A stretch of 64,000 bases of DNA, taken from contig CP120457.1 in NCBI GenBank assembly GCA_034226945.1, positions 558,001-622,000 of the forward strand. The letters run 5' to 3'. The notes below the pieces were generated by a model. That model was not told where the DNA came from and made no database searches. It worked only from the letters and a program-made list of their open reading frames with translations. Positions 1 through 64,000 of this stretch are shown piece by piece. This DNA is from Picochlorum sp. SENEW3. Taxonomy: Eukaryota. The first letter of the stretch is position 1. Each line of letters starts with the position of its first letter. The translations under genes were made by a program, and so were the position numbers.

Positions 1-2174
1 CTGGCTTCCATATCTCTGCTATCAGGCAAAGCTTCATAAGTGCCGTCATCACCATCATCGTCTTCACAATAATCTACAGAAACTGCAGTACGCCGCCTCG
101 ATTTTCGGGCTGATCTACGAGCGCTAATATTGCTCGTATCATTATTTTCTGGGTCATTTTGCTCTGATTCTTGTTGCTGCAAGAACATCTGTAAATCCTT
201 TCCTGCGGAGGAAAGGTTCTGCGTTAGCAGGTCTACCTCAGCCTGAGTCTCTGCAAGCTTGGCTTTGCGCTCTTCTTCTGACATTTGTGGATTACTGCTA
301 GGTCTACCAAGCTTCATCAAGAGGAGTTTTTTGGATAATTTCCGACTCTCTAGCTTTTGAATCGTTTCTTTGAGCCCTTTGATCTTTGCACCTATATTAA
401 CATTGCCACGCGACACGGTGAATGATGGAATTTTCAAATCATCATTCAAACCTGGTACAGCTTCCTCTATGGATGCAATGGAGGGCTGATCCCTCAATTT
501 TTTCGCCAGCTCAAAAGTACTTTTGTGGACTGCGTCTAGCTGCTCAGATGATGATCCAATATCACCTGTATTAGTATCCGTCGCTTCATCCACAGTGATT
601 TTATTGCTGACCAATTTATGCAGGGACATTTTTGGAGCTGATACAAAATCACCTACTGGCTCTTCCAAAGTTTTCATATGATCCGCCGCCGCTTCTCCAG
701 TACTTTGTAGTCCAATGACAACACAGTATCCCGCTTTGAGCGCCTCTTCTGTCATCTGTGTGATGGTTGGTACCTTGGCAGCCATCAGCATGCTCTTGAA
801 AAACCTCTGATGAGCCCCCCAGTATACAGTAGGCCATCTTTTAGACCCCATAACTTGCATGATGTCGTATAATTGCATCCAAACCTCACAGCTCCTTTCA
901 TACATTACCAAAAACTGCTTCTCCAGGAAAGCCTTGGTCATCTCAAACTCTGCCCCATCATACGACAGTGACCTCGCCAAATATGCCCCGGCGGCTTTCA
1001 AACTCATCGCAGCAAGTTCTAAAGCATCAAGCCTTGCATTGCTTAAAATTTCGATGAGGTTTGCAGCGGTCCCTTCGCCGATACCTCCAAGTCCCAATCT
1101 CACCATGTATGCCATATTTCTGGGCTCTGATGCACCAGTAGCAGATGAATACACCACTTTGGCATTCGGAAGTACTTCTTGAATATGCAAAACTGCCCTA
1201 CCTGTCTGTGTAGGCACACTTCCGACAGTTGGTAGCAGATTCTTTGCCTTGTGAGACTCATCAAAAATCAGCAATCCTCCCTCAGGGCAGTCTTTCAGCC
1301 AATCTATCACCACCTTCAAATTACTCTTCGGACCAATGTTTGCAAGAGATTGAAGATCACTTCCATCCATCTGTGAGTCATCCCTGTCCTTATCGTACTG
1401 GCTTCCCTTGGTCCTCTTTGCCTTTGGTAACCCATACCTCAACAAAGAGTATGTCATAAAGGTGACTCCATCAAACGAGCGACTCGGAATCCCACTGTCA
1501 TGCACAGCAATATGATTCGCATCAATATCATCCAAATCCCTCCTCGAATCAATGCGAAGATCCTGCGATACAGATATCCACAAAATCCGCCTTCCCCCAT
1601 CATGCCAGTGCTGTTTAATCATGGCGGCAATCTGCCGCCCTTTCCCCACACCTGCTCCATCGCCTAGGAAAAAACCAGGTCGAGGTCTATCTTGCATTCT
1701 AAACCTCATATTCGCGTATACGACGGACTCCATTTGCGCATCACTCAGAACTCCCTCAGCAACCTCGTTATGCAAGCAGTGATCAAATGCCACTGGAGGC
1801 AGAGTCACTGATCTCAATGATGATGTCTCCACCAGCGGATCAGGATGCCCTTTAATATTCGGATGCATATCTCGCATGGCCACTGACATATATCGAGAAT
1901 ACGTCAGTTCATCCTCCCCATCATCCTCTCCAATTACATGATCATCATCCTGCTCCTGCGCCTTCTTGTCAGCATCTCCTGCCCGGGGAACCTCTTTTCT
2001 GTCCATACTTGCCCGGCGCTCATTCGTCCTTGCGTCATCAGTACCTCGGATACCCTCCCGTACACCTTGCGACGCAGGAGGACCGTCTCTATTCGCCTGA
2101 CTACCCAGATTCGTCCCTGGACTTGGTCCGTCAGCCCAAGGTTCAGAGAAGGCTGTAAAAGGCCCATCCATCAT
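1..2174 (-). CDS. SBNO: Strawberry notch / FORGETTER1-like helicase-family protein (5' part; runs off the window start)
   Basis: Not in the ORF track. My manual minus-strand translation from the ATG at 2174 gives HPDPLVETSSLRSV, LSDAQMESVVYA, GFFLGDGAGVGKGRQIA, ILWISVSQDL..D..RDL, FDESHKAKNL and YSSATGASEPRNMAYM, which are Sno/AAA_34 motifs. Confidence 0.9.
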   Translation of the reverse strand, partial: MMDGPFTAFSEPWADGPSPGTNLGSQANRDGPPASQGVREGIRGTDDARTNERRASMDRKEVPRAGDADKKAQEQDDDHVIGEDDGEDELTYSRYMSVAMRDMHPNIKGHPDPLVETSSLRSVTLPPVAFDHCLHNEVAEGVLSDAQMESVVYANMRFRMQDRPRPGFFLGDGAGVGKGRQIAAMIKQHWHDGGRRILWISVSQDLRIDSRRDLDDIDANHIAVHDSGIPSRSFDGVTFMTYSLLRYGLPKAKRTKGSQYDKDRDDSQMDGSDLQSLANIGPKSNLKVVIDWLKDCPEGGLLIFDESHKAKNLLPTVGSVPTQTGRAVLHIQEVLPNAKVVYSSATGASEPRNMAYMVRLGLGGIGEGTAANLIEILSNARLDALELAAMSLKAAGAYLARSLSYDGAEFEMTKAFLEKQFLVMYERSCEVWMQLYDIMQVMGSKRWPTVYWGAHQRFFKSMLMAAKVPTITQMTEEALKAGYCVVIGLQSTGEAAADHMKTLEEPVGDFVSAPKMSLHKLVSNKITVDEATDTNTGDIGSSSEQLDAVHKSTFELAKKLRDQPSIASIEEAVPGLNDDLKIPSFTVSRGNVNIGAKIKGLKETIQKLESRKLSKKLLLMKLGRPSSNPQMSEEERKAKLAETQAEVDLLTQNLSSAGKDLQMFLQQQESEQNDPENNDTSNISARRSARKSRRRTAVSVDYCEDDDGDDGTYEALPDSRDMEA

Positions 2175-2881
2175 AAGATTACTATTCACAGCACTCATTA
2201 TTAACTTTTGTGATACTTATATGTCTTCTACTGCGACACTGGCGCATAAATACCGCAAGATTCTCCCGTGTCGCTACGTGACCTGATGTCCCGTTCACAA
2301 CCAACCCTGTGATACGCGTTTCCTGCACCCATACACACGTTCTAGTCATCGAAACATATTTAAATACTACAATACATCGAAAATGACCAACGCACAGGTA
2401 GGGTAGACCACAGAGACAAAGAACGGTTCTAGCTAATTTGAAACGAGTTCAAGTCCAGAAAACCGCCACCTACGAAGAGTTGTGGGCAGACGGTGCCTTC
2501 ACAGACTCAATTTACTATTAAAAATACTGAATGTGTCGAAAAAAGCTGAAACTATTGTGATGAAAACCGCAGGATGGATGGGCCTTTGGAAAAGTTCCGT
2601 AAATGAAACTATTCAGATGCATCTGGATATGCATGTCCTTGGTCTTGAGCTGTAAAAATTTTGATATTTGCATAATAGAACCGTATTGTTGTTGAATCCT
2701 TCACCTATTCAACGAGTACAAGGACGACTGTGTGGCAAAAACCATTTCAGAACAACAACAATCGAATTAAGGTCTCTTGATGCATGATTTGTCCATCTAC
2801 AGTGCATAATTTAATAGTAGTAGTAGTTTTTTTGGAAAGCGCGTACATATCTGAAAGGCTGCGCCGTTGAAATTAGAAAGC

Positions 2882-5530
2882 ATGTATTCTTCTAGTGGTC
2901 AAGGGAGAAGGGAAGGACAAGCCTTCATGTCAGCTATGGGTCATCCTTCGGCAACCACTGGTTCGAATGTATTTGGTAGTGGTTCTAGTGCCTTGGGGAA
3001 GGGAGGAAAGGATGGAGGTCGGACTCGACTGGGTGGAGAGCCTCAGCAGCAGTCATGGGATGCAACGACGTACCATGGGTTGTTGGCCATTCTGGAGGAT
3101 TCGCGGGCTCCCATTGCGGCATCGTGCGCAGCTGTGGAAGAATGTTTGAGTTTGAATAAGGATAATTTGAGAGGGTTTTTTGAAGAGTGTTTTGCTCCAT
3201 TGGTGGCCAAGATTTTTGGATATAGTGGTGGTGGATATGGAGGGGGGTGGTTGAGTCAGGTGTCCTGGTCTTCGACGGGGTCACGTGGTGATGACGGGTT
3301 TCAAAAGGATCATCTAAGAAAAGGATTATTGATGAAAGGAGGGAAAGATCACGGTGGGAGTGTGAAGAAGGGTGGATCATCATTAGAGGTGTCTGATGCA
3401 GCTGCACTGAGGAGATTGTTGTCTCCGCAGGGAAAGCTCTTCATGGCCATGTATAACGCTGATTGTGATGGGACGATAAAGTTTCACTTTCCTAGGCAAA
3501 GACTTCCGACATGTACGCAGCTTCTTATGGACGGGAGAGGGTTGAGTTTGCTTGCTCTGTGGCCTCAGTATGAGACATGTCTGAATACCCAAGCTCGTGC
3601 GGAGCAGCAGCATATTCACGTCTCTGTATTTCAGTACTTTTGTTACTGGTTTGCATTTTATGCAATCAAAGGGGGATCTGGTGTGTATGATACTTCTCTG
3701 TCATCGTCAAGGAGACTGTTGGGACAAGCAGGTGGCAAAGCTGGTGGTTTACAGACAATTGGGAAAAGGGCTGCTGATGTGCTGCATCTTCGAAGTGGTC
3801 GAAGTGGAAGCGGGGTTAGTAAGAATATGTATGTGTTGCTGCTGAGAGATTTGTTGCATGAGTATTTGCCTCGTCCAATAGATTCTAGAGAGGATGAGGG
3901 GTTGCTTGATGGGCATGCCATTGATCATGGAAGAGGGGGTGCCTTGTTTTCGTCATATCAGAACAAGCCTGGAACTGGATTGTTGTTATATTCAATTTTG
4001 CTGGAATTTTGGTTGAAGGATGCTGATGAGCGATTGGAAGATGCAGCTCTGCCTGCGAGTGGAGCTCATTCAATTGGTGGGCAGCGTGGGTTGATGACTC
4101 AGAGGGCAACATGGGGATCCTCGTATGATCCGCCGCCAGAGAATGTGTTGGAAGTGGTAGAGGAACTGACAAAATATATCATGGTGTATCAACTTAAGGA
4201 TGAGAATGTTCCAGCACAGTCTGGTGCATCTTGGCTCCCTTTGAGCCCTGTGCTTTGTCAAGCTCGTGATGTGTTCAACAGAAAGACCCACACGAGTGGT
4301 GGACATAAAAACGTTCTCCAGGGACCTCGAATTTTGGGTCTACCTGGATCAATGGGATGTCAGGCGTATGGTAGACAGCTGTACAGATTATTCCGTAGGG
4401 CATTTTCTTCTTGGCCTGACCAGCGAACTATCAAGCCATTGCTGAGGGGTTTTCTTGCTGTACTTGCCCCCTGGCAGGTTGGAACGACATCGAGCTCGAT
4501 ATCCTCAAGCTCAACGAAATCTCCATATGCCAACCAAGAAGGAGCGACAGGTATTAAGGGTAAAATGTCGGATCTCGCCCATATGGTCGGTCTTGATGGA
4601 CAGAAGAACTCAAAGGCAAAGGTGAATTATTATACAGATGAATGGGAGCACCATGTCTTGGCGCATGTGCCATTTTACCTAGACCTTGTTCCATTGTTTT
4701 TAGAACTCTCAGTCTCTCGGATTGGTGCGCGTGGTGAGGCATCTGTTCAAGACGTTCACAAAGTGATGTCTGTATTTGAAAAGTCAGAGTCTTTGGTGTC
4801 TCTTCTAAAAGAACTAGAGCAGGATGTGAACAAATGCTATGCATCTCAACCAAGACGTGCCGATGGTAAGCATGCAGAGATTATACCTTGGATTATCGAC
4901 CAAGCAGAGAACTGGAAGCACCATGCCACCTCATCTGCAACACACGCTGAGAAGAAGAAGGACCCAGTCAGACCTCGAACCTTATTCTCAATGTTTTCTG
5001 CTGAAATTCCATGCGCTGCACTCAGTGCAAACGATATTCTGTGTACAACATCTGGAATACTGAAAGCAGATGCCCAGAAAGCTTTGGAAAAATGCTTTGT
5101 GAAGACATTACCCATGACTGATGTACATGCTGCTGGGCATGAAGCTGATGCCAGGTCAGCATATACACACGAGCTTGGTGATATTATGAAGATACAGAAA
5201 AGCACATGGATGGATGTCAGGTTCAAAGGTGATGTTTTGCGTGCTCCAAGGACATCATACGAGATAATATACCTTGTTGACCTCATGATTCATCTCAGTG
5301 AAATGCTCAATGCAAAGATTGGATTGGATGTGCCGTGTCGCGATGGAGAAATTCCTGAAAACATTATACAAGAATATATATACGGATTACGACGAAGAAA
5401 TTGGCGGATCAATATGAGGCCCATCGCAGACATTCGAAATTTGTTTTGGACTCCAGTCTTGCTCTCGGCATGCATCATGATAGCCCGACTCGTATACTGG
5501 AGCATTGTTGTTGCATTCCAAGATGCATGA
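2882..5530 (+). CDS. Sphingomyelin phosphodiesterase 4 (SMPD4)-like protein with C-terminal TM helix
   Basis: Uninterrupted ~880 aa ORF. Motifs YFCYWFAFY, ILLEFWL, LFRRAFSSWP, FKGD...P..SYEI and RINMRPIAD precede a C-terminal hydrophobic segment, as in the SMPD4 family. Start codon uncertain. Confidence 0.65.
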   Translation: MYSSSGQGRREGQAFMSAMGHPSATTGSNVFGSGSSALGKGGKDGGRTRLGGEPQQQSWDATTYHGLLAILEDSRAPIAASCAAVEECLSLNKDNLRGFFEECFAPLVAKIFGYSGGGYGGGWLSQVSWSSTGSRGDDGFQKDHLRKGLLMKGGKDHGGSVKKGGSSLEVSDAAALRRLLSPQGKLFMAMYNADCDGTIKFHFPRQRLPTCTQLLMDGRGLSLLALWPQYETCLNTQARAEQQHIHVSVFQYFCYWFAFYAIKGGSGVYDTSLSSSRRLLGQAGGKAGGLQTIGKRAADVLHLRSGRSGSGVSKNMYVLLLRDLLHEYLPRPIDSREDEGLLDGHAIDHGRGGALFSSYQNKPGTGLLLYSILLEFWLKDADERLEDAALPASGAHSIGGQRGLMTQRATWGSSYDPPPENVLEVVEELTKYIMVYQLKDENVPAQSGASWLPLSPVLCQARDVFNRKTHTSGGHKNVLQGPRILGLPGSMGCQAYGRQLYRLFRRAFSSWPDQRTIKPLLRGFLAVLAPWQVGTTSSSISSSSTKSPYANQEGATGIKGKMSDLAHMVGLDGQKNSKAKVNYYTDEWEHHVLAHVPFYLDLVPLFLELSVSRIGARGEASVQDVHKVMSVFEKSESLVSLLKELEQDVNKCYASQPRRADGKHAEIIPWIIDQAENWKHHATSSATHAEKKKDPVRPRTLFSMFSAEIPCAALSANDILCTTSGILKADAQKALEKCFVKTLPMTDVHAAGHEADARSAYTHELGDIMKIQKSTWMDVRFKGDVLRAPRTSYEIIYLVDLMIHLSEMLNAKIGLDVPCRDGEIPENIIQEYIYGLRRRNWRINMRPIADIRNLFWTPVLLSACIMIARLVYWSIVVAFQDA

Positions 5531-5574
5531 CATGAATGATGGGCTTATATATTTATTATTACATGAATAAATCT

Positions 5575-6870
5575 CTAACTCTTCTGTTGGTGCTCTCTCA
5601 AAACTTGCACAACACTCTTGAAAGCAAACCATTCTGGAATCTCCTCTCCAGCCCTCAGCATCTTTCTGAATTTGGTTCCGCTCAACTTCTTCACGGAAAG
5701 ACCCTCCTTCTCAGCGATATCTGCTGTAATGTATCCCTTCTCCTCAGTGAAGACAACATTCAAAGAAGGCACAGTCTGCATTCCGAGCTCTGGTGCATGC
5801 TCCATGGCAAGATTCTGTGCATCATAAGCACCGTAAAAGTCTTCTCCTGTAAGAGAAGATTTGCATCCAGCCATATCTCTTCCAATAATAAAGTGAGTGC
5901 ATCCATAATTCTTTCTGATCAACATGTGCTGAATTGCTTCACGTGGACCAGCCATGTGCATGGAATATGGCAGATATGCCCATCTCACACGTGGATTATC
6001 CACTTCCTTTTGGAGCACCTCATACGTATGGTATCTCACAATTCCTGGAATGTCATCATTCTGTGTTGGTCCACATGTTGGGTGGACAAGAACCACCCCA
6101 TCATCTGAGACATTTGGAGCATCCAAAGACCTGATGAAGAGCTCATAATGGGCTCTGTGGATTGGGTTGCGGCACTGGAAAGCAACAACATCAGCCTTCT
6201 CTGGAAGACCAGCCCTCACCTCCTCTGGCGTAGCACATGGGAAGACGCGCTCAGGAAGGTTGAGTCCCTGAATCTTGCCTCCCAAATACAATGGTCCCCT
6301 CTCCCAAGCAACCATCTGAACAGCTGGATGCTCCAATGACGTAGAACCATAGCAATTGGAAGTCTCCTTCACCTTATCTGGCTGCCATCGTGACTCAACA
6401 TCCATAACGGCAATATCCTTGCCCTTGTATGTCATCAAAATCTTGCTGCCTGGCTTGATGGCATCATTCGCGGTATCCATGACAACTGGAATCCCAAACA
6501 AAAGTCCATTTGGAAGGCGCATCTTATCCACCACAGACTCGTACGCATCCTCATTCATGAATCCGTCCAGAGGGGTGAATCCACCCACAGTCAAGAGCTC
6601 AACATCACATGCCTGTCTCTCATTCAATTCAATCTTGTAGTTGCATGCAGAAGCAAGCTTTGCCGCCTCAGCCTGCTCCTTCACCATCAAGTTCACCAAA
6701 CTGTCCTGTCCGTGAGGCTTGATCTTACCATCTGCACCCCATGACGTGGCTGCCGCAGCAGAGTGAGTTGAAAAGGAGTTTGCCACGCAGGCTTCAGAAG
6801 CGACGGAAGAAGACCCGATCGTCGACTGTTTCAGTAAGGCATTTGCCACTCTTCTTCTAAATGCCTGCAT
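5575..6870 (-). CDS. sat: ATP sulfurylase (sulfate adenylyltransferase) with N-terminal targeting extension
   Basis: Motifs AFQCRNPIHRAH, GGFTPLDGFM, AGPREAIQH..IRKNYGCTHFIIGRDMAG and LSGTKFR. First ATG at 6870. Confidence 0.95.
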   Translation of the reverse strand: MQAFRRRVANALLKQSTIGSSSVASEACVANSFSTHSAAAATSWGADGKIKPHGQDSLVNLMVKEQAEAAKLASACNYKIELNERQACDVELLTVGGFTPLDGFMNEDAYESVVDKMRLPNGLLFGIPVVMDTANDAIKPGSKILMTYKGKDIAVMDVESRWQPDKVKETSNCYGSTSLEHPAVQMVAWERGPLYLGGKIQGLNLPERVFPCATPEEVRAGLPEKADVVAFQCRNPIHRAHYELFIRSLDAPNVSDDGVVLVHPTCGPTQNDDIPGIVRYHTYEVLQKEVDNPRVRWAYLPYSMHMAGPREAIQHMLIRKNYGCTHFIIGRDMAGCKSSLTGEDFYGAYDAQNLAMEHAPELGMQTVPSLNVVFTEEKGYITADIAEKEGLSVKKLSGTKFRKMLRAGEEIPEWFAFKSVVQVLREHQQKS

Positions 6871-7283
6871 TTTCAGCACCAATGATGAAAATCAAACTCA
6901 ACGTTGTGAAATCTTGCGTCACCAGCAGCAATGATCTCAGATGCACGAATATCCGTGTATGCTATGCTATGTGACAATGGATGATTGAATATCCTTATTG
7001 ATCTAATATAGAACAAAGAATTCAACCAATCGTAACACAATCATGGTGCCATCGACGAGGAATTCCGCCGATGCCATCCGCCAGTCAATAATATTCCTTC
7101 CCATCAAACCTCAGTTTGATGGTCAATACTGAACCAGTGAGCGCAGAAGCAACGAGGGCTGCTGCTTTGAGCATATCTGGCAACACACATTGCCCATTCT
7201 CCATCACATTCTGACTTAATAAATACATCAGAGTTTGGATCTGAGAATATATTGAGAATTCGCAGGCCCAGTCTCAGAGAAGA

Positions 7284-8222
7284 ATGGCTGCCGCAACGGT
7301 CTCAGGTCAATCGGTACCACAACAGGCCGACACGACCACAATCACTCGTCTTATTGACGGATCCAGAATGTTCTTTGCTGGTGGATTGGCAGGAGCAACT
7401 GCGAGAACAGCAACAGCCCCTCTTGACCGTATCAAGCTCCTGTTTCAGGTGCAAGCTGTTGCTTCTTCGGGCACTTCGGCCACTGCATACACAGGAGTGG
7501 GACAAGCAGCGTCTAAAATTATCCGCGAAGAGGGGGTTTTAGCGTTTTGGAAAGGGAACGGGACCAATATCATCCGCATTTTCCCCTACTCTGCAGCACA
7601 ATTGGCAGCAAATGATCAATACAAACGGTTAGTTGTGGACCCAACGACAGGAGAGCTGACGGTGCCCCGTCGATTGATTGCTGGAGCGTGTGCAGGGATG
7701 ACAGCAACAGCACTCACACATCCTCTAGACACAGTGCGGCTTCGATTGGCACTCCCAAACAGTGGGTACAATGGCATGGCCCATGCCATGACAACCATGG
7801 TCAGGACTGAGGGTGTGATTTCATTATACAAAGGGTTGATCCCAACATTGATTGGTGTAGCTCCATACGCTGCCATTAATTTTGCGTCGTATGATATGCT
7901 GAAGAGGTGGGTATATGATGGCGGTCGAGTGCAGCAATCCACTGTATCCAATCTGCTCATGGGAGCAACAGCAGGAACTATAGCAGCAAGCTCTTGTTAT
8001 CCGTTAGATACTGTTAGAAGGAGAATGCAAATGAAGGGAAATACGTATAGAAACCAACTGCATGCTCTGTCAACGATTTGGGCAACTGAAGGGTTTAGAG
8101 GGTTTTATAGAGGTTGGGCTGCCAACACACTCAAGGTTGTTCCACAGAATGCTATTCGATTTGTATCATATGAAACGTTAAAGTCTCTGTTTGGAGTGAA
8201 GAAGGCAAAGACGGATACCTGA
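7284..8222 (+). CDS. Mitochondrial-carrier-family ADP/ATP carrier (thylakoid/envelope TAAC-like)
   Basis: Three PxDxxK/R signatures (APLDRIK, HPLDTVR, YPLDTVRRRMQ) plus FWKGN..NIIRIFPYSAAQL. Confidence 0.9.
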   Translation: MAAATVSGQSVPQQADTTTITRLIDGSRMFFAGGLAGATARTATAPLDRIKLLFQVQAVASSGTSATAYTGVGQAASKIIREEGVLAFWKGNGTNIIRIFPYSAAQLAANDQYKRLVVDPTTGELTVPRRLIAGACAGMTATALTHPLDTVRLRLALPNSGYNGMAHAMTTMVRTEGVISLYKGLIPTLIGVAPYAAINFASYDMLKRWVYDGGRVQQSTVSNLLMGATAGTIAASSCYPLDTVRRRMQMKGNTYRNQLHALSTIWATEGFRGFYRGWAANTLKVVPQNAIRFVSYETLKSLFGVKKAKTDT

Positions 8223-9239
8223 TGGAATGATACGTAATGATGTGTGTTGGTTTTTTGTACTCTTCTTCTACCATGGATGTGAATACAATTGACATTTGTA
8301 ATACCTAGATACATACATATATTCATTCAGACGTACGTGTGCACAGAAAGTAATTGACACACATTATTATTGGGTCCCTATAATCCATGCATTGGAGAGA
8401 GGTACAACGAATTCAGGTTCCTCAAAGCACAGGTGGAGGTCTGCCTGGTTCTGTCATCGTGGCGTCCTCCTGTATAGCGCATGTTGCATATCATCTGATA
8501 ATTTTAATAAATAATAAGGGTTGTGATATGACATGAGAAATGGATAGGCCATCGGGTTCCAAGTGAACGAGGTGATGTAATAGTCTTGTGGCCCATAATA
8601 ACCCCAAACGCCAACTTTTTTCATCGACATACCTATTGATGAAACCCTCACGCGCCATCGATAACTTACCTGGCGCCCTCCCGTCGACTCATGCAATCGG
8701 CGGGGGCTTGCGATCGGTCTGCCCTTGCACCTTGGCTGACTGTCGTGGGCCACAGCAACGCTGTGGGACGCTTTATTTTTGTTAGCTCGAGTGTCGCACT
8801 AGTTTGCGCCTCGGGACCCTCCCCGTCACATTATCGACATACAATCTACCAAACAGTATCACGACGTTCAACATCACAACACGACCCACTTGGTGAGTCA
8901 CCAATGGAAAAAGCCACCCAACATTGCCTGCCAGGAGAGCTCCAGTCTAGGACTCGTTTCTCTTCTCTCTCTCTACTAACCTGGACACATCCGTAGGATT
9001 CTCATGACATGTTACAAGCAATCATATCCATGGTAATGCACCGCTTGCGTCAAATGGAATTCCCACTAAATTATCTGCTGATACCCTGCCCATCATCACA
9101 AATTGCCCTGATGATGACCTCTGCAGACTCGTGATCAGGTCTCATGAGACCCTCCTGCAGCTGCAGGGCACATGCTACCAAAAAACAAAGAGTCCATCCA
9201 TGCCCCAATCCCATCAGAAAAATTTGATTTGGATTTACC

Positions 9240-10875
9240 ATGAACATTGCATTGAAAACCCCTAATTTTTCTCGAAGGATTGACAAGACACAGAGTTCCA
9301 GGGGTGGTCGAGTGGCGATGTTGGCTGGGAAAGAAGATGCATCCCCTGCCCCAGCGGCAAACCTGGCAGAAAAGGCATCAGTCATGCTGCGACAGGACAG
9401 TGTTCCTGTAGCAGAGCGTGAGGATGGACTTGGTACGTATGAATAGTTGCAGTGCTGAGCGTATGTGTGAAACCCAAAGAGTGAGACACACGTACTCAAT
9501 AATACATGTCCTTTTCTGCGGATTTCATGCATCATTTCATGTATTTACGTGTGCAGAATATCTTCGAATCCATGATATTCGTGATTCGTTGGTGGAAAGA
9601 GACTCGCCTTTTGTCTTGGACAATAATGCCGGAGGAGGGTTTGTAGGCGACAAGGATTTACTGCAAATCAATATCATGCAGTATGAATCTGAGCATTCAA
9701 GTGGAGCACAGTGTCAAGGACTGAGCGATCCGGAGTCAGGGGCGTGCTTGGCGCTTCCACAGTTTGCCCTCCGATCTGGACCCAGGGCAAAAATTTACCA
9801 CGACCCATCTCAGGTGACTGCAGCATTGGTGACGTGTGGTGGGCTTTGTCCCGGATTGAACGATGTCGTTTTGAATATTGTGACGACATTGTTGGAATAC
9901 GGTGTCCCAGAAGATCAGATTTTCGGGATTAAATATGGGCTGCGAGGGTTTTTGGATCGCCATGCCAAACCAGTCCAGCTGGGGCGTAGAGAGGTGGATG
10001 GCATTCAGTTGAAAGGAGGGACTGTACTGGGAACATCCCGTGGAAACGCCAAGATTAAGGATATTGTAGATAGATTGAGGTTGTGGGGTGTGAATCACTT
10101 GTATGTGATTGGTGGAAATGGGGGGAATGCAGCGGCACATGCCATTGCTCAAGAATGCCTGAAGCAAAATGTGGTTTGTAATGTGGTTGGTGTTCCAAAA
10201 TCGATTGATAATGATATTCAGATCATTGATAAATGCTTTGGGTTTGATACCGCTGTTGAAGAGGCTCAGAGATCTCTTATTTGCGCCAGAGTAGAGGCAA
10301 AATCTGCAGCTGGCATTGCCATTGTCAAGCTCATGGGGCGCCAATCAGGGTTTATCGCCATGAATGCATCCATGGCATCCGGGGTTGTTGATGTTTGCCT
10401 TATTCCAGAGATTAAATTCTCTATGGCCAAGCTTTTGGAGCATATTGGGAAGATTTTGAACAAGAAGGACTATTGCGTGGTGTGTGTTGCTGAGGGTGCA
10501 GGTCAGGATGTGTTGGATGGGTCTGCTGGTGGCACTGACGCGTCTGGTAACCCAATCCTCAAAGATATTGGTACATTCTTGAGAGATGCATTCAAGCATG
10601 AGTTTAAAGGAGTGGATGTGAAGTATATCGATCCCAGTTATATGATTCGCTCTATTCCAACAATCACAACTGACAGAATTTATTGCAAGGTATTGGGGCA
10701 AGCTGCTGTGCATGGGGCGTTTGCAGGATTCACAGATTTTACGGCTGGATTGGTGAATACGCATTACGTGATGCTCCCAACCACGACGATTATCCAGTCT
10801 GCACGAACTGTTGATCCTAAAGGACGACAATGGAACAGGCTGAAAACAGCAATCAGGCAACCTGATCTGTATTGA
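9240..10875 (+). CDS. PFK: ATP-dependent 6-phosphofructokinase (plastid PFK5-like), 2 exons
   Basis: Motifs VTCGGLCPGLNDV, GGTVLGTSRG, IGGNG, PKSIDND and KLMGRQSG. Exon 1 is 9240-9432; a GT-AG intron at 9433-9556 joins in frame. Confidence 0.92.
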
Positions 10876-10978
10876 GATATGTATACACACGCGCGTTTGT
10901 AAATTGTTTTGTACAACAAAGAATGGTCTGTTACAGGCACATCGCTGTGTCAAAAAGACAAAAAAAAAGTAACATGAA

Positions 10979-11532
10979 TCAAGGCTGGAGATTGCTGATA
11001 TCAACTCCCTTGGACTCGTAGTATTGTTGAACAACACCAATAACCTTTGGGTACTTGCCGATTTCAAAGCCACAGTCTTCAAGACCTCTTAATTGCAATG
11101 CCGAGAATCCCAAATCTGCTTGGAGGCCTGAAATGAAATTATCTTGGCATCTCTCCAAGAGATCTGCTGCATCCAAACCAAACTGCTCAAATGACGTGTT
11201 GGTGTCAAGGTAATCCAATGATGGATCCTTTATGATATCCACGAGTGCAGCATAGCACGTGTCGCATCCCTCGGTGGTTCTCAAATCCCCTACACACAAC
11301 AATAGACACAAGAGTCAGAATGGTGGATTAGGCCTATCATGGCCTTGCTTGAGGAGAAGACATCCGTGTCCATGTCGGCACATGCATTCATTCAACAAAA
11401 CGTACGGCAAAAGCCCAAAACATTAGAGAAGTCGAAATCAAGGTATGTTTGCTCTGGAATAGGGCACTGTTGCGCCGACGACACCCCCAAGGTAGCCAAA
11501 GCAAATACAGCAAGAGTCTTCTTCATATTCAT
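10979..11532 (-). CDS. Small secreted 6-Cys protein (paralog 1), 2 exons
   Basis: Signal peptide MNMKKTLAVFALATLGVSSA followed by QQCPIPE...FC. Intron 11290-11405 (gtacgt...gtag) joins in frame to ...GCDTC...C...C...QQYY. Confidence 0.7.
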
Positions 11533-11797
11533 AGATGCACACACGATGATGTTCAAAAAATGATGTCGGCAATGTATTGCGTTATTTAATACTACTAGGA
11601 CACCAATGCGCTATCCAAAAATGAATGATATGCCACAATCATGGCGACGCGTCAGCATGAAAATGCTGACGCTACCCATGGGATGCAGGTGCCAAGGATT
11701 GGGTCTTCCAAGAAAAACATAACACGGGTCGTCGTGGCAAATTCACGTGCATGAGTGCCTTGCAGTGCGCTGCATGGGAAATGTTTACTGTTCTATT

Positions 11798-12463
11798 TCA
11801 TTGCCAATCTTTACATTTCATTCTTGAGTGTATAGTAGACCATGAGAAACAAAATTTAGACACAGATATGCATATATACATGGTAGTTTTTATGGGCTTG
11901 GCAGCTACGAAATCAGGATAATATTCCTGCACAGTCTCAATGGTATTTGGGCCCCATCCTTGATTATAGTCGCACCCAAGGATACCCATTAATGCTGTTT
12001 GCAAATCTGCTCCAGATTCCTCGGCACGCTTCTGCAATTCAGGTGTGCAGGGGTCATTCCCTGTTAGGTCTATTCCCAATGATTCGGCATCACCGGACAT
12101 CAATTGGCTTGCAAGGATTGTTGGGTCGGCTGGGAAGTCTTCATAGTTGAGATCCAAATATGGGTATAACTTGAAAAGGAAGTCTCCCAGCAATGAAGAG
12201 AAGCATGTGTCACAGGCATCGAATGTTGGGCTCCTGCCAAGAGTCTCTGCACACACAAGACCATACCATGTGAGCAGGCATCAATGTGTGTTGTCGTGTG
12301 ATAACGATCAACACGAGTTGTAATACGTACCGCACGAGTCATACAAATTAGTAAAGTTCAATGAATCCAACACATCGGCTGGAATGTTGCACGTTTCCTC
12401 AGCTTTCACTCCCCCAACAGCAACCAACAGCAGTGGCACAGCAATAGCAGAAAATGTCTTCAT
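11798..12463 (-). CDS. Small secreted Cys protein (paralog 2), 2 exons
   Basis: Signal peptide MKTFSAIAVPLLLVAVGGVKA followed by CNIP...SC. Intron 12247-12330 sits at the same position and phase as in paralog 1, then ACDTC...C...C...VQEYY. The 3' end is uncertain. Confidence 0.7.
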
Positions 12464-12740
12464 TGTGAATGATGGGCAGGGATCTTCTTGCGGACACAAG
12501 TATCAAGGATGTATAATTGAATATTTATGGCCATATCATCGGCGCAATCTCCACTATATAGCAATCCTTCGTCGCCATGATGCCTGGGCCTGCATTGGAC
12601 GCCATGGGTCATCCCATGCGCGTTTCGAGTATTCCAAGAAGAGCGCGGGTAGACTGCCACGTGGCATCATTCTAGGCACAGGATGATTATTTTTTAACAA
12701 CCATGTACAAGAATATATAACGATAGCAATAGTAGTACGA

Positions 12741-14104
12741 TTACATTGACAGATCTACAAGATTCGGTCTTCTCAACTCGGGAGGCAGCTTTTGATTCAA
12801 CTTTTGTGTCACTCTCTCGGCTGCAAGGCGCTTGCGCTCAACCTCGTCCATATTCATATTCACCTGCGGTGATGCGTCATTTCTCTTTGCTTTAATCAAC
12901 ATGGAATCATCCCCGGACTGGTATGATTGCCGCAAAGATTCTTCCATGGCATGAGAGGCATCAAAGGCACTTGTCTTTCTGCCAACTGGCTGCACCTGTG
13001 GGGATGCACTGTACTGCACAAGGCTCTGAATCTGTTCGGGGTCCAAATGCGGCAGGACCATTTTCGCAAGCCTCTCTGCAGTCTGCAATCCGATTTCCTC
13101 GCCACCACCCTGCGGAGTCTGCAAGGGCGTGGTTGTGTGAGCTACATCCTCCCCATGGTACAACTGTGGAGAAATATCTTGACTCAGCGCGTTACTATAC
13201 ACTGTGAATCCTGATAGAGGAGTTCTTGATCGTTGATTCTCCTGGGTATTCTGTCTCGTCGCTGGTGTCGCATGTCCACTGAGCAACGAGCATGCAGGCG
13301 GTGTCACATGGGCATGCCTCATCACATTGCCACTGTACGGCGTCGTCCCGGCAACATGCTGCGCCACTGCCGGTGATGTTATTCTATTTTCAATACTCAT
13401 CCTCTTCTCTGGAGAATGCACACCGAGCTGCTCAAGGGCCGTCCGCAGAAGCCCACCCAACTGCACCTGTTGCTCCTCTGCATCACTCAATGCATGTTCA
13501 CACTTCATCAACGCATGGCCTCGCGCAGTCGCCAGCGCTTCTGCCCTCTCTCTCGCAAATTCAGCAATTCTCACTTCTTCCTGAGCTGCTTCCAACGCCA
13601 TATGAAGCTCTGAACATTTCTGCACACCGATTCCAGTAAATTCATGAATGCCAACAACGGTCATCAACAATATAAACACACGCACCGCCTTCATATCCTG
13701 TCTAGCTTTGGCAATACCAGCTACTTTACCAATCATATCACTCACACGCTCCGAGTCTTGCACAGGCAACTGGGCTCGGTGAAGTCGTTTCATCGAATTT
13801 GGATCCACCACCTGTTGCCTCAGTCCTAAACCGGTGAAATGATACTCTATATCAGACTCTATAACATCCATTGCTTTAGATTTTGCATATATCGCCTACA
13901 CACGTGGATGCAAGACGTGAGTTCAGAGTATGACACGTTCAACAACCAACCCCCAACCACCTCAAAAGAACAGAGCCATCGATACTGCCAACATACTTCA
14001 TTTTGCATCATTGAAGAATGCGTTGTGACCCATTCACCAGGGGAACCGTCATCTCTGGAGTCGTGAAGACCGCCATCAACGCAGAAGAGTCTCCGTAAGA
14101 ACAT
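12741..14104 (-). CDS. Hypothetical coiled-coil protein, probably 3 exons
   Basis: 376 aa ORF with a heptad/charged stretch. A likely first exon from 14104 (MFLRRLFC...QNE|gtatgt) splices in frame at tgtgtag ~13896, and a short in-frame intron is likely at ~13620-13685. Confidence 0.55.
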
Positions 14105-14168
14105 GATGAGACTAGATTCTTTGCGGTCTTCTTCCTTCTACTATAAATATGTTACTCAAATAGTGTCT

Positions 14169-15299
14169 TTATTTATTCATTAAAAATGGACCCATGGTTG
14201 CTCTCAGCACGGTCACATGATCCCCAACTGACACCGCGACGGTTCCCTCTGGCAAGGGCGCCTTGCTCTGGTCATCTCCTCTTGGAATAGAAGCAGCAGC
14301 GTCGTCTCTGCTTTCATCCTGCACTGATGATGATGATGATGTAGTAGTAGTAGTCTCAGGTGGCACCAGACATGCGTTGATGCCGAAGAATGTCGAATGC
14401 TTGAAGGAAGGAGGATCCTCCCATCCAAGCAGAGTCCCCTTTCTCATGGCAGCCAATGCCTCACGCACATAGTCATTCTTCTCACCAGTCTGTGGATCGA
14501 CAGATGGTATCGCACATCGAGAGCATGGCTTCACAAGACTAAATATGCTTCCATCCTCATTGGGGTCAGGTACATGGTGGAGTGCCACACGCCTCATGCA
14601 GTCTTCCTGCCAGGGCATCCCACCTGCTACACAAATATTTCCTCGGAATCTCTTCATATCGATCGGAGTATGTCCCTGATCTACTATATAGGTATTTAAA
14701 TCTTTGAGAGATTCTTCAAAGACGAATAAATACGGGAATCCATCAGCAAACAAGACACGTGCAGGAGTCTCATTCACCCATGCAGGGTCCACATCTCGAT
14801 GATGCGTCACTGGATCGCAATGAACGATATGCGATTCCACCCCTAACACACGCGATATCCATTCAGATGCATGCGCGCCTCCAACTACTCGAGCAGGCCC
14901 CTGCCACTCCCACACAGTCACATTGATACCGTCTCCCTCTTCATCAACAGATGGCAGTTTCAATGGATCTATCTTATTCCTACTAGCATCTCCTGATGGA
15001 GCGCGTAGAATCAGGTGTGAATCAGATGCATCCACTTCCTCCGACGTCAGGAGCTGTGGTGGATACCAATCCACTTCAATCCCACAGAGTCCTGTCGAGT
15101 ATGGTCCTCTGAGGGTCATAAACCGCCCATCTTTCTTGCTCACAATCATATAGGACCTGTCCCTGATAACACCATTTACTGTTGATAAACCTAATGGAGT
15201 CGCGATGGCTTTTGTCAGTGAAATCCCAGGCAGAGACTTGATTGGGTACACAACCAATGCCGACACGCGGAGCGAATTGGCTTCTTCGTCGTGGATCAT
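14169..15299 (-). CDS. MOSC-domain protein (mARC-like molybdenum enzyme)
   Basis: Motifs LVVYPIKSLPG, DRSYMIV, FADGFPYL, RFRGNI and KPCSRC. First ATG at 15299. Confidence 0.9.
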   Translation of the reverse strand: MIHDEEANSLRVSALVVYPIKSLPGISLTKAIATPLGLSTVNGVIRDRSYMIVSKKDGRFMTLRGPYSTGLCGIEVDWYPPQLLTSEEVDASDSHLILRAPSGDASRNKIDPLKLPSVDEEGDGINVTVWEWQGPARVVGGAHASEWISRVLGVESHIVHCDPVTHHRDVDPAWVNETPARVLFADGFPYLFVFEESLKDLNTYIVDQGHTPIDMKRFRGNICVAGGMPWQEDCMRRVALHHVPDPNEDGSIFSLVKPCSRCAIPSVDPQTGEKNDYVREALAAMRKGTLLGWEDPPSFKHSTFFGINACLVPPETTTTTSSSSSVQDESRDDAAASIPRGDDQSKAPLPEGTVAVSVGDHVTVLRATMGPFLMNK

Positions 15300-15405
15300 C
15301 CTCTTGCGTGCTTTTTCATTCCTTCCTATGAATAATCGATACAAATTATTAGATTATTATTTTTTAAATGCACAATGGATAGATTGGTAGTATCAAACAG
15401 AATAT

Positions 15406-16150
15406 TCATGTCCCGAAATTCATGGCACCCCGCTGCTCATCGCCTGGAACTTGATGATCTTTGGGAACTGGCCTGCTTTCATAGACGCAGTGCACTGCCT
15501 CGCGAGACCTCTTCTCTACCTCTCCTTTCAAGCCAATAAACGTAATCTCTGTTGGCTCATCGCAATCATCTGGGTCATCGCTTGTGCTGGAAAAATTCAA
15601 TGGAATGTGCACATCAAGGCAGTGGACTCCAGTGAAAATATATGGCCTGCATGGAGGAGAATGGTAGTACAAAGTCAATACTAATCCTATATCACGATAT
15701 TTTTGAAGGACGAGACTTATTATTCACGTACTTGACAGGATACTCAATCGTTCCAGCTTGATGTGACTCGAACAAATCCCATTCCTGATCTGGCTTCATG
15801 TCCCGAACAGATTCAAAATCCAAACCATTCCTATTCTTAAACATCCGTACTCGACGAGGTGCAGAGCCTTGATGTCCCATGTTGAGTATCGTCATTCCTG
15901 TAAGTTTGACAGTCCCAGTAAACTCAATGTGCAACAACAATTCCGGATCATCATCGTCACTTCTCAATGGCACATCAATGGCATCTAATCTGGCATCCCA
16001 CGATCGAAACACGTTCAAACAGCTCGATGGGCTGCTCTCATTGAGACAACAGGTATGAGATGTATCTATATGCTGATAGAGCGTCCACTGACCCCCGCAT
16101 TCTTCTTCCACGCAGTCATGGTCATGGGCACAGCACCCTCGTCCAGACAT
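15406..16150 (-). CDS. PITHD1: PITH-domain protein (PITHD1-like), 2 exons
   Basis: Motifs CCAHDHDC, LYQHID...CLNE, SDDDDPELLLHIEFTG, FIGLKGE and VYESRP.PKDH. Intron at roughly 15650-15733. Confidence 0.85.
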
Positions 16151-16472
16151 GTATGTGTGCCTTCCTTGTTCTTCTTCTTCGCTTCTATCACACTTGTACC
16201 ACCGCGAATGCTTGCAATTCGTGTTTTCAATATGCGTAGTAATAGTATTCGTATGTAAAAAATATGCTGAGAATGTTTCAACTGTATCCACATTGAATAA
16301 GAATGCTCGACAACGGGTGCGGCACTGCTGCCTTGCAGTCAGCAGGACGACATCATCTGTGCACTGCGCCGTGGGTTTTCTAAATCCATACCAAGGATTT
16401 AAAAAACACCGGGAGATTGGTTCTAGACTGACTGCCGTGTCCCATCACACCCGCATCCAATATATACATAAG

Positions 16473-17531
16473 ATGAATCAACAACAACAACAACAGCCAC
16501 CACCACCTGTGGTGGCCCCGATACCCGCACAGCAGTGGGCTCAGTGCGAGAATCCCAACTGCAACAAATGGCGCTTACTCCCTGCTGGGGCAGTACTGAA
16601 TGAAAATGAGCCATGGTATTGTTATATGAATCCAGATCCTGAGAAGAATACATGCGAGGCTCCTGAAGCGGTACGTCCTTTGAACCTAAAAATATATATG
16701 AGAATATACGTCATGGATTAATTAATGATTAATGAATTCATATGGTCGCCTCGACGAATCTGTACATCCTATCATTGTTGTTGCTGAATATAGGAATATG
16801 ACGAAACAAATGAAGTTATTCTAGAAGCAAACTACCAAGTGCCTGAGACGGCACTGGTGCTGCCCAAAGCAGCTGCTGCTCAGGTCGTCACGAAGACTGC
16901 CCCTGGGGTACCCAAGCCCAAACCAAAAGGGAAGAGACGGGGCCGCCCCAAGGGAGCAAAGAATCATACAGGAGTAGGAGGGGATCCTCGGCAGAGAATG
17001 GTATCATTTGCGGATGATGACGATCTGGATGACATGATTGGAGGTGGAGGAGGACATCGGCGAGGAGATGGTGTTGATAGTGGCAGAAAAATGTCTGCCA
17101 AGTGCCTGGTGAATATTTTGAATAGCATGGTTGACGGCCCTTTTGGATCATCATCAAAAGGAAGTAAAAAGAAGAATGTACCATCACCGTCATCGCCGAT
17201 CGAACGACCCATTCCGATAGAAGATGCCTGGTGGGAAGCACTGTGCAGAATGGCACCAGACAGTGCCCCCATGGCATGCGAGTATGCAGATATTTATAGT
17301 AGCCTGAGCCTCATGAATGGTCAGTTTCCACCAGCGGCTGGTAGTACGAGTACACCAGCACCTTTAGTTATTTCAGAATCGAGTTCCGTTGAAATGCAAT
17401 TGCGCCTTGCAGCCATGTTTGCAGCAGCAAAAGGATTGACCCGCATCTCTGATGGCATGAGTCTGCAAGATCGGACAGAGTGGGATGTCATAGATGATTC
17501 CGGGTTTCACCCTATCAATCAGTATCAATAA
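16473..17531 (+). CDS. CW-type zinc finger protein with AT-hook, 2 exons
   Basis: CW finger WAQCENPNCNKWRLL...WYCYMNPD...C.APE. Intron 16671-16793 joins in frame. AT-hook KRRGRPK. Confidence 0.8.
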
Positions 17532-17559
17532 ATTATTAATACTCTCTCATTGTTACAAC

Positions 17560-18758
17560 ATGTATTGGCTGTCTGCTCTCCCACTTGGGGGAGGCGACCC
17601 AAACAGTGTGTGGAAAACACTCGAGTCTGCCACACAACGGTACCACTATTCACAGAATTTTGCCTTTCATATCCCTGAAGGCTTTAAAATAGGTACATTA
17701 GATTCGCTGTTGGGTCTCAGTGATGACCTTGTCAAGGTGAATACGGCCATTGAGGCAACAGTGAATAAAATCAGGCGTCAGCTATACGAGGTCCAGGAGG
17801 AACTTCCTGAGGATCAAAGACGAGATATTACTATAGAAGGGACCAAACCGGAAGTATATTTGCAGACGTTTGCATGGGATGAAGCGAAATACCCTTCCCG
17901 TCGTCCACCCAAAGATACTGTCGCGGCAATCATGGAAACGGTTCAGGCGTTGGACGAGGATCTCAAGGTATGTGGGTGTGTTATTGTGGTGTGCATGTCA
18001 ATGGATTTGAGAATGGGTGTGCGGTGCAGGTGAAATCGACGGATTATTCACAGTCCAAGACAGCCTTGCAAGCCGTGTTGAGACGGTCCACGGGAAGTCT
18101 TGCTGTGCGTGATGTGTCTCAGATTGTTCCAGAGGATATTCTTGTGTCTACGGAGAATTTGAAGACGGTGGTGGCGATTGTTCCAAAGGCATCTGTGGAC
18201 GAGTGGGTGTCTGGGTATGAGACACTCTCAGAGTTTGTTGTCCCACGGTCGAGCACTGTGGTTGAAGAGGATACAGACTATGCAGCGTTTGCGTTTGTGT
18301 TATTTCGAAGGGTGGCTGATGATGTGAAAGCGGCTGCTCGAGCAAAGGGATTCCAAGTGAAGGATGTGGCTGGGACAGATGTGACAGAGGGTGCTGGGGA
18401 GGAGGAAGAGGAGGTTGTTGGTATCTCAGCGACTCGGTCAGAGACGGCAGCGCGGGTGGAGATGTTGACAAAAGAAGTAGAGAAGAAGAGAGATGCGTTG
18501 AATAGGTGGTGTTTAGTATCGTATGCAGAGGCATTCACGTCTTGGATTCATGTCACTGCAATTCGATTGTTTGTGGAGAGCATCCTGAGGTATGGCCTGC
18601 CACCGCAGTATCTCCCCGTGTTGATAAAGCCAAATCCAAAATACCAGTCGGATCTGCGTAAAGTATTGTCCACCCATTTCTCGACCGTCGGAAGTGAGCA
18701 TTTCACTGGAGATGGGGACTTGTTCCCATTTGTCAGTTTTAATCTGGCGATTGAATGA
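17560..18758 (+). CDS. VHA-C: V-type proton ATPase subunit C, 2 exons
   Basis: Motifs MYWL..LP, FKIGTLDSL..LSDDL.K, F.WDEAKYP, GSLAVRD and RLFVESILRYGLPP. Intron 17968-18029. Confidence 0.95.
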
Positions 18759-18879
18759 TGAATTCTTTGAATTTCAGTTGTTAGAACAAGGGCGGGTGTG
18801 GTAGTGGAATGAGCTTGTCCCGATGTAACATTTTGCGTTGCCTTTTTGGGCTGTTATTTGTAAAAGTAGTAACACTCAT

Positions 18880-20607
18880 ATGTGTTCCTTGAAGATGTTT
18901 TCGAGTTTTCGTTGCGCAACCACATCGGTTCAGCGGATTCCGAAATCTCTTCGGCTCTATCCCTCAGCAGCAACAGTGTTTTATGGTAGAAACTGTACCA
19001 CTATATCTTGTTCAGCATTAATTCATCCTGATGATGGGGTAGAATCGGCGATCAGCGTGGCAAGCTCGGTCCTCGGCAAGACTTTGTCATTTGAATCGAA
19101 ACAGGCTCTGGTTCAAAAACTCACCGATAATTGGTATACAAGCGCCAAAGATATTGCTGATATGAGTGAAGAGGAGTCTATATCACTAGGATTTCCTTTG
19201 CGTCTGAAATCAACCATAGAAAAGGCGCTGGTGGTTGACGAGGAGGGTTCTTCTTCCCACCCTGATGGTATCAAGGCTTCAGAAACACTCGTGGTGAAGG
19301 ATGTTGTTCAGGATGTCACACCCCAGGTGGAGGATGTTCAGGATGCCACATTGGAAGAGAGAGTCTGTCCTCGATTCAATCGGTTTGGTTTTCATACGAA
19401 CGCCATTCCAAAGGTCGTTCCAACTCGATCGAGAATCACAAAGTATAGCATCTCCAAGAAGGAGCTCACGCCACAGCTCAAGGAGGAATTCGATCGCCTG
19501 ATACGATTTGGAACCGAACGCTTCTATGGAGCTCAGTCTGAACCGATAGCCATGGTGACTGCGGAGAAATACACGGATCACCTACGAGGCTTTCTAGGGT
19601 ATTTGGCCAATGTAGACAAGGTGCCACTGGAAGAGCTCTCACTGCAGGCACTCGTCCCATCATCAGGTCGCCAAGGTGTGATTCCTGCATTTAATTATAC
19701 ACAGTGGCTTATTAAAGAGAGAAACATAGCTGTTCGGACTGAATTATTGGTTCTTCGATCGGTGCTTTTCGTTGCAAAGTTTGTATATCATGACCAGTCT
19801 CAGATTGTTCCTGGGTCTGGAGATAAATCATACAGTGATCTGGATGTCGTGAAAGAATTGCGTGCGCTCATTAATTCTCGCCGAAAAGCTTCAAAAGTTG
19901 CTCCGCGAGTGGCGGATGAAAAGACCAAGTGGATGGATTGGAATGAATATTTGTTCCTTGTGCAAGAGCTGAGAAAGGAAACAGGAGCACTCAAAGTAGA
20001 CTCGCGTGGAAATACAGTTCGGCGAGAGGACAAGGATATTGCTTGGTCTTTACAAAAATACCTCATTTTTGCGATTCTGTCATGTATCCCGGACAGACAA
20101 CGAACAATACGGGAGCTCAAGATTGGTGCAACGTTGTTCAAAGAGGAGGGGGACAGATATGTCATTAGACACGGACCTGCTGATTACAAGACTGGAAGAG
20201 CGTACGGCGAGAGAGCCCCGCTCTATATTTCGACTACAATCAACCCGGAATTGGAAGCATATATCAATACATATAGGTCAGCACTCCAACCCAACCACGA
20301 GTATCTATTCACACAAGCGAATGGCCAACCATTGACAGACAAGAGCCTCTACAAACTCTTCTGGACCACATCATTCCGCATTTCAGGCAAGAGGTTGACC
20401 CCCCACATGGTCCGAGATGTCGTGATCACCCACCTCAGAGGAACAGATGCATCAGAAAGAGAACTAGAGGCATTGGCAATATACATGGGACACAGCGTCT
20501 CGGTACAAAAGTCGACCTATGATAGAAGATCCCAACAAGAAAAAGTACAGCCAGCTGTCAATCTGTTAGCATCTATTACTGGCACAAAGGATCCACAAGA
20601 GCCATGA
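18880..20607 (+). CDS. Tyrosine recombinase (phage-integrase fold) with transit-peptide-like N-terminus
   Basis: Catalytic residues in the expected order: R (PDRQRTIREL), K (DYKT), HxxR (PHMVRD), H (YMGHS), Y (STYD). The N-terminus is Ser/Thr/Arg-rich and poor in acidic residues. Confidence 0.8.
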   Translation: MCSLKMFSSFRCATTSVQRIPKSLRLYPSAATVFYGRNCTTISCSALIHPDDGVESAISVASSVLGKTLSFESKQALVQKLTDNWYTSAKDIADMSEEESISLGFPLRLKSTIEKALVVDEEGSSSHPDGIKASETLVVKDVVQDVTPQVEDVQDATLEERVCPRFNRFGFHTNAIPKVVPTRSRITKYSISKKELTPQLKEEFDRLIRFGTERFYGAQSEPIAMVTAEKYTDHLRGFLGYLANVDKVPLEELSLQALVPSSGRQGVIPAFNYTQWLIKERNIAVRTELLVLRSVLFVAKFVYHDQSQIVPGSGDKSYSDLDVVKELRALINSRRKASKVAPRVADEKTKWMDWNEYLFLVQELRKETGALKVDSRGNTVRREDKDIAWSLQKYLIFAILSCIPDRQRTIRELKIGATLFKEEGDRYVIRHGPADYKTGRAYGERAPLYISTTINPELEAYINTYRSALQPNHEYLFTQANGQPLTDKSLYKLFWTTSFRISGKRLTPHMVRDVVITHLRGTDASERELEALAIYMGHSVSVQKSTYDRRSQQEKVQPAVNLLASITGTKDPQEP

Positions 20608-20742
20608 TAATTCACTACAAGCCAATTGGCTGTCCTACATGAGATCTTCATGAAGATCTAGGTCTCTGCAGAGATTGAGACTCTTGATAGGAATAGGCAA
20701 CCCTTATTGGATCATATCATATTAAATTAATAAGGCAATACT

Positions 20743-21841
20743 ATGTTTAGTAGTTATAGTGAAACCGCGGGGTCTGTCCGTGGAAACGACAGAGTTGATA
20801 CCAAGATTTACACGATACAAGTGAATTTCGATGGAGCACTTTGTCACTCATTCAGTGTATCCAAGGCATTACCAGTGCATAAGAGAAGTAAAACAATACT
20901 GAATCAGCTATCAGAATTAGATATTGACGAGGACAGCGCTCTACTGGACTCGCTTAAAATTACAACGACACAGGGGGGAGAGCGAATACCTGTGCCGGAT
21001 CGAGTCAAAGCATCTACTATAGATTCCTTCCTGCGTATGGTGACATTATCATCCATGCTTTCACAGACAACATATTCTGATATCAGTCTCTGGTTCAAGA
21101 CAGCAGGTGCGCAGGTTACACCTGCTACCTGCACACCAAAGGTTGAGCCACAGAACATTGATAAGCCATCAGAAAAGGACGAGGAGTTCATTAGGCTATA
21201 TGTTGAGAGACTAGCAAAATATTTAGGTTTGAATAATACTGCTCATTCCGAGGCACTTGCCACTGTGGTGCAGTCCTGTCTGTCCATCATCATGAATGAT
21301 GATGGTAAGGACTATTCAGTCATCGAGGAGTACGTTCGTACATCATGTCTACATAGTCATTATTATTTCACCTATATACTACCTCGTTGTACGCAGCACT
21401 CTCAATGCATTACAAGCAAACAGTCGAAGACGATCGACATGTAAGGAACAAAGCAATGAAAAAGTGCCAGCAAGTAAAGGAAAATATGTATCAAGCAGTA
21501 AGCCGAGCCCAGGATCGTTCAGGTATGTTTCTGAAAACACACATATATTCAATGTATATTTATATATCAGCAGCATGCATCTGATCTGCGTACAATTCTG
21601 CAGGGCACAAAACGATGCTAAATTCAAGGTAGATCCTTGTATCTATACATTGTACAACGTCAACACTTTATTGTCAAATCTTTCCAAGATCCAGGCAAAA
21701 GATGTGGAGAATATGTTTACTTATACAGCAGTGCTAGTCTTTTCAGGCGAGGCTTCTCATTGCAATTTGAAACTAACAGATTTGTCTGATTCTTTACGAC
21801 AAGCACTCCTGCTGGACAAAGTGACACCTTCCATCAAGTAA
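20743..21841 (+). CDS. Hypothetical protein, probably 3 exons
   Basis: Overlapping ORFs of 233 and 181 aa with plausible introns (gtacgt ~21330 to cgcag ~21397; gtatgt ~21523 to ctgcag ~21603). No recognisable motif. Confidence 0.4.
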
Positions 21842-22253
21842 TAGTAAAGTACGGTGTGTTTTCTGCCATGTTCTGAGACCTCTCACTCTGTCTTCGCCAT
21901 TATATATGGCATGCATGCATGCCAATCAATTGGGCCTTGCAAGGATGGCCATGATCATCATGCCATGATCATGGGCAATGACAAGGAATGCTGCGTCTAG
22001 TTCTTGTCACACATCATCTTCCCAAGACGCAACAATTAACCAAATCTTCTGTAACATTTAGACATAGTAGTCATATTCAAGACCAAAACTGTGGCATAGA
22101 TACCAACAAGAGGTGCGGACGGACATCCGAGCGTTAATAATACGCCTCAGACTTGACCACGTTCTGTAATAGCTCTGGGTGGTATTATTCGACATAGAAA
22201 GCTTTGTAACCTATTAATTTGGCCAAAAAAATAGTCACCATCGTAATAGCAGC

Positions 22254-23495
22254 ATGGTAGTAGGCACACGTCCGTTCAATGTGGTTCTGTGGGGCTCCAC
22301 TGGCTTCACAGGACGCCTCGTGGCAGAGCATATGATGCAAAGTTACGCGAAAGATGACATAAGATGGGCCATGGCTGGTAGATCCAAGGAAAAAGTTCAA
22401 ACCATTCGTGATTCTCTGGCGGAAAAGTATGGAGTTGACGCTGAGAGTGTTCCAATTCTTGTTGGAGATTCGAATGATCTGGCCAGTTTGGAGTCAATTG
22501 CGTCGAGTACCGATGTCATTCTGTCGACAGCTGGCCCATTTTCGCTGTATGGGACCAATGTAGTGGATGCGGCTGTGCTGAATGGGTGTGATTATGTTGA
22601 TATTACCGGTGAAACACCTTGGGTGCAAGGCATGATTCGCAAGCATCATGAGACTGCGAAGCAGAAGGGAATCAGAATCATTCCATGCTGTGGATATGAT
22701 AGTACTCCTTCTGATATGGGCGCATGGGTGGTGGAGAGGGAAGCAAAGAGGCGAGGAAAGAAACTGGTATCTGCACGGACTATGCTCCTGGACTCCAGGG
22801 GTGGTGTCTCAGGTGGTACCATTGCATCTGGGCTGGAGATTGCGGCTGACCCAGAGAATAGAAAGAAGGATCTATCACCATATGCATTCATTCCCGAGGG
22901 AGAGACCAAGGGTGAAGACAAGGATGTATGGGTCCCGAAAACCCACATGGGTGTGACCCTTGCTCCCACCATCATGCAGGCCATCAACTCTCGCGTTGTT
23001 CAACGAAGCAATTATTTGTTGGATTGGGGCAAGAGTTCATTTTCGTACAGTGAAATGATTGCCGTAAAGAGTAAAGTTCAGGCATGGATGGTATCAATTG
23101 CAACTGGCATTGGCGTGTTTTTATTCTCTCAGCCATGGTTGCATGGCCTCCTGAAAAAGATTGTACCCGCTCCTGGTCAGGGACCATCCAGAGAGCTCAT
23201 GATGTCGGGATACTACAAACACCTTGTTGTTGGAGAGACAGAGGATGGTGAGCACATCTTTGGAGAGTTCTCAGACAGTTCTAGAGATCCAGGATACTGG
23301 GGAACATCTCGTCTCGTCTTGGAGGCGGCATTATGCCTTGCGTTGAACAAAAAGGAGCTCGACGAATGCCCAGACGTGCTCCATGGTGGGGTCTTGACGC
23401 CTGCCTCTGCCCTTGGGCCAGTGCTGCAAAAGAGACTGGAGGATGCTGGAATTGTATGCCGCATCACCGAGTCCCCAGACTCGATACAGTACTAA
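22254..23495 (+). CDS. Saccharopine dehydrogenase-like oxidoreductase (SCCPDH-like)
   Basis: Motifs GSTGFTG, AGRS, AGPFSLYG, YVDITGE, CGYDS.PSD, DPGYWGTS and GGVLTPA. Confidence 0.9.
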   Translation: MVVGTRPFNVVLWGSTGFTGRLVAEHMMQSYAKDDIRWAMAGRSKEKVQTIRDSLAEKYGVDAESVPILVGDSNDLASLESIASSTDVILSTAGPFSLYGTNVVDAAVLNGCDYVDITGETPWVQGMIRKHHETAKQKGIRIIPCCGYDSTPSDMGAWVVEREAKRRGKKLVSARTMLLDSRGGVSGGTIASGLEIAADPENRKKDLSPYAFIPEGETKGEDKDVWVPKTHMGVTLAPTIMQAINSRVVQRSNYLLDWGKSSFSYSEMIAVKSKVQAWMVSIATGIGVFLFSQPWLHGLLKKIVPAPGQGPSRELMMSGYYKHLVVGETEDGEHIFGEFSDSSRDPGYWGTSRLVLEAALCLALNKKELDECPDVLHGGVLTPASALGPVLQKRLEDAGIVCRITESPDSIQY

Positions 23496-23901
23496 TGAAT
23501 TAAAATCTACCGAAGAAAATCAATCGAAAAAAGGAGCGACAGAAGCGTATCATATGTAGTCGTTAAATCTGACATTTGAAATTGAAATTGAAACAACAAC
23601 ACCGTGTACCATGCAATTGCAATCGGTCAACGCAGGGCGTTGATAGGGCACCATAGATTTCGCGTTCGATTTTCAAATTCCATGCGACTCCTTCACCCTG
23701 AAACCCCACCCGATGCATGCTAATTTTATTCACTCGATAAGATAAAATTCAAGCAGCTGCTTGGCATGCTGCAAGACAGCTCTCGTCCTAGTATAGACAG
23801 TTGTCACAGTACTAGGCACGCGTGAACGACGTTGTTCACAGTAGGCTGACTCTTAGGCTCAACCTACAGGACAGTAATCTTTGTTATAGATATTCATTGA
23901 T

Positions 23902-25994
23902 ATGACGACCATTCTGGAGGAGCGTAGCCAAGGTTTGTCTCAACCAGCCGGCCCAACACAGAGGCATGGAAGCCCAACCAGAGGATCCAACAAAAAGCAC
24001 CGCCGGGTAGGTTCTATACATGAATATATATGCTCATAAATCATCATCGCGTTTGAATATGAGCGCTTGACGCGTTCTCGGCGTGTCGACCGAAATCGCG
24101 TTTTGATTACTGTACGTGCGTGGCTCTGCAGGGACACTTGCTCAAAGATCAGCTCGAGTTGGTGAAGATTAAGAGTTCAGATGGGTCGTCGAGGTATTCG
24201 ATCAAGCCGCTGCCTTCAGAGGTGCCATTTGATAAAGGACTGTTTGTCTTTGTGAGGGCAGTGCAGCTGCTGACGTCAAAGAACAAGGATACCATTGTTG
24301 TTGGTTTGGCAGGTCCTTCTGGATCCGGAAAGACTGCGTTTGCAAAGAAGATTCGGAATCTGGTGCCCGGGTGCACGCTCTTATCGATGGATAATTACAA
24401 TGATGGGAGCAAAGTGATTGATGGCAACTTTGATGATCCCCGGATTACTGATTACGACACGTTGATGCATAATTTGGCGGAGTTGAAGGAAGGAAAGTCT
24501 ACAAAAGTTCCAGTGTATGATTTTAAACAAAGCTGCCGCGTCGGGTATGAGACTGTTGATGTGCCAGAGAGCCGCGTCGTGATTTTGGAAGGTATTTACG
24601 CATTGTCTCACAGAATCAGTCCATTGCTGGATTTGAAAGTGTCTATAACAGGAGGTGTTCACTTTGATTTGGTGAAGCGGGTGTTGAGGGATATTGATCG
24701 ATCTGGGCAAGCTCCCGAGGAGATCATTCAGCAAGTATCTGATACTGTGTATCCCATGTACAAGGCATTCATTGAACCGGATTTGAAGACGGCGCATCTG
24801 AGGATATACAACCCTTTCAATCCATTCTCAGGATTCATGAGTCCTACGTATATTTTGAAATCGAGAAAGCAGTTGGATATCGAGTCTCTGAGAGAGTCTC
24901 TTGGGCTTGAAGAATCAAAGAAGCAGGAGACAGAGACCTATGATATCTACTTGGTCCCTCCGGGTGAGGATGCCGAGACGTGTCAAAGTTGGTTGAGAAT
25001 GAGAAATAGAGATGGTCGTTATAATTTGATGTTCGAGGAGTGGGTTGTTGAGGACAAATTTATCATTTCCCCTCGAGTCACATTTGAGGTGCCAGTGAGG
25101 ATTCTAGGAGGGTTGATGGCATTGGGATATGAAATTGGAACGATTATGCAGAGGACGTCAGAGTCATATTTTACAAATGATGGGAAAATTATGATCAAGG
25201 TTGACCACATTCTTGGCGTGGATCGGCATTTTGTGCAGATTCAAGGAAAGGATAGAAACAAGGTTGCAGAAATGGGCACTGCATTGGGTCTTGATGGGAC
25301 ATATTATCCTCACTCGTATATTGAGATTATACAACTGGAAAATCTAACCCAAGAATTCCTGACAGTGTCTGAGGATTTGAAGAGACGGTTCGCTGTCAAT
25401 GGTGAGCCCCTGACTGATGAGCTTGTTGGATCTCTGTCAAAAGGATCATCTCCTTTGATTAGTGGTTCGTCATTTTTGGGGGGCTCGTATACGAAGACGA
25501 CAGGATTTCATGTATCGAGTCCTCCTATGAATCTCGTATCGTCTTCCGCGCCTATTCGTGCAACAAATCCCATTTCTGCCGCAAGTCATGGATCGTCTCG
25601 ACAGGGCTTGTTGACTCAGAAAATGACGGGTGTGTCCGGGATTAGTCTGGACAGTGGTGGAGGTGGAAATCACAGCACACCCGATAAAAATATACATATA
25701 GAAAATGGTGTTCATCATCGCAGATCTCCGTCTACTCAAGGTAGTGGCGGAAGCAGTGCTGGCACAACACGGCCAAATTCACCTCACAGTGTTGATGTTC
25801 AGTTGAAAAAGTTGCTTCAGAGTCAAGCAGTGTTGACGTCCCAAATAGAGGATCTGACCATGCAACTCCGCATGGTACAAGGAACTGATATTGCGAAAGA
25901 TGATGGCGATGAACGTCGATTGAGCGCAACAACTGCTGCGGCTGTGGGCGTGACCTGTGGTTTGTTATTGTCACTCTTCTTCCTCAGGAAATAA
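23902..25994 (+). CDS. TTM: Uridine-kinase/CYTH-domain triphosphate tunnel metalloenzyme (TTM1/2-like), tail-anchored, 2 exons
   Basis: P-loop GLAGPSGSGKT, DGNFDDPR, CYTH-type ETYDIYL and LRMRNRDG, and a C-terminal TM. Exon 1 is 23902-24006; intron 24007-24131 joins in frame. Confidence 0.9.
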
Positions 25995-26048
25995 AATTGT
26001 CGTAGAAAATCTAGCATTTTTTTCAATATTGATATAATGTCGATGTTA

Positions 26049-27868
26049 TTATTCTGTAACCATATCTCCCTCAAATCTGACAAATACTGGTGAGGGTTTG
26101 CTGATTGCATGCCCCTTGGCAAGGTGCCCATTTCCCCATGTGGCATCACTCCAATGCAATGCATCCCATGCCTCATCCCCGATACCCAACTGCTCATAGA
26201 TTCTCTTGCTAAGTGAAGGTGTGACTGGCAATAAAAGGACGGAAACAATTCTAACAGCTTCAAGCACGGCAACGAGGGCAGCTTTGGCATGCTCCTTCTC
26301 CTCATCAGTGCCTTTTTTCAGTGCTGTCCAAGGTGCAACCTCTTCCATATACTGATTTCCTTTTCCGCTAATAACAAGCGCTGCCGTGCACGCATCATGA
26401 AATTTCATATCCTGGAAGTTTCGTTCTACAATGGGAACCTGATCGATCACAGTCTGTCGCAGAACGTGATCCTGTGGGATATCTGCTGGCGACAGTGGTA
26501 ACGCTGCATCACAATTCTTTTTCAACAAATTCAAAGTCCTATTCAGCAGATTCCCGACGTCATTCGCAAGATTCGCATTCACTATATTTCTAAATCGTTC
26601 TTCTGAAAAATCACCGTCACCTCCAAACGCCACTTCTCTCATAAAATAGTATCTGACAGCATCCGCTCCATACGTGTCCACAAGGGCAACAGGATCCAAA
26701 ACATTGCCAAGGCTCTTTCCCATTTTTAAACCATCCTTGGTCAAAAACCCGTGACCAAACACTTTATCTGGTAGTTTCATACCCGCTGACAAGAGCATAC
26801 CAGGCCAATAAACCGCATGGAATCGCAAAATATCTTTTCCAATAATGTGAACAGATGCTGGCCACCCTCGCGCTTCCAAGTCCTCAGTACTTGCCTTTTC
26901 AGCATCCTCCAGATCAGCGTCATCGTATAATGCTGACAGATATCCATTAAGAGCATCAAACCATACATAGATTGTTTGAGAGGGGTCTTTGGAAATAGGA
27001 ATGCCCCATGGCACAGATGCCCTTGAGATTGAAAAGTCCCTCAACCCATCCTTCACCCATCCCAGCACTTCATTCCTCCGTGACGATGGGGAGACAAACT
27101 CGGGATTGTCCTCCAACAATGTCTCGATTTCTTTCTGATATTTGGACAATTTGAAAAAATAGTTTTCCTCTTCTCGTTCCTCACACGGCTTTTGGTGCAC
27201 TGGACAGTTGTGCTCTGCATCCATGTCAGACTCATCCTTGTACTCTTCACACCCAACACAGTACCAACCCTTGTAGTTCGCTTTATAAATATCCCCATTG
27301 TCCCACACCCTGTTTAATATGGTCTGAACTAGCTTCTCATGCTTCGGTGCAGTCGTTCGAATAAACGAATCGTATGAAATATCCAGTTTCTCCCACAAGG
27401 ACTGATACTGAGCAGCCAACTGGTCACAATGCTGAATCGGTTCCAACCCCTGACTACTTGCTGCCAGTGCAATCTTCTCCCCATGCTCATCAGTTCCAGT
27501 GACGAACTTGACATCGGATCCATGAAGGCGGTAAAATCGAGCCAAAACATCCGCTGCAATAGTGGGATATGCGCTCCCCATGTGTGGTGCTGCAAAGTTG
27601 ATCGTCACAAACGTCGTTAAAAATAGCACATTGTCCTCCAATGTGGTCTAATTGTGTTATAAATTGTCAATTATTGATAGAACGCACATGCATTGACGTA
27701 ATACAGAGGAGTGGTCACTGTAAAGTGGGCTGGAATTTCCTTTGGCTCTGCACGAGCCCTGCCCTTTGCCATCGCATGCCGTGTAGACCTTCTAATAGAC
27801 TGATTGTGTCGAATGAATTGGCACATTTGCCCTAAACATGGTCGTTTGATCTCACAAAACGCCCTCAT
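26049..27868 (-). CDS. MetRS: Methionyl-tRNA synthetase (organellar type), 2 exons
   Basis: Spliced sequence TTPLYYVNA-SPHMGSAY (HIGH-like), plus GTDEHG, IYVWFDAL, IGKDILRFH and KMGKS. Confidence 0.93.
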
Positions 27869-28107
27869 CGTTGTCTCTAGGCAACAGGACTGTGGCAGCT
27901 CAAGTTTTCTGTCCAGGCACGGGAATACTGTTGAATGAATGTCCACCAATGCTTTGAGATGAAAAATAAATAAAAAATTTGCCACTGGCGCGATCAGTCT
28001 GAGGCAATAAGCTCAGACATGGGATGGGTGGAGGGATCCACCCACATGATGATGGTATGTGTGTTACAAAAGTTGTACGTCAAATAAAATGCATTATGCA
28101 CAGTCAA

Positions 28108-31100
28108 TTAGTTTATTTCTTCTATTTTGGTCTTTGGAGAAATATACGGGCGGCTGAGTACTGTCAAATCCTTTACAACAGGAGTGACAAACTTTTGGCC
28201 ACCTTCATCAAGAGAACGGCCTGCCTGGACTGCTTGCTGGACTTTTGTCAAGCGGAGCACTGTCCTGTCAAAAAGAGATCTGTTCTCGCATCGAAGAGCT
28301 TTCCTCATTTGTACTGGCCACACTCCGAAAATCTTTAAATCGTATTTTCGGACGTGGATGATGCCAATCTTCCTGCTCTCAGGATCACCCTGAATGTTTT
28401 GAATTTCTGATGAAGGAATCACCCATTTTGTCTTGTACACTGAGTGATCAACGTGATGCCTTGCTTTTAGATATGCAACGTGGTTGCTAGTGATCAAGAT
28501 GACTCGATTTGGGCGGACATTCATCACTTCCTTCACCTGTTCTCCTACCATTTCTGGGAAGAAGTCAAGGAGGACTCTCTGCCAAGCTGCTTTTAGAGCC
28601 ACTGCTGGGGATTCTTCTCCTTCGAGATACTCCACTCCTTCCATTGTTTCTTCAAGGAACGCGCCAGGAGCTCTGACTCTCTGCAGTGTTTTTCCTACAA
28701 TGCCCTCTCTGCCAAGGCTTGTCATCGCAATGGCCCCTGTAAAATCTGAAGTTGCCTCAAATATACCGACGAGGGGTCTCACAGGAACCCCAACTGTTCC
28801 TTTGACGAATCCGATGACAAGGCCAGGTAAATTTCCTGAATGCCACCCGGCGATTGGATCGTATAAGAATCCCTGTGCAGCTGATGAAAAGCCAAAGACC
28901 ACCTCATGAGGAATCTTTGCCAAAGCTTCAATGGCATTGGAAGGTCTTTTGACAAGTCTCCTCACTGTATCATCGTCACCATGAATACGAGATGGGGGTA
29001 TAACTGCCATTCCAGCAGCAATCATTCGTGAAAATCCGGACAGGAGCATTGATACAGTCATCAAAGGGACATACGCTAGTTGCTGCAGCACGCCAATTGG
29101 TCCAGCTCGTCCCATTGAAACTTCATGGAGCAACACCACGGTAGATCCGCTTGCCCATAGGACAGCTAGTGGTACAGATGCAACTGCAGGCCCTGCTCCA
29201 CCAAGAACTTTGTGCGCTTCTTTCAAGATTTCTCGTGTGTAGTGGCGAGAAAGATTGTTCACAAGTGCTTTCTGGGACAAAAATCCGTTGGACGTACGCT
29301 TTCCTTTGAAGGATGGGTCATTGCCAATCATCCACTTTCCTAAAGAAATTTGGACATTTGATACATTCACAAGCTGATATCCAGAAGCATCAAGGGCTTG
29401 GCTGACTTCATCAGATGCTTCTGAGGCGCCAAAGCTTTGACCTGCTGAAAGCACACGCGATGACAGAGAAATTGATACGTTGATCGTGACTTTGCCAACT
29501 TCTGCACTTTCAATGAAGAACCATGATGATAAATCTGATTGTCCACGCAGCGCAACCAGATCTTGGCTCTCTTTCTGTTGCAGCCAATATGTGGCTGGGT
29601 CACTGTTGAGAGATACTGTTGATCCATCATCACTAGTTCCTCTGGTGTGGCTAGGTGCTACCTGAGCATTAATAGCAAGAGCTTCAACTTCTCTGGGACC
29701 AAATTGTGCTGTGAGAAGTCGATATTGCTGATCCTTCCAGGCATCATCTTGCCAGATATCAGATGTTGGAAGGGAAGAGATGAAAGAAAGAAGAGATTCC
29801 ATGAACACTTCGTCCGTTTGAAGATGAAGTGGGTCAATGTTAAGCTTGAATTTCTTGAAAGACCGGATGTCAGCGCTTTTCTTCATCGCGGAATTCGAGT
29901 TTGACATTCTCCCCACAACCTTTGGACATCCCTCTACAGTACTAAGACTTTTGTCTGCATTTTCCACTGATACCTTTGCCCCGAAGCTTTGGACAAGCGA
30001 AAATTGAATAAGCGGTCTCTCTTCTGCGGTAGGTCTTAAACCAACATCTGGGGCCAGTACAACAGGCTCACCAGCATTGAGCGTCTGATTATCCAATTGT
30101 AACCTGTTAATGGATCCAGATATTGTCTGCTCCAGCGCTGTTATGCAACCATCGACTTTCAAACGCTCCACAGTGAAATTAAATAATTCGTCTTGTAATC
30201 CGCCCACGACGAGCATCCCGGCACCTGCCAAGTCCATTTCAAATTCAGCCCGGCTTCCTGGTTCAACTTTTTTCTGCCACTGTAGTCTCAGAAATACTTG
30301 AAGATCTGGTACAGAATGATCATTCATAGTATTGATCCGTTTCAAGCTTTTCTTGGCTGACGAGTAGATGGGGACCCAGATATATGTGGGGCGATCACCC
30401 TTTAGATTGCTGGCATGAACTACGCCTTGCCCAAGACTTATTGCCCGGCGTCTGATACCTGTCCGCTGATCAGCCAAGCACACCGTAATCTCCGCGTTAC
30501 TTGGATCTACTCCCCTAAATATGTGTCTTTCATTCGCAGGCCATCGAGGATTCAATGTATGGCTTGCCATGGTGGTGGAGTAACTGGGGTATCCTGGAAG
30601 CTTAATTGTCACAACAGGATTGGGAAGCTCGTTGTCTGAAAGTGCCACAACAACACCACTACGCGGGTTAAGCCCCCTGGCTTCAAGCACTGTCACCACT
30701 AAGTGTCGTTGTTTGTGATCCTGAGAATGGCGATTCAAGACGTCGATTGACTTCTCACTTGGGTGGAAAACTATTGTGCTGAAGTTATCTTCACCCCTCA
30801 CCCTGAACATCTCAAGGCCAATGGTTGGCATGACTAATCTATTCTTGCCTTGGGTATCTTCTTCCCCGTCAATTTCAGCAAATGTTTCTGGGTTTGGCTT
30901 ACCCCATGTCAGTGACTCTATTGATTGGACAGGCTGCAGAGCTGCCAAAATCTCCCGTCTCTGTGCCAGAACGTTTTCAAGTGCCAGGAGTTTAATGCTC
31001 ATCAAACCTCTGGTCGTCACATCCCAGTGGAATCTAAGCTGTATTTTTCCTTGTATATCGTCATTGGCTGTTCTTCTCATAAGCGGGTACCAGAGAGGAG

Positions 31101-34100
31101 TCATTGCAGGCACATCCAATGTTTCTGAGAGTGGAATCTCTGCCCTGCCGAGGAATCGACAAGTCTTGATAACCTCTGCAAACAACAACATGGCGTGCAT
31201 CATATGACACTGCAGTCAAGAAATTCATACTGACAAATCAAAACAACCGCACCTGAGGGATTCAATGACAGGGCCTTCATCTGCTTCGTTGACCGTGTTC
31301 CACCAAGATCCCATATCTCAACCACCAGTTCACTTGCGACACAAACATCTTTAAAAATCACCTGTTCGTCCCATATTGGATCGACAGATTGCCAAACAAC
31401 TGAGGTCTGTTTCGCGCGCATATCGCCATCTGGTGGAGGTATTGCATCCCTGACTCTCACCCTGGAAAAAGCATGTGTGTTTCTTTGGGAGCCCATGAGG
31501 TGTTGGGCTTGCACGACGGTGATATTCAAATCTCCCCCGACCAAAAGGTTTGCATCTCCAACTATGAGCGACTTCAGTATTTCCTGTCGCTGATTGATAT
31601 TTATTTTAGTAGAACTTGCTTGGAACGTGGCCTGTCTTCGAGACATTCCTTGTACAGAGCTAGCATGGCCAACATGTCCCCAATCGCGACTCTCTTTTGT
31701 TGCACTTGTTGAGAATGGTGACGTATCCTTTCGTTCAGTCTCGTAATGCTCTGAACTCAACTCTGAATTTTGCATGGAGTGCACTGTACCGAATGACTTT
31801 GATGTGGGCATTGTTCCTTCTTCAAACCTGACAACTCCACTGATTTGTTGCTGAGGAGTGATGTTTCTTGATGAGGATGGAAGGTGGGAATCTGTGTCAT
31901 TCTCGCTGATTTCTACATCACTTTCTGCACGACTAGCTCCAGACTGCCCCAGTATTTGTCTGGAAGCTTGCTTCACGAGCATGCGGGTGGACTCTGGCAC
32001 AGGTAACTTCCTCGAAGATTTGGAAACAACGTTCTGATTTGGCTCCTCTGCTCTTTTTACTGCCTTTGGAAAACGGCCGTACAGATCAAGCGCTGCAAAA
32101 TAGTGACTTGTCTGCATTCCACTCAATCTTGCAAATTGCAGATTGACATCTCTCAAATGATTTTCCACTTGTTTAAGCCGGAATGCAAGGTCAAGGACAA
32201 CATGCTTATGCTCAGAAGACGAAACGTTTTTCTCATCACTAAATTGAAGCACCCTGGTTGGGCCATCTGCGTAGACGGTAACGTAGACTCTCTTTGAGAA
32301 TTCAACTGCAAGAAGCGAAACAAGTTTCTTTTTCAAATCTTCTGGGAAATCAGTCGATAGTGACCGGTATAACTTCTTTGTTTGATCATCCTTTTTGTCA
32401 CCTTCTTGAGTTGGGAGAAGTAACGTTGCAGCCTCTCCCAGGTGATCCAGGGAATAATCTGCAACCCGACTCTCCTGGCGGCCACTGACTTTTGCCTGCA
32501 CTCGGAGTTTGGTCAGCATGGTCGGCTCATCCCAGGCATATGGCATGATCTCACAAGGTTTCAAGCTGTCTACATATTGGTTGCCATGTGGTCTGAATAC
32601 CAATGGCACCTGAACAAAAAACAGTTGAACGTCCTTGCACAGGTTCTCAATCCGGTATGGGGGGACCCCAGATGGACTCTTTAACGTCACCTGGACTGAA
32701 CCAGAAGATCCAACTGTAACGTTGACAGGTATATTAATATACCTTCGTACAGCAAACTTGTGCCTGACCCTAAGCCCAAAGTACCATTCAGTATCAGGTA
32801 TTGGGAATCCTCCAGACCAGTGCCAGCCTTCAGGATCTTCATCTTCCAGCCGAGGTCTCACTGCTAACTCTTTGGGAAGCTCTGTGTCATCCCAATAGAC
32901 TGCGGTTCGACTGCCTTGAGGTAGTGTCCTAGCAAATCTTCTGTGGCCCTCATACGGCTCATCACTGTCTAACAGATCAGGAGTTCCGACTTGTTTGACA
33001 TCAAGTTGTATACCAGTTTGGTTTTCAATAATATATTTTGGCTTCACGTTGACCAGTTTTGTATTTCTGAAGACAGAATTTCGTGGAGCGGCTGAAACTT
33101 CAATAGAAAACTCGAATGATCTGAATTGTATTGCTCTCCTCCCTGCAAAAGAGAATGGTGCTAAGCACATTAAGACTGCCGGACGCAAATAAAAAACAAA
33201 GGATAATTGCGCACCTTTCCTTTCCATATTGACCTCCGTCGCAGCTATTGAAATCTCCTCACTATTTCCTAAATGCTTTGCATAAGATTCGCCGTCCATC
33301 TGCATGGCGCCAATGGCGTTTTGTGTATCATTTGCATCTTCCAAGCTCACTTCGCTTACGTTTGAATCATCTTCGATCGGTGAAATCTCGGTGGACTCGT
33401 CAATATGTTCAGGCTCTTCTGATGCTGCAGTACTGCGGTTATTTAAACCTATACTTCCACGATGGTGCACAGGGCCCTTAAGCTCAATAGTCCCTTTATT
33501 TCCGACCGTCTTGATACCAATCGGCTGTGAATACTTTCTGTTCCCAATATGAGCAAGACCGAAAGACAACTCTTCCTGCTTGTTCATCAAAACAACTTTA
33601 TGTGTAGCATTATCAAAATCGTTCAAATGATTGGACGATTCTTCATTTTGATGTGAGTGAGCTCCCAATGCGTCTGTCAAAGATGTTCCTGGTGCAAAAA
33701 CTTCTACAAATTCCCATGGTAAGGAGATTCCCAAAGGATTTGGCGCAGAAGACTGGCGGTCTTTAAAGAAGAGATCTACACCAGTCCTATTGTTCAGCCA
33801 ATAAGGGGCATAAAAAGTGATGCGAGAGACACTGCCGCCATCCTTCTCATGGAGTTGGTTATGAACAAAGACATTCAAGATTGGAGGAGCCAACACAGTA
33901 TCACTTTCGATATCTTCTTGCTCTTGATCCATACTGCTGTCATCTGAGCTTGCATTGACATTTAAAGGTGGCGGTCGTAAAGACGTGTAGCCAGGTCTTT
34001 CCTGACTTTGATCTGACGAAATGTTGTAGTCCTGCAGCTCAATCTCATCTTCTATTGGATTAGGTGTCGCTGTGGGCGACTTGTCTTTTATATCACCCTC

Positions 34101-37100
34101 GGATTGCTTGTTGAGGAATAGCTTCTTCCAGGCAAATCTTTTCTTCCTTACTCCCCCATTGGTGTCAGTTTTCAGATCATGACGCGGGGGAGCTGAAGGT
34201 GGAGGCCTGGGTCGCTGAGGAATTGGCCTAGCTGATGTTGCCTTTGCCCTTCTAGCTGTTTGAGGGGGTGCTTGGCTTGTGGGATTCGTCCTCTTGTGGC
34301 TTCTCTTTCTCGTGTAAGACTTGAACTTTGCTACAGAGAGGCGAATGCCCTTGGAACTCACAGCTTTCTTAGCATCCCTTCTGAACTGGGCATGCAACGA
34401 TCGTAAATGTGAGCAGCCTTCCTTGAGTCTTTCCAAATAACGCTCGATTCCAAAAGCCTCTAAGGGGATCTCGAGTCCTACATCAAGCATCCTAAGAGGA
34501 AGAGTTTTTGCCATTTTAATAGTTCTGTCTTTTGCATCTGCTCTACCTGCGTGACAAAGGCTCCACTTGACAGTTCTCATGTTCACGTCTTCCATAGAGG
34601 TATGGACCAAAATATCCCGCCGAACATTTGCATACACAGACGCCTCTCCACCAGCAGGGATTTTGAATGCAAAATACTGGCCCTTATCGCCAGCAGAGGG
34701 AACCTGAACCGCCATACTCGCCCGGGGACTCAAAATTTCAAACAATGAATCTTCATTTTGACCATCCTGCGATTTCTGTTTATCTCCTGGATTTCCGATC
34801 TGCCAGAGTAGCACGTTCATGTCATATGGCATGGCATTATAAAATACCATAGTCGGCTGAATGGATATTGTCACTTCTAGTGGAACTGACGCTCTCTGCA
34901 ACTTTCCTGGCCCAATCACTTCAATATGCTTGAACGTCTGGAACTCAGACAAGACCCGTGATGGAACGACTTCCATTGTCACATGCAATGGCTCTTCATC
35001 AATTCCTGGAACATCTGGTGGATTGCAAACAATATATCCTTGTTGGTTGACCAAGTCTTGAACATTGATGCTTAATCGAATGACATCCCTGGTCGCTTCC
35101 TGGTAGCCATTCGGTTTGAGGAAGAGAAGTCCACCAAGTGAGGCAATCAAAGGGAGATAGGTGCCCTCACCAGGTCTCAAAGGCCCAATATCTATATCAC
35201 TAGTTGAGCTATCATCGCTTTTCTTTCCCTTAACTATTCCAGGTGGCACCAGAGAGGTGGTCGGCACATGCAGGCGGAATGTTATGGGCGTTTCAATTGA
35301 GTTTTCTACCCAAATCCCGGAGTGAATGGTGATTATCTTTGTCCTGCCCACAAGAATCACATCAACAAGTACAGGAACCGTCGTATTATCTGCTGGCGAG
35401 ATCATTGAATATTTATACTTTCCCACCACGTTAATTGGTACATCATGAATGGGCATCCAATTTCCCTCGAAGTGCAAGTTAATAACTGCACCCATTCGTT
35501 CAGTTCCAGTTGCAGCTGAATTGAAATTCAGAAGGTTTAACTTTTTGCTGGATGGCAAGACCTTCAATGTATCACTGGCTTCCGGATCAAGCCCAATAAC
35601 TGGACTTTTCTTTCCAGATTTTGATGAATCCTCACTCCAGTAGAATAGCTTGAGGCCTGACTGATTTTGAATCAAATATTTCTGAGGCGCACTAGATGCA
35701 ATTCCCTTGGCAGATACAATTTTGACGTTGCTCTGGTAATCCTCTTCGGTCAAATTATCCTGATAGCTCTGGAACTCTACATCTGGTGTAGTAAATGCAT
35801 GCATAAAAGCGAGAGCATCTCCAATGGACATCAGTGATGCAGGGTTGAAGGTCATTTCCATAATCCGCTCAGATGACAAATAGCAGTGCCTGCATCAAGA
35901 CGCAAAAGATGAGAACTCCTGGCCAGGAGTGAAATTCGGGAATGAAAAAGCAACGTACAATTTTCGATCCGAAGCATACCCCGAGCCATTGGAGTCAATA
36001 TATTCAGCCCTAACGGGCCATGGGCTCAAAAGTGGCTCCCACTTGGAGGTTCCACTATTTAGGAAGGAAGAATAGAGCACCATGGATACATGACCTACGG
36101 CATTTGGTCGACGATCGGGCAAAAGAGAAGCAGTATCAAGGGATACCTCGCCATCAGACATGCACACATGTAAAACATCAGGAGCACCAAATGTTTCTGC
36201 TTTGTCATTGCAAAGGACAACAGCAACCCTCTCAAAGAAAGTAGATATTTTCATTCCACTTGGTCTGAATACCGTGTCAATATATGCATCAGTATTAGGC
36301 TTGTCAACTGGATCCACCTGCTGGCTTTGACAAATGGTATTGAAGCTGTCAATTGCAGAATTCCAGAAACTAATATGACTGAAAGCAAGCCTGCTTGTAA
36401 ACACACCGATACGGACACTGATACTGTGCACACTTAAAGATTTGAAGCCCACATATGATAGTGACAGGCTCCTATTTCCTTTACCAAAGTAATAATCTTC
36501 CAACAAATTTTTTGTTCGAGGTGTTGCAACATCCAATGCCAGTTTTTCGACTAGTTTCCATTGATCACTAACGCTGCTGTCTACATGTCTGTCTGCAAAC
36601 TCAGATGTTTCTTTAGGATTCCTCAGTCTCTCAAAAACTTTTGTTTTGAGATAATACTCTCTCCAATGCCTTTGAATGACAATGGCTGCCTGATTGAATA
36701 CCTTCATCTCATGCCTTTCTGCTGCCTCTGGCTGTTGCATTTTAATGTCTAAAGATGCACTCATTGGTTGAACAACAGTATGGACCCTCGCCTTTGGGTC
36801 TCTGATGATCAATGCTACGTCACTGAGGTCTGACTTCATGATAATCTCACCATCACCCCCGTAAGCATAACAGAAGCGAAGAAGAGAAACATCCATTGAT
36901 AATCCTCTGTCCTCTACCGATATAGCACCCGCAGCATCTGTACTATGGATGAGCATTGTCGCAAGCATCATGTCTGCTACTTTCTCAAACTCATTCCTCT
37001 TATCCTCACTAGATGATTTCCAGAGTTCTGAAATAAGCCTCAATGCTAAGTCAGCGTCGATCACAGGAACAAACAGTTCTGTGTCAGTTATCAAAACATT

Positions 37101-40100
37101 CAGATACATCCAAGGGTAGATATCCTCCTCCTGCTTATCTTTCTGCGGGGGGTGATCTTCGAGCGCTCTCTCTTGTGGACTGCCAAGATTAAAAACATTA
37201 GCGATGCTCCAAATCAGCGAGATATCCTGGAAGTATGGCCATTGGATCAATGAACCCGATAATGCTACCTCTATTGCCATTGTGCTATCAGAAAGAAGTC
37301 CTACACTTGCCTCTAGCCGTATGTTAGTATTGGATCCTGCAATTGGTTCCAGACAATCTCGATCATTCAGATCCACGTCTGTGGTTAGCATTCGATAGCA
37401 TGCTGCATTATCTCCTACAATCGAGGAAACAGCTGGAGCAGAGGTGAAATCAATGACAGGAATGGAGTAGTTCTTAGAACGGATATCTTTCGTGTTGTCC
37501 ACACTCCGCTCAAAATTGATGAGCTTCTTGAGGTCCTTTCCCATCAGACTTGATCGATGCTTTTCTGAGTGCTCAGATAGTCGTCTTGAGACAGAAAAGC
37601 CAGGTGATGCTGGCTCAAGCTGCGATATTTCATACATTTCAGTCCCCATTGATTCAGGCTCTTTCACTGCTATATCACTCGAAATTTTGTTCAACCTGCA
37701 AGCCCAAATAATTGAGAGTCACATGATTCTTTCAAATAATTACAAGTCATTAAGAATTCCAGGACATTACCTGTAACCAAGCCGGAGATCTTGCATGTCC
37801 ACTCTTGTGGTGCAGAAATTCATGTATGTATCCCCAGAATCCAGTGTTATCACATTCATTATCATGTTCGCAATGCTGATACGTAGGAAGGGCAGCAAAT
37901 GCGCAGACTCTTCAGATGTTGTATAAATGAACTCAGGTTTGTCCACCATCCACTCTCTTGGGTGGGCAGCCATGATGCATTCAATCTCAGGCAAAGCCAA
38001 CGTGAACCTAAAATTCGCGTTTGCACCTGCAGAGGGACCAAATAACATCCTATCATTGAATCGGACTTCTTTGAAATGGCTGATATCCTCGCCCGCTCCC
38101 AAAAAATCTCCTAGATTTCCTAAAACAAAATCCATTATGGTCCCATAAACTGGACTGGAGAGCAACAAATGGAATTCAGACAGCGAAAGATGTAACTGCT
38201 GGTGCCCTTTGTACTCAAACATCACAAGCATTATATTTAAAGGCTCAATGAACTCATCTTGCCCCAAAACATCGTATATCTGAAACGATTGATGAGCGTA
38301 TGTTGTCACGTGATGGAGCCCGTTTTGATTTTTGCCATTTTCCTACAATATGTGATTTACGTCACTATTCCTAACAAGATGCAATGCAACCACACTAAAT
38401 TGCACATACCTTTGAATTTGCAGGAATACGAATAAGGGTACCCGGCAAAATTTTCATGTTTACAACGCAGAGCGCAAGTGTTGCATCATGGACGACATAC
38501 ACTTCGTCCTCATCTGCATCATGTTCTTCTTCTGACTCAGACACATGTTGCACTTTCTCCTCAGCCTCTTCGACTGCGGGCTTCATTGGTTCATCGTCTG
38601 ATTTGTGACCAACAAATCCTCGTATCGCCTTTCCCATCTTATTAAGTGTAGCAGCTGGTCTTGCTAATATGTTATCCTCCAATCCGTCATGAATTACTCC
38701 CTCTGTAAACTTATCTGGCATGTTCAGCACGCCGACATTTGCGTTACTGGAGACTTTCATGTCATACTGGTCTTCAAATAGCAGAACTCCTGACATTTTC
38801 TCCCTTGGTTCTCGAATTTTTTTTCGGCGTTGCTTGGAGGGCTTTACATTTGATTCCCCAGAATCTTTTTGAGGGCCAGTCTCATCTGTTTTCTCTACCT
38901 CAGGCACTGCAATTGGCTGCAACTCTGGATTTCTGCCATTATTTCCCTCCTCATGTCGCGTTTCTGGCTTCTTTCTTGCCCTGTCCCTGCTAAAGTCTGC
39001 ATATAAATACGTTTTGGCACAGACCAGGCTCTCATTAATCGCATCTTTCAGCAAAGGTAGTTCAGCATCATCTAGGACTTTGTCTGGTAATGCAGACCCT
39101 GGAGTAGCGAGCACTATCTCTTCAATATTAATGTCGAGTACACTCTTCGTTGTCTGGCCTGTAGGTAGGATGATGTCAATGCTCTTGACATTAAGAATCA
39201 GATTCAATGGCTTCCCCTTAACCTCTATTTCTACCTCTTTATCAACAGAGGGATCCTCTTTCTCTGTCAAAGGACTTACTGCATGTGCTATTACTTCAGC
39301 CCCGCTCATGGCATCTTTTATGAATCTGAAAAGCAGCAGTATTCTAGGGCTGCTGACATTAAGCACCATCATGGGTGCATGTTGGAGCTCATCCACCTTT
39401 GCAGTATAATAGACCTCCAGAGCACAAGAATGAGCTCCATTGCTAGGGCTAAGAACAAGTTGATGCTCAGCGGAAGCCTGTATCCAAAGATGAACTGTAA
39501 TACGAGTGCCAAGACAATGCAATGCACAGGATACCAAATCATCAAAATCAAACAACATACCCTCAGGTCACAAAGGATCAAATTCTCAACTTTCGCGGCT
39601 AAATGCAGTCGAATATCATCTGGATGCGAAAACTTAGTGACTGGCTTCTGATTCACTGCGAGGTAGCCTTGTTGAAGTTTCAAGGAGAAGAGATCCTGTG
39701 ACTGGAGCCGCCCAGTCAAATCGACGCCAGCCATATTTACAATTACTTTCAAGCCACTCTGGTAGCCGCTTGTCTTACCTTCCGATGGTTCCTGCGAGAC
39801 TGAAGGTGTTCCTCTTGCTATTTCATTGCCTCGAGATACTTGGCTGAGGAAAGATGCTAGGCTTGCATTTTGCTTCACTCTGATATAACCTAAGAGTTGG
39901 CCAACTTCCACATTTAAATCAGCTGTCTCGACACTATCCGCACCCTTGCCTGACACATAGCTGACCTCAAATTGAGATCCACATGAGTCCAGCTCAGAAT
40001 CGAAGAGAGATGGAAGATATCTAATTTCTTTGCTGGTTCCAACCTGAACTTGTTGTCGAAGCATCAGAAAAGCTGCTGCTCTTCTCCAAGATTGAACAAA

Positions 40101-43100
40101 TATAGATGGCACCCGAACACCTAGAACCTCACGCCTGACTGAGACTAAACTCTCAAATATACGTTTAGCCCGGGCAGGAAGTGGTCTCAATACATACGCA
40201 TGTCTTGCAAGCTCTGACAATTGGAGATCTCGAACAATGATGCCTCTGGCATTGGCTTTCATACCGATAGATCCTGATTCACCTTTTCTCATAGTCAAAT
40301 TCAATCCAGATATTCCCACACTGTAGAGTGGAGCTAGCCACTGCGCCCAAACAAATGCAGGATCGTTTTTCTTCACAGTCAAACCCCACGTCTTGAGTGA
40401 TCGCCTTGGCTTTGATTTATCTACAACCCAAGTTCCAATGAGCCACATTAGTGAGATTTCTTGAATCTGCAGTTTGACTTGAATGATTGAACGCGAGTTC
40501 GCACATGAATCCTGCACGACGGAATCTGTTTCGCCAGGTTTTGATAGTGCATTTCCAGACTCCTTGACCTTCCTCTTGACCGCATTCATTATGCAGGAAA
40601 TGTGCGAGATCTGTATCGGAGAAAGCCACATTTGCACACCCCGAATCAAAACGCCGATTGAATTCGTAGTTGCCCCCGGAACTTGTGGTAGACCAGAGAT
40701 TCCACTAGCCAAACTCGCCAGCAGCCCATACGACTTGATGAATGGAACAATAGGCATTGGGTATCTTCCCTTCTCAAGCATAGCAGTTGCTGGAATTTGA
40801 CGCATTCCATCGATATCGATTTGAGATGCTGACAATCTCGCCGATCTGGTTCGGGACTTGCCTTCTAAGAAATCTAAATGTGGAGTCCTTTCTTCTGCCC
40901 CTTTCAAGATTACTGGCATATCCTCTGGATGAGCCCACACTTTCGCCATTGAAGTGATTTCTAATTGCCGCAATTTCGTCCTGAATCGATTGACACCAGA
41001 TGCAACTTTCTTGAATTCCCTCGTGTCAGCATCATACACAAAGCGTGATGGAGCCAGGTTTTTTGTTATATCACGCCTCTCCTCCTCTGACAGATATGAA
41101 AACACATCAATCATCCCAGACCCCTCGGCCCTTTTCACAGCACAGTTATCAAAATAACGTTCGACATCCTCATTCAAAATGGAGAATTGAATATTTTGCA
41201 CCACTGCTGTGAGCATATAATGTGTCTCGACAAAACTATCTGCGTCAATCATGGAGGATGCTGCCTTCGTGGATACATGCTGCGCCTCGCCAGAAATCTG
41301 CGCTGCTGATTCGATTGCAGCCTTCTGACTGAGACTATACTTGTAAGTATACGGCAGCTGCAGTGCAATACCAGGGCATTGAAGACGAAGGGTCATCCAG
41401 GATAAATTTCGATACATTGTTGTTGCTGTTGATGTCTTGGAACAGGCATCTTGAAGCATATCAACGATTGATGGGGCTCTCTCAGAAAGAGGTGGATACT
41501 TCGCCTGCATAATACGATATTCCTCTCCGGTCCCTGTCCACCTCCTCAGATATGAATTGGAGTTGAGATAAAATCCGAGAAGTTCCAAAACTACCCTGGA
41601 TCGGTCATCGTGGGCTCTAAACTCTGTGATTCTTGATCCAATAGCTGCAATCTTCACATCGATATCAGTTCCACTCGGCTTCCATTGCGTAATTAGTTCT
41701 TCCGAAATGCTATCTGATATACTCTCATCCTTAACAAGCAGTCCTCCTTCTCCCTTGCGGGGCGATATCGAAATTTTGAGGAAAGATACATCGTCAGAGT
41801 AAATTGTCTCTGCTCTAACAGTCCCTGTGACTGTATAGCGGGTAAAGTCTGCAGCTCTGCACACCCTATGGCACAGCAGGGATGGACTGGTTGCATTAAT
41901 GAACGTCAGCTTTCCTGTCTTAGAGTTTGCTGGGCCAACTTCGAAAGAGTTGACAGTGATATTTGCCTCTCCGCCAAGCTGCCACGTCGCATGCGTGTTC
42001 TTCAAGCTACACACAAGGAACATAATGCCAGGATGAACAGTACCCTCCATCTTACTCCTTGTATCCAATGCAGCACTGATTTTACTACATGACGCTGATA
42101 CATGCACATTAAAGGGTTTAGATGATGCATCTTGACTGTCAAGATGCAACAGAATGTCCCTGTCCAATGCATTGCCTGCCATAGCTTGTGTGATGATGTA
42201 ATCCACCTTTGTCGCAGTAAAGTGTCTCAATGCTTTTGAGGACGACAGTGCATGGTTGTACTGCAATGCCGCCATAAGACGAAAGTGAGCAATTTCTTCC
42301 AGCGTCAATCCATCCTCCATCTTGGCCAAATCTTGCAGCCCTGCCTCATCCATGGCAGCAACAGTATTTCTCTGATACCATCGACGATTAGGATCCCTAA
42401 ACATTGCTCTTCTTGCAAACTGACCTACATACAGGGGCTGATACAGCAACCGAGCACGCCGTCGTGCTTCCATCTTGCTTTGAGGAACTTGCATCCAGAC
42501 GAGTTTTCTTGCCTCTGCAACTGCAGCGCTTCCAGCATGATGCCACCATGCAATCTCATTCGATGACACTGGAACACGAGGCCTTGTTGACCAATGAGGT
42601 TCATATCTGCTATACAAAGAATGACGTCCGAGCAATCTTTCTACTATTCCAAGAGATGCAACGTTTATCTCAACCAATAGCGCCTTGATATCCACATTCA
42701 AAGACACTGAAAATTTTGAGTGTGGTCGCCGCACCACCTCCTTCAAGCATCTTGGATTCCACTCTTGAGCAATCTGATCCTCCTCATCCGACTCTTCGGC
42801 CGAATCCTCATCCTCCGTTGCATCAGCTTCGTCTCGAGATGCTCTTTCTTGAGTCGATGATGATATTTCATCCCCAGGTAATGATGCTTGGTCTGCAGTT
42901 CTTTCAACTGCTTCCAGACCTGGAGGAATAACTTGGAGGACAACCGACAATTCCCACTGCTCGATCACTCGATGCGCTTCCTCTTCAGCTATATCTAAAT
43001 TGACACCCGTGCTCACATCAAATTGGTTTGCAAACTTGTATCCCTTGGTACCCTTCCACTTTTCAAGCTTCTTCTTCTCAGATGACTCTCCCAACTTTGA

Positions 43101-44199
43101 GTACTTGGGGAACGAAAAGGCACTCACCTGACTCTCAGACGAGCTTCGATTATCAACACTACCCCATGTATCAGGATACGTCAACAGATCCAGTGACACC
43201 CCAGCAATATTGAGACTCGTACTTGAAATTCTCTCTAACGATTTCTTTGACATGAAGAATGTTGGAAGGGCAACCATCGCATCAGTCCACGAGCCAAACC
43301 GAATATCTTCATCCTGAATATCAAACGACGATATCTTCTCTTTCGTGACCGGCTCCAACAGCACCCTCCTCAACGACAGACATACGCCATCCCGACCAGA
43401 GTACTTGCACTGCGATGGCCTGGGTCCTGGCTCACCATGTTGCATATAATACATAGACGTATTCGCTAATTCCACATGAACACATTGAATCGCAAACTGA
43501 ATAATTCCATACAAGACAGAGCTCTTCATCTGATCAATATACCCTCCAATAAGCGGAATACTATACCCACGCCGCACTGGGTCCTGGCTAGACACACCCC
43601 ACAGCACCTCATCAATAAGCCGCAACGCCCTCTGCCTCTCACTCAACGCCAAATTTTCTCTTTCCTTCTTCTTCTTCACATGACAGACATCCTCCTGCAC
43701 CCATAATATATATGTAAATGAGTATCACACATGTGCATCCTCATGGTGGCTGAATTCATCCCACCTTTTCAGCTGGAGACATCCACATCTGCTGCGCAGA
43801 TACCCTCGTCCCACGAAGAACCAATCGAATAGGCTCCTTCCACGACGGCACCGACAGTTCCACAGAATCCACCCGAACATCAGTCACCTGTGTCCCCATC
43901 CCATACAGCATCTCTAGTATACTCTTCTTCACAACCACCTCATGGGCCGTGATCCGACCCTCCTCTTCATACACCAACCCTTCCTTATACCCATCACTCA
44001 CTCGTCGAATCAACGCCCCCATCCCCATCACCAACACCCGCTGAATCATTCTAAACCTCTTGGCAACAACCACCCCCACCGCCCCCACTGCTGTGCTGAC
44101 TACCGCCAACACAGCAGAATAATACATCAAAACTATCAATATATGAATCATGATGATGAAAATACCCACAACAAAGCTCAGACCCTCTATATCATACAC
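28108..44199 (-). CDS. VPS13: Giant VPS13-like bridge lipid-transfer protein with C2 domains (~8 exons)
   Basis: Co-linear long ORFs (43756-44199, 39369-43700, 38395-39558, 37767-38309, 35895-37694, 31200-35879, 28108-31203) separated by short intron-like gaps. Features include WEPLLSPW, PYRIEN...PYAWDEP (VAB/SHR-BD-like), two C2-like regions, LQLDNQ, a Gly-rich C-terminal ATG2_C-like region and a PH-like tail. Exon limits are approximate. Confidence 0.85.
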
Positions 44200-44872
44200 G
44201 AGTCGTGAGGAAAAACACCAAACCGTTACAAAGGGAACAACACAGTGGTGCTGATGAGATCGTGACCATTAGAATACCATTAAGAGTAAATAAACATTTA
44301 AATTATCGCTATTGAATCCACTGTGGCGACCAAGAGCCGAGAAACCTTGGAATACAAGTTAATGGCAATGTTGTCCGTGAGTCAAACACACGATAGGCTG
44401 TATGTGCTATATACGCACTCAATTCCGTGTTGATAGAGCAACAACAAAATTTATTGATTAAAACAGATAGGCTGCCATGCAGTGGTGCGTGGCATTGGCA
44501 CGGGTTCCGCTAGCATGGGAATATTGCTAAAGGAGCAGTGTGCTCTCTGTATGGAGGGAGTTGAACGCATTCATATCATGCCCAGTATCGGGTTCTTGTC
44601 AACTGTACTTGGAACAGCATGTGTCGTGGGAGGGAGTGATTCACAGGATTCCAGGGTCGCAATCATTTGTGTCTTCACTCACTTACATTATCAATCAACA
44701 TTGGATCATCACACAGGAGCATGACCAATGCATGCATCGCATTGCCATGCACCCTATATGCACACCAAGGAGAACCGGATAGGTCGTGCATCACCCGGCA
44801 CTAGATCAAAGTGATCCAAAACCTGAAAACGTGGCATATCTGCAAAAGAGCATGCTTGCAGGCAATCTACCA

Positions 44873-45598
44873 TCAGAGGTGCCATGATGCCATGGAGACC
44901 AGGGCCACCATCCACAGTCCCACCAAGCTCTGTGAGCCTAGCACAGGAGAAGCATTGCTGGTCTCGCTATTCTGCAGATCGCTGTCAAATTCCGACATGC
45001 TCACGCGGCCATCACCGTCAGCGTCCATTTGGGACATGATCTGGTCTGCTGTCATGCCCACTGCAGTGCAGTTGAGGGTGGAGCAGATCTCGCCGGATGT
45101 CAGCACGCTGTTTGCATCGGTATCAAAGCATCCGAGCCAGTCCTTGATCTGCTGGGGCTCGGTCAGAGACGAGGCGTTATACTTGGCCACCACGCCATTC
45201 AGGCAAGTCTGTGTGGAGGCTCTGAAAGGTGAGGCTGTGGTGCTGTCAGCCATCGTATCAGTGATGGACCCTTGGGAATTTGACGCCAACAACTGCCTTC
45301 TCCGTTGCCTGATCCCATACTTTTCGCAGTACTCCTGAGGACGGCGAAAAGTTTCTCCCCCAGGGCTTTGACGACACCCTCCGGCACAGTTGCATCCGAA
45401 GATATTACACGATCCCTTCCCGCAGTACCACCCTGAAACAATTGTGCAATCACGACAGATTTTCTTGCAGGATGGAATATATGATGGGGGACAACGTAAC
45501 GGATATTCATAAGGTTTGCAGCAGTCTGCGCGGCAGTGCTTCACTGCAGCGAGTGCGAGAACTGCACACAACAGCCACGTATCACTGAGACGCATCAT
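44873..45598 (-). CDS. Family A copy 1: secreted Diedel-like Cys domain + RxLL + 2 EF-hands + GPI-like tail
   Basis: Signal peptide; 12-Cys domain with YCGKGSCNIFGCNCAGGC; RRRQLL; EF loops DTDANSVLTSGE and DADGDGRVSMSE; hydrophobic C-terminus. Confidence 0.85.
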   Translation of the reverse strand: MMRLSDTWLLCAVLALAAVKHCRADCCKPYEYPLRCPPSYIPSCKKICRDCTIVSGWYCGKGSCNIFGCNCAGGCRQSPGGETFRRPQEYCEKYGIRQRRRQLLASNSQGSITDTMADSTTASPFRASTQTCLNGVVAKYNASSLTEPQQIKDWLGCFDTDANSVLTSGEICSTLNCTAVGMTADQIMSQMDADGDGRVSMSEFDSDLQNSETSNASPVLGSQSLVGLWMVALVSMASWHL

Positions 45599-45938
45599 GT
45601 GATCGAATTTATCTTCTTTTCAAAAACAGATGATTGAATTTGTATTTTTTGACCCGGCTTTTGTGGGGCCGGTTCGCAGGTTGTGCTTCGCCTAGATAAG
45701 GGATTGTGGAGGGGCAATCCCTTCGTATGGGAGGCCCGATGGGATGGACGCAAAGATAGGCTAGGTTACGTCACTAGACGTCCGTCATCTGATCGGGCCT
45801 TCCATCGAGCCGGATCGATTGGCAGGAATCTTGCACGAGGGCACGCCTCTTCAAAATCAACAATTCACGGAGACTGGAAAATAGAAAAAGATATTTGCTT
45901 TGTGGTTGGATCCAACAAATTTGTCGCAAAAACCTAGC

Positions 45939-46448
45939 ATGAATTTCTTGGCCTTATCTACGCTCTTGCTGCTTGTAACGCTGCAAAACACCCAAGCCCG
46001 TTCTTGCGTGGTCGGAGTGGATAAAATCGATATTGATAATTTGGATTATGAATATGGATCGCGCAAACTTCTCCCAAAATTCTGCCCGAAGGAGAAGTTT
46101 GAAGAGATGTCGCCACAAAAGGCAACCACTCAGCAGAGGAGTGAATCATTTGAGATGGTATCGGCGGCATTGAAACGCTTTAACGACGACACCAAAGAAG
46201 GGAGATGTGCGTATGGATTTGCGGAGGTCAATGTGCTTGACGGAGTTGGTTGTCGTTTGAAACCAGGCCAGAAGATGGATATGGGAACCAAAACCTATAC
46301 AGCCACCAGGCCAAGCTCGTCAAGTGGCCGAAGCAATGGGTATGCCAAAAAGTCAGTTGTCGTAGAATATACCTGCCTTGGAAACGTTGGAAATAAACGT
46401 TATGTGGCTCTGGCGTACGATGCCAAGTTCACGACGAAATGTATGTAA
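45939..46448 (+). CDS. Small secreted 6-Cys protein of unknown family
   Basis: Signal peptide MNFLALSTLLLLVTLQNTQA, then a basic mature region with 6 Cys. Intronless. Confidence 0.7.
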   Translation: MNFLALSTLLLLVTLQNTQARSCVVGVDKIDIDNLDYEYGSRKLLPKFCPKEKFEEMSPQKATTQQRSESFEMVSAALKRFNDDTKEGRCAYGFAEVNVLDGVGCRLKPGQKMDMGTKTYTATRPSSSSGRSNGYAKKSVVVEYTCLGNVGNKRYVALAYDAKFTTKCM

Positions 46449-47076
46449 GTTGTCCATGAGCAAGCATTACTCAAGCAGGCCACAACTGTGGTACCTGGTC
46501 ACCAGAATGGACTTCACTCTCTTGTGTGAACCATTTGTATAATGCGGCGCCTGAGTGCATCATACAATGATCTCCACAATGTTGCGTACTTTTTTTTTCT
46601 CGTTGTAATATACGGCCTTCGTTTTTATTGTTTAGATTTGATGTATCCTGATCGGGGTTACAGCAACGATCGACCAAATATTCATGGATATTGCTGATCA
46701 GCACGGGAGAGTCCACATTAGTCCAGTCATCACCATGTTGACTGCCACCTACAGAACACTTTTTTCGGCCTGATGAGGCATTTTGTCAAACCAGAGAGGC
46801 TTTTCTAGAGAAATTTGACGGGAACCCCAGAAAGTCGCACATTATCACCTATCCACGCCATGCTACGATTGCGTGAATTTGAATCTGTCATTCTCAATGA
46901 CATCATCCAGCGCTTGTTACATAATTATGTAGAAGGAATCATTTGAACGACGTTTTACGTACTTTATGTCTCAAATGAGGATGATATATACAGGGTTTGA
47001 TGCATGATACACCTCTTGTTTCAGATTCTTGGCTGCCCCTGTGCACAGCACAAAGGAGGGAACAATGGTATTGCAC

Positions 47077-47907
47077 TCACAACAGAAAGAGAACGGCAGT
47101 AGCAAAGATCGAGGCGAAAGCACCACCGATGGAACGTATGCCAGAGCCTGGAGGTGGATTTGGAGATGAATCCAGAGATGGGCTAGGTGATGGCCAATCT
47201 GTCCTTGGGTCACGCAACAAGAGACCAGTTGAAGGGAAGAATACCTGGGAGCTCTCTCCGTCGGGAGAAGAACAAGTAATAGGAGGTAGAACAGTGACGT
47301 TGTTGACCGATCCAGCAATAGAAATACCACGGGGGTTGGCATCATCAGTCTCAAGCAACGTAGCTGGAGAGCCATCAACTTCAAACCTCAAGGTACCTCC
47401 AGCAATATCCGTCGCAACCTTCGCATCCTCTCCTTCAACTGTGGCAATATGCCTCGAGAGAATAGAGGCCAAGAGATCAGTGTCACCCAACAATTCTTCA
47501 GCCGTCATGTTGAAACTGTCTTGAGCAACATAATACAGATCATCAAAAGCACTATCCATGGGGATGATGACCACCAAGTTTCCTTCTGGGGCATCACCAA
47601 TGTCAACATTTGCGGTGGCGTTAAAAATAGCAGAGAGATTCGAAAAGGATGGAGCAGCCAAAATTTCATATGCTTCGGCACAGAGAGGGATCTCTCCAAT
47701 GGTGGTGGCTCCAACTCCACACATCAGGGCTACAGGGCAAAATTCAATGGTGTCACACCGATCGCAACCGAATACGCGTCGGCCTCTGCGATATCGCCGA
47801 CAATTATGTACTCGCGGGATATATACGCCTTGGGCAACACAAACTCCGCCCGGAGTGCAGATTCGTCACGCACCCAACGTCAACAAAGCCACGGATTCTT
47901 TCATCAT
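47077..47907 (-). CDS. Fasciclin (FAS1)-like, probably GPI-anchored surface protein, 2 exons
   Basis: Spliced signal peptide MMKESVALLTLALMCGVGA (intron 47730-47873). FAS1-like motifs VVIIPMDSAF and LLASILSRH, a Pro/Ser stalk and a hydrophobic C-terminus. Confidence 0.65.
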
Positions 47908-48588
47908 GCAACCGGTTTGCAACAATGTCCTTGAGAGTCTGGCTCGATAGTGTAGGAAAATGCAAAATCTTTTGAGTCTTGTTGTATGTGAGCCCATGCG
48001 CTGCTCCAGACAGACTCATGTATACATGTATGGATGCAAGGTTCTGGATAGGTGCGTAATTTGCCAGGGTCGAAACATCACGCAAATTGGTGCTTTTATA
48101 AAAAACTAATTGGTGACGTAACCTAGCCTACTTTTGCGTCCGTCATCTGATCGGGCCTTCCATCGAGCCGGATCGATTGGCAGGAATCTTGCACGAGGGC
48201 ACGCCAGCAACCCTGGTGCGGAATATTGTTATTGAAAAGATAAACTATATATTTGTTTTTCAATTGTGTCTTGGGCAAAGAAACCATCCATAAAGGCGCG
48301 TTCTTTGATGTGTCGTTACGCACGCAGGCGTGTGGGCTTCTGTCCTGGTAGTGTTGTTGAGCAGCAATTGGACCCCATCATTGGGGTATTGCTGTCTTAT
48401 GTTTCAAATATAACATACACATGATATGATACGATCGTACTTGATTGCTTCGTTGCTTGTGATTGCAGATTCTCGCTCACTCGCACGGTCTGCAATACAA
48501 CCAAGGGTGAGAAGGACGTTGAGAAAAGGACACCGCGGCAGAGATCAGGCATCGGCTCTTCGACCAGAAGATTCGACAGTGATACGAT

Positions 48589-49530
48589 ATGAGCAGTCCC
48601 TACCCGGCACAAGGTGATGGCGACAAGGATGGGCCCACGCCTGGACTGGGAAAGTCCTCCCCCAGGCCGGCCCTAGTGGCATATGAGAAGGGTGATACTG
48701 TGGTGGACGTGGAGTCATTGCTCCGCTCCTGCAGCGCCAATGGTCTGTCTGCAAAGCTGACTGACCGCATCCGGGAGGCGGATGTGGACCGGGACGGTGT
48801 GCTGTCTGTGGACGAGCTTGTGGAGGTGATGCGGCGCGAGATGCAGGCGGTGTCCGACCGGAAGCTGTTCCGCAACATCCTGATTGCCCTATTCGTGGCG
48901 GTGCTGGTGCTGATTGCAACTCTATGTGGCACAGTGTATGCTATCGTGGACTTGAGCAAGGAGGTGAAGAACGACAACGGTGTGCTGGTATCCTCGTCTT
49001 CTGGGGATGTCATGGCCACTGGGACCGCCCAACAAACGGTGACGGTTGGTCCAGAGCTACTGAGCCTTCTGGAGTTTCCGGAATCATTGATTAATGCGCA
49101 ATCGGTGATCATTCCCACCACGGCAGGCGGTAAGGCCACAACTTTGGTATACAAGGTTGCCAAAATAACCTCGTCTCCTGAGATGGGCTCCATGGAGGTC
49201 CTCACCCTGGATGGCACGACCTTGCTCACGAATCAGTCGGGGATGTACGAGCAATCGGGCGGTGGTGAGTATCTTCCTGTGTTTGAGCTGGTTGAAAGCC
49301 GACGTAGGCTGCTGATCGACAGCGTTGGGATGCCGGAAACCCAAGGAGCGCCAAGCGTGGTTGTGCAAGCAAGCTCAGGTACTGGTGTTCTACCTGGGTA
49401 TTCACCTCTATCTACTGAATGCTTCAGCTGCATCCAAAATTGCAGAAACAAATATAATCGTGACCGATCATTGGATTGGTCAGAGTACGTAGATTGCATG
49501 GATAGGTGCAAAACAGATTACTGTTACTGA
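48589..49530 (+). CDS. Family B copy 1: EF-hand + TM + luminal domain + RRRLL + Cys-rich peptide
   Basis: EF loop DVDRDGVLSVDE; TM NILIALFVAVLVLIATLCGTVYAIV; SRRRLL; C-terminal CFSCIQNC...CMDRC...C. Confidence 0.85.
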   Translation: MSSPYPAQGDGDKDGPTPGLGKSSPRPALVAYEKGDTVVDVESLLRSCSANGLSAKLTDRIREADVDRDGVLSVDELVEVMRREMQAVSDRKLFRNILIALFVAVLVLIATLCGTVYAIVDLSKEVKNDNGVLVSSSSGDVMATGTAQQTVTVGPELLSLLEFPESLINAQSVIIPTTAGGKATTLVYKVAKITSSPEMGSMEVLTLDGTTLLTNQSGMYEQSGGGEYLPVFELVESRRRLLIDSVGMPETQGAPSVVVQASSGTGVLPGYSPLSTECFSCIQNCRNKYNRDRSLDWSEYVDCMDRCKTDYCY

Positions 49531-51144
49531 TTTGGAGCTCTGAGGGTGCATGCACACTGTTGCTGATTGTATCCTATGCGTCGATGTTCGAGCCTATATC
49601 GCTATATACGCGCACGATTGTGTACATACGATCTTTAGTCAGCACTCAGTATGGCTGATGAATACCACTGCTGCTTGGGTGTCGGCAAGTTTGCTCAAGC
49701 TCAAGGGGATTGTACATACCTGGTGGGAAATGTCTGGTCTGCTGCCTTACTCTCTATAAGATCCGAATGCGAGCAATGCTCCTTCACTGCATCGTACTTG
49801 TTAATCCCGTTGTTGTATGGTTTGTAACAAGCCGTATTGTGCATTATCACGAATCACGTGCCCCCTCTGAAAGCGACAAATATTTATACGTAGCCACTGT
49901 CCATGTGTGGGTATTTACACTAGCCATTCATACCGAGAAGTGATGCTTATGGCAAGTACATTGATTCATTGGCCTGTGCCATGTTGTTATGGACCAATTT
50001 TCTCTTGTCTGTCATCTTTTCTGCTTCAACCAACGCGATGGAATGTCAATGTCTTTCATTCTCATGCTTTCTGATAGAAAGCACTCGCCACCTGATAAAC
50101 CGTAAAGGCACCAATCCCTTCCTGCACCATCAACTTTAGCGGATAAGTGAAAATAAGTGGGGCTACAGAATCGCATGGAATATGGGGTCTGCCTCCATTT
50201 TGGGTCCCAAGCCTTGGGCCCACTTAAGTGGCCAGATGAATCCTTCAAGATACTGTAGGGTGTCCATCAGATCGATCTGGAGTGTTAGAAGGCAGCATTA
50301 TTTATTGCTGGCTCAGATCGTCCAGATGACGCCAGGAGATCTCCTGGTCTATAGACCTTGCATCATTTGAATTTCACATTTGAATTTCTGAAGGGGCCGC
50401 AAATCCTCGATCGCCCATATCCCTAGCGCTTGAAGGCCATAATTCATGAATATAAAGATCATTGAAATGTCGTATACGCGCAAGCGGTGTAGAAATTCTA
50501 AAGGGGAGCAATGGTTAACTCACAATAACAGAAACAGCAAACGGCTCTTAGCAACCGAAAGAGCCCTTTCTATATAACAGAATGCATCGAAAAATAATAG
50601 ATTTCAGCGGAAAACGGTGTTAGAACGCTCTTGGAAAAGAGACCGACCAAAGAGGAAGAGAAACGAAGTGAAAGCTTTGGCTCAGGAAGTTTAGAATTTG
50701 AATGTTCATGTGTTGCACCACTCTAAGTGCTTAATGACAAAGCTACAACAAGCGAGGATGAAAGCAAGTATTCTTTGCATGGTTCAGACGACAAGAGCCA
50801 GAGTGGAGAGCCATCATAGTGAGACTAAATCTATCAACCATCCCAGGGGAAGGAGGTGGAGCAGGAGGTCGACCTCCAGACATCTGGAACAAGGATCAAG
50901 CAATTCATCATAACCATGGTTACGTCCATCTTTGATCGTCTACCGCATCTAAAGAATTTATTTGCATCTACTGTAATCTATTGCGCACTGTTTCCAACAA
51001 AGATCGGCCAGGTATCCAATTTTGGGATTCGTAAATATTTGCAGGATAAGAAAAGGAGAGAAAATCCTGAAATCACGAAAAGTTAGCGGCGGTAAGGGTA
51101 AATATACAGACAGTTTAGATGCAGAGAATGGCTCAGAATGATGG

Positions 51145-52179
51145 TCAATCAATACAGTTGTACTGCTTGCCAAGGTTCAGAGCGGACTGGTAATCTCCTG
51201 GACGCCCATAGTTCACGCACCCATCCCACAAAGGATGGTTGAATAAAATCCTATATTGTCGGAACTTTTCGCAAATACAAGAGGTTTGTGAAACGTCCAT
51301 GGCAGAGGGTCCAATTTCTAGACACCAGTTAACCCCTGATATAAGATAGTTGCAGGAAAACCCTAAAATACCACTACTATCGCTTGTCACGTCTCCCGTT
51401 GTCCCCATATCCATGACAATGGTTGCTCCGCTGTGTCCAGGTACCCCATCATCACCCTCGCTCATCAGTTTTCTGCGGCGATTACCGTCCGACAAGAGCA
51501 AAGGACTGTAATTATTGTCGCCTTCATCAGAAATCTTGTACACTCCCGACTGGTTCATAAAGAGGGTCGTGCCGTCCACGGTGTTGACCTCCAATGTGCC
51601 TGTGCTGGGAAATGCCGTCATCTTGCCAACCTTGTACACGGTAGTCTTGCCACCGTCGACGGTAGGAATGACCACCGAGTGCGCTTTGCTCAGTGATGAT
51701 GGGAAATTAAGCATGCTCAGTAGCTCTGGACCAACCGTCACCGTTTGTTGGGCGGTCCCAGTGGCCATGACATCCCCAGAAGACGAGGACACCAGCACAC
51801 CGTTGTCGTTCTTCACCTCCTTGCTCAGGTCGATGATGGCATATACCGTGCCGCACAGCGTGGCCACCAGCACCAGCACCGCCGCGAACAGAGCGATCAG
51901 GATGTTGCGGAACAGCTTGCGATCTGAGACCGCCTGCATCTCTGTGCGAATCACCTCAATGAGCTCGTCCACAGACAGAGCGCCATCGTGATCCACATCC
52001 GCCTGCCGGATACGCTCAGCCACTTTGGGGGATAAGCCCTTCATGCTGCAAGAACGCAACAGGGCATCCACATCCACCACGACATTGCCATGCTCGTTTG
52101 ACAAGGTGGGCGAGGTGGGGAATGATTTTAGTCCAACTTCTACGGGGACATCGCCATGTCCATTGTCTTCGTTTCCCAT
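51145..52179 (-). CDS. Family B copy 2 (inverted, divergent)
   Basis: EF loop DVDHDGALSVDE, the same TM, RRRKLM, and a different 6-Cys C-terminal peptide. ATG at 52179. Confidence 0.85.
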   Translation of the reverse strand: MGNEDNGHGDVPVEVGLKSFPTSPTLSNEHGNVVVDVDALLRSCSMKGLSPKVAERIRQADVDHDGALSVDELIEVIRTEMQAVSDRKLFRNILIALFAAVLVLVATLCGTVYAIIDLSKEVKNDNGVLVSSSSGDVMATGTAQQTVTVGPELLSMLNFPSSLSKAHSVVIPTVDGGKTTVYKVGKMTAFPSTGTLEVNTVDGTTLFMNQSGVYKISDEGDNNYSPLLLSDGNRRRKLMSEGDDGVPGHSGATIVMDMGTTGDVTSDSSGILGFSCNYLISGVNWCLEIGPSAMDVSQTSCICEKFRQYRILFNHPLWDGCVNYGRPGDYQSALNLGKQYNCID

Positions 52180-52782
52180 CTTCTTCGTTGCGTTGTGCTG
52201 TCTAGCGTGTCCTGTCTGCTGGATGTTTGTGTTGTAGTTTTTCACGTTCCCTTGTCCTGGATGGCCGACCGTGCGAACGCGAGAATTTCTGCACAACAGG
52301 AAGGTCACCGTGAAATACGCGCATAAAAGATAGACCTATGAAAGAATTGGCGACTTGCGTGCCAAACCTTTGGTACAGCGCGATGCAGGCCATGGCCACG
52401 TGCACAGCGGCAGCTCGAAAGAACTCACCTTTCCAGGGAAGTCGCGGTTCACTGCCACGAAAGTAAGATCCTTTTTTGTGTATTATAGTTGATTTTTTTT
52501 TCGTATGAGGTCAGGACCAAGCAGTGCTGGCTGAATGCGTAATCTTCCCGGGTCGAGGGGATGACGCAAAGGCCCACAGGCCGGAGTTCGAGTAACGTAA
52601 CCTTGTCATGTTGGTCGGACATGCCTGTCCAAACAGACCTTTCATGGGAGAATCGTGAGGTTCTGCGAACGTGCCCTACTAGCGGCGAAGAAGAAGAGCA
52701 AACTGTCAGAGTTGTGGTGAAGACTCCCATCAAACCAATCATGATTTTGTCTTCAAATTAGTATAGGTATTATTATCATTAG

Positions 52783-53538
52783 ATGATGATGCGTGTCGGC
52801 GAGATGGGGTTGTTCTGTGCTGCTCTCGCACTCGTGGTGCGAGGCTCACAGGCGGATTGCTGCTATCATTATTCCTACTCCATTTTTATTTGCCCGAAAA
52901 GTTCATTTCCACGCCGAGGTAGTATGTGCATATCCGAGTGGTCTGTCTGCCTGGACTGCACAAAAACCAACTATTGGTACTGTGGGAAGGGACCATGCAA
53001 CATATTTGGGTGCAACTGTGACGGAGGGTGTCGCGAAAGGCCAGTTGGAGAGACAGGCAAACCTCAGGAATATTGCGCCAGGCACGGCCTTCCACCTACA
53101 AACATGAAGAGCAAGCGACTCCTGATGGCGTCAGATAGCAAGATGTCTTCGAGTGACGCAGCCCTGATGATGACTGACAACTCCACAGCCTCACCTTACA
53201 GTGCTTCCACACAGGCCTGCCTGGATGGCGTGGTGGCCAAGTACAACGCCTCCTCTCTCACTGAGCCCCGGCAGATCAAGGACTGGCTTGGCTGTTTTGA
53301 CGCCGATGCAAACAGCATGCTCTCCTTGGACGAGATCTGCTCCACCCTCAACTGCACCGCATTGGGCATGACAGCAGACCAGATCATGTCACAGATAGAT
53401 ACTGATGGTGATGGCATCGTGAGCATGTCAGAGTTTGACAGCGACCTGCAGGGATTTGAGACCAGCAATGCTCGGTCTGTGCTGCTTGTCAGCTGGAGTT
53501 TGATGGGCTCATGGCTGGTGACCCTGGTGGCATGGTGA
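52783..53538 (+). CDS. Family A copy 2 (inverted, divergent)
   Basis: Signal peptide; 12-Cys domain with YCGKGPCNIFGCNCDGGC; KSKRLL; two EF-hands; hydrophobic tail. Confidence 0.85.
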   Translation: MMMRVGEMGLFCAALALVVRGSQADCCYHYSYSIFICPKSSFPRRGSMCISEWSVCLDCTKTNYWYCGKGPCNIFGCNCDGGCRERPVGETGKPQEYCARHGLPPTNMKSKRLLMASDSKMSSSDAALMMTDNSTASPYSASTQACLDGVVAKYNASSLTEPRQIKDWLGCFDADANSMLSLDEICSTLNCTALGMTADQIMSQIDTDGDGIVSMSEFDSDLQGFETSNARSVLLVSWSLMGSWLVTLVAW

Positions 53539-53996
53539 CTATGCGGCACAGCGGACCTGTGCTGTGTTTGGTGTTCGCCAAGCATGCTGCTTTCTCATCC
53601 ATAGATGGATGGACATCTGTCTCATTGAGACAGTCACAAGGAAGGTGTGGAACAAACCGGTTTTAGGTGAGACCATCCTCACATATCCTCTGAGAATACC
53701 ATTTCAACACATTTTCTCAACTTCAGAAGGTTCTGCATCCCTATGATGATGGTGCACGTAGCTCCTTCAATTTCTCAAACTTTCATATGATAAAATACAT
53801 GCATGTAAGGATTTCGTCCTGTGGAACTTGAACGATTTGGAGGATATTCGTCATATTTTTCGCCAGTCTCGTACTACTTCCTTTAGAGAAAGAAAAATCT
53901 CCTCATCTAGGCAATAAAAAATAGGAAAATTTAAGAGAATCAAGGACTGTGGCAGATTGTCTTCCTCGCCTTTCTGTGTACAGGGTCGCTGGAAAC

Positions 53997-54890
53997 ATGG
54001 AGAAGGCTACCCAGTCTACCCACAGACACGCAGCCTTGGTCCCAGCAGCAGAAGAAAACGCTGTGGATCTAGCAACGAAACATGCGGGAAGGAAGGTATG
54101 GTTGATCAAGGTACCAGAATTTGTAGCCAAGGAGTGGAGGCGTGCCTGTCACGACACGACATCCTCTGCCCCCAGAAAACCTTCTCAGCAGGATGATCCC
54201 GCCGATGATAATGGTCTCACAACAGAAGACCAACAACATAAACAAAAACCGGACAGAACCACGGCGACGATGCGGCAGCAAGGCGAGTCTCCCGTCATCT
54301 TGGGCACATTGTCCATTGGGCAGGGTGTCACCTTGCGTTTATCTGATTCGTTCGAGGGGACCAAGGAGCTTCCAAAGGAATACAACCTCGTGAATAATGC
54401 TCGAGCTGGGCCATCCATGATGGTCTTCTCGGACGATGGGGATGGACTGTACAGGTCTGTTGAAGGTATTGTCCAACACCGGTTGGATGTGAATGCTCGT
54501 GATATTCAGGATGCGTATCGGCGGGTGTCGAGGGAGCGATTTAAACGAGAAGCGGAAGGAGGGTCTCGGAAGAAGCGCACGGTCAAGATGATGACGGATA
54601 GTAAGATTATTGATATTAGAAAGCCAGTGGGGGCTGTGCAGAAGAAGAAAGAGCGCAAGGATACCTTGTTATTAGAGAAGCGGGTTGCCATGGATAAAAA
54701 GGAATTGCTTCCTGTTTTATTTCGGTTGTTCCAGAGACAATCTCAATGGACGTTTACGCAGTTGCAAAAGGAGACGAATCAGCCAACCCAGCATTTGAAG
54801 ATTGTGTTGGGGGAGATTGCAATGCAGAATAAGGCTGGCCCATACAAGGACATGTGGGAATTAAGCAAGGAGAGCAAAGTGCATGTGTAA
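53997..54890 (+). CDS. GTF2F2: Transcription initiation factor IIF beta subunit (RAP30)
   Basis: Motifs KVWLIKVPEFVAKEW and LPKEY, plus the winged-helix LF.LF....WT..QL...TNQP...LK.VL.EI...NK.GP....WEL. Confidence 0.9.
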   Translation: MEKATQSTHRHAALVPAAEENAVDLATKHAGRKVWLIKVPEFVAKEWRRACHDTTSSAPRKPSQQDDPADDNGLTTEDQQHKQKPDRTTATMRQQGESPVILGTLSIGQGVTLRLSDSFEGTKELPKEYNLVNNARAGPSMMVFSDDGDGLYRSVEGIVQHRLDVNARDIQDAYRRVSRERFKREAEGGSRKKRTVKMMTDSKIIDIRKPVGAVQKKKERKDTLLLEKRVAMDKKELLPVLFRLFQRQSQWTFTQLQKETNQPTQHLKIVLGEIAMQNKAGPYKDMWELSKESKVHV

Positions 54891-54999
54891 TAATTATTTG
54901 GTATGTATGTAATATCGTAGTCGTAGTAGGTATATGGATGATGCCGGACATGATGGTAGCGAGGCTACCAGGAATTCGACAAGGAGGCCTTTGGGGAGA

Positions 55000-55162
55000 C
55001 TGACTGCCGCCAACACAGCAGAATAATACATCAAAACTGTCAGTATATGAATCATCATGATATGAAAATACCCACAACAAAGCTCAAACCCTCTATATCA
55101 TACACGAGTCGTGAGAAGAAACACCAAACCGGTACAAAGAGAACAACACAGTGGTGCTGATG
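55000..55162 (-). pseudogene. Duplicated 5' fragment and upstream region of the VPS13-like gene (also ~58152-58314 and ~61306-61468)
   Basis: Matches ~44096-44256 (ccgccaacacagcagaataatacatcaaaact...cacagtggtgctgatg). Confidence 0.85.
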
Positions 55163-55305
55163 GGATCTCATTGCCATCCACCCTATATACACATCAAGGA
55201 GGACCGGACAGGTCGTGCATCACCCGGCACTAGATCAAAGTGATTCAAAACCTGGAAACGAGGCATACCTGCAAAAGAGCATGCTCGGAGGCAATCTGAA
55301 AACCA

Positions 55306-56025
55306 TCAGAGGTGCCATGATGCCATGGAGACCAGGGCCACCATCCACAGTCCCACCAAGCTCTGTGAGCCTAGCACAGGAGGAACATTGCTGGTCTCGC
55401 TATTCTGCAGATCGCTGTCAAATTCCGACATGCTCACGCGGCCATCACCGTCAGCGTCCATTTGGGACATGATCTGGTCTGCTGTCATGCCCACTGCAGT
55501 GCAGTTGAGGGTGGAGCAGATCTCGCCGGATGTCAGCACGCTGTTTGCATCGGTATCAAAGCATCCGAGCCAGTCCTTGATCTGCTGGGGCTCGGTCAGA
55601 GACGAGGCGTTATACTTGGCCACCACGCCATTCAGGCAAGTCTGTGTGGAGGCTCTGAAAGGTGAGGCTGTGGTGCTGTCAGCCATCGTATCAGTGATGG
55701 ACCCTTGGGAATTTGACGCCAACAACTGCCTTCTCCGTTGCCTGATCCCATACTTTTCGCAGTACTCCTGAGGACGGCCTCTTACTACCCAATGGCTTTG
55801 ACGACACCCTCCGGCACAGTTGCATCCGAAGATATTACACGATCCCTTCCCGCAGTACCACCCTGAAACTCTTGTGCAATCACGACAGATAAACTGGCAA
55901 GATTCAATAAGGTCGTCACAACCGAACGGATATTCATAAGGTCTGCAGCAGTCTGCGCGGCAGTGCTTCACTGCAGCGAGTGCGAGAACAGCACAAAACA
56001 GCCACGTATCACTGAGACGCATCAT
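55306..56025 (-). CDS. Family A copy 3
   Basis: Near-identical to A1 except in two loops of the Cys domain (PFGCDDLIESCQF; SHWVVRGRP). Confidence 0.85.
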   Translation of the reverse strand: MMRLSDTWLFCAVLALAAVKHCRADCCRPYEYPFGCDDLIESCQFICRDCTRVSGWYCGKGSCNIFGCNCAGGCRQSHWVVRGRPQEYCEKYGIRQRRRQLLASNSQGSITDTMADSTTASPFRASTQTCLNGVVAKYNASSLTEPQQIKDWLGCFDTDANSVLTSGEICSTLNCTAVGMTADQIMSQMDADGDGRVSMSEFDSDLQNSETSNVPPVLGSQSLVGLWMVALVSMASWHL

Positions 56026-56644
56026 GTGATCAGATTTATCTTCTTTTTCTTCTTTTCAAAAACAAATACCCTTGAATTTGTATTTTTTGACCCGGCTTTT
56101 GTGGGGCCGGTTCGCAGGTTGTGCTTCGCCAAAGGGATTGTGGAGGGGCAATCCCTTCGTATGGGAGGCCCGATCGGATGGACGCAAAGGTAGGCAAGGT
56201 TACGTCACTAGACGTCCGTCATCTCATCCGGCCTTCCATCGAGCCGGATCGATTGGCAGGAATCTTGCACGAGGGCACGCCAGCAACCCTGGCGCGGAAT
56301 ATTGTTATTGAAAAGATAGACTATATATTTGCTTTCCAGTTTTGTTCTGGGCAAATAAGCCATCCATAAAGGCGCGTTCTTTGATGTGCCGTTACGCACG
56401 TAGGCGTGTGGTAGTGTCGTTGAGCAGCAACTGGACCTAATCATCGGGGTATTATTGCTGTCTTTTGTTTCAAATATAATATATACATGATAGTAATTGA
56501 TTGCTTCGTCGCTTGTGATTGCAGATTCTCGGTCACTCGCACCGTCTGCAATACAACCAAGGGTGAGAAGAACATTGAGAAAAGGACACCGCGGCAGAGA
56601 TCAGGCATTGGCCCCTGGACCAGACGATTCGACAGTGGTACGAT

Positions 56645-57598
56645 ATGAGCAGTCCCTACCCGGCACAAGGTGATGGCGATAAGGATGGGCCCACGCCTGG
56701 ACTGGGAAAGTCCTCCCCCAGGCCGCCCCCAGTGGCATACGAGAAGGGTGATACCGTGGTGGACGTGGAGTCATTGCTCCGCTCCTGCAGCGCCAAGGGC
56801 CTGTCTGAAAAGCTGACTGACCGCATCCGGGAGGCGGATGTGGACCGGGACGGTGTGCTGTCTGTGGACGAGCTTGTGGAGGTGATGCGGCGTGAGATGC
56901 AGGCGGTGTCCGACCGCAAGCTGTTCCGCAACATCCTGATTGCCCTATTCGTGGCGGTGCTGGTGCTGATTGCAACTCTATGTGGCACAGTGTATGCTAT
57001 CGTGGACTTGAGCAAGGAGGTGAAGAATGACAATGGGGTGCTGGTATCCTCGTCCTCTGGTGATGTCATGTCAACAGGCTCTGCCCAGCAGACGGTGACG
57101 GTTGGTCCAGAGCTGCTGGCTCTGCTCGACTTCCCCGAATCCCTCAGCAATGTTCACTCATTGGTTATTCCTGCCATGGAAGGTGATGAGACGACGGTGT
57201 ACAAGACTGCGAAACTCATCTCGTCGCCTGGCACAGGTTCCATGAATATTGCCACAGTGGACGGCACACTGCTGCTCATGAACCAGTCTGGCGTGTACGA
57301 GCGCTCCGAGTCCGATGGATACGTCCCTATATTTGAAATGTCTGATCGCCGCCGTAAGCTGCTGATCGACAGAGTCGAGGGACCAGGTTCCCAAGGAGCA
57401 CCAAGTGTGGTTGTGAGCATGGCATCTGGTCCTGTACGCCCCAGATACAGATGGGGCCCATGCCTCTATAGAGGGTTTAAGGCTCTTTGTTATAAATCGT
57501 GCTATCGTCGTTACGATTGGAACACCGTTGAGGTCAGTGATTGTCAGGGGCGATGTGATAAAAAATATGATTGTGGCCTCGACAGTACTTTGCAGTAA
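56645..57598 (+). CDS. Family B copy 3
   Basis: EF-hand, TM, RRRKLL, and C-terminal C...CYKSC...CQGRC...C. Confidence 0.85.
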   Translation: MSSPYPAQGDGDKDGPTPGLGKSSPRPPPVAYEKGDTVVDVESLLRSCSAKGLSEKLTDRIREADVDRDGVLSVDELVEVMRREMQAVSDRKLFRNILIALFVAVLVLIATLCGTVYAIVDLSKEVKNDNGVLVSSSSGDVMSTGSAQQTVTVGPELLALLDFPESLSNVHSLVIPAMEGDETTVYKTAKLISSPGTGSMNIATVDGTLLLMNQSGVYERSESDGYVPIFEMSDRRRKLLIDRVEGPGSQGAPSVVVSMASGPVRPRYRWGPCLYRGFKALCYKSCYRRYDWNTVEVSDCQGRCDKKYDCGLDSTLQ

Positions 57599-57931
57599 TC
57601 AACAGCAACAAGTGCATACAGACTGCGCAGGGCATGCTGTTGGTTGTGAAGACATCATCCAAGCAGGAATGCAATCAATTGCAGCGCACCCAAACCGAAA
57701 ATATTAACAATACCAAATACTGATACTAGTGGGTATTGTTAAATAATACTTGTACAGATATGAAACATTGGTACATGAAATTGCTTGTATTCTCTGAAAT
57801 GCCATCAACATGGATGGATGCCACAAAGGGCATGTTTGATGCTAAAAAACACTGGCCAAACTAATCAATCCAGAACCAGGACACAATCCAACCAATGCTC
57901 ATTGTAATCAAAATATAGCAGAACCACCAAG

Positions 57932-58036
57932 CAACCCAGCATTTGAAGAGTGTTGGGGGAGATTGCAATGCAGAATAAGGCTGGCCCATACAAGGACATG
58001 TGGGAACTAAGCAAGGAAAGCAAAGTGCACGTGTAA
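57932..58036 (+). pseudogene. Duplicated 3' fragment of the TFIIF beta gene (second copy at 61098-61202)
   Basis: Matches 54784-54890 (...cagaataaggctggcccatacaaggacatgtggg...gtgtaa) with small indels. Confidence 0.85.
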
Positions 58037-58457
58037 TAATTATTTGGTATGTATGTAATATCGTAGCAGTAGTAGTAGTAGGTATATGGATGATGCTGGA
58101 CATGATGGTAGCGAGGCTACCAGGAATTCGACAAGGAGGCCTTTGGGGAGACTGACTACCGCCAACACAGCAGAATAATACATCAAAACTATCAGTATAT
58201 GAATCATGATGATATGAATATACCCACACAAAAGCTCAGACCCTCTATATCATATACGAGTCGTGAGAAGAAACACCAAACCGGTACAAAGAGAACAACA
58301 CAGTGGTGCTGATGGGATCTCATTGCCATGCACCCTATATGCACATCGAGGAGAACCGGATAGGTCGTGCATCACCCGGCACTAGATCAAAGTGATCCAA
58401 AACATGGAAACGAGGCATACCTGCAAAAGAGCATGCTCAGAAGCAATCTGAAAACCA

Positions 58458-59186
58458 TCAGAGGTGCCATGATGCCATGGAGACCAGGGCCACCATGCAC
58501 AGTCCCACCAAGCTCCATGATCCCAGCACAGGAGGAGCATTGCTGGTCTCGCTATTCTGCAGATCGCTGTCAAATTCCGACATGGTCACGCGGCCATCAC
58601 CATCAGCGTCCATTTGGGACATGATCTGGTCTGCTGTCATGCCCACTGCAGTGCAGTTGAGGGTGGAGCAGATCTCGCCGGATGTCAGCACGCTGTTTGC
58701 ATCGGTATCAAAGCATCCGAGCCAGTCCTTGATCTGCTGGGGCTCGGTCAGAGACGAGGCGTTATACTTGGCCACCACGCCATTCAGGCAAGTCTGTGTG
58801 GAGGCTCTGAAAGGTGAGGCTGTGGTGCTGTCAGCCATCGTATCAGTGATGGACCCTTGGGAATTTGACGCCAACAACTGCCTTCTCCGTTGCCTGATCC
58901 CATACTTTTCGCAGTACTCCTGAGGACGGCGAAAAGTTTCTCCCCCAGGGCTTTGACGACACCCTCCGGCACAGTTGCATCCGAAGATATTACACGATCC
59001 CTTCCCGCAGTACCACCCTGAAACTCTTGTGCAATCACGACAGATTTTCTTGCAGGATGGAATACGTGGGGGATATAGACAACGTAACGGATATTCATAA
59101 GGTTTGCAGCAGTCTGCGCGGCAGTGCTTCACTGCAGCGAGTGCGAGAACTGCACACAACAGCCACGTATCACTGAGACGCATCAT
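58458..59186 (-). CDS. Family A copy 4
   Basis: Near-identical to A1, with variable loop CLYPPRIPSC. Confidence 0.85.
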   Translation of the reverse strand: MMRLSDTWLLCAVLALAAVKHCRADCCKPYEYPLRCLYPPRIPSCKKICRDCTRVSGWYCGKGSCNIFGCNCAGGCRQSPGGETFRRPQEYCEKYGIRQRRRQLLASNSQGSITDTMADSTTASPFRASTQTCLNGVVAKYNASSLTEPQQIKDWLGCFDTDANSVLTSGEICSTLNCTAVGMTADQIMSQMDADGDGRVTMSEFDSDLQNSETSNAPPVLGSWSLVGLCMVALVSMASWHL

Positions 59187-59814
59187 GTGATCGAATTTAT
59201 CTTCTTTTCAAAAACAGATGATTGAATTTGTATTTTTTGACCCGGCTTTTGTGGGGCCGGTTCGCAGGTTGTGCTTCGCCTAGATAAGGGATTGTGGAGG
59301 GGCAATCCCTTCGTATGGGAGGCCCGATGGGATGGACGCAAAGATAGGCTAGGTTACGTCACTAGACGTCCGTCATCTGATCGGGCCTTCCATCGAGCCG
59401 GATCGATTGGCAGGAATCTTGCACGAGGGCACGCCAGCAAACCCTGGCGCGGAATATTGTTATTGAAAAGATAGACTATATATTTGTTTTCCAATTTTGT
59501 TGTGGGCAAACAAGCCATCCATAAAGGCGCGTTCTTTGATGTGTGTCGTTACGCACGCAGGCGTGTGGGCTTCTGTCCTGGTAGTGTTGTTGAGCAGCAA
59601 GTGGACCCCATCATTGGGGTATTATTGCTATCTTTTGTTTCAAATATAATATATACATGATAGTAATTGATTGCTTCGTCGCTTGTGATTGCAGATTCTC
59701 GGTCACTCGCACCGTCTGCAATACAACCAAGGGTGAGAAGAACATTGAGAAAAGGACACCGCGGCAGAGATCAGGCATCGGCTCTTCGACCAGAAGATTC
59801 GACAGTGATACGAT
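59187..59814. promoter_or_regulatory. Putative bidirectional promoter between A and B (homologs at 56026-56644; split at 45599-45847 + ~48137-48588)
   Basis: Conserved ~620 bp spacer between divergent start codons. It contains ttacgtca (TGACGTAA on the opposite strand, CRE/bZIP-like). Confidence 0.6.
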
Positions 59815-60720
59815 ATGAGCAGTCCCTACCCGGCACAAGGTGATGGCGATAAGGATGGGCCCACGCCTGGACTGGGAAAGTCCTCCCCCAGGCCGGCCCT
59901 AGTGGCATATGAGAAGGGTGATACTGTGGTGGACGTGGAGTCATTGCTCCGCTCCTGCAGCGCCAAGGGCCTGTCTTCAAAGCTGACTGACCGCATCCGG
60001 GAGGCGGATGTGGACCGGGACGGTGTGCTGTCTGTGGACGAGCTTGTGGAGGTGATGCGGCGCGAGATGCAGGCGGTGTCCGACCGGAAGCTGTTCCGCA
60101 ACATCCTGATTGCCCTATTCGTGGCGGTGCTGGTGCTGATTGCAACTCTATGTGGAACAGTGTATGCGATCGTGGACTTGAGCAAGGAGGTGAAGAACGA
60201 CAATGGGGTGCTGGTATCCTCGTCCTCTGGTGACGTGATGGCCACAGGGACAGCCCAGCAAACGGTGACGGTTGGTCCAGAGCTGCTGGCTCTGCTCGAC
60301 TTCCCCGAATCCCTCAGTAATGTTCACTCACTGGTCATTTCTGCCATTGGAGGCGATGAGACGACGGTGTACAAGATTGCGAAACTCATCTCGTCGCCTG
60401 GCACAGGTTCCATGAATATTGCCACAGTGGACGGCACAATGCTGCTCGTGAACCAGTCTGGCGTGTACGAGCGCTCCGAGCCCGATGAATACATGCCTGT
60501 ATTTGAAATGTCTGATAGCCGTCGTAAGCTGCTGATCGACAGTGTCGAGCGACCAGGTTCCCAAGGAGCTCCAAGTGTGGTTGTGAGCGTGGGATCTGGT
60601 CCCATAACACCCAGATACAGCCCATGCGTCAATTGTTATAAAGCGTGCTATGATAATTACGGAAACGCTGTTGATGTCAGTGATTGTCACGGGCGATGTC
60701 GTAAAACACATTATTGTTGA
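59815..60720 (+). CDS. Family B copy 4
   Basis: EF-hand, TM, SRRKLL, and C-terminal CVNCYKAC...CHGRC...C. Confidence 0.85.
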   Translation: MSSPYPAQGDGDKDGPTPGLGKSSPRPALVAYEKGDTVVDVESLLRSCSAKGLSSKLTDRIREADVDRDGVLSVDELVEVMRREMQAVSDRKLFRNILIALFVAVLVLIATLCGTVYAIVDLSKEVKNDNGVLVSSSSGDVMATGTAQQTVTVGPELLALLDFPESLSNVHSLVISAIGGDETTVYKIAKLISSPGTGSMNIATVDGTMLLVNQSGVYERSEPDEYMPVFEMSDSRRKLLIDSVERPGSQGAPSVVVSVGSGPITPRYSPCVNCYKACYDNYGNAVDVSDCHGRCRKTHYC

Positions 60721-61611
60721 TCAACAGTACTTTGCTGTAATCAACAGCAACAAGTGCATACAGACTGCGCAGTGCATGCTGTTGATTGTGAAGACACCAT
60801 CCAAGCAGGAATGAAATCAATTGCAGCGCACCCAAACCGAAAAAGTTAACAATACAAAATACTAATACCAGTGGGCATTGTGAATATTAATAATAATACT
60901 TGTTCAAAAAACCATGTAGATATGAAACATTTGTACATGATGCTACTTGTATTCTCTGAAATGCCATCAACATGGATCCCACAAAGGGCATGTTTGATGC
61001 TAAAAAACACTGGCCAAACTAATCAATCCAGAACCAGGACACAATCCAACCAATGCTCATTGTAATCAAAATATAGCAGAACCACCCACCCACCAAGCAA
61101 CCCAGCATTTGAAGTGTGTTGGGGGAGATTGCAATGCAGAATAAGGCTGGCCCATACAAGGACATGTGGGAATTAAGCAAGGAGAGCAGAGTGCATGTGT
61201 AATAATTATTTGGTATGTATGTAATATCGTAGTAGGTATATGGATGATGCTGGACATGATGGTAGCGAGGCTACCAGGAATTCGACAAGGAGGCCTTTGG
61301 GGAGACTGACTACCGCCAACACAGCAGAATAATACATCAAAACTATCAGTATATGAATCATGATGATATGAATATACCCACAACAAAGCTCAGACCCTCT
61401 ATATCATGCACGAGTCGTGAGGAAAAACACCAAACCGTTACAAAGAGAACAACACAGTGGTGCTGATGGGATCTCATTGCCATGCACCCTATATGCACAT
61501 CGAGGAGAACCGGATAGGTCGTGCATCACCCGGCACTAGATCAAAGTGATTCGAAACCTGAAAACGAGGCATACCTGCAAAAGAGCATGCTCGGAGGCAA
61601 TCTGAAAACCA

Positions 61612-62050
61612 TCAGAGGTGCCATGATGCCATGGAGACCAGGGCCACCATCCACAGTCCCACCAAGCTCTGTGAGCCTAGCACAGGAGGAACATTGCTGG
61701 TCTCGCTATTCTGCAGATCGCTGTCAAATTCCGACATGCTCACGCGGCCATCACCGTCAGCGTCCATTTGGGACATGATCTGGTCTGCTGTCATGCCCAC
61801 TGCAGTGCAGTTGAGGGTGGAGCAGATCTCGCCGGATGTCAGCACGCTGTTTGCATCGGTATCAAAGCATCCGAGCCAGTCCTTGATCTGCTGGGGCTCG
61901 GTCAGAGACGAGGCGTTATACTTGGCCACCACGCCATCCAGGCAAGTCTGTGTGGAGGCACTGAAAGGTGAGGCTGTGGTGCTGTCAGCCATCGTATCAG
62001 TGATGGACCCTTGGGAATTTGACGCCAACAACTGCCTTCTCCATTGCCTG
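61612..62050 (-). pseudogene. Family A copy 5, 5'-truncated (signal peptide and Cys domain missing)
   Basis: Homology to family A ends at ~62050, just upstream of the (W)RRQLL site. The EF-hand/GPI half is intact. Confidence 0.75.
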
Positions 62051-62630
62051 GTTTTAGGCCTAAGTGGCAATCATGTATACATATGTATATATATAGGCCC
62101 ACAGTTCTGGATAGGAGCGTAATCTGCCGGGGTCGGAACATCACGCAAATTGGTGTTGCTAGTGACGTAACCTAACCTACTTTTGCGTATGTCATCTAGA
62201 TGATATCTCGTGCGAAAATTGCATTCATAATTCATACTCATAAACACCGCTATTCTCCGATAAAAAAATTATTTCGAATAGTGTGAAATAGTTCAATACA
62301 ATTGTCGGGAAAGATTCAGGCTTTCCTTCAGGCGAAATTTATTCTTTTTAGGCGGAACGGTCCTAAGTTCTAGGTTTGTTGGGCACGAGTACGTGTTTCG
62401 CTAGGTGGGCTACTGTGGGATTGGGTTTGTGCGGGTTCATGGAAATTATACACTTTTAAAAGTACATCATTAATTAAATACAGCAGAACACTCTGAATGA
62501 CTGTTGTTACAGCACGCTGCCATTGTCCTTCTGGCCTATTCAGGCCCTCTGCGCATACCAAAACCAAATAGAATTCGTGTCTTTCTTCAGCCGTATTCAA
62601 TCAATCTTCTGGCGGTTTGTGCAGGACGAG

Positions 62631-63581
62631 ATGCAAGATAAGGAGGCTGCAATTGACGAAGGGGTGGTGGACGTGGAGTTGCTGCTGCAGAATGGGGCCA
62701 TCCCACCCAAGCTGGCAGACCGCATACGAGCAGCGGATGCCAATCAGGATGGGCGCCTCTCAGTGCTGGAGCTGGTGGAGGTGATGCGCAGAGAGCAGAA
62801 GGCGGTTGAGGACCGCAAGCTATTCCGTAACATAATGTTGGCCCTTCTCGTTGCCGTGCTGGTGCTGATTGCTACGCTGTGTGGCACAGTCTACGGCATT
62901 GTCAAGCTGACGCAGGAGGTGAATGACCAGGATGGTTTGCTGGTGTCAGCCTCCACTGGAGAGGTGATGGGCACAGGACTGGCACAGGAACCACTCCCTT
63001 TATCTCGCCTGTATCGTTTCGGTGACTCCTCCGAGTTGAGAAATGTGGAGAGTGTCATTGTCGCCTCGAAGCCGGACGAAGGCAGTGCTGATGGCAGTGA
63101 GGAGGTGCAAATGTTTCGAGTATCCAAAATCAGCGCAGTGCCGAACGTGCGCGCCACGGTATACACAGTCGACGGCAGCAAGCTAGAGGTAGACGACACA
63201 GGTGTGCGTGTGGTGGACCAGGATAATGACGTCACGCAGTCTTCTGGTGGCAGAAGACTTTCTGAGACTGCTCCTGTGCAGACTGGAGGGGACGGCACTG
63301 TGCCAGTTGACGCCTATGTGGTTGCCAACATCTCACCCCGTTCAAATGGATGCGACTCTAGTTTGGTAAACAGTTATAAGTGGTGCTTTGACAACTACTC
63401 GAGTGATAGTGACATAGCGCGTTGTCAAGCACGTGCCCAGCAAAGGTATCAGGAATGCAATGCAACCTCTTGCGACAGTTCCAGTTATATGCGAGCATAT
63501 AAGTGGTGTTTGGACAACTACTCGGGTGACAGTGACATAGCGGGTTGCCAAGCAAGAATGCGGGAAAGGTATAACTGTTAA
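62631..63581 (+). CDS. Family B copy 5 (divergent; duplicated C-terminal peptide)
   Basis: EF loop DANQDGRLSVLE, TM, GGRRLS, and two tandem 4-Cys units. ATG at 62631; an upstream exon is possible because gtgcag lies just before it. Confidence 0.8.
   Translation: MQDKEAAIDEGVVDVELLLQNGAIPPKLADRIRAADANQDGRLSVLELVEVMRREQKAVEDRKLFRNIMLALLVAVLVLIATLCGTVYGIVKLTQEVNDQDGLLVSASTGEVMGTGLAQEPLPLSRLYRFGDSSELRNVESVIVASKPDEGSADGSEEVQMFRVSKISAVPNVRATVYTVDGSKLEVDDTGVRVVDQDNDVTQSSGGRRLSETAPVQTGGDGTVPVDAYVVANISPRSNGCDSSLVNSYKWCFDNYSSDSDIARCQARAQQRYQECNATSCDSSSYMRAYKWCLDNYSGDSDIAGCQARMRERYNC
63351..63578 (+). repeat. Internal coding tandem duplication (120-nt period) in B5
   Basis: CDSS...YKWC.DNYS.DSDIA.CQAR...RY..C occurs twice, starting at 63351 and 63471. 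Confidence 0.9.
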
Positions 63582-64000
63582 TTTTAGCAGGATGCTACAA
63601 AATGGCAGCCTTGTGCCTGCAGTTCCACATGTATGCCTAGCATGGAAAATATCCACGGGTGCATGTACGTATTTGTTGTAAACAAAACATTATTCGTATC
63701 CGTAAGGGCGAATCAAGTCGATTGTGGGATTTCTATTAGTGACTTCAAAAAAATCCTATGGGGGAGCGGGGCGCCTATTAATAATTGATAATTTGATATA
63801 AAGGTGCCAAGTTGGCATCCAATCGCCTCTTAGAACCTCTGAATCAATGCTTATGCATATCCTAGTGCACAAACATAATAAACATGGTCGCTTGGCTGAT
63901 CCTGTGTGGAGGAATCTTGACTGGATCACTGTCCATGGCATGTCCTCTGTACGAGCCTTGTGACCCAAAGCCCCGGCGAATTTTGCAAGGTGCTTCATCC

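Follow-up and report, generated by a model that had tools for sequence, protein, structure and literature searches.

A Picochlorum array of head-to-head gene pairs encoding EF-hand membrane proteins with variable Cys-rich parts and a putative processing site

The window, by which we mean the whole 64-kb stretch of DNA analysed, contains precisely ten genes of the array, five of type A and five of type B, all intronless ORFs in the standard code and arranged in head-to-head pairs. Searches by tblastn with A2, A4, B2, B3 and B5 against all 64 kb returned these ten array loci only, with none between 1 and 44 kb, in agreement with the five amplified divergent pairs claimed in a sequence-only reading of this DNA; the splitting of A1/B1 by an insert, the inversion of B2/A2 and the truncation of A5 that it described are all seen in the ORF map. 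A1 (44873-45598, minus strand, 241 aa) and B1 (48589-49530, plus strand, 313 aa; tail 49315-49530) are separated by a spacer interrupted by an insert of 2,289 bp (45848-48136), which is flanked on both sides by the same 69 bp of spacer sequence in direct orientation (left copy 45779-45847, right copy 48137-48205, 69/69 identical). The insert carries two ORFs, one of 169 aa (45939-46448, plus strand) that has no Pfam match and one of 215 aa (47077-47724, minus strand) that has a weak Pfam match to fasciclin. Contigs from other sequencing runs end or join at 45845, near the left edge of this insert.

B2 (51145-52179, minus strand, 344 aa) and A2 (52783-53538, plus strand, 251 aa) are old paralogs and form the sole pair with inverted orientation relative to the remaining ones. 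Beyond them, the 3' end of a TFIIF-beta gene ORF (53997-54890; TFIIF_beta Pfam match) contains the start of the first of two tandem units, U3 (54784-57931) and U4 (57932-61097), which self-blastn and an identity profile place at a period of ~3,148 bp and 92.4% identity. U3 holds A3 (55306-56025, minus strand, 239 aa) and B3 (56645-57598, plus strand, 317 aa), and U4 holds A4 (58458-59186, minus strand, 242 aa) and B4 (59815-60720, plus strand, 301 aa; tail 60535-60720). A third, partial unit (61098-62050, by self-blastn) ends within A5 (61612-61992, minus strand), a relic that retains the post-site EF-hand and tail part only; its homology runs from the RRQLL site onward (up to 62049) and is preceded by a stop codon and unrelated sequence, and it has neither leader nor Cys domain. 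The last gene, B5 (62631-63581, plus strand, 316 aa; tail 63264-63581), belongs to a divergent subfamily and is ~40% identical to B3.

Each pair is arranged around one spacer of ~0.6 kb, namely 603 bp for B2/A2 (52180-52782), 619 bp for A3/B3 (56026-56644), a presumed bidirectional promoter, and 628 bp for A4/B4 (59187-59814). The persistence of divergent pairing in the old B2/A2 pair was borne out, the ~600-bp head-to-head layout being unchanged despite the inversion. Its spacer had been called unrecognisable; it can still be aligned to the young spacers, with which it has colinear conserved islands in common, and its identity to the A3/B3 spacer is 46.6%, compared to 34 ± 4.4% for 100 dinucleotide shuffles, of which none reached the observed value.

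The array and the A and B architectures are very probably real. In all four runs the short-read contigs break up at the array and none spans the whole of it, A5 is a relic, two B models of Picochlorum renovo are truncated, and public gene models lack the 5' half of A, as might be seen if the array were misassembled or consisted of decaying pseudogenes. Such an origin is nevertheless highly improbable, given that the units differ by 7.6% and each contains distinct intact ORFs, that the A core is under purifying selection (dN/dS 0.08-0.09, A1/A3/A4 compared to A2), that unit-specific sequences are found in other sequencing runs, and that the annotations of two further named Picochlorum genomes also include at least two neighbouring B genes. 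In addition, a DNA contig of the X5 run, from a separate study, covers the 5' end of B2, the spacer and A2. The relatives known by name are from Picochlorum only. Linkage of A and B in these relatives, proposed earlier as a check, is suggested in P. renovo, where one A2-type model (NNA_004633) and two B models (004635, 004636) are consecutively numbered, but not for one A-like and one B5-like paralog lying ~270-300 gene numbers apart on another contig, so that unpaired paralogs apparently exist. No A-like ORF was found within 2.6 kb upstream of a distant B relative (L001). A sixth B-type copy, P0173, is listed for a contig equal in length to the one given for the window's own proteins, at a place outside the sequence read here.

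The A proteins consist of a hydrophobic N-terminal leader, a 12-Cys domain, RRQLL (as in A1) or KRLL (as in A2), two canonical 12-residue EF loops and a hydrophobic C-terminus. This is the domain order described in the sequence-only reading, established here by motifs and hydropathy, with the signal peptide and the GPI-like signal assigned by eye and hydropathy. The Cys domain is a significant match to Diedel and is accordingly termed Diedel-like: the Pfam model (PF13164, cut-off 21.3 bits) scored 33.0 for A1, 28.7 for A2, 34.0 for A3 and 35.8 for A4, thus in all four full-length copies (28.7-35.8), and phmmer aligned A4 to PDB 3zzo (CG11501) with an E-value of 1.3e-8 and the core CNIFGCNC.GGC in common. 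The match is limited to profile positions 29-73 of 76. Diedel of Drosophila (CG11501; PDB 3zzo/3zzr) is likewise a secreted Cys-rich domain with the core CG.G.CNIFGCNC.GGC, within subdomain SD2, and an N-terminal Cys pair directly after the leader; the predicted mature N-terminus of A begins D-C-C, and in the insect protein two disulfides are described as tying the first four residues to SD2 (PMC3307722). The variable parts of A map to segments equivalent to SD1, which the structure paper also terms divergent. According to that paper, Diedel is a stand-alone 115-residue protein containing 10 Cys, and its reported occurrence is limited to drosophilids, one aphid and DNA viruses of insects (PMC3307722). 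The A domain, in contrast, has 12 Cys, comes from a green alga, and is joined via the basic-Leu site to two EF-hands and a membrane anchor. The EF part, which carries N-glycosylation sequons and Cys, matches PDB calmodulin entries down to about 1e-7, and its EF-hands are luminal or extracellular because they are located after the signal peptide. The predicted structure model of A (pLDDT 37.9) was of no use.

In the B proteins an EF loop is followed by one transmembrane segment (hydropathy 2.7-2.8), a luminal beta domain, a basic-Leu site (RRKLL, RRRLL, RRKLM or RRLS) and a variable tail with 6 or 8 Cys, again the order described earlier on the basis of motifs; in B3 the EF loop is at residue 65, the transmembrane segment at ~97-120, RRKLL at 236 and the tail at 57365-57598. 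Because it lies N-terminal of the transmembrane helix in a protein without a leader, the B EF-hand is cytosolic, making B a predicted type II membrane protein. The two proteins are consequently not the mirror images they had been taken for, the EF-hands being luminal in A and cytosolic in B. The tails of B3 (C-x8-CX3C-x13-CX3C-x5-C) and B4 (C-x2-CX3C-x12-CX3C-x5-C), as well as that of B1, contain the CX3C pattern, which is absent from the 105-aa, 6-Cys tail of B2 (51145-51462, after RRKLM) and from that of B5, which follows RRLS and consists of two 4-Cys repeats. Alpha-hairpinins, plant defence peptides described as having CX3C-Xn-CX3C on a helix-loop-helix and being excised from a larger precursor (PMC11591084, PMC7191063), resemble the B1, B3 and B4 tails in this motif, and the B3 model has two helices over the CX3C region (tail helix confidence moderate, block pLDDT 51-73). 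Alpha-hairpinins have four Cys compared to six in these tails, and B2 and B5 have other patterns; the likeness is one of pattern and not of membership.

The B proteins form one branch within a large family of algal proteins (617 cluster representatives) for which Pfam has no model, and the luminal module had no Pfam match in any of the 14 relatives scanned. Other members carry unrelated cargo, including Cys-rich peptides, DUF285 repeats and Pro-rich stretches, which ranges from 27 to 351 residues and from 0 to 24 Cys among 65 alignable representatives. GRR(x)L(L/M) is near-invariant in B: among 24 aligned relatives RR and L reach 90% conservation or more, RR(x)L stands 19-43 residues after a conserved Gly in 57 of the 65 representatives, and three of the other eight have GRKLM, GKRLL or GRKLL. 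As RRxL is the sole residue pattern kept while the parts downstream are unrelated, it looks like the boundary between a carrier and its cargo, at least as judged from the alignments.

The A and B sites both fit the RxLx/RxxL motif of site-1-protease/subtilases, stated for AtS1P/SBT6.1 and SBT3.5 in a paper that lists among the substrates RALF23, cut after INRRIL, and PROSCOOP12, cut after TGRRLM (PMC13082318); the motifs tabulated for flax pectin methylesterase pro-regions include RRLL and RKLL (PMC4008260). In these reports the plant substrates (RALF23, PROSCOOP12 and type-1 pectin methylesterases) have such a motif, as A and B do, at the boundary between the pro-region and the released part, and the sites RRIL, RRLM, RRLL and RKLL are cut in the secretory pathway, whereas cleavage of A and B is inferred only. 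The plant precursors are also soluble with a signal peptide, in contrast to B, of type II with a cytosolic EF-hand, and to A, which is probably GPI-anchored. The basic-Leu site is thus conserved on the releasable side of both A and B, as had been claimed, processing itself being putative. The individual parts do have relatives, namely the Diedel-like domain in A, the large algal family in B and a known subtilase motif for the site.

We consider cleavage at the basic-Leu site somewhat more probable than its absence, and assign a probability of roughly 0.45 to the reading as a whole, in which the genes all code for membrane-tethered precursors of disulfide-rich peptides. The A protein would enter the ER by its signal peptide, carrying the Diedel-like domain, the RQLL/KRLL site, a disulfide-bearing EF-hand pair and a GPI-type hydrophobic signal; B would insert as a type II protein, with the cytosolic EF-hand leading into the transmembrane helix, then the luminal beta domain, RR(K/R)L(L/M) and a Cys-rich tail of 60-105 residues, which in B1, B3 and B4 would form an alpha-hairpinin-like CX3C...CX3C helical hairpin with a third Cys pair. 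A Golgi subtilase of the site-1-protease type may then cut after RxL(L/M), so that the Diedel-like module of A and the tail peptide of B would be released outside the cell, with the EF-hand anchors remaining at the membrane. If nothing were released, A and B would be surface or endomembrane Ca2+-binding proteins, acting for example in wall assembly, adhesion or Ca2+ handling, and RRxL would be a structural or sorting motif. The EF-hands in both proteins, the sequons and Cys in the EF part of A, the weak fasciclin-like ORF in the neighbouring insert and the inferred nature of the cleavage are compatible with such roles, which we judge unlikely in view of the retention of RRxL alone across the B family, its match to subtilase sites reported as cut experimentally, and the like site at A's own domain boundary.

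Comparison of U3 with U4 revealed 67 substitutions in 1352 noncoding positions (5.0%), compared to 23/223 (10.3%; Fisher p 0.003) in the A Cys domain, 32/220 (14.5%; p 1.3e-6) in the B tail and 8/425 in the constant part of A. The peptide-coding parts, proposed earlier to be diversifying, do differ 2-3 times as much as noncoding DNA between tandem units. Changes in A are restricted to two short tracts with in-frame indels (59045-59086 and 58931-58948 in A4), and the differences of A3 from A1 and A4 fall almost entirely within two such tracts in the Diedel-like domain (the first at ~55890-55925); some noncoding 60-nt windows match the A tracts in divergence (0.67-0.73 identity, chiefly indels). 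In the variable parts of young pairs dN/dS is only 1.4-2.2, on small counts (e.g. nd 14.2, sd 1.8), and the pattern could alternatively have arisen by relaxed constraint or by patchwise conversion from other copies. The term hypervariable suits the comparison between paralogs and species, but not that between strains, where each B tail type is conserved (59/61, 103/105 and 66/71 residues identical); the B4 tail shares 59/61 residues with P0001, and B2 is near-identical to P0006.

In the constant parts dS is 0-0.09, compared to 1.2-2.7 in the 3' half of B1, a chimeric gene with a B4-like 5' part, a B2-like juxtamembrane part and a tail of its own type; this tail type also occurs on a B2-like constant part in P0004. 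On these comparisons, the constant parts have been homogenised and the modules shuffled. The array would have grown as a Picochlorum-lineage tandem array by tandem duplication, with gene conversion preserving the similarity of the constant modules and the peptide parts outpacing noncoding DNA and being reshuffled between them. A2 is 65% identical to A1. A1 and A4 are 97% identical, whereas the tails of their partners B1 and B4 are 46% alike; A and B thus show no cognate co-variation, contrary to the co-divergence expected earlier.

At the Brassica S locus, highly diverse genes for a small Cys-rich secreted peptide and for a membrane protein are neighbours; each haplotype has a single pair, whose partners co-evolve. 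The A/B array is similar in its linked peptide and membrane protein genes and their diversity, and differs in having several pairs per genome, a releasable peptide in both partners and no co-variation. One released peptide could likewise be the ligand of its partner's surface-anchored part, either the GPI-anchored EF-hand pair or the B luminal domain, in self, mate or kin recognition. We regard this as rather unlikely: several differing pairs per genome are more in keeping with a repertoire than with a single specificity for each haplotype, cognate co-variation is absent, the B1-type tail sits on different constant modules, and an A partner is not in evidence for most members of the wide B family, even though the tight head-to-head linkage is kept in old B2/A2, the exposed parts diverge fast, extracellular signalling is the role described for insect Diedel, whose hydrophobic Ile-Phe tip is conserved here as CNIFGC, and green algae are reported to process secreted peptide signals (PMC6313938, PMC6919629). 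Chlamydomonas pro-peptides, secreted and handled by subtilisin-like convertases, provide a green-algal precedent for basic-site processing and intercellular peptide signals; as described, these precursors, unlike A and B, are not EF-hand membrane proteins, are unpaired and lie outside a diversifying array.

For the released peptides, our tentative best guess is a co-expressed repertoire acting extracellularly in defence or competition. A killer cassette, with one peptide harming competitors or non-carriers and the co-expressed partner protecting the producer, would suit the divergent co-located genes, the diversification of the secreted parts and the differences in copy number among strains to which contig joints skipping one unit or A1 point; with no similarity to known toxin or immunity families, a releasable Cys-rich part in both partners and A and B not co-varying, we consider it improbable.

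Ten intronless ORFs of two kinds (standard code) were found between 44.8 and 63.6 kb. The A genes are A1 (44873-45598, minus strand), A2 (52783-53538, plus), A3 (55306-56025, minus), A4 (58458-59186, minus) and the short A5 (61612-61992, minus), and the B genes are B1 (48589-49530, plus), B2 (51145-52179, minus), B3 (56645-57598, plus), B4 (59815-60720, plus) and B5 (62631-63581, plus). When five of these genes were used as tblastn queries against the whole window, the same ten places were matched, in agreement with the five A and five B genes of the sequence-only reading. The five queries detected no A or B copy in the first 44 kb, which is occupied by housekeeping genes, such as those for ATP sulfurylase, PFK and Met-tRNA ligase and a VPS13-like gene. 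The head-to-head pairing described in the same reading was also recovered, with each A gene opposite a B gene and the orientation of B2/A2 reversed with respect to the other pairs. Named relatives of both proteins belong to Picochlorum only (BPE23, SENEW3, renovo and soloecismus).

The A proteins consist of a hydrophobic leader, a mature start D-C-C, 12 Cys in about 75 residues and the motif RRQLL (KRLL in A2), beyond which follow four Cys, two N-glycosylation sequons and two canonical 12-residue EF loops, DTDANSVLTSGE and DADGDGRVSMSE. The C-end, judged by eye, is a hydrophobic 19-mer that runs from about residue 220 to the C-terminus after the sequence ...ETSNAPP.... Signal peptides and GPI signals were called by inspection and hydropathy only, a GPI signal being taken as a hydrophobic end without cytosolic tail that a short spacer sets off from small omega residues. 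The loops of both A and B conform to the canonical 12-residue Ca2+ loop D-x-[DNS]-x-[DNSG]-...-[ED], and Ca2+ binding is thus predicted from their sequence. Pfam EF-hand scores for A and B were mostly just below the cut-offs, with A5 alone exceeding them, and calmodulin matches of A reached E-values down to about 1e-7.

All four full-length A copies passed the curated cut-off (21.3 bits) of the Diedel family PF13164 in Pfam, with 33.0 (A1), 28.7 (A2), 34.0 (A3) and 35.8 bits (A4) and matches spanning positions 29-73 of the 76 in the profile; a PF13164 match was absent from A5 in the Pfam scan. A also matched the Drosophila Diedel chain in PDB 3zzo (E 1.3e-8), with which it shares a YCG.G.CNIFGCNC.GGC core. 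The continuous ORF, the significant Pfam match, a dN/dS of 0.08-0.09 for the core against the old paralog A2, and the existence of a full-length database relative (P0029, with PF13164 in its precomputed annotation) together argue that the 5' half of A is coding.

In the account of Diedel in PMC3307722, a conserved disulfide-knotted subdomain, SD2, exposes an Ile-Phe tip and is joined through two disulfides to the first four mature residues, SD1 is the more variable subdomain, and the family is reported from drosophilids, an aphid and insect DNA viruses only. The A domain resembles Diedel in that its SD2-like core is invariant and both of its variable tracts lie in the flanking SD1-like segments. 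It differs in having 12 Cys, whereas the two-subdomain fold of Diedel has five disulfides (10 Cys), and in its context: Diedel is a small free secreted protein of about 115 aa, whereas the A domain covers about 75 residues at the mature N-terminus of a longer protein (239-251 aa), is joined to EF-hands and a hydrophobic C-end, and would be free only after the putative cleavage. The AlphaFold model of A (pLDDT 37.9) is too low in confidence for a fold comparison with Diedel, a Protein Atlas search with the A Cys domain gave no usable match, and a word-index search for short Diedel-like proteins gave zero candidates. A green-algal Diedel relative on an EF-hand anchor would alter the view of the range and use of this fold.

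The B proteins lack a leader and present a canonical EF loop at residue 65, DVDRDGVLSVDE, followed by a single hydrophobic peak (transmembrane segment, TM, ~97-120); in the structural model one helix (74-125) runs from the EF-hand through the membrane segment. Cys residues and the N-glycosylation sequon are confined to the region C-terminal of the TM. On this basis B is probably a type II (signal-anchor) membrane protein, its topology being predicted from sequence and model. After the TM come a conserved, beta-strand-rich and presumably luminal part, the motif RR(K/R)L(L/M) and a tail with six Cys (eight in B5). The order of an EF-hand followed by a hydrophobic segment is common to A and B, and residues 189-237 of A4 (second EF-hand and hydrophobic end) align with 61-109 of B3 (EF-hand and TM) at hhalign E 5e-4 and a probability of 31%, the same stretch reaching E 0.099 in BLASTP. 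The idea that A and B are circular permutations of each other was not adopted, the similarity being only weak.

The tails of B1, B3 and B4 follow the pattern C-x(2-8)-CX3C-x(12-16)-CX3C-x(4-5)-C, and those of B2 and B5 follow other patterns. Alpha-hairpinins are described as plant defence peptides with CX3C-Xn-CX3C on a helix-loop-helix (PMC11591084, PMC7191063). This Cys pattern is present in three of the five B tails and absent from B2 and B5; the three tails carry six Cys, a third pair in addition to the four Cys of alpha-hairpinins. In the B3 model the CX3C motifs fall on helices 277-289 and 297-307, with a pLDDT of 51-73 for the block, and we take the likeness to be a resemblance of pattern.

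The sites bordering the Cys-rich peptides are RQLL and KRLL in A and RKLL, RRLL, RKLM and RRLS in B, with R-x-L-(L/M/S) as the common motif. Placed at a presumably luminal domain boundary, they fit the RxLx/RxxL substrate motif of site-1 protease/SBT6.1. In a 2026 review (PMC13082318), AtS1P/SBT6.1 and SBT3.5 are stated to cleave at RxxL/RxLx, which is also given as the mammalian site-1 protease consensus, with cuts after INRRIL in RALF23 and after TGRRLM in PROSCOOP12. For flax PME, pro-region motifs RRLL and RKLL are described, with removal of the pro-region in the Golgi by a subtilisin-like protease (PMC4008260), and processing of secreted precursors by subtilisin-like convertases is described for green algae (PMC6313938, PMC6919629). 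By analogy with these substrates, cleavage at RxL(L/M) may also take place in Picochlorum.

Conservation of the site extends far beyond the array. A B-family profile built from 24 relatives retrieved 617 cluster representatives at E <= 0.001, 148 of them at E <= 1e-10 and 56 at E <= 1e-30. Among the 24 relatives the RRxL motif is at least 90% conserved. Of the representatives listed, 86 (P0032-P0134, 190-600 aa) were aligned anew and 21 without the anchor column were then dropped; RR(x)L was found 19-43 residues past a conserved Gly in 57 of the remaining 65; three of the other eight carry GRKLM, GKRLL or GRKLL. The cargo past the site is unrelated between members and ranges from 27 to 351 residues, comprising short Cys-rich peptides, long Cys repeats, DUF285 repeats (P0067) and Pro-rich sequences. 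By these alignments B is one branch of a broad family, in which a constant membrane carrier with a conserved site seems to bear exchangeable cargo. Four relatives (P0015 and P0020-P0022) and the B5-like gene of metagenome locus L001 (2633-3322), in which a GSARRL site is followed by a Cys-free stretch, have no Cys past the site, so Cys-rich cargo is not universal even among close relatives. A Pfam scan of B and its relatives found no model for the luminal module, a fold search of the B model against the PDB gave zero matches at E <= 0.001, and neither A nor B relatives were found in viral contigs. In the Protein Atlas, B matched nothing but EF-hand clusters without a name, of diatom, haptophyte and chlorophyte origin, which serve as a lead only. 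The family looks large, unnamed and spread across marine algae, with a core that lacks a Pfam model; the subtilase-type site ahead of interchangeable cargo is its sole invariant feature outside the membrane module, and makes regulated shedding of algal proteins directly accessible to tests.

Self-comparison of the window revealed a tandem unit of about 3,148 bp, in which 54784-58896 matches 57932-62050 at 92.4%. The unit starts at 54784, some 107 bp before the stop codon of a TFIIF-beta gene (ORF 53997-54890), so that units 4 and 5 (from 57932 and 61098) open with a copied 3' end of that gene, which marks the left breakpoint of the duplication. The third unit copy ends within A5, where homology begins only at RRQLL and is preceded by a stop codon and unrelated sequence; A5 is a relic. 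Unit 1 is a dispersed copy, with its A part 97% identical to that of unit 4 and its spacer broken by a 2,289-bp insert between perfect 69-bp direct repeats of spacer sequence (45779-48205). The insert holds two ORFs, one (45939-46448, plus strand) for 169 aa, which begin with a hydrophobic stretch and lack a Pfam match, and the other (47077-47724, minus strand) for 215 aa with a weak fasciclin match (E 0.01). In sequencing runs X2 and X9, contigs break off at 45845, and one contig from run X5 joins 44190 to 45845, without A1, which suggests structural polymorphism between strains. X5 contigs also join 56047 to 59200 and 57743 to 60888, skipping 3,152 and 3,144 bp, equal to one unit, either because that strain has one copy less or because the assembler collapsed the repeat.

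Divergence is uneven along the genes. The dS is 0-0.03 in the A EF part (A1/A3/A4), 0.03-0.09 in the B 5' part and, for B1 compared with B2, only 0.08 in the juxtamembrane part, and rises to 1.2-2.7 when B1 is compared with B3 and B4 in its 3' half. The constant parts are therefore undergoing homogenisation, and B1 is a chimera. Between tandem units 3 and 4, noncoding DNA has 67 substitutions in 1352 positions (5.0%), against which the A constant part shows 8/425 (1.9%; Fisher p 0.005), the A Cys domain 23/223 (10.3%; p 0.003) and the B tail 32/220 (14.5%; p 1.3e-6); the peptide parts thus diverge faster than noncoding DNA, in line with the variability noted in the sequence-only reading. The A changes, in-frame indels among them, are concentrated in one tract of about 40 nt and another of about 18 nt, and the DNA around them is identical. 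A frameshift in the second of these tracts in A3 was ruled out by DNA alignment, which showed substitutions and an in-frame 3-nt gap. The dN/dS in the variable parts is 1.4-2.2, from small counts, and some indel-rich noncoding windows are as divergent as the A tracts. Positive selection on the peptide parts is likely; alternatively, the variable tracts may stem from patchwise conversion out of other copies. Peptide divergence above that of noncoding DNA in a genome of the 13-Mb class would point to ongoing selection by biotic interactions, which have hardly been studied in these industrially used Picochlorum strains.

Comparison of B tails with database relatives from other strains gave identities of 59/61 (B4/P0001), 103/105 (B2/P0006), 63/71 (B1/P0002) and 66/71 (B1/P0004), so that each tail type is stable between strains, and P0004 combines a B2-like constant part (82%) with a B1-type tail. 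Identity to Picochlorum proteins at greater distance falls to 62-75% in the constant parts and to 13-32% in the tails. Old peptide types thus seem to be maintained and to be shuffled among carriers that are themselves homogenised, while the set of types turns over from species to species. In record 6 of run X19, from a related organism, 57311-57429 is joined to 60884-61056: B is followed to just short of the tail, 135 other letters stand in the tail's place, and the flanks are at least 90% alike, as if the tail had been swapped as a cassette between kept flanks. Contigs of X19, a run guessed to be RNA, also span all of A3 (1,006 nt over 55110-56093) and parts of B, a hint only.

The head-to-head spacer measures 603 bp in the old B2/A2 pair and 619 and 628 bp in young pairs, although the dS between old and young copies is 0.64 in the EF and tail part of A, and in the other parts exceeds this or is saturated. 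The old spacer had been held to be unrecognisable, which proved not to be the case: its identity to the young A3/B3 spacer is 46.6%, against 34 +/- 4.4% for shuffled sequences, with 0/100 shuffles reaching 46.6%. The alignment contains three runs of at least 7 identical bases. One of them, the 11-mer CAAGGTTACGT with an ACGT core, lies 177 nt (old pair, 52606 region) and 169 nt (A3/B3, 56194 region) from the A start, and it and the further colinear islands, which include a block containing GCACGT, are candidate shared promoter elements. The kept layout of the old pair, the consecutive numbering of P. renovo NNA_004633 (A2-type), 004635 and 004636 (B), two B genes three locus tags apart in BPE23, and an X5 DNA contig of 1,677 nt from another study that covers the B2 start, the spacer and A2 all count in favour of a meaningful pairing. 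On the other hand, A1 and A4 are 97% identical whereas the B1 and B4 tails are 46% identical, so that co-variation of A with B is absent; in L001 the 2.6 kb upstream of the B5-like gene contain no A-like ORF (of two metagenome loci, the other, L002, being too short); and A-like and B5-like paralogs on another contig are ~270-300 gene numbers apart in the annotated genes of two named genomes, where partners missing from the annotation may lie next to them. These observations count against it.

To the observed gene order, domain content, family relations, conserved site and divergence pattern we add a putative course of events. A and B would fold and form disulfides in the ER, and a Golgi subtilase would cleave behind RxL(L/M). 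A would thereby shed its Diedel-like module, and B its tail peptide, to the cell exterior, while the EF-hand anchors would remain, that of A on the outer face via GPI. B would leave a type II stub, and through the EF-hand on its cytosolic side trafficking or shedding could be linked to Ca2+. As to function, we tentatively favour peptides for defence or competition, with a probability of about 0.3. Several units per genome, stable types and fast turnover favour a repertoire against outside targets over one specificity per haplotype. Behind this reading we place, in falling order, a role in recognition, which seems rather unlikely, surface proteins from which nothing is released, which are unlikely, a killer/immunity cassette, which is very unlikely, and an artefact, which is extremely improbable.

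Doubtful, too, is a joint reading in which A and B make up a matched, two-component diversifying recognition system and B represents a pan-algal 'EF-hand carrier' route. Two released peptides, or a peptide and the partner's anchored EF-hand module, would form the matched pair, a co-expressed pair would serve self/non-self, mating or killer/immunity interactions of the picoalga, and a Ca2+-sensing type II module would deliver and shed arbitrary cargo at GRRxL. The building blocks of the A/B system are of known kinds: the domain is Diedel-like, the pro-site is of the subtilase type, the peptide resembles hairpinins, and EF-hands are added to these. A and B fall into the class of processed Cys-rich secreted-peptide precursors. 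In the Picochlorum, EF-hand and type II membrane literature searched these genes are not described, and no account was found there of two anchored precursors combining these blocks, of a conserved divergent pairing with amplification, or of a wide B carrier family.

The system is invisible in current annotations because the peptide half of A is missed and one B copy is mis-fused. The database models P0030 and P0031 ('Calmodulin-like protein 5') contain only the EF-hand half of A and start at an internal Met. The 1,186-aa model P0173 runs another B-type copy together with a CLC-b chloride channel, and two B models of P. renovo are truncated (models considered: P0030, P0031, P0171, P0173-P0175).

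Follow-up and report, generated by a model that had tools for sequence, protein, structure and literature searches.

The last 20 kb of the 64-kb window (the whole stretch of 64,000 nucleotides analysed here) carry a tandem gene array in which near-identical copies of one gene family, family A, have their differences concentrated in two short loops flanking a conserved cysteine knot. The reading that we favour, at roughly even odds (a probability of about 0.5), is that the family evolves in concert while copy-specific loops are retained, probably since the loops tune binding. In this model, family A would consist of small secretory-pathway proteins combining a Diedel-like knot, Ca2+-binding EF-hands and a putative anchor tail, and gene conversion or very recent duplication would keep the tandem copies near-identical. 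Loop 1 (a hairpin running from the CC motif to C-x-D-C) and loop 2 (from GGC to the next helix) would flank the conserved knot; clustered substitutions together with in-frame indels appear to have reshaped both, and both appear to persist as stable copy-specific variants. The loops may form part of a binding surface, with each copy recognising a different partner, and homogenisation of the loops would then be selected against, which we consider the most likely reason for their retention. Both the binding role of the loops and selection on them are what we infer from the pattern described below.

Self-BLAST of the window reveals units of ~3.15 kb, with 92.6% identity between 54784-58896 and 57932-62050 over 4176 aligned columns. 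Within the window, tblastn finds family A as four full copies and one truncated copy and a second family, B, which encodes membrane proteins, as five copies, and every family-B copy sits head-to-head (divergent) with a family-A copy. The array reaches the end of the window, where B5 ends at 63581. Its parts are the following.

54784..61100: two tandem repeat units, A3+B3 and A4+B4, ~3.15 kb each.
44873-45598, minus strand: A1 gene, 241 aa, with loop 1 at 45461-45499 and loop 2 at 45338-45367 (ORF, tblastn).
48589..49530, plus strand: B1, partner of A1 (ORF, tblastn).
51145..52308, minus strand: B2, in a divergent pair with A2 (ORF, tblastn).
52783-53538, plus strand: A2 gene, 251 aa, an older paralog, with loop 1 at 52885-52944 and loop 2 at 53038-53064 (ORF, tblastn).
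55306-56025, minus strand: A3 gene, 239 aa (ORF, Pfam, PDB 3ZZO match, sequence features).
56645..57598, plus strand: B3, in a divergent pair with A3 (ORF, Pfam scan, unit comparison).
58458-59186, minus strand: A4 gene, 242 aa, with loop 1 at 59046-59087 and loop 2 at 58923-58952 (ORF, tblastn).
59815..60720, plus strand: B4, paired with A4 (ORF, tblastn).
61612-62050, minus strand: A5, truncated to linker, EF-hand and tail (tblastn, self-BLAST).
62523..63581, plus strand: B5, a divergent B copy adjoining the truncated A5 (ORF, tblastn).

An insertion of 2.3 kb (45848-48136) separates B1 from A1. The similarity of A5 to the other A copies stops at 62050, leaving it without the Cys-rich domain; we note that this junction is also seen as loose ends in contigs from another public run (X1) and from a salt-lake metagenome (X15). 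A2 is ~59-64% identical to A3, depending on the alignment, and its C-terminal half is identical at 141/144 residues to P0002, a gene model labelled Picre1. Two Picochlorum gene models, P0002 and P0003, the latter named 'Calmodulin-like protein 5 [Picochlorum sp. SENEW3]', cover the EF-hand half only, and the Diedel half may therefore be unannotated.

A3, whose ORF and 12 Cys are intact, illustrates the architecture of the family. A preliminary description of this DNA had drawn attention to 55770-55950, where the minus strand encodes the Cys-rich domain of A3. All features of A3 lie on that strand.

55306..56025, minus strand: overall architecture, with a signal-peptide-like N-terminus, a Diedel-like Cys-rich domain, an EF-hand pair and a hydrophobic C-terminal tail.
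55750..55950, minus strand: Diedel-like domain, ~residues 26-92, 12 Cys (coordinates computed from residue numbers).
55891..55926, minus strand: loop 1, FGCDDLIESCQF, residues 34-45, net charge -3 (sequence; AF2 secondary structure).
55771..55797, minus strand: loop 2, SHWVVRGRP, residues 77-85, between the GGC motif and the next helix.
55411..55638, minus strand: EF-hand pair, loops DTDANSVLTSGE and DADGDGRVSMSE (Pfam, PDB matches, sequence).

The assignment of the N-terminal domain to the Diedel family (PF13164) is given by Pfam scores of 34.0 bits for A3 and 28.7 bits for A2 (gathering cutoff 21.3), and the same family is matched by 68 of the 70 aligned relatives. A3 also matches the structure of Drosophila Diedel, CG11501 (PDB 3ZZO), with E=5e-9. 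The knot motif of the Diedel SD2 subdomain, C-G-x-G-x-C-N-I-F-G-C-N-C-x-G-G-C, is present as WYCGKGSCNIFGCNCAGGC, identical in A1, A3 and A4 and aligned onto Diedel residues 70-87 in the numbering used in the accessible part of PMC3307722. An AlphaFold2 model of A3, built from the 70-sequence alignment, has a mean pLDDT of 74.5, with values of 78-94 in the 10-residue blocks covering residues 21-90. Searched with Foldseek, this model returns 3ZZO and 3ZZR as its top two matches at a probability of 1.00, but with E=1.6e-3 and a TM score of 0.42. Similarly, VIA-align superposes 64 residues of the model on Diedel (Z 5.1, rmsd 3.4 Å; model 23-93 on chain 25-100), and this structural alignment stops at chain residue 100, short of the Diedel strand at 109-113.

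The remainder of the protein sets family A apart from its insect counterpart. Ahead of the CC motif in A3 lies a hydrophobic stretch (15-residue windows starting at residues 4-9), and family A thus carries a signal-peptide-like N-terminus, fitting a secretory-pathway protein. The second half contains two canonical 12-residue Ca2+-binding loops, DTDANSVLTSGE and DADGDGRVSMSE; this half is related to calmodulins (phmmer ~1e-7; VIA Z 5-6 to calmodulin-type lobes), and its Pfam EF-hand scores fall slightly below the gathering cutoffs. The tail, ...SETSNVPPVLGSQSLVGLWMVALVSMASWHL, is hydrophobic with small residues just before it, and may act as a GPI-anchor signal or a membrane anchor. Drosophila Diedel is the best fold match of the A3 model and, as family A is predicted to be, is a secreted, Cys-rich protein with the same SD2 knot motif. 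In contrast to Diedel, with its 10 Cys (5 disulfides) and C-x-D-G, the N-terminal domain of family A has 12 Cys and C-x-D-C. Its first SD1 segment is much shorter, with 19-21 residues from CC to C-x-D-C, and it is without the RGD motif that serves Diedel as integrin ligand according to the available part of PMC9116668. Family A, moreover, continues into an EF-hand pair and a hydrophobic tail, with no structural match past Diedel chain residue 100, and its host is a green alga, whereas that of Diedel is an insect.

The preliminary description had proposed that A1, A3 and A4 are almost identical across the EF-hand half and that their variation is concentrated in two loops between fixed cysteines, and both statements hold. 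Across tail, EF-hands and linker, A1 and A3 differ at 2 of 465 nt and A4 and A3 at 8 of 465; in the 122 codons of linker and EF-hands A1 and A3 show no difference at all, and neither do A4 and A3 in the core between the loops. Each of A1-A4 retains the 12 Cys of its N-terminal domain, as had been claimed. Loop 1, in contrast, reads LRCPPSYIPSCKK in A1, FGCDDLIESCQF in A3 and LRCLYPPRIPSCKK in A4, differing by substitutions and in-frame indels, and the reported switch from basic to acidic in A3 is borne out by net charges of +3 in A1, -3 in A3 and +4 in A4. For loop 2 the peptides listed earlier are correct, but RPVGETGKP belongs to A2 and not to A4: A1 and A4 share SPGGETFRRP and A3 has SHWVVRGRP, so that the near-identical copies show two states rather than three. 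The motif P-x-G-E-T is common to the loop 2 of A1 and A4, of A2 and of a distant relative (P0001), and therefore only A3 departs in this loop.

Quantitatively, the loops make up 9% of the aligned bases (63/717 nt), yet hold 72-81% of the substitutions between A3 and A1 or A4 (30/37 for A1-A3, 28/39 for A4-A3) and 100% of the gap bases. Between A1 and A3, 30 of 63 loop nt differ compared with 7 of 654 in the rest of the CDS (Fisher p=6.7e-29); between A4 and A3 the counts are 28/63 and 11/654 (p=3.5e-24), and between A1 and A4 they are 6/69 and 10/654 (p=0.002). Such clustering greatly exceeds chance. Compared in 50-column windows, unit 3 and unit 4 have no mismatch at 55478-55777 and 55825-55874, while the loop windows contain 7 mismatches with 3 gaps and 13 mismatches with 6 gaps. 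The resulting loop divergence, ~45-48%, is about ten times that of the non-coding flanks (4.5-8.8% overall, with 5.0-8.8% on the 3' side and 4.5% on the 5' side).

Turning to the position of the loops on the fold, the accessible part of PMC3307722 divides Drosophila Diedel into SD2, a conserved knot formed by residues 25-28 and 60-89, and SD1, a subdomain formed by residues 29-59 and 90-117 whose segments diverge. In its complete form SD1 is ferredoxin-like, with four strands and a helix, and the N-I-F tip of SD2 is exposed. With Diedel numbering taken as chain position + 24, as deduced from Asn77-Ile78-Phe79, pairwise alignment puts loop 1 of A3 at and just past the flexible loop 51-54 of Diedel, with a six-residue insertion, and loop 2 on the SD2-helix junction, Diedel 88-95. 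In the AF2 model of A3, loop 1 connects strand 29-31 to strand 43-45, and loop 2 lies ahead of helix 84-105. Drosophila Diedel binds integrins via its RGD motif (available part of PMC9116668), and this motif falls in the first SD1 segment, outside the knot, as read from the A3-3ZZO pairwise alignment. Of 70 Diedel-family sequences, 50 have both CC and C-x-D-[GC], and in these the spacer between the two motifs, which holds loop 1, is 8 to 58 residues long. Loop positions, family-wide variability and the position of the RGD would together assign both loops to the variable part of the fold, where the only known binding motif is also found, and the loops may be exposed at the surface.

The same family-wide view also speaks for a different explanation, in which the loops are simply permissive. 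Any sequence or length would be tolerated, drift would accumulate, and the divergence so produced would block heteroduplex formation, letting the loops escape conversion with no copy-specific function involved. The region of loop 1 is indeed the main length-variable part of the Diedel family, and the A3 model has a pLDDT of 78 in the loop 1 block, below the 91-94 of the core. The substitution pattern is compatible with neutrality as well. Nei-Gojobori estimates in the loops give pN of 0.48-0.50 and pS of 0.32-0.41, and the loop pN/pS values of 1.33 (p=0.37) and 1.52 (p=0.23), which rest on only ~14 synonymous sites in a comparison of three near-identical sequences (A1, A3 and A4, with three states of loop 1 and two of loop 2), are indistinguishable from 1. 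Nominal pS is likewise raised in the loops (0.35-0.41), a value derived mostly from multi-hit codons; the seven loop codons that conserve their amino acid contain one clean synonymous change (TCC/TCT). Against neutral loops stands the extent of the change, since the loops (~45%) have diverged ~10x more than flanks that look neutral (4.5-8.8%). Furthermore, A1 and A4 do not differ in their 5' flank (0/245), yet their loop 1 differs by a complex change, for which drift alone is insufficient. Overall we consider unconstrained loops an unlikely explanation, though the strongest of those competing with copy-specific loops retained for binding.

These numbers bear equally on the claim, made earlier, of a CDR-like pattern reflecting diversifying selection on binding specificity. 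Its structural side stands, in that the variation falls in two short segments flanking the knot of an extracellular binding fold and recurs alike in a distant pair of proteins (see below), but pN/pS is not significant, and diversifying selection on the loops is plausible but unproven. We note that a divergence of ~10x that of the flanks exceeds what selection on point mutations usually yields. The nature of the differences points in the same direction: between A1 and A3 they comprise, in loop 2, four single transversions and a CTTTTC-to-GAG delins, and in loop 1, a 12-to-9-nt block replacement and an AAA-to-TTT change. The transition-to-transversion ratio of 6:24 in the loop differences resembles replaced rather than gradually diverged sequence, and a mutational or patch-replacement component is therefore probably needed; a mutational contribution to the loop changes is likely in any case. 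As origins of the loop changes, neither a compensated frameshift nor an inversion of the A1 loop yielding the A3 loop fits the codon listing, judged by eye.

For the homogeneous backbone, gene conversion is a candidate. Over the 3' half of the gene the copy closest to A1 is A3 (2/465), yet the 5' flank of A1 is the same as that of A4 (0/245), and the 5' flank of A3 diverges from it by 4.5%. Family B behaves as a mosaic, in that pS between B1 and B3 or B4 is 0.03-0.09 in the first 120 codons and 0.45-0.95 in the outer part. In the X19 contig, a relative of A3 from another run, 23 differences from A3 are listed; 16 of them carry the state of another paralog in the window, and five consecutive differences in the tail match A4 only. 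The discordant similarity in A, the mosaic B and the paralog states in X19 argue that gene conversion or repeated duplication homogenises the backbone and that the loops stay distinct; read from the sequences, gene conversion is indicated by the segment-wise discordance in A and by the mosaic pattern of pS in B. The sequence of B3 suggests an N-terminal EF-hand, one hydrophobic helix and an outer part with a variable Cys-rich module at its end. This Cys-rich end is the second divergence hot spot of the unit (~57399-57598, unit 3 vs unit 4). The predicted structure of B3 has a mean pLDDT of 42.3, too low to be of use, and its outer part gave no usable match in the ESM Atlas. We also note that the divergence of A and that of B show no obvious covariation, A1 being close to A4, but B3 to B4.

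The loops themselves might instead be imports, either copied from divergent family members through gene conversion over short tracts or created in single events of complex delins repair, in a process that would be mainly mutational and could coexist with selection for retention. The replaced-looking sequence, with its excess of transversions, multi-nucleotide changes and indels of 3 bp or 6 bp, fits such an import. Gene conversion is active in the array, the array continues to the window end, and divergent members exist in the genus (P0001, A2). Yet no donor of the A3 loops was found within the 64-kb window, where only chance 11-mers match, and the A3 loops resemble neither those of A2 nor those of P0001. 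Moreover, import would need two separate patches of 27-36 nt, placed 93 nt apart with perfect identity between them. We therefore regard imported patches as an improbable full account, behind drift in permissive loops.

Contigs from other sequence data show how stable the loops are. The X1 contig covers 55861-55973 with 0 differences from A3, and the X15 contig covers 55787-56146, across loop 1, with 4 differences in 359 nt. The X19 contig (1006 nt) covers 55110-56093 and thus A3 in full; over 984 nt it has 28 substitutions and 14 gap letters (~4% diverged). Among the 23 of its 28 substitutions that are listed, two fall in loop 1, both nonsynonymous (G to R, D to E), and none in loop 2; up to five others could fall in the loops, and the 14 gap letters come without positions. 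An A3-type copy with nearly the same loops hence exists in a ~4% diverged relative, which suggests constraint and again argues against drift in permissive loops. In X1, the A1/A4-type loop 1 appears as a separate branch, with a loose end at 55890. X12 contributes two contigs that run through loop 1, both with 17 differences; one of them is equal in length to A3 and may be a further variant. In a cluster of four distant relatives (the P0041 cluster), four scattered positions differ and none of them is in the loops.

Across strains and alleles, then, the loops vary little: A3-type loops are nearly unchanged in X1, X15 and X19. This stability marks them as stable copy-specific variants and not as hypermutating CDRs, and together with the small number of states, three for loop 1 and two for loop 2, it makes the earlier term CDR-like too strong. 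Programmed or somatic hypermutation, of the kind known from DGRs or immunoglobulins, has in its favour a CDR-like look that is superficial. No loop has a second copy or a template within the 64-kb window, all four bases take part in the changes, contigs of three other runs have identical or almost identical A3 loops, and the P0041 cluster is devoid of loop differences, all of which leaves such a process with a negligible likelihood. Equally far-fetched is an assembly artefact in which repeat copies were wrongly joined or polished. Assembling tandem repeats that are 92-97% identical is difficult, but independent contigs run across loop 1 of A3 with few differences or none (X1 0, X15 4, X19 2 in loop 1), the A1/A4-type loop 1 forms its own branch in X1, and all variants keep the frame and the 12 Cys.

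A scan of metagenome contigs gave 10 loci, each of them a distant Diedel-like domain, with no close relative among them; a search with A3 residues 1-100 among shorter proteins gave no candidate; and viral contigs scanned with the family-A alignment gave 104 pattern matches and 0 confirmed relatives. The combination of Diedel domain and EF-hand pair is found by Pfam scans, each sequence scanned alone, in P0001, P0041, P0021, P0043, P0056, P0062 and the ORF of a metagenome locus (L001), which also has a trypsin-like peptidase domain. For three additional proteins, P0080-P0082, the Diedel match is precomputed and the rest of the architecture, including the tail, was read from the sequence. P0041 and P0080-P0082 align to A3 over 74-87% of its length. 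These Diedel and EF-hand relatives are 26-58% identical to family A, and in P0041 and P0082 loop 1 is far longer than that of family A.

Two of these proteins, P0080 and P0081, originate from different sources and share 30-32% identity with A3. Compared with one another, they share 65/66 of the first 66 residues and 133/133 of the last 133. The Diedel domains between these segments show many substitutions, together with indels of 8 residues at the site of loop 1 and of 26 residues at that of loop 2. On the sequences at hand, this is an independent metagenomic recurrence of the two-loop pattern. That the same two positions vary within flanks identical at 198/199 residues is a further argument against neutral loops and is in line with copy-specific loops held against homogenisation.

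Comparable arrangements are known. In conotoxins and in Brassica SCR/SP11, a fixed Cys framework and conserved flanks enclose loops that carry nearly all differences between paralogs or alleles, and for both, a loop dN/dS >1 and a binding role of the loops are established. Family A differs from these systems in having few variants, loops that are stable across related strains, a pN/pS that is not significant and a binding role that is putative. Within the Diedel family, viral homologues from baculo-, asco- and entomopoxviruses belong to the same Pfam family, as stated in the accessible parts of PMC3307722 and PMC8570155; unlike family A, these are genes of insect viruses and are without EF-hands. 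The available part of PMC3307722 described Diedel in 2012 as limited to a few insects and insect DNA viruses. In the literature, judged mostly by titles and the beginnings of abstracts, we found no algal Diedel and no fusion of Diedel with EF-hands, and titles on Picochlorum cysteine-rich proteins held nothing relevant.

A wider role for the array can be sketched with considerable reserve. The A/B pairs may constitute a polymorphic, Ca2+-dependent extracellular recognition system, with A as a GPI-anchored or secreted ligand and B as a type II membrane protein, specificity residing in the A loops and the C-terminal module of B and being kept diverse against gene conversion, for use in self/non-self recognition, as a mating type, or against viruses or grazers. 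We regard this as a long shot, somewhat less probable even than the import of patches. If it were true, the pattern seen in P0080 and P0081 would widen such a system, related to an insect cytokine, to protists.

In sum, the array presents the Diedel fold in a new fusion and a new host, evolving in the familiar mode of a fixed cysteine scaffold with variable loops. A green picoalga and several metagenome or run-assembly sequences combine a Diedel knot with an EF-hand pair in one protein, and in two independent lineages copies are identical except at two segments flanking the knot. If these loops set specificity, the array would provide a minimal alga with a modest set of recognition proteins, secreted or on the cell surface, and the loops would point to the part of the Diedel fold that does the recognising.

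Comparison of the ~3.15-kb tandem units, in which each copy of the EF-hand family A is divergently paired with a membrane-protein gene of family B, reveals a second divergence hot spot in the repeat unit, which corresponds to the Cys-rich C-terminal module of family B. In the repeat-unit alignment, this module carries a 24-column gap as well as 8–9 mismatches per 50 columns. Three copies are located as follows:

49360–49530, C-terminal Cys-rich module of B1
57399–57598, C-terminal Cys-rich module of B3, the divergence hot spot
60560–60720, C-terminal Cys-rich module of B4

Between B1 and B3/B4, synonymous divergence (pS) is 0.03–0.09 in codons 1–120 and rises to 0.45–0.95 in the outer part. 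The B genes are mosaics. From codon 176 onward, the ratio of nonsynonymous to synonymous divergence (pN/pS) between B3 and B4 is ~1.5.

In the public sequencing run X12, two contigs in the region 55807–55989 of the window span loop 1 of A3, one of the variable segments between fixed cysteines, with 17 differences each; one of them is gapless and exactly equal in length to A3, and may represent a further loop 1 variant. The truncated family-A copy A5 comprises the linker, EF-hand and tail only:

61612–62050, (−) strand, truncated copy A5

Its similarity to the other copies stops at 62050, and no Diedel-like exon was seen upstream. The A5 junction is also present as loose ends in contigs of X1 and of the salt-lake metagenome X15, and the truncated form is therefore common to several samples.

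A1 and B1 are separated by an insertion with two ORFs, neither of which matched Pfam:

45848–48136, 2.3-kb insertion between A1 and B1
45900–46448, (+) strand, ORF of 182 aa with a hydrophobic N-terminus
47077–47724, (−) strand, ORF of 215 aa

In the rest of the window, positions 1–43700 contain long, mostly uninterrupted ORFs that by eye resemble housekeeping eukaryotic genes, a picture consistent with a compact, intron-poor algal genome. Examples are:

26049–27641, (−) strand, methionyl-tRNA-synthetase-like ORF
28108–43700, (−) strand, very large ORFs

Relatives of A2 and of the database protein P0001 occur as gene models in two Picochlorum genomes (P0002 and P0003). Both public models begin with an internal Met and are limited to the EF-hand half; P0002 corresponds to A2 residues 108–251, and P0003 is annotated as “Calmodulin-like protein 5”. 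These annotations may lack the Diedel half.

Among more distant relatives, one metagenome ORF, 444 aa long, has a trypsin-like peptidase domain in addition to a Diedel domain and an EF-hand pair, and its N-terminus is signal-like:

L001:1273–2607, (+) strand, metagenome ORF

The metagenome proteins P0080 and P0081, from a lineage only 30–32% identical, share 65/66 N-terminal and 133/133 C-terminal residues; their Diedel domains are very unlike. Theirs is the same mosaic as that of family A in the window. P0004 and P0079 (1300 and 1541 aa) have 9 Diedel-like stretches, and one bears the source name [quoted passage not shown]; the Diedel knot motif may therefore also be present in repeated form in proteins of quite another type.

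Follow-up and report, generated by a model that had tools for sequence, protein, structure and literature searches.

In conotoxins and the plant DEFL/SCR peptides, a conserved pre-pro region carries a hypervariable mature peptide with a Cys framework. In bacterial polymorphic toxins (Rhs, CdiA, and similar), a delivery part conserved at the N-terminus leads, past a brief conserved demarcation motif, into any of a large number of unrelated modules at the C-terminus, and copies recombine. ATF6, bZIP28, and SREBP are membrane proteins cut by S1P; the ATF6/bZIP28 layout is type II, with a luminal RxxL site. RALFs, which are made from soluble propeptides, contain Cys. Alpha-hairpinins are plant peptides stapled by two disulfides, C1–C4 and C2–C3, and act as antimicrobials, trypsin inhibitors, or ribosome inactivators.

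Alpha-hairpinins are recognized by the motif C1X3C2-X4-20-C3X3C4, and 6-Cys variants are on record (available portions of PMC7191063 and PMC11591084). The S1P consensus is given as RxxL/RxLx, and published cuts include INRRIL/ATRRY in RALF23 (by AtS1P) and TGRRLM/GSGASG in PROSCOOP12 (by SBT3.5), the slash marking the cut (available portion of PMC13082318). SKI-1-like subtilases are reported from throughout the Archaeplastida, with bZIP28 and bZIP17 named as S1P substrates (available portion of PMC6713707). The protein family considered here, family B, has no prior description in the available portions of the full-text literature searched, including one Picochlorum genome paper; its database names are all “hypothetical protein” save one “surface protein.”

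The window, that is, the whole 64,000-nucleotide stretch analyzed, is Picochlorum nuclear DNA. The gene of most interest, B3, is a single-exon ORF of 317 amino acids plus stop in the ORF list (56645..57598, + strand, as are all B3 features below). It has 28 homologues, and those with names are from Picochlorum. The sequence-only reading had placed a variable, Cys-rich C-terminus at 57420..57598, which is off by no more than one base: the start of codon 259 is at 57419, positions 57419–57595 encode the C-terminal 59 residues, and the stop codon is 57596–57598. The other members are B1 (48589..49530, + strand, tip at 49372–49527), B2 (51145..52179, − strand, start set at MGNEDNG as in P0006), B4 (59815..60720, + strand, tip at 60586–60717), and B5 (62631..63581, + strand, start as in P0023), a fifth member absent from the earlier list. 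Among family members more widely, the relatives with names are Picochlorum and Nannochloris “desiccata,” with the others coming from metagenome contigs; diatom and haptophyte members are a lead taken from ESM Atlas cluster labels alone.

Part of the array is a tandem segmental duplication (54784..62050), in which 54784–58896 matches 57932–62050 at 92.6% by self-BLASTN. Each duplicated unit consists of one family A gene and one family B gene, head to head. The family A partner of B3 (55306..56025, − strand) matches Pfam Diedel at 34.0 bits (cut-off 21.3) and is laid out as a signal peptide, a 12-Cys Diedel-like head, an RRRQLL sequence, an EF-hand domain, and a C-terminal hydrophobic tail. There is a family A neighbor beside every B gene of the window and at neither of the two loci of the metagenome scan, one of them truncated by the contig end, a sample too small for context statistics.

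Hydropathy analysis found no hydrophobic N-terminus or signal peptide in B3. The N-terminal domain, probably cytosolic, includes an EF-hand loop with its helices at residues 59–83 (56819..56893); the Pfam EF-hand_1 score is 22.9 bits, under the cut-off of 25.4, and residues 26–90 of the B3 model align to EF-hand pair domains with Z 5–6.5 (VIA-align, 48,161 chains). A single transmembrane helix or signal anchor follows at approximately residues 97–119 (56933..57001), with the top 19-residue hydropathy (2.84) at residue 97. Beyond it is a conserved beta-rich domain, presumably luminal or extracellular, at residues 126–231 (57020..57337), with AlphaFold2 strands at pLDDT 77–92 and an NQS sequon at 213. 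Foldseek returned nothing at E ≤ 0.001 for the full-length model. A VirK-family fold was considered for this domain on a single VIA-align match (Z 6.4) and set aside as unconvincing; there is no clear PDB fold.

The orientation in the membrane can be judged from 65 non-redundant relatives. The N-side flank of the transmembrane helix is more positive than the C-side in 64 of them (mean net charge +2.85 before, −0.43 after), and N-x-S/T sequons are depleted before the helix (8 seen, 17 expected) and enriched after it (114 vs. 68). From its sequence, the carrier thus has the appearance of a type II membrane protein: the EF-hand in the cytosol, one transmembrane helix, and the beta domain in the lumen. 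Whatever their tips resemble, these proteins do not have the signal-peptide, modular, or vicilin-type precursor of alpha-hairpinins.

The carrier ends in the sequence RRRKLL (residues 235–240, 57347..57364), a putative subtilase (S1P/SBT-type) site, R-K-L-L, by conservation and by comparison with published sites. Over 30 sequences R237 is invariant and L239 at least 90% conserved; of 299 sequences, 196 extend as far as the carrier model does, 192 with R-x-L-x and four with R-R-x-L. The site is 112–131 residues past an LCGTVY anchor in all 33 first-round proteins. In B5 it reads RRLS, not RRxL, and in P0055, P0224, and P0226 the modules within the tail are separated by further GRRRLM sites. As a sequence, R-x-L-x matches the plant S1P/SBT cleavage sites in the published text available. 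Exposure of the site in the secretory lumen fits the charge bias and the sequon statistics (29 of the 65 relatives have a sequon no more than 14 residues from it), and the Cys parity described below also fits. Residues 235–250 of B3 are modeled as disordered, with pLDDT below 50.

Between site and tip is a conserved spacer (residues 241–261, 57365..57427) that includes APSVVV and is shared by B1, B3, and B4; from RRRKLL to the first tip Cys of B3 the spacer is 32 residues. The B3 model has a strand here at residues 254–259 (mean pLDDT 71 for residues 251–260), and since this strand is modeled within the carrier sheet, a cut at the site might not by itself free the tip. By self-BLASTN, B3 DNA homology to B1 stops at 57415, past the spacer, and a mosaic break falls in mid-carrier; RRxLL coincides with neither.

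The variable tip of B3 (residues 262–317, 57428..57595) has Cys residues at 273, 282, 286, 300, 304, and 310, for spacings of 8, 3, 13, 3, and 5. The corresponding spacings are 2, 3, 12, 3, and 5 in B4 and 2, 3, 17, 3, and 4 in B1, so that the C-terminal peptide of all three proteins, as had been claimed, has six Cys: a CX3C-X12-17-CX3C core flanked by an outer pair. Every pentapeptide quoted for them is present: CYKSC/CQGRC, CYKAC/CHGRC, and CIQNC/CMDRC. B2 was correctly separated from these. Its tip has a different 6-Cys pattern (C..C..CxC..C..C, spacings 9, 14, 1, 17, and 20), with a BLASTP match to the B5 tail of only E = 3.5, and belongs to a CxC class common to P0005 to P0011. B5 has two 4-Cys modules (63330–63458 and 63459–63578), both homologous to the B4 tip (BLASTP 1e-8 and 1e-6). 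The C1/C4 (middle) Cys pair is gone from both, leaving no CX3C pairs, and the CX3C pairs can hardly be called a conserved core when homologous modules have lost precisely these residues. The joint loss of C1 and C4 in both modules does fit a C1–C4 bond, and the B3 Cys are placed symmetrically around the loop, at −7/+7 and −11/+11.

When the stretch spanned by the Cys in each tip is shuffled 20,000 times, CX3C-X4-20-CX3C reappears in ~1.5–1.7% of cases, and because the B1, B3, and B4 tips are mutually homologous they count as one event, not three. Across the family, the strict motif is in 11 of 119 tail types, against an expected 1.0 ± 1.0, and 0 of 500 shuffles reach 11. The motif exceeds chance, and it turns up in several separate tail lineages.

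AlphaFold2 gives the tip as a helix-loop-helix, with one CX3C per helix and helices at pLDDT 77–84, although overall the models have mean pLDDT of only 66–69 from shallow alignments (10 and 30 rows). In the full-length model of B3 the predicted helices are residues 276–289 (57470–57511) and 297–307 (57533–57565); in the tip-only model they are 18–31 and 37–50. The top four Foldseek rows for the tip are BWI-2c, Jug r 2 (two chains), and VBP-8, with target-normalized TM-scores of 0.55–0.70 and rmsd of 1.2–2.6 Å, but E-values of 2.6–9.8. VIA-align Z is 4.7 for VBP-8, 4.2 for Jug r 2, 4.1 for BWI-2c, and 4.1 for Luffin P1. The best structural matches of the modeled tip are thus plant alpha-hairpinins and vicilin-buried peptides, all weak and below significance, as is partly to be expected for a tip of ~40 residues. 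Identity in the structural alignments is 17–26%, largely the Cys, and phmmer found 0 matches for the B3 tip at E ≤ 10 among 177,635 distinct PDB sequences. The resemblance to alpha-hairpinins proposed from the sequence is accordingly partly supported: the Cys motif and the predicted helix-loop-helix agree, but the precursor is of a different type and sequence comparison lends no support to shared descent.

Comparison of B3 and B4 upholds the earlier description of near-identity upstream and divergence at the tip, with 93% agreement over 240 carrier codons and 24 of 40 residues, plus 16 gap columns, in the tip. The dN/dS ratio is 1.60 in the tip (20.5 non-synonymous and 3.5 synonymous changes) vs. 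0.31 in the carrier (Fisher p = 0.013). The internal indels of the tip (6, 18, and 3 nt) are all in frame and the six Cys are kept; the stop codon is shifted by a 1-nt indel. B1 and B4 have 97–100% nucleotide identity in codons 1–120 and 0.38 in the tip. The paralogues are mosaics, as is P0001 from Picochlorum sp. BPE23, a B4 orthologue with a B4-type tip encoded on a 1.1-Mb genome contig. Only 2 of 61 post-site residues differ between P0001 and B4. Tips are thus variable among paralogues, as the sequence-only reading had it, but conserved at one locus between strains, and the variation comes from the paralogue repertoire rather than from single-locus hypervariability.

Two other candidate lines of evidence were discarded. 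P0004, with a B2-like N-terminus and a B1-type tail, might be taken as proof of tip exchange, but it is on a 1,482-bp metagenome contig and may be an assembly chimera across a conserved stretch. Some DNA contigs depart from B3 at 57429–57432, as strain variants might; the 67-letter replacement in one of these, X2, equals the B4 length difference, so the contigs look like paralogues mapping onto B3 and are no evidence of strain variation.

The view of the family as a constant carrier with a variable tip holds well beyond the window: 194 tails fall into 119 unrelated types on one carrier, with an R-x-L site in all 196 sequences that extend to it. Cys residues make up 4.9% of tails vs. 0.6% of carriers. 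Their number per tail type is even in 84, odd in 15 (15 of the 99 Cys-bearing types), and zero in 20; the excess of even over odd has a binomial p of 8e-13. A Pfam scan of 66 of 117 tail-type representatives found DUF285 in 12, fasciclin in one, and no known toxin family. Some tails are ubiquitin-like, which is odd for luminal cargo. For the B3 tip itself, the protein collection holds no protein with three shared 5-residue words.

Each of the described systems shares some of these features. Like alpha-hairpinins and vicilin-buried peptides (EcAMP1, BWI-2c, Luffin P1, MiAMP2, Tk-AMP-X, VBP-8), the tips have the motif with n of 12–17, a predicted helix-loop-helix, and 6-Cys variants, and they are multi-copy variable modules that would, if the putative processing occurs, be excised from a larger precursor. 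Alpha-hairpinin precursors, however, have a signal peptide and N-proximal modules, with or without vicilin, whereas the family B peptide is at the extreme C-terminus behind R-x-L, as a single module (two in B5), and the spacing of its extra Cys is X2/X8 and X4/X5 rather than X3/X3. RALF23, CLEL6/GLV1, and PROSCOOP12, propeptides of S1P/SBT6.1 or SBT3.5, likewise have RRxL/RxLx upstream of a C-terminal peptide, the sites GRRLM/G and RRIL/A in the published excerpts being near-identical to those here; these are soluble proteins with a cleavable signal peptide and neither EF-hand nor membrane anchor, while family B has a conserved spacer of ~30 residues past its putative site. With conotoxins and DEFL/SCR, family B shares a conserved carrier, a fast-changing tip with its Cys framework kept (dN/dS above 1), and tandem arrangement, but its carrier spans the membrane and has a putative calcium-binding domain on the cytosolic side, in a unicellular alga. 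A conserved delivery part, one demarcation motif, 119 types among 194 tails, and recombining copies recall polymorphic toxins, although family B is eukaryotic and uses the secretory pathway, there is no toxin domain in the 66 tail types scanned, and each B gene is paired with a family A gene rather than with a recognized immunity gene. ATF6, bZIP28, and SREBP have the same N-in type II topology and luminal RxxL/RxLx site; family B differs in having no transcription-factor domain, a site far from the membrane, and a hypervariable luminal end.

We favor, with a probability of roughly 0.55, the reading that family B proteins are membrane-tethered propeptides that release variable extracellular peptides. 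The N-terminal EF-hand domain (~95 residues) would stay in the cytosol, with the one transmembrane helix as anchor, and the conserved beta-rich domain (~130 residues) would face the ER/Golgi lumen and later the cell exterior. An S1P/SKI-1- or SBT-type subtilase in the Golgi would cut at R-x-L-x (RRKLL in B3), freeing the spacer and C-terminal tip, which might then be trimmed further. The tip of B1, B3, and B4 would be a ~40-residue pair of antiparallel helices, alpha-hairpinin-like with an extra outer staple, held by three nested disulfides (C286–C300, C282–C304, and C273–C310 in B3 numbering). The repertoire of tips on one carrier may be the joint product of tandem duplication, of gene conversion in the 5′ half, and of rapid non-synonymous change at the tip.

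The proteins could instead stay unprocessed at the cell surface, as type II proteins that respond to calcium and keep the tip attached, either adhesins or receptors for recognition or mating, with R-x-L as a structural or sorting motif. Adhesion-type tails do exist (the 12 DUF285 and one fasciclin among 66 types), the post-site strand is modeled inside the carrier sheet, and recognition proteins also typically change fast with conserved Cys. This is nevertheless unlikely, given that the four-residue motif does not vary even among highly divergent carriers, reappears between tail modules, and looks like proven subtilase sites, and that its surroundings (residues 235–250) are modeled as disordered. 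The rapid change in the B3 tip (57428–57595) might also be that of a recent duplicate drifting under relaxed constraint rather than of a selected variant. A dN/dS of 1.6 from 24 changes would also be expected of a young duplicate, the stop codon has moved by a 1-nt indel, and nothing in the protein collection corresponds to the B3 tip, BPE23 P0001 having the B4 type. Set against an intact ORF, three internal indels that are in frame, six Cys and a helix pattern that are kept, and continued purifying selection on the carrier, drift seems quite improbable.

If the resemblance to ATF6, bZIP28, and SREBP were functional, a luminal S1P cut would prepare the protein for a second one that sets the cytosolic EF-hand domain free, with the tip as luminal sensor or lid. 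A type II protein with a luminal RxxL site is indeed the ATF6/bZIP28 layout. The cytosolic part, however, is just an EF-hand domain of ~90 residues and lacks any effector domain, DNA-binding or other; the site is ~120 residues from the membrane, and Cys-rich tails of such great diversity are more in keeping with cargo. We regard such a regulated intramembrane proteolysis sensor as very unlikely. We give least credence to the tips being related by descent to the alpha-hairpinins or vicilin-buried peptides of land plants, a kinship that would explain the same Cys motif, the same predicted fold, and alpha-hairpinins as top structural matches, and would accord with 267 putative algal alpha-hairpinins predicted by motif search (available portion of PMC11591084). 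The PDB sequence search was empty, the precursor type differs, the motif is missing from the homologous B5 modules, and it recurs across several distinct tail lineages of the family; the same motif and fold also arose separately in scorpion and cone-snail toxins (available portion of PMC7191063).

If family B proteins are propeptides, the released peptides most likely act extracellularly. Defence or competition is our tentative first guess at their role; signaling or recognition, a more doubtful second. A broader scheme can be drawn up, although it is a long shot: an undescribed effector system would extend across phytoplankton (green algae, probably diatoms and haptophytes), with family B as its Picochlorum branch. 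Through the EF-hand, Golgi delivery and an S1P-type cut would respond to calcium signals that grazing, infection, or stress set off. This would release strain-specific modules (helical hairpins, other Cys-rich folds, DUF285 repeats) diversified by duplication, gene conversion, and positive selection, making a eukaryotic counterpart of polymorphic toxins, with the Diedel-like family A proteins as cognate partners.

The secreted peptide biology of marine and halotolerant microalgae is almost unexplored. Family B is now defined: its carrier is clearly delimited, its probable processing site almost never varies, and its exchangeable tips form a large catalogue. This turns a vague question about the defence and signaling peptides of picoplankton into a concrete and experimentally addressable one. 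The alpha-hairpin disulfide scaffold would gain a new type of precursor, which is of interest to peptide engineers, and the family suggests that S1P-type propeptide processing, as in plant RALF, CLEL, and SCOOP, is used much more widely among algae.

The window is nuclear DNA from a eukaryote and contains housekeeping genes for ATP-sulfurylase, PFK, Met-tRNA ligase, VPS13, and TFIIF-beta; Picochlorum is a trebouxiophyte green alga. It carries five family B paralogues: B1 (48589–49530, +), B2 (51145–52179, −), B3 (56645–57598, +, a single-exon ORF of 317 aa), B4 (59815–60720, +), and B5 (62631–63581, +), the last missing from the sequence-only reading. The feature singled out there, 57420–57598, is indeed the last 59 codons of B3 plus stop, but the codon boundary is at 57419. 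Named homologues of the B3 gene are found only in Picochlorum sp. BPE23 and Picochlorum “Picsp_1.” The array was made by tandem segmental duplication (54784–58896 vs. 57932–62050, 92.6% match). The adjoining TFIIF-beta gene (53949–54890, +; Pfam 1.2e-18) has its 3′ end copied into each tandem unit (near 57932–58030 and 61098–61180), marking the edge of the duplicated block. Compared with the later units, a 2.3-kb insertion (45848–48136) separates the family A gene at 44873–45598 from B1; its two ORFs (45900–46448, +, 182 aa with a hydrophobic stretch at the N-terminus; 47077–47724, −, 215 aa) match no Pfam family at E ≤ 1e-5. Further upstream, at 28108–43700 (−), very long ORFs follow one another (1031, 1559, 599, 387, and 1443 aa). 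They bear VPS13 adaptor-binding and C2 domains and probably represent a single giant VPS13-like gene interrupted by introns or frame changes.

Beside every B gene in the window is a head-to-head family A gene (44873–45598, −; 52783–53538, +; 55306–56025, −; 58458–59186, −; 61612–62070, −). Their products begin with a signal peptide and a 12-Cys head, continue with RRRQLL or KRLL and an EF-hand domain, and end in a hydrophobic C-terminal tail. The head matches Pfam Diedel (PF13164; 28.7 and 34.0 bits, cut-off 21.3), an insect and insect-virus family. Two short head segments vary between units, with the remainder near-identical. The copy at 61612–62070 is truncated, its homology stopping at the duplicated-block limit (62050).

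The only Pfam domain detected in B3 is a sub-threshold EF-hand (residues 59–83; 22.9 bits, cut-off 25.4), and its N-terminus has no hydrophobic segment. In the full-length AlphaFold2 model (30-row alignment, mean pLDDT 69), an EF-hand-like helical domain, in which residues 26–90 align with EF-hand pair domains at Z 5–6.5, is followed by a single long helix including the hydrophobic stretch 97–119, a beta-rich domain (126–231, pLDDT 77–92) for which structure search gave no convincing PDB match, a disordered segment (235–250) holding the RRRKLL site, a short strand (254–259) within the spacer, and a tip of two helices. The spacer (57365–57427, with equivalents in B1 and B4) contains a conserved xDSVxxPxxQGAPSVVV, which the model places as a beta strand next to the carrier sheet; in other subfamilies a similar short stretch, hydrophobic or G-[ST]-x-[ST]-G-x-V, lies 8–17 residues past the site. 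Net charge averages +2.85 in the 12 residues before the transmembrane helix and −0.43 after it, with 64 of 65 non-redundant relatives in agreement. The same 65 have fewer N-glycosylation sequons than expected before the helix (8 against 17) and more than expected after it (114 against 68), and in 29 of them a sequon lies no more than 14 residues from the R-x-L site. These statistics point to a topology with the N-terminus in and the C-terminus out.

The R-x-L site is near-invariant. R237 is invariant and L239 at least 90% conserved in a 30-sequence alignment, and R[RKS]x?L occurs in all 33 first-round proteins, 112–131 residues past an LCGTVY anchor. Searching 1.84 billion representatives with a profile brought up 674 relatives at E ≤ 1e-3 (151 at E ≤ 1e-10). 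When a purpose-built carrier HMM was applied to 299 sequences, all 196 that reached the model end finished in R-x-L-x (192) or R-R-x-L (4), most commonly RRLM (100) or RRLL (60), although the set is redundant and the counts not independent. By sequence, these match proven plant subtilase sites described in the available text of PMC13082318: RALF23 INRRIL/ATRRY, processed by AtS1P/SBT6.1 after RRIL, and PROSCOOP12 TGRRLM/GSGASG, processed by SBT3.5 after RRLM, with RxxL/RxLx as the canonical S1P consensus. SKI-1-like subtilases are reported throughout Archaeplastida in an excerpt of PMC6713707. Three relatives (P0055, P0224, P0226) have one or two more GRRRLM or GRRHLM sites between Cys-rich modules of the tail, and look like multi-peptide precursors.

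The proposed design of constant carrier and variable tip was borne out when homolog tips were catalogued: 194 tails fall into 119 types by shared 4-mers, and three tails are shorter than 10 residues. Cysteine makes up 4.9% of tail residues vs. 0.6% of carrier residues; its count is even in 84 types and odd in 15, and 20 types have none. Among 66 longest-tail representatives scanned of 117, Pfam recognized DUF285 repeats in 12, ubiquitin-like domains in three, and fasciclin, an I29 inhibitor domain, and DUF179 in one each; the rest matched no Pfam family. Four relatives (P0067, P0203, P0269, P0261) have a ubiquitin-like tail behind a GRRRLM site, two ending in LRLRGG, which is unexpected where the tail should face the lumen. 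The relatives that have names all belong to the trebouxiophytes (Picochlorum, Nannochloris “desiccata”). In the ESM Atlas, the neighbours are clusters named “hypothetical protein,” most of them with the label Bacillariophyta, Chlorophyta, or Haptophyta; on these labels, attribution to diatoms and haptophytes is a lead, not proof.

In B1, B3, and B4, RRRLL or RRKLL is followed by a 30–35-residue spacer and six Cys, spaced 2, 3, 17, 3, 4; 8, 3, 13, 3, 5; and 2, 3, 12, 3, 5, respectively. This is the CX3C-Xn-CX3C core with one additional Cys per side that had been noticed from sequence; the B2 tip is, as also noticed, a different 6-Cys pattern (9, 14, 1, 17, 20), with no BLASTP match to the B5 tail (E = 3.5). 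Shuffled tip cores regain the motif in ~1.6% of 20,000 trials, and it occurs in 11 of the 119 tail types (expected 1.0 ± 1.0; 0 of 500 shuffles reach 11), so chance is an unlikely explanation. B5 terminates in a pair of 4-Cys modules with clear homology to the B4 tip (E 1e-8, 1e-6). In both, the pair matching motif C1 and C4 is replaced while the inner and outer pairs are retained; the CX3C pairs are thus not an invariant core of this lineage, and the joint loss would fit a C1–C4 bond.

The tip-only B3 model (10-row alignment, mean pLDDT 66.5, helices 77–84) agrees with the full-length model on the tip helices: R18–R31, bearing C24 and C28, and V37–Y50, bearing C42 and C46, with C15 and C52 just beyond the helix ends. 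The Cys lie symmetrically around the loop (−7/+7, −11/+11, about −20/+17), compatible with a predicted ladder of three nested disulfides. A Foldseek search of the PDB gave no significant match, but the top four of 31 rows at E ≤ 10 were BWI-2c, Jug r 2 (two chains), and VBP-8, with Tk-hefu, the vicilin leaders of Ara h 1, Jug r 2, and Pis v 3, and Luffin P1 lower; VIA-align Z was 4.7 for VBP-8, 4.2 for Jug r 2, and 4.1 for BWI-2c and Luffin P1. Several of these belong to the alpha-hairpinin class. The suggested resemblance to these plant defence peptides holds for motif and predicted fold, and fails for precursor type and sequence relatedness; phmmer of the tip against PDB chain sequences gave 0 matches at E ≤ 10. 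The available text of PMC7191063 treats BWI-2, MiAMP2, Tk-AMP-X, and vicilin-derived peptides, and describes independent origins of the scaffold in scorpion and cone-snail toxins.

B3 and B4 are, as first described, alike upstream and diverged at the tip: 93% identity over 240 carrier codons vs. 24 of 40 aligned tip residues, with 16 gap columns besides. Their carriers give dS 0.107, dN 0.033, and dN/dS 0.31; their tips give dS 0.158, dN 0.253, and dN/dS 1.60 (20.5 non-synonymous and 3.5 synonymous changes; Fisher p = 0.013 vs. carrier). The three indels within the tip preserve the frame, and a single-nucleotide indel past the last Cys shifts the stop. The expected variability is one between paralogues; orthologous tips are conserved, with 2 of 61 post-site and 13 of 240 carrier residues differing between B4 and BPE23 P0001, and 2 of 105 and 6 of 239 between B2 and its relative P0006. 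B1 DNA is homologous to B3 and B4 from ~450 nt before the start codon to the tip start (57415 in B3). Its nucleotide identity to B4 is 97–100% over codons 1–120, 0.67–0.72 over codons 151–270, and 0.38 in the tip, so that the 5′ half has been homogenised. At the 20 sites that distinguish B3 from B4, P0001 agrees with B3 at six of the first seven, as far as residue 178 (the remaining one, residue 55, matches neither), is mixed at the next five, and agrees with B4 at all eight from residue 225 on; it is a mosaic. Tips thus reassort with carriers through recombination or gene conversion, and each type is maintained afterwards.

Family B is best read as a membrane-tethered propeptide (probability roughly 0.55). 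A signal-anchor would insert the protein so that the EF-hand remains cytosolic; the luminal part would fold, be glycosylated, and form disulfides; a Golgi subtilase would then cleave at R-x-L-x; and spacer and tip, possibly trimmed further, would be freed to the cell exterior. Because the spacer strand is modelled against the carrier sheet, the cut fragment might, at low confidence, remain bound until displaced. What the analysis demonstrates is the sequence, its conservation, the topology statistics, the predicted fold, and the evolutionary pattern; cleavage, release, disulfide pairing, any calcium control, and activity are inferred.

The same topology would suit an uncleaved surface receptor or adhesin, an unlikely reading beside the near-invariant subtilase-like site. 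That the B3 tip is under relaxed drift, itself compatible with the family model, is rather improbable. ATF6-like intramembrane signalling is very doubtful, and true common descent of the tips with plant alpha-hairpinins slightly more so. In the propeptide reading, the processing logic is similar to that of RALF, CLEL, and SCOOP propeptides, and the carrier-plus-variable-tip logic to that of venom-peptide precursors and bacterial polymorphic toxins. A full-text literature search, and the available text of a Picochlorum genome paper, gave no description of the carrier family. The family would be of greater interest should all of it turn out to be a calcium-linked effector-release system common to phytoplankton.
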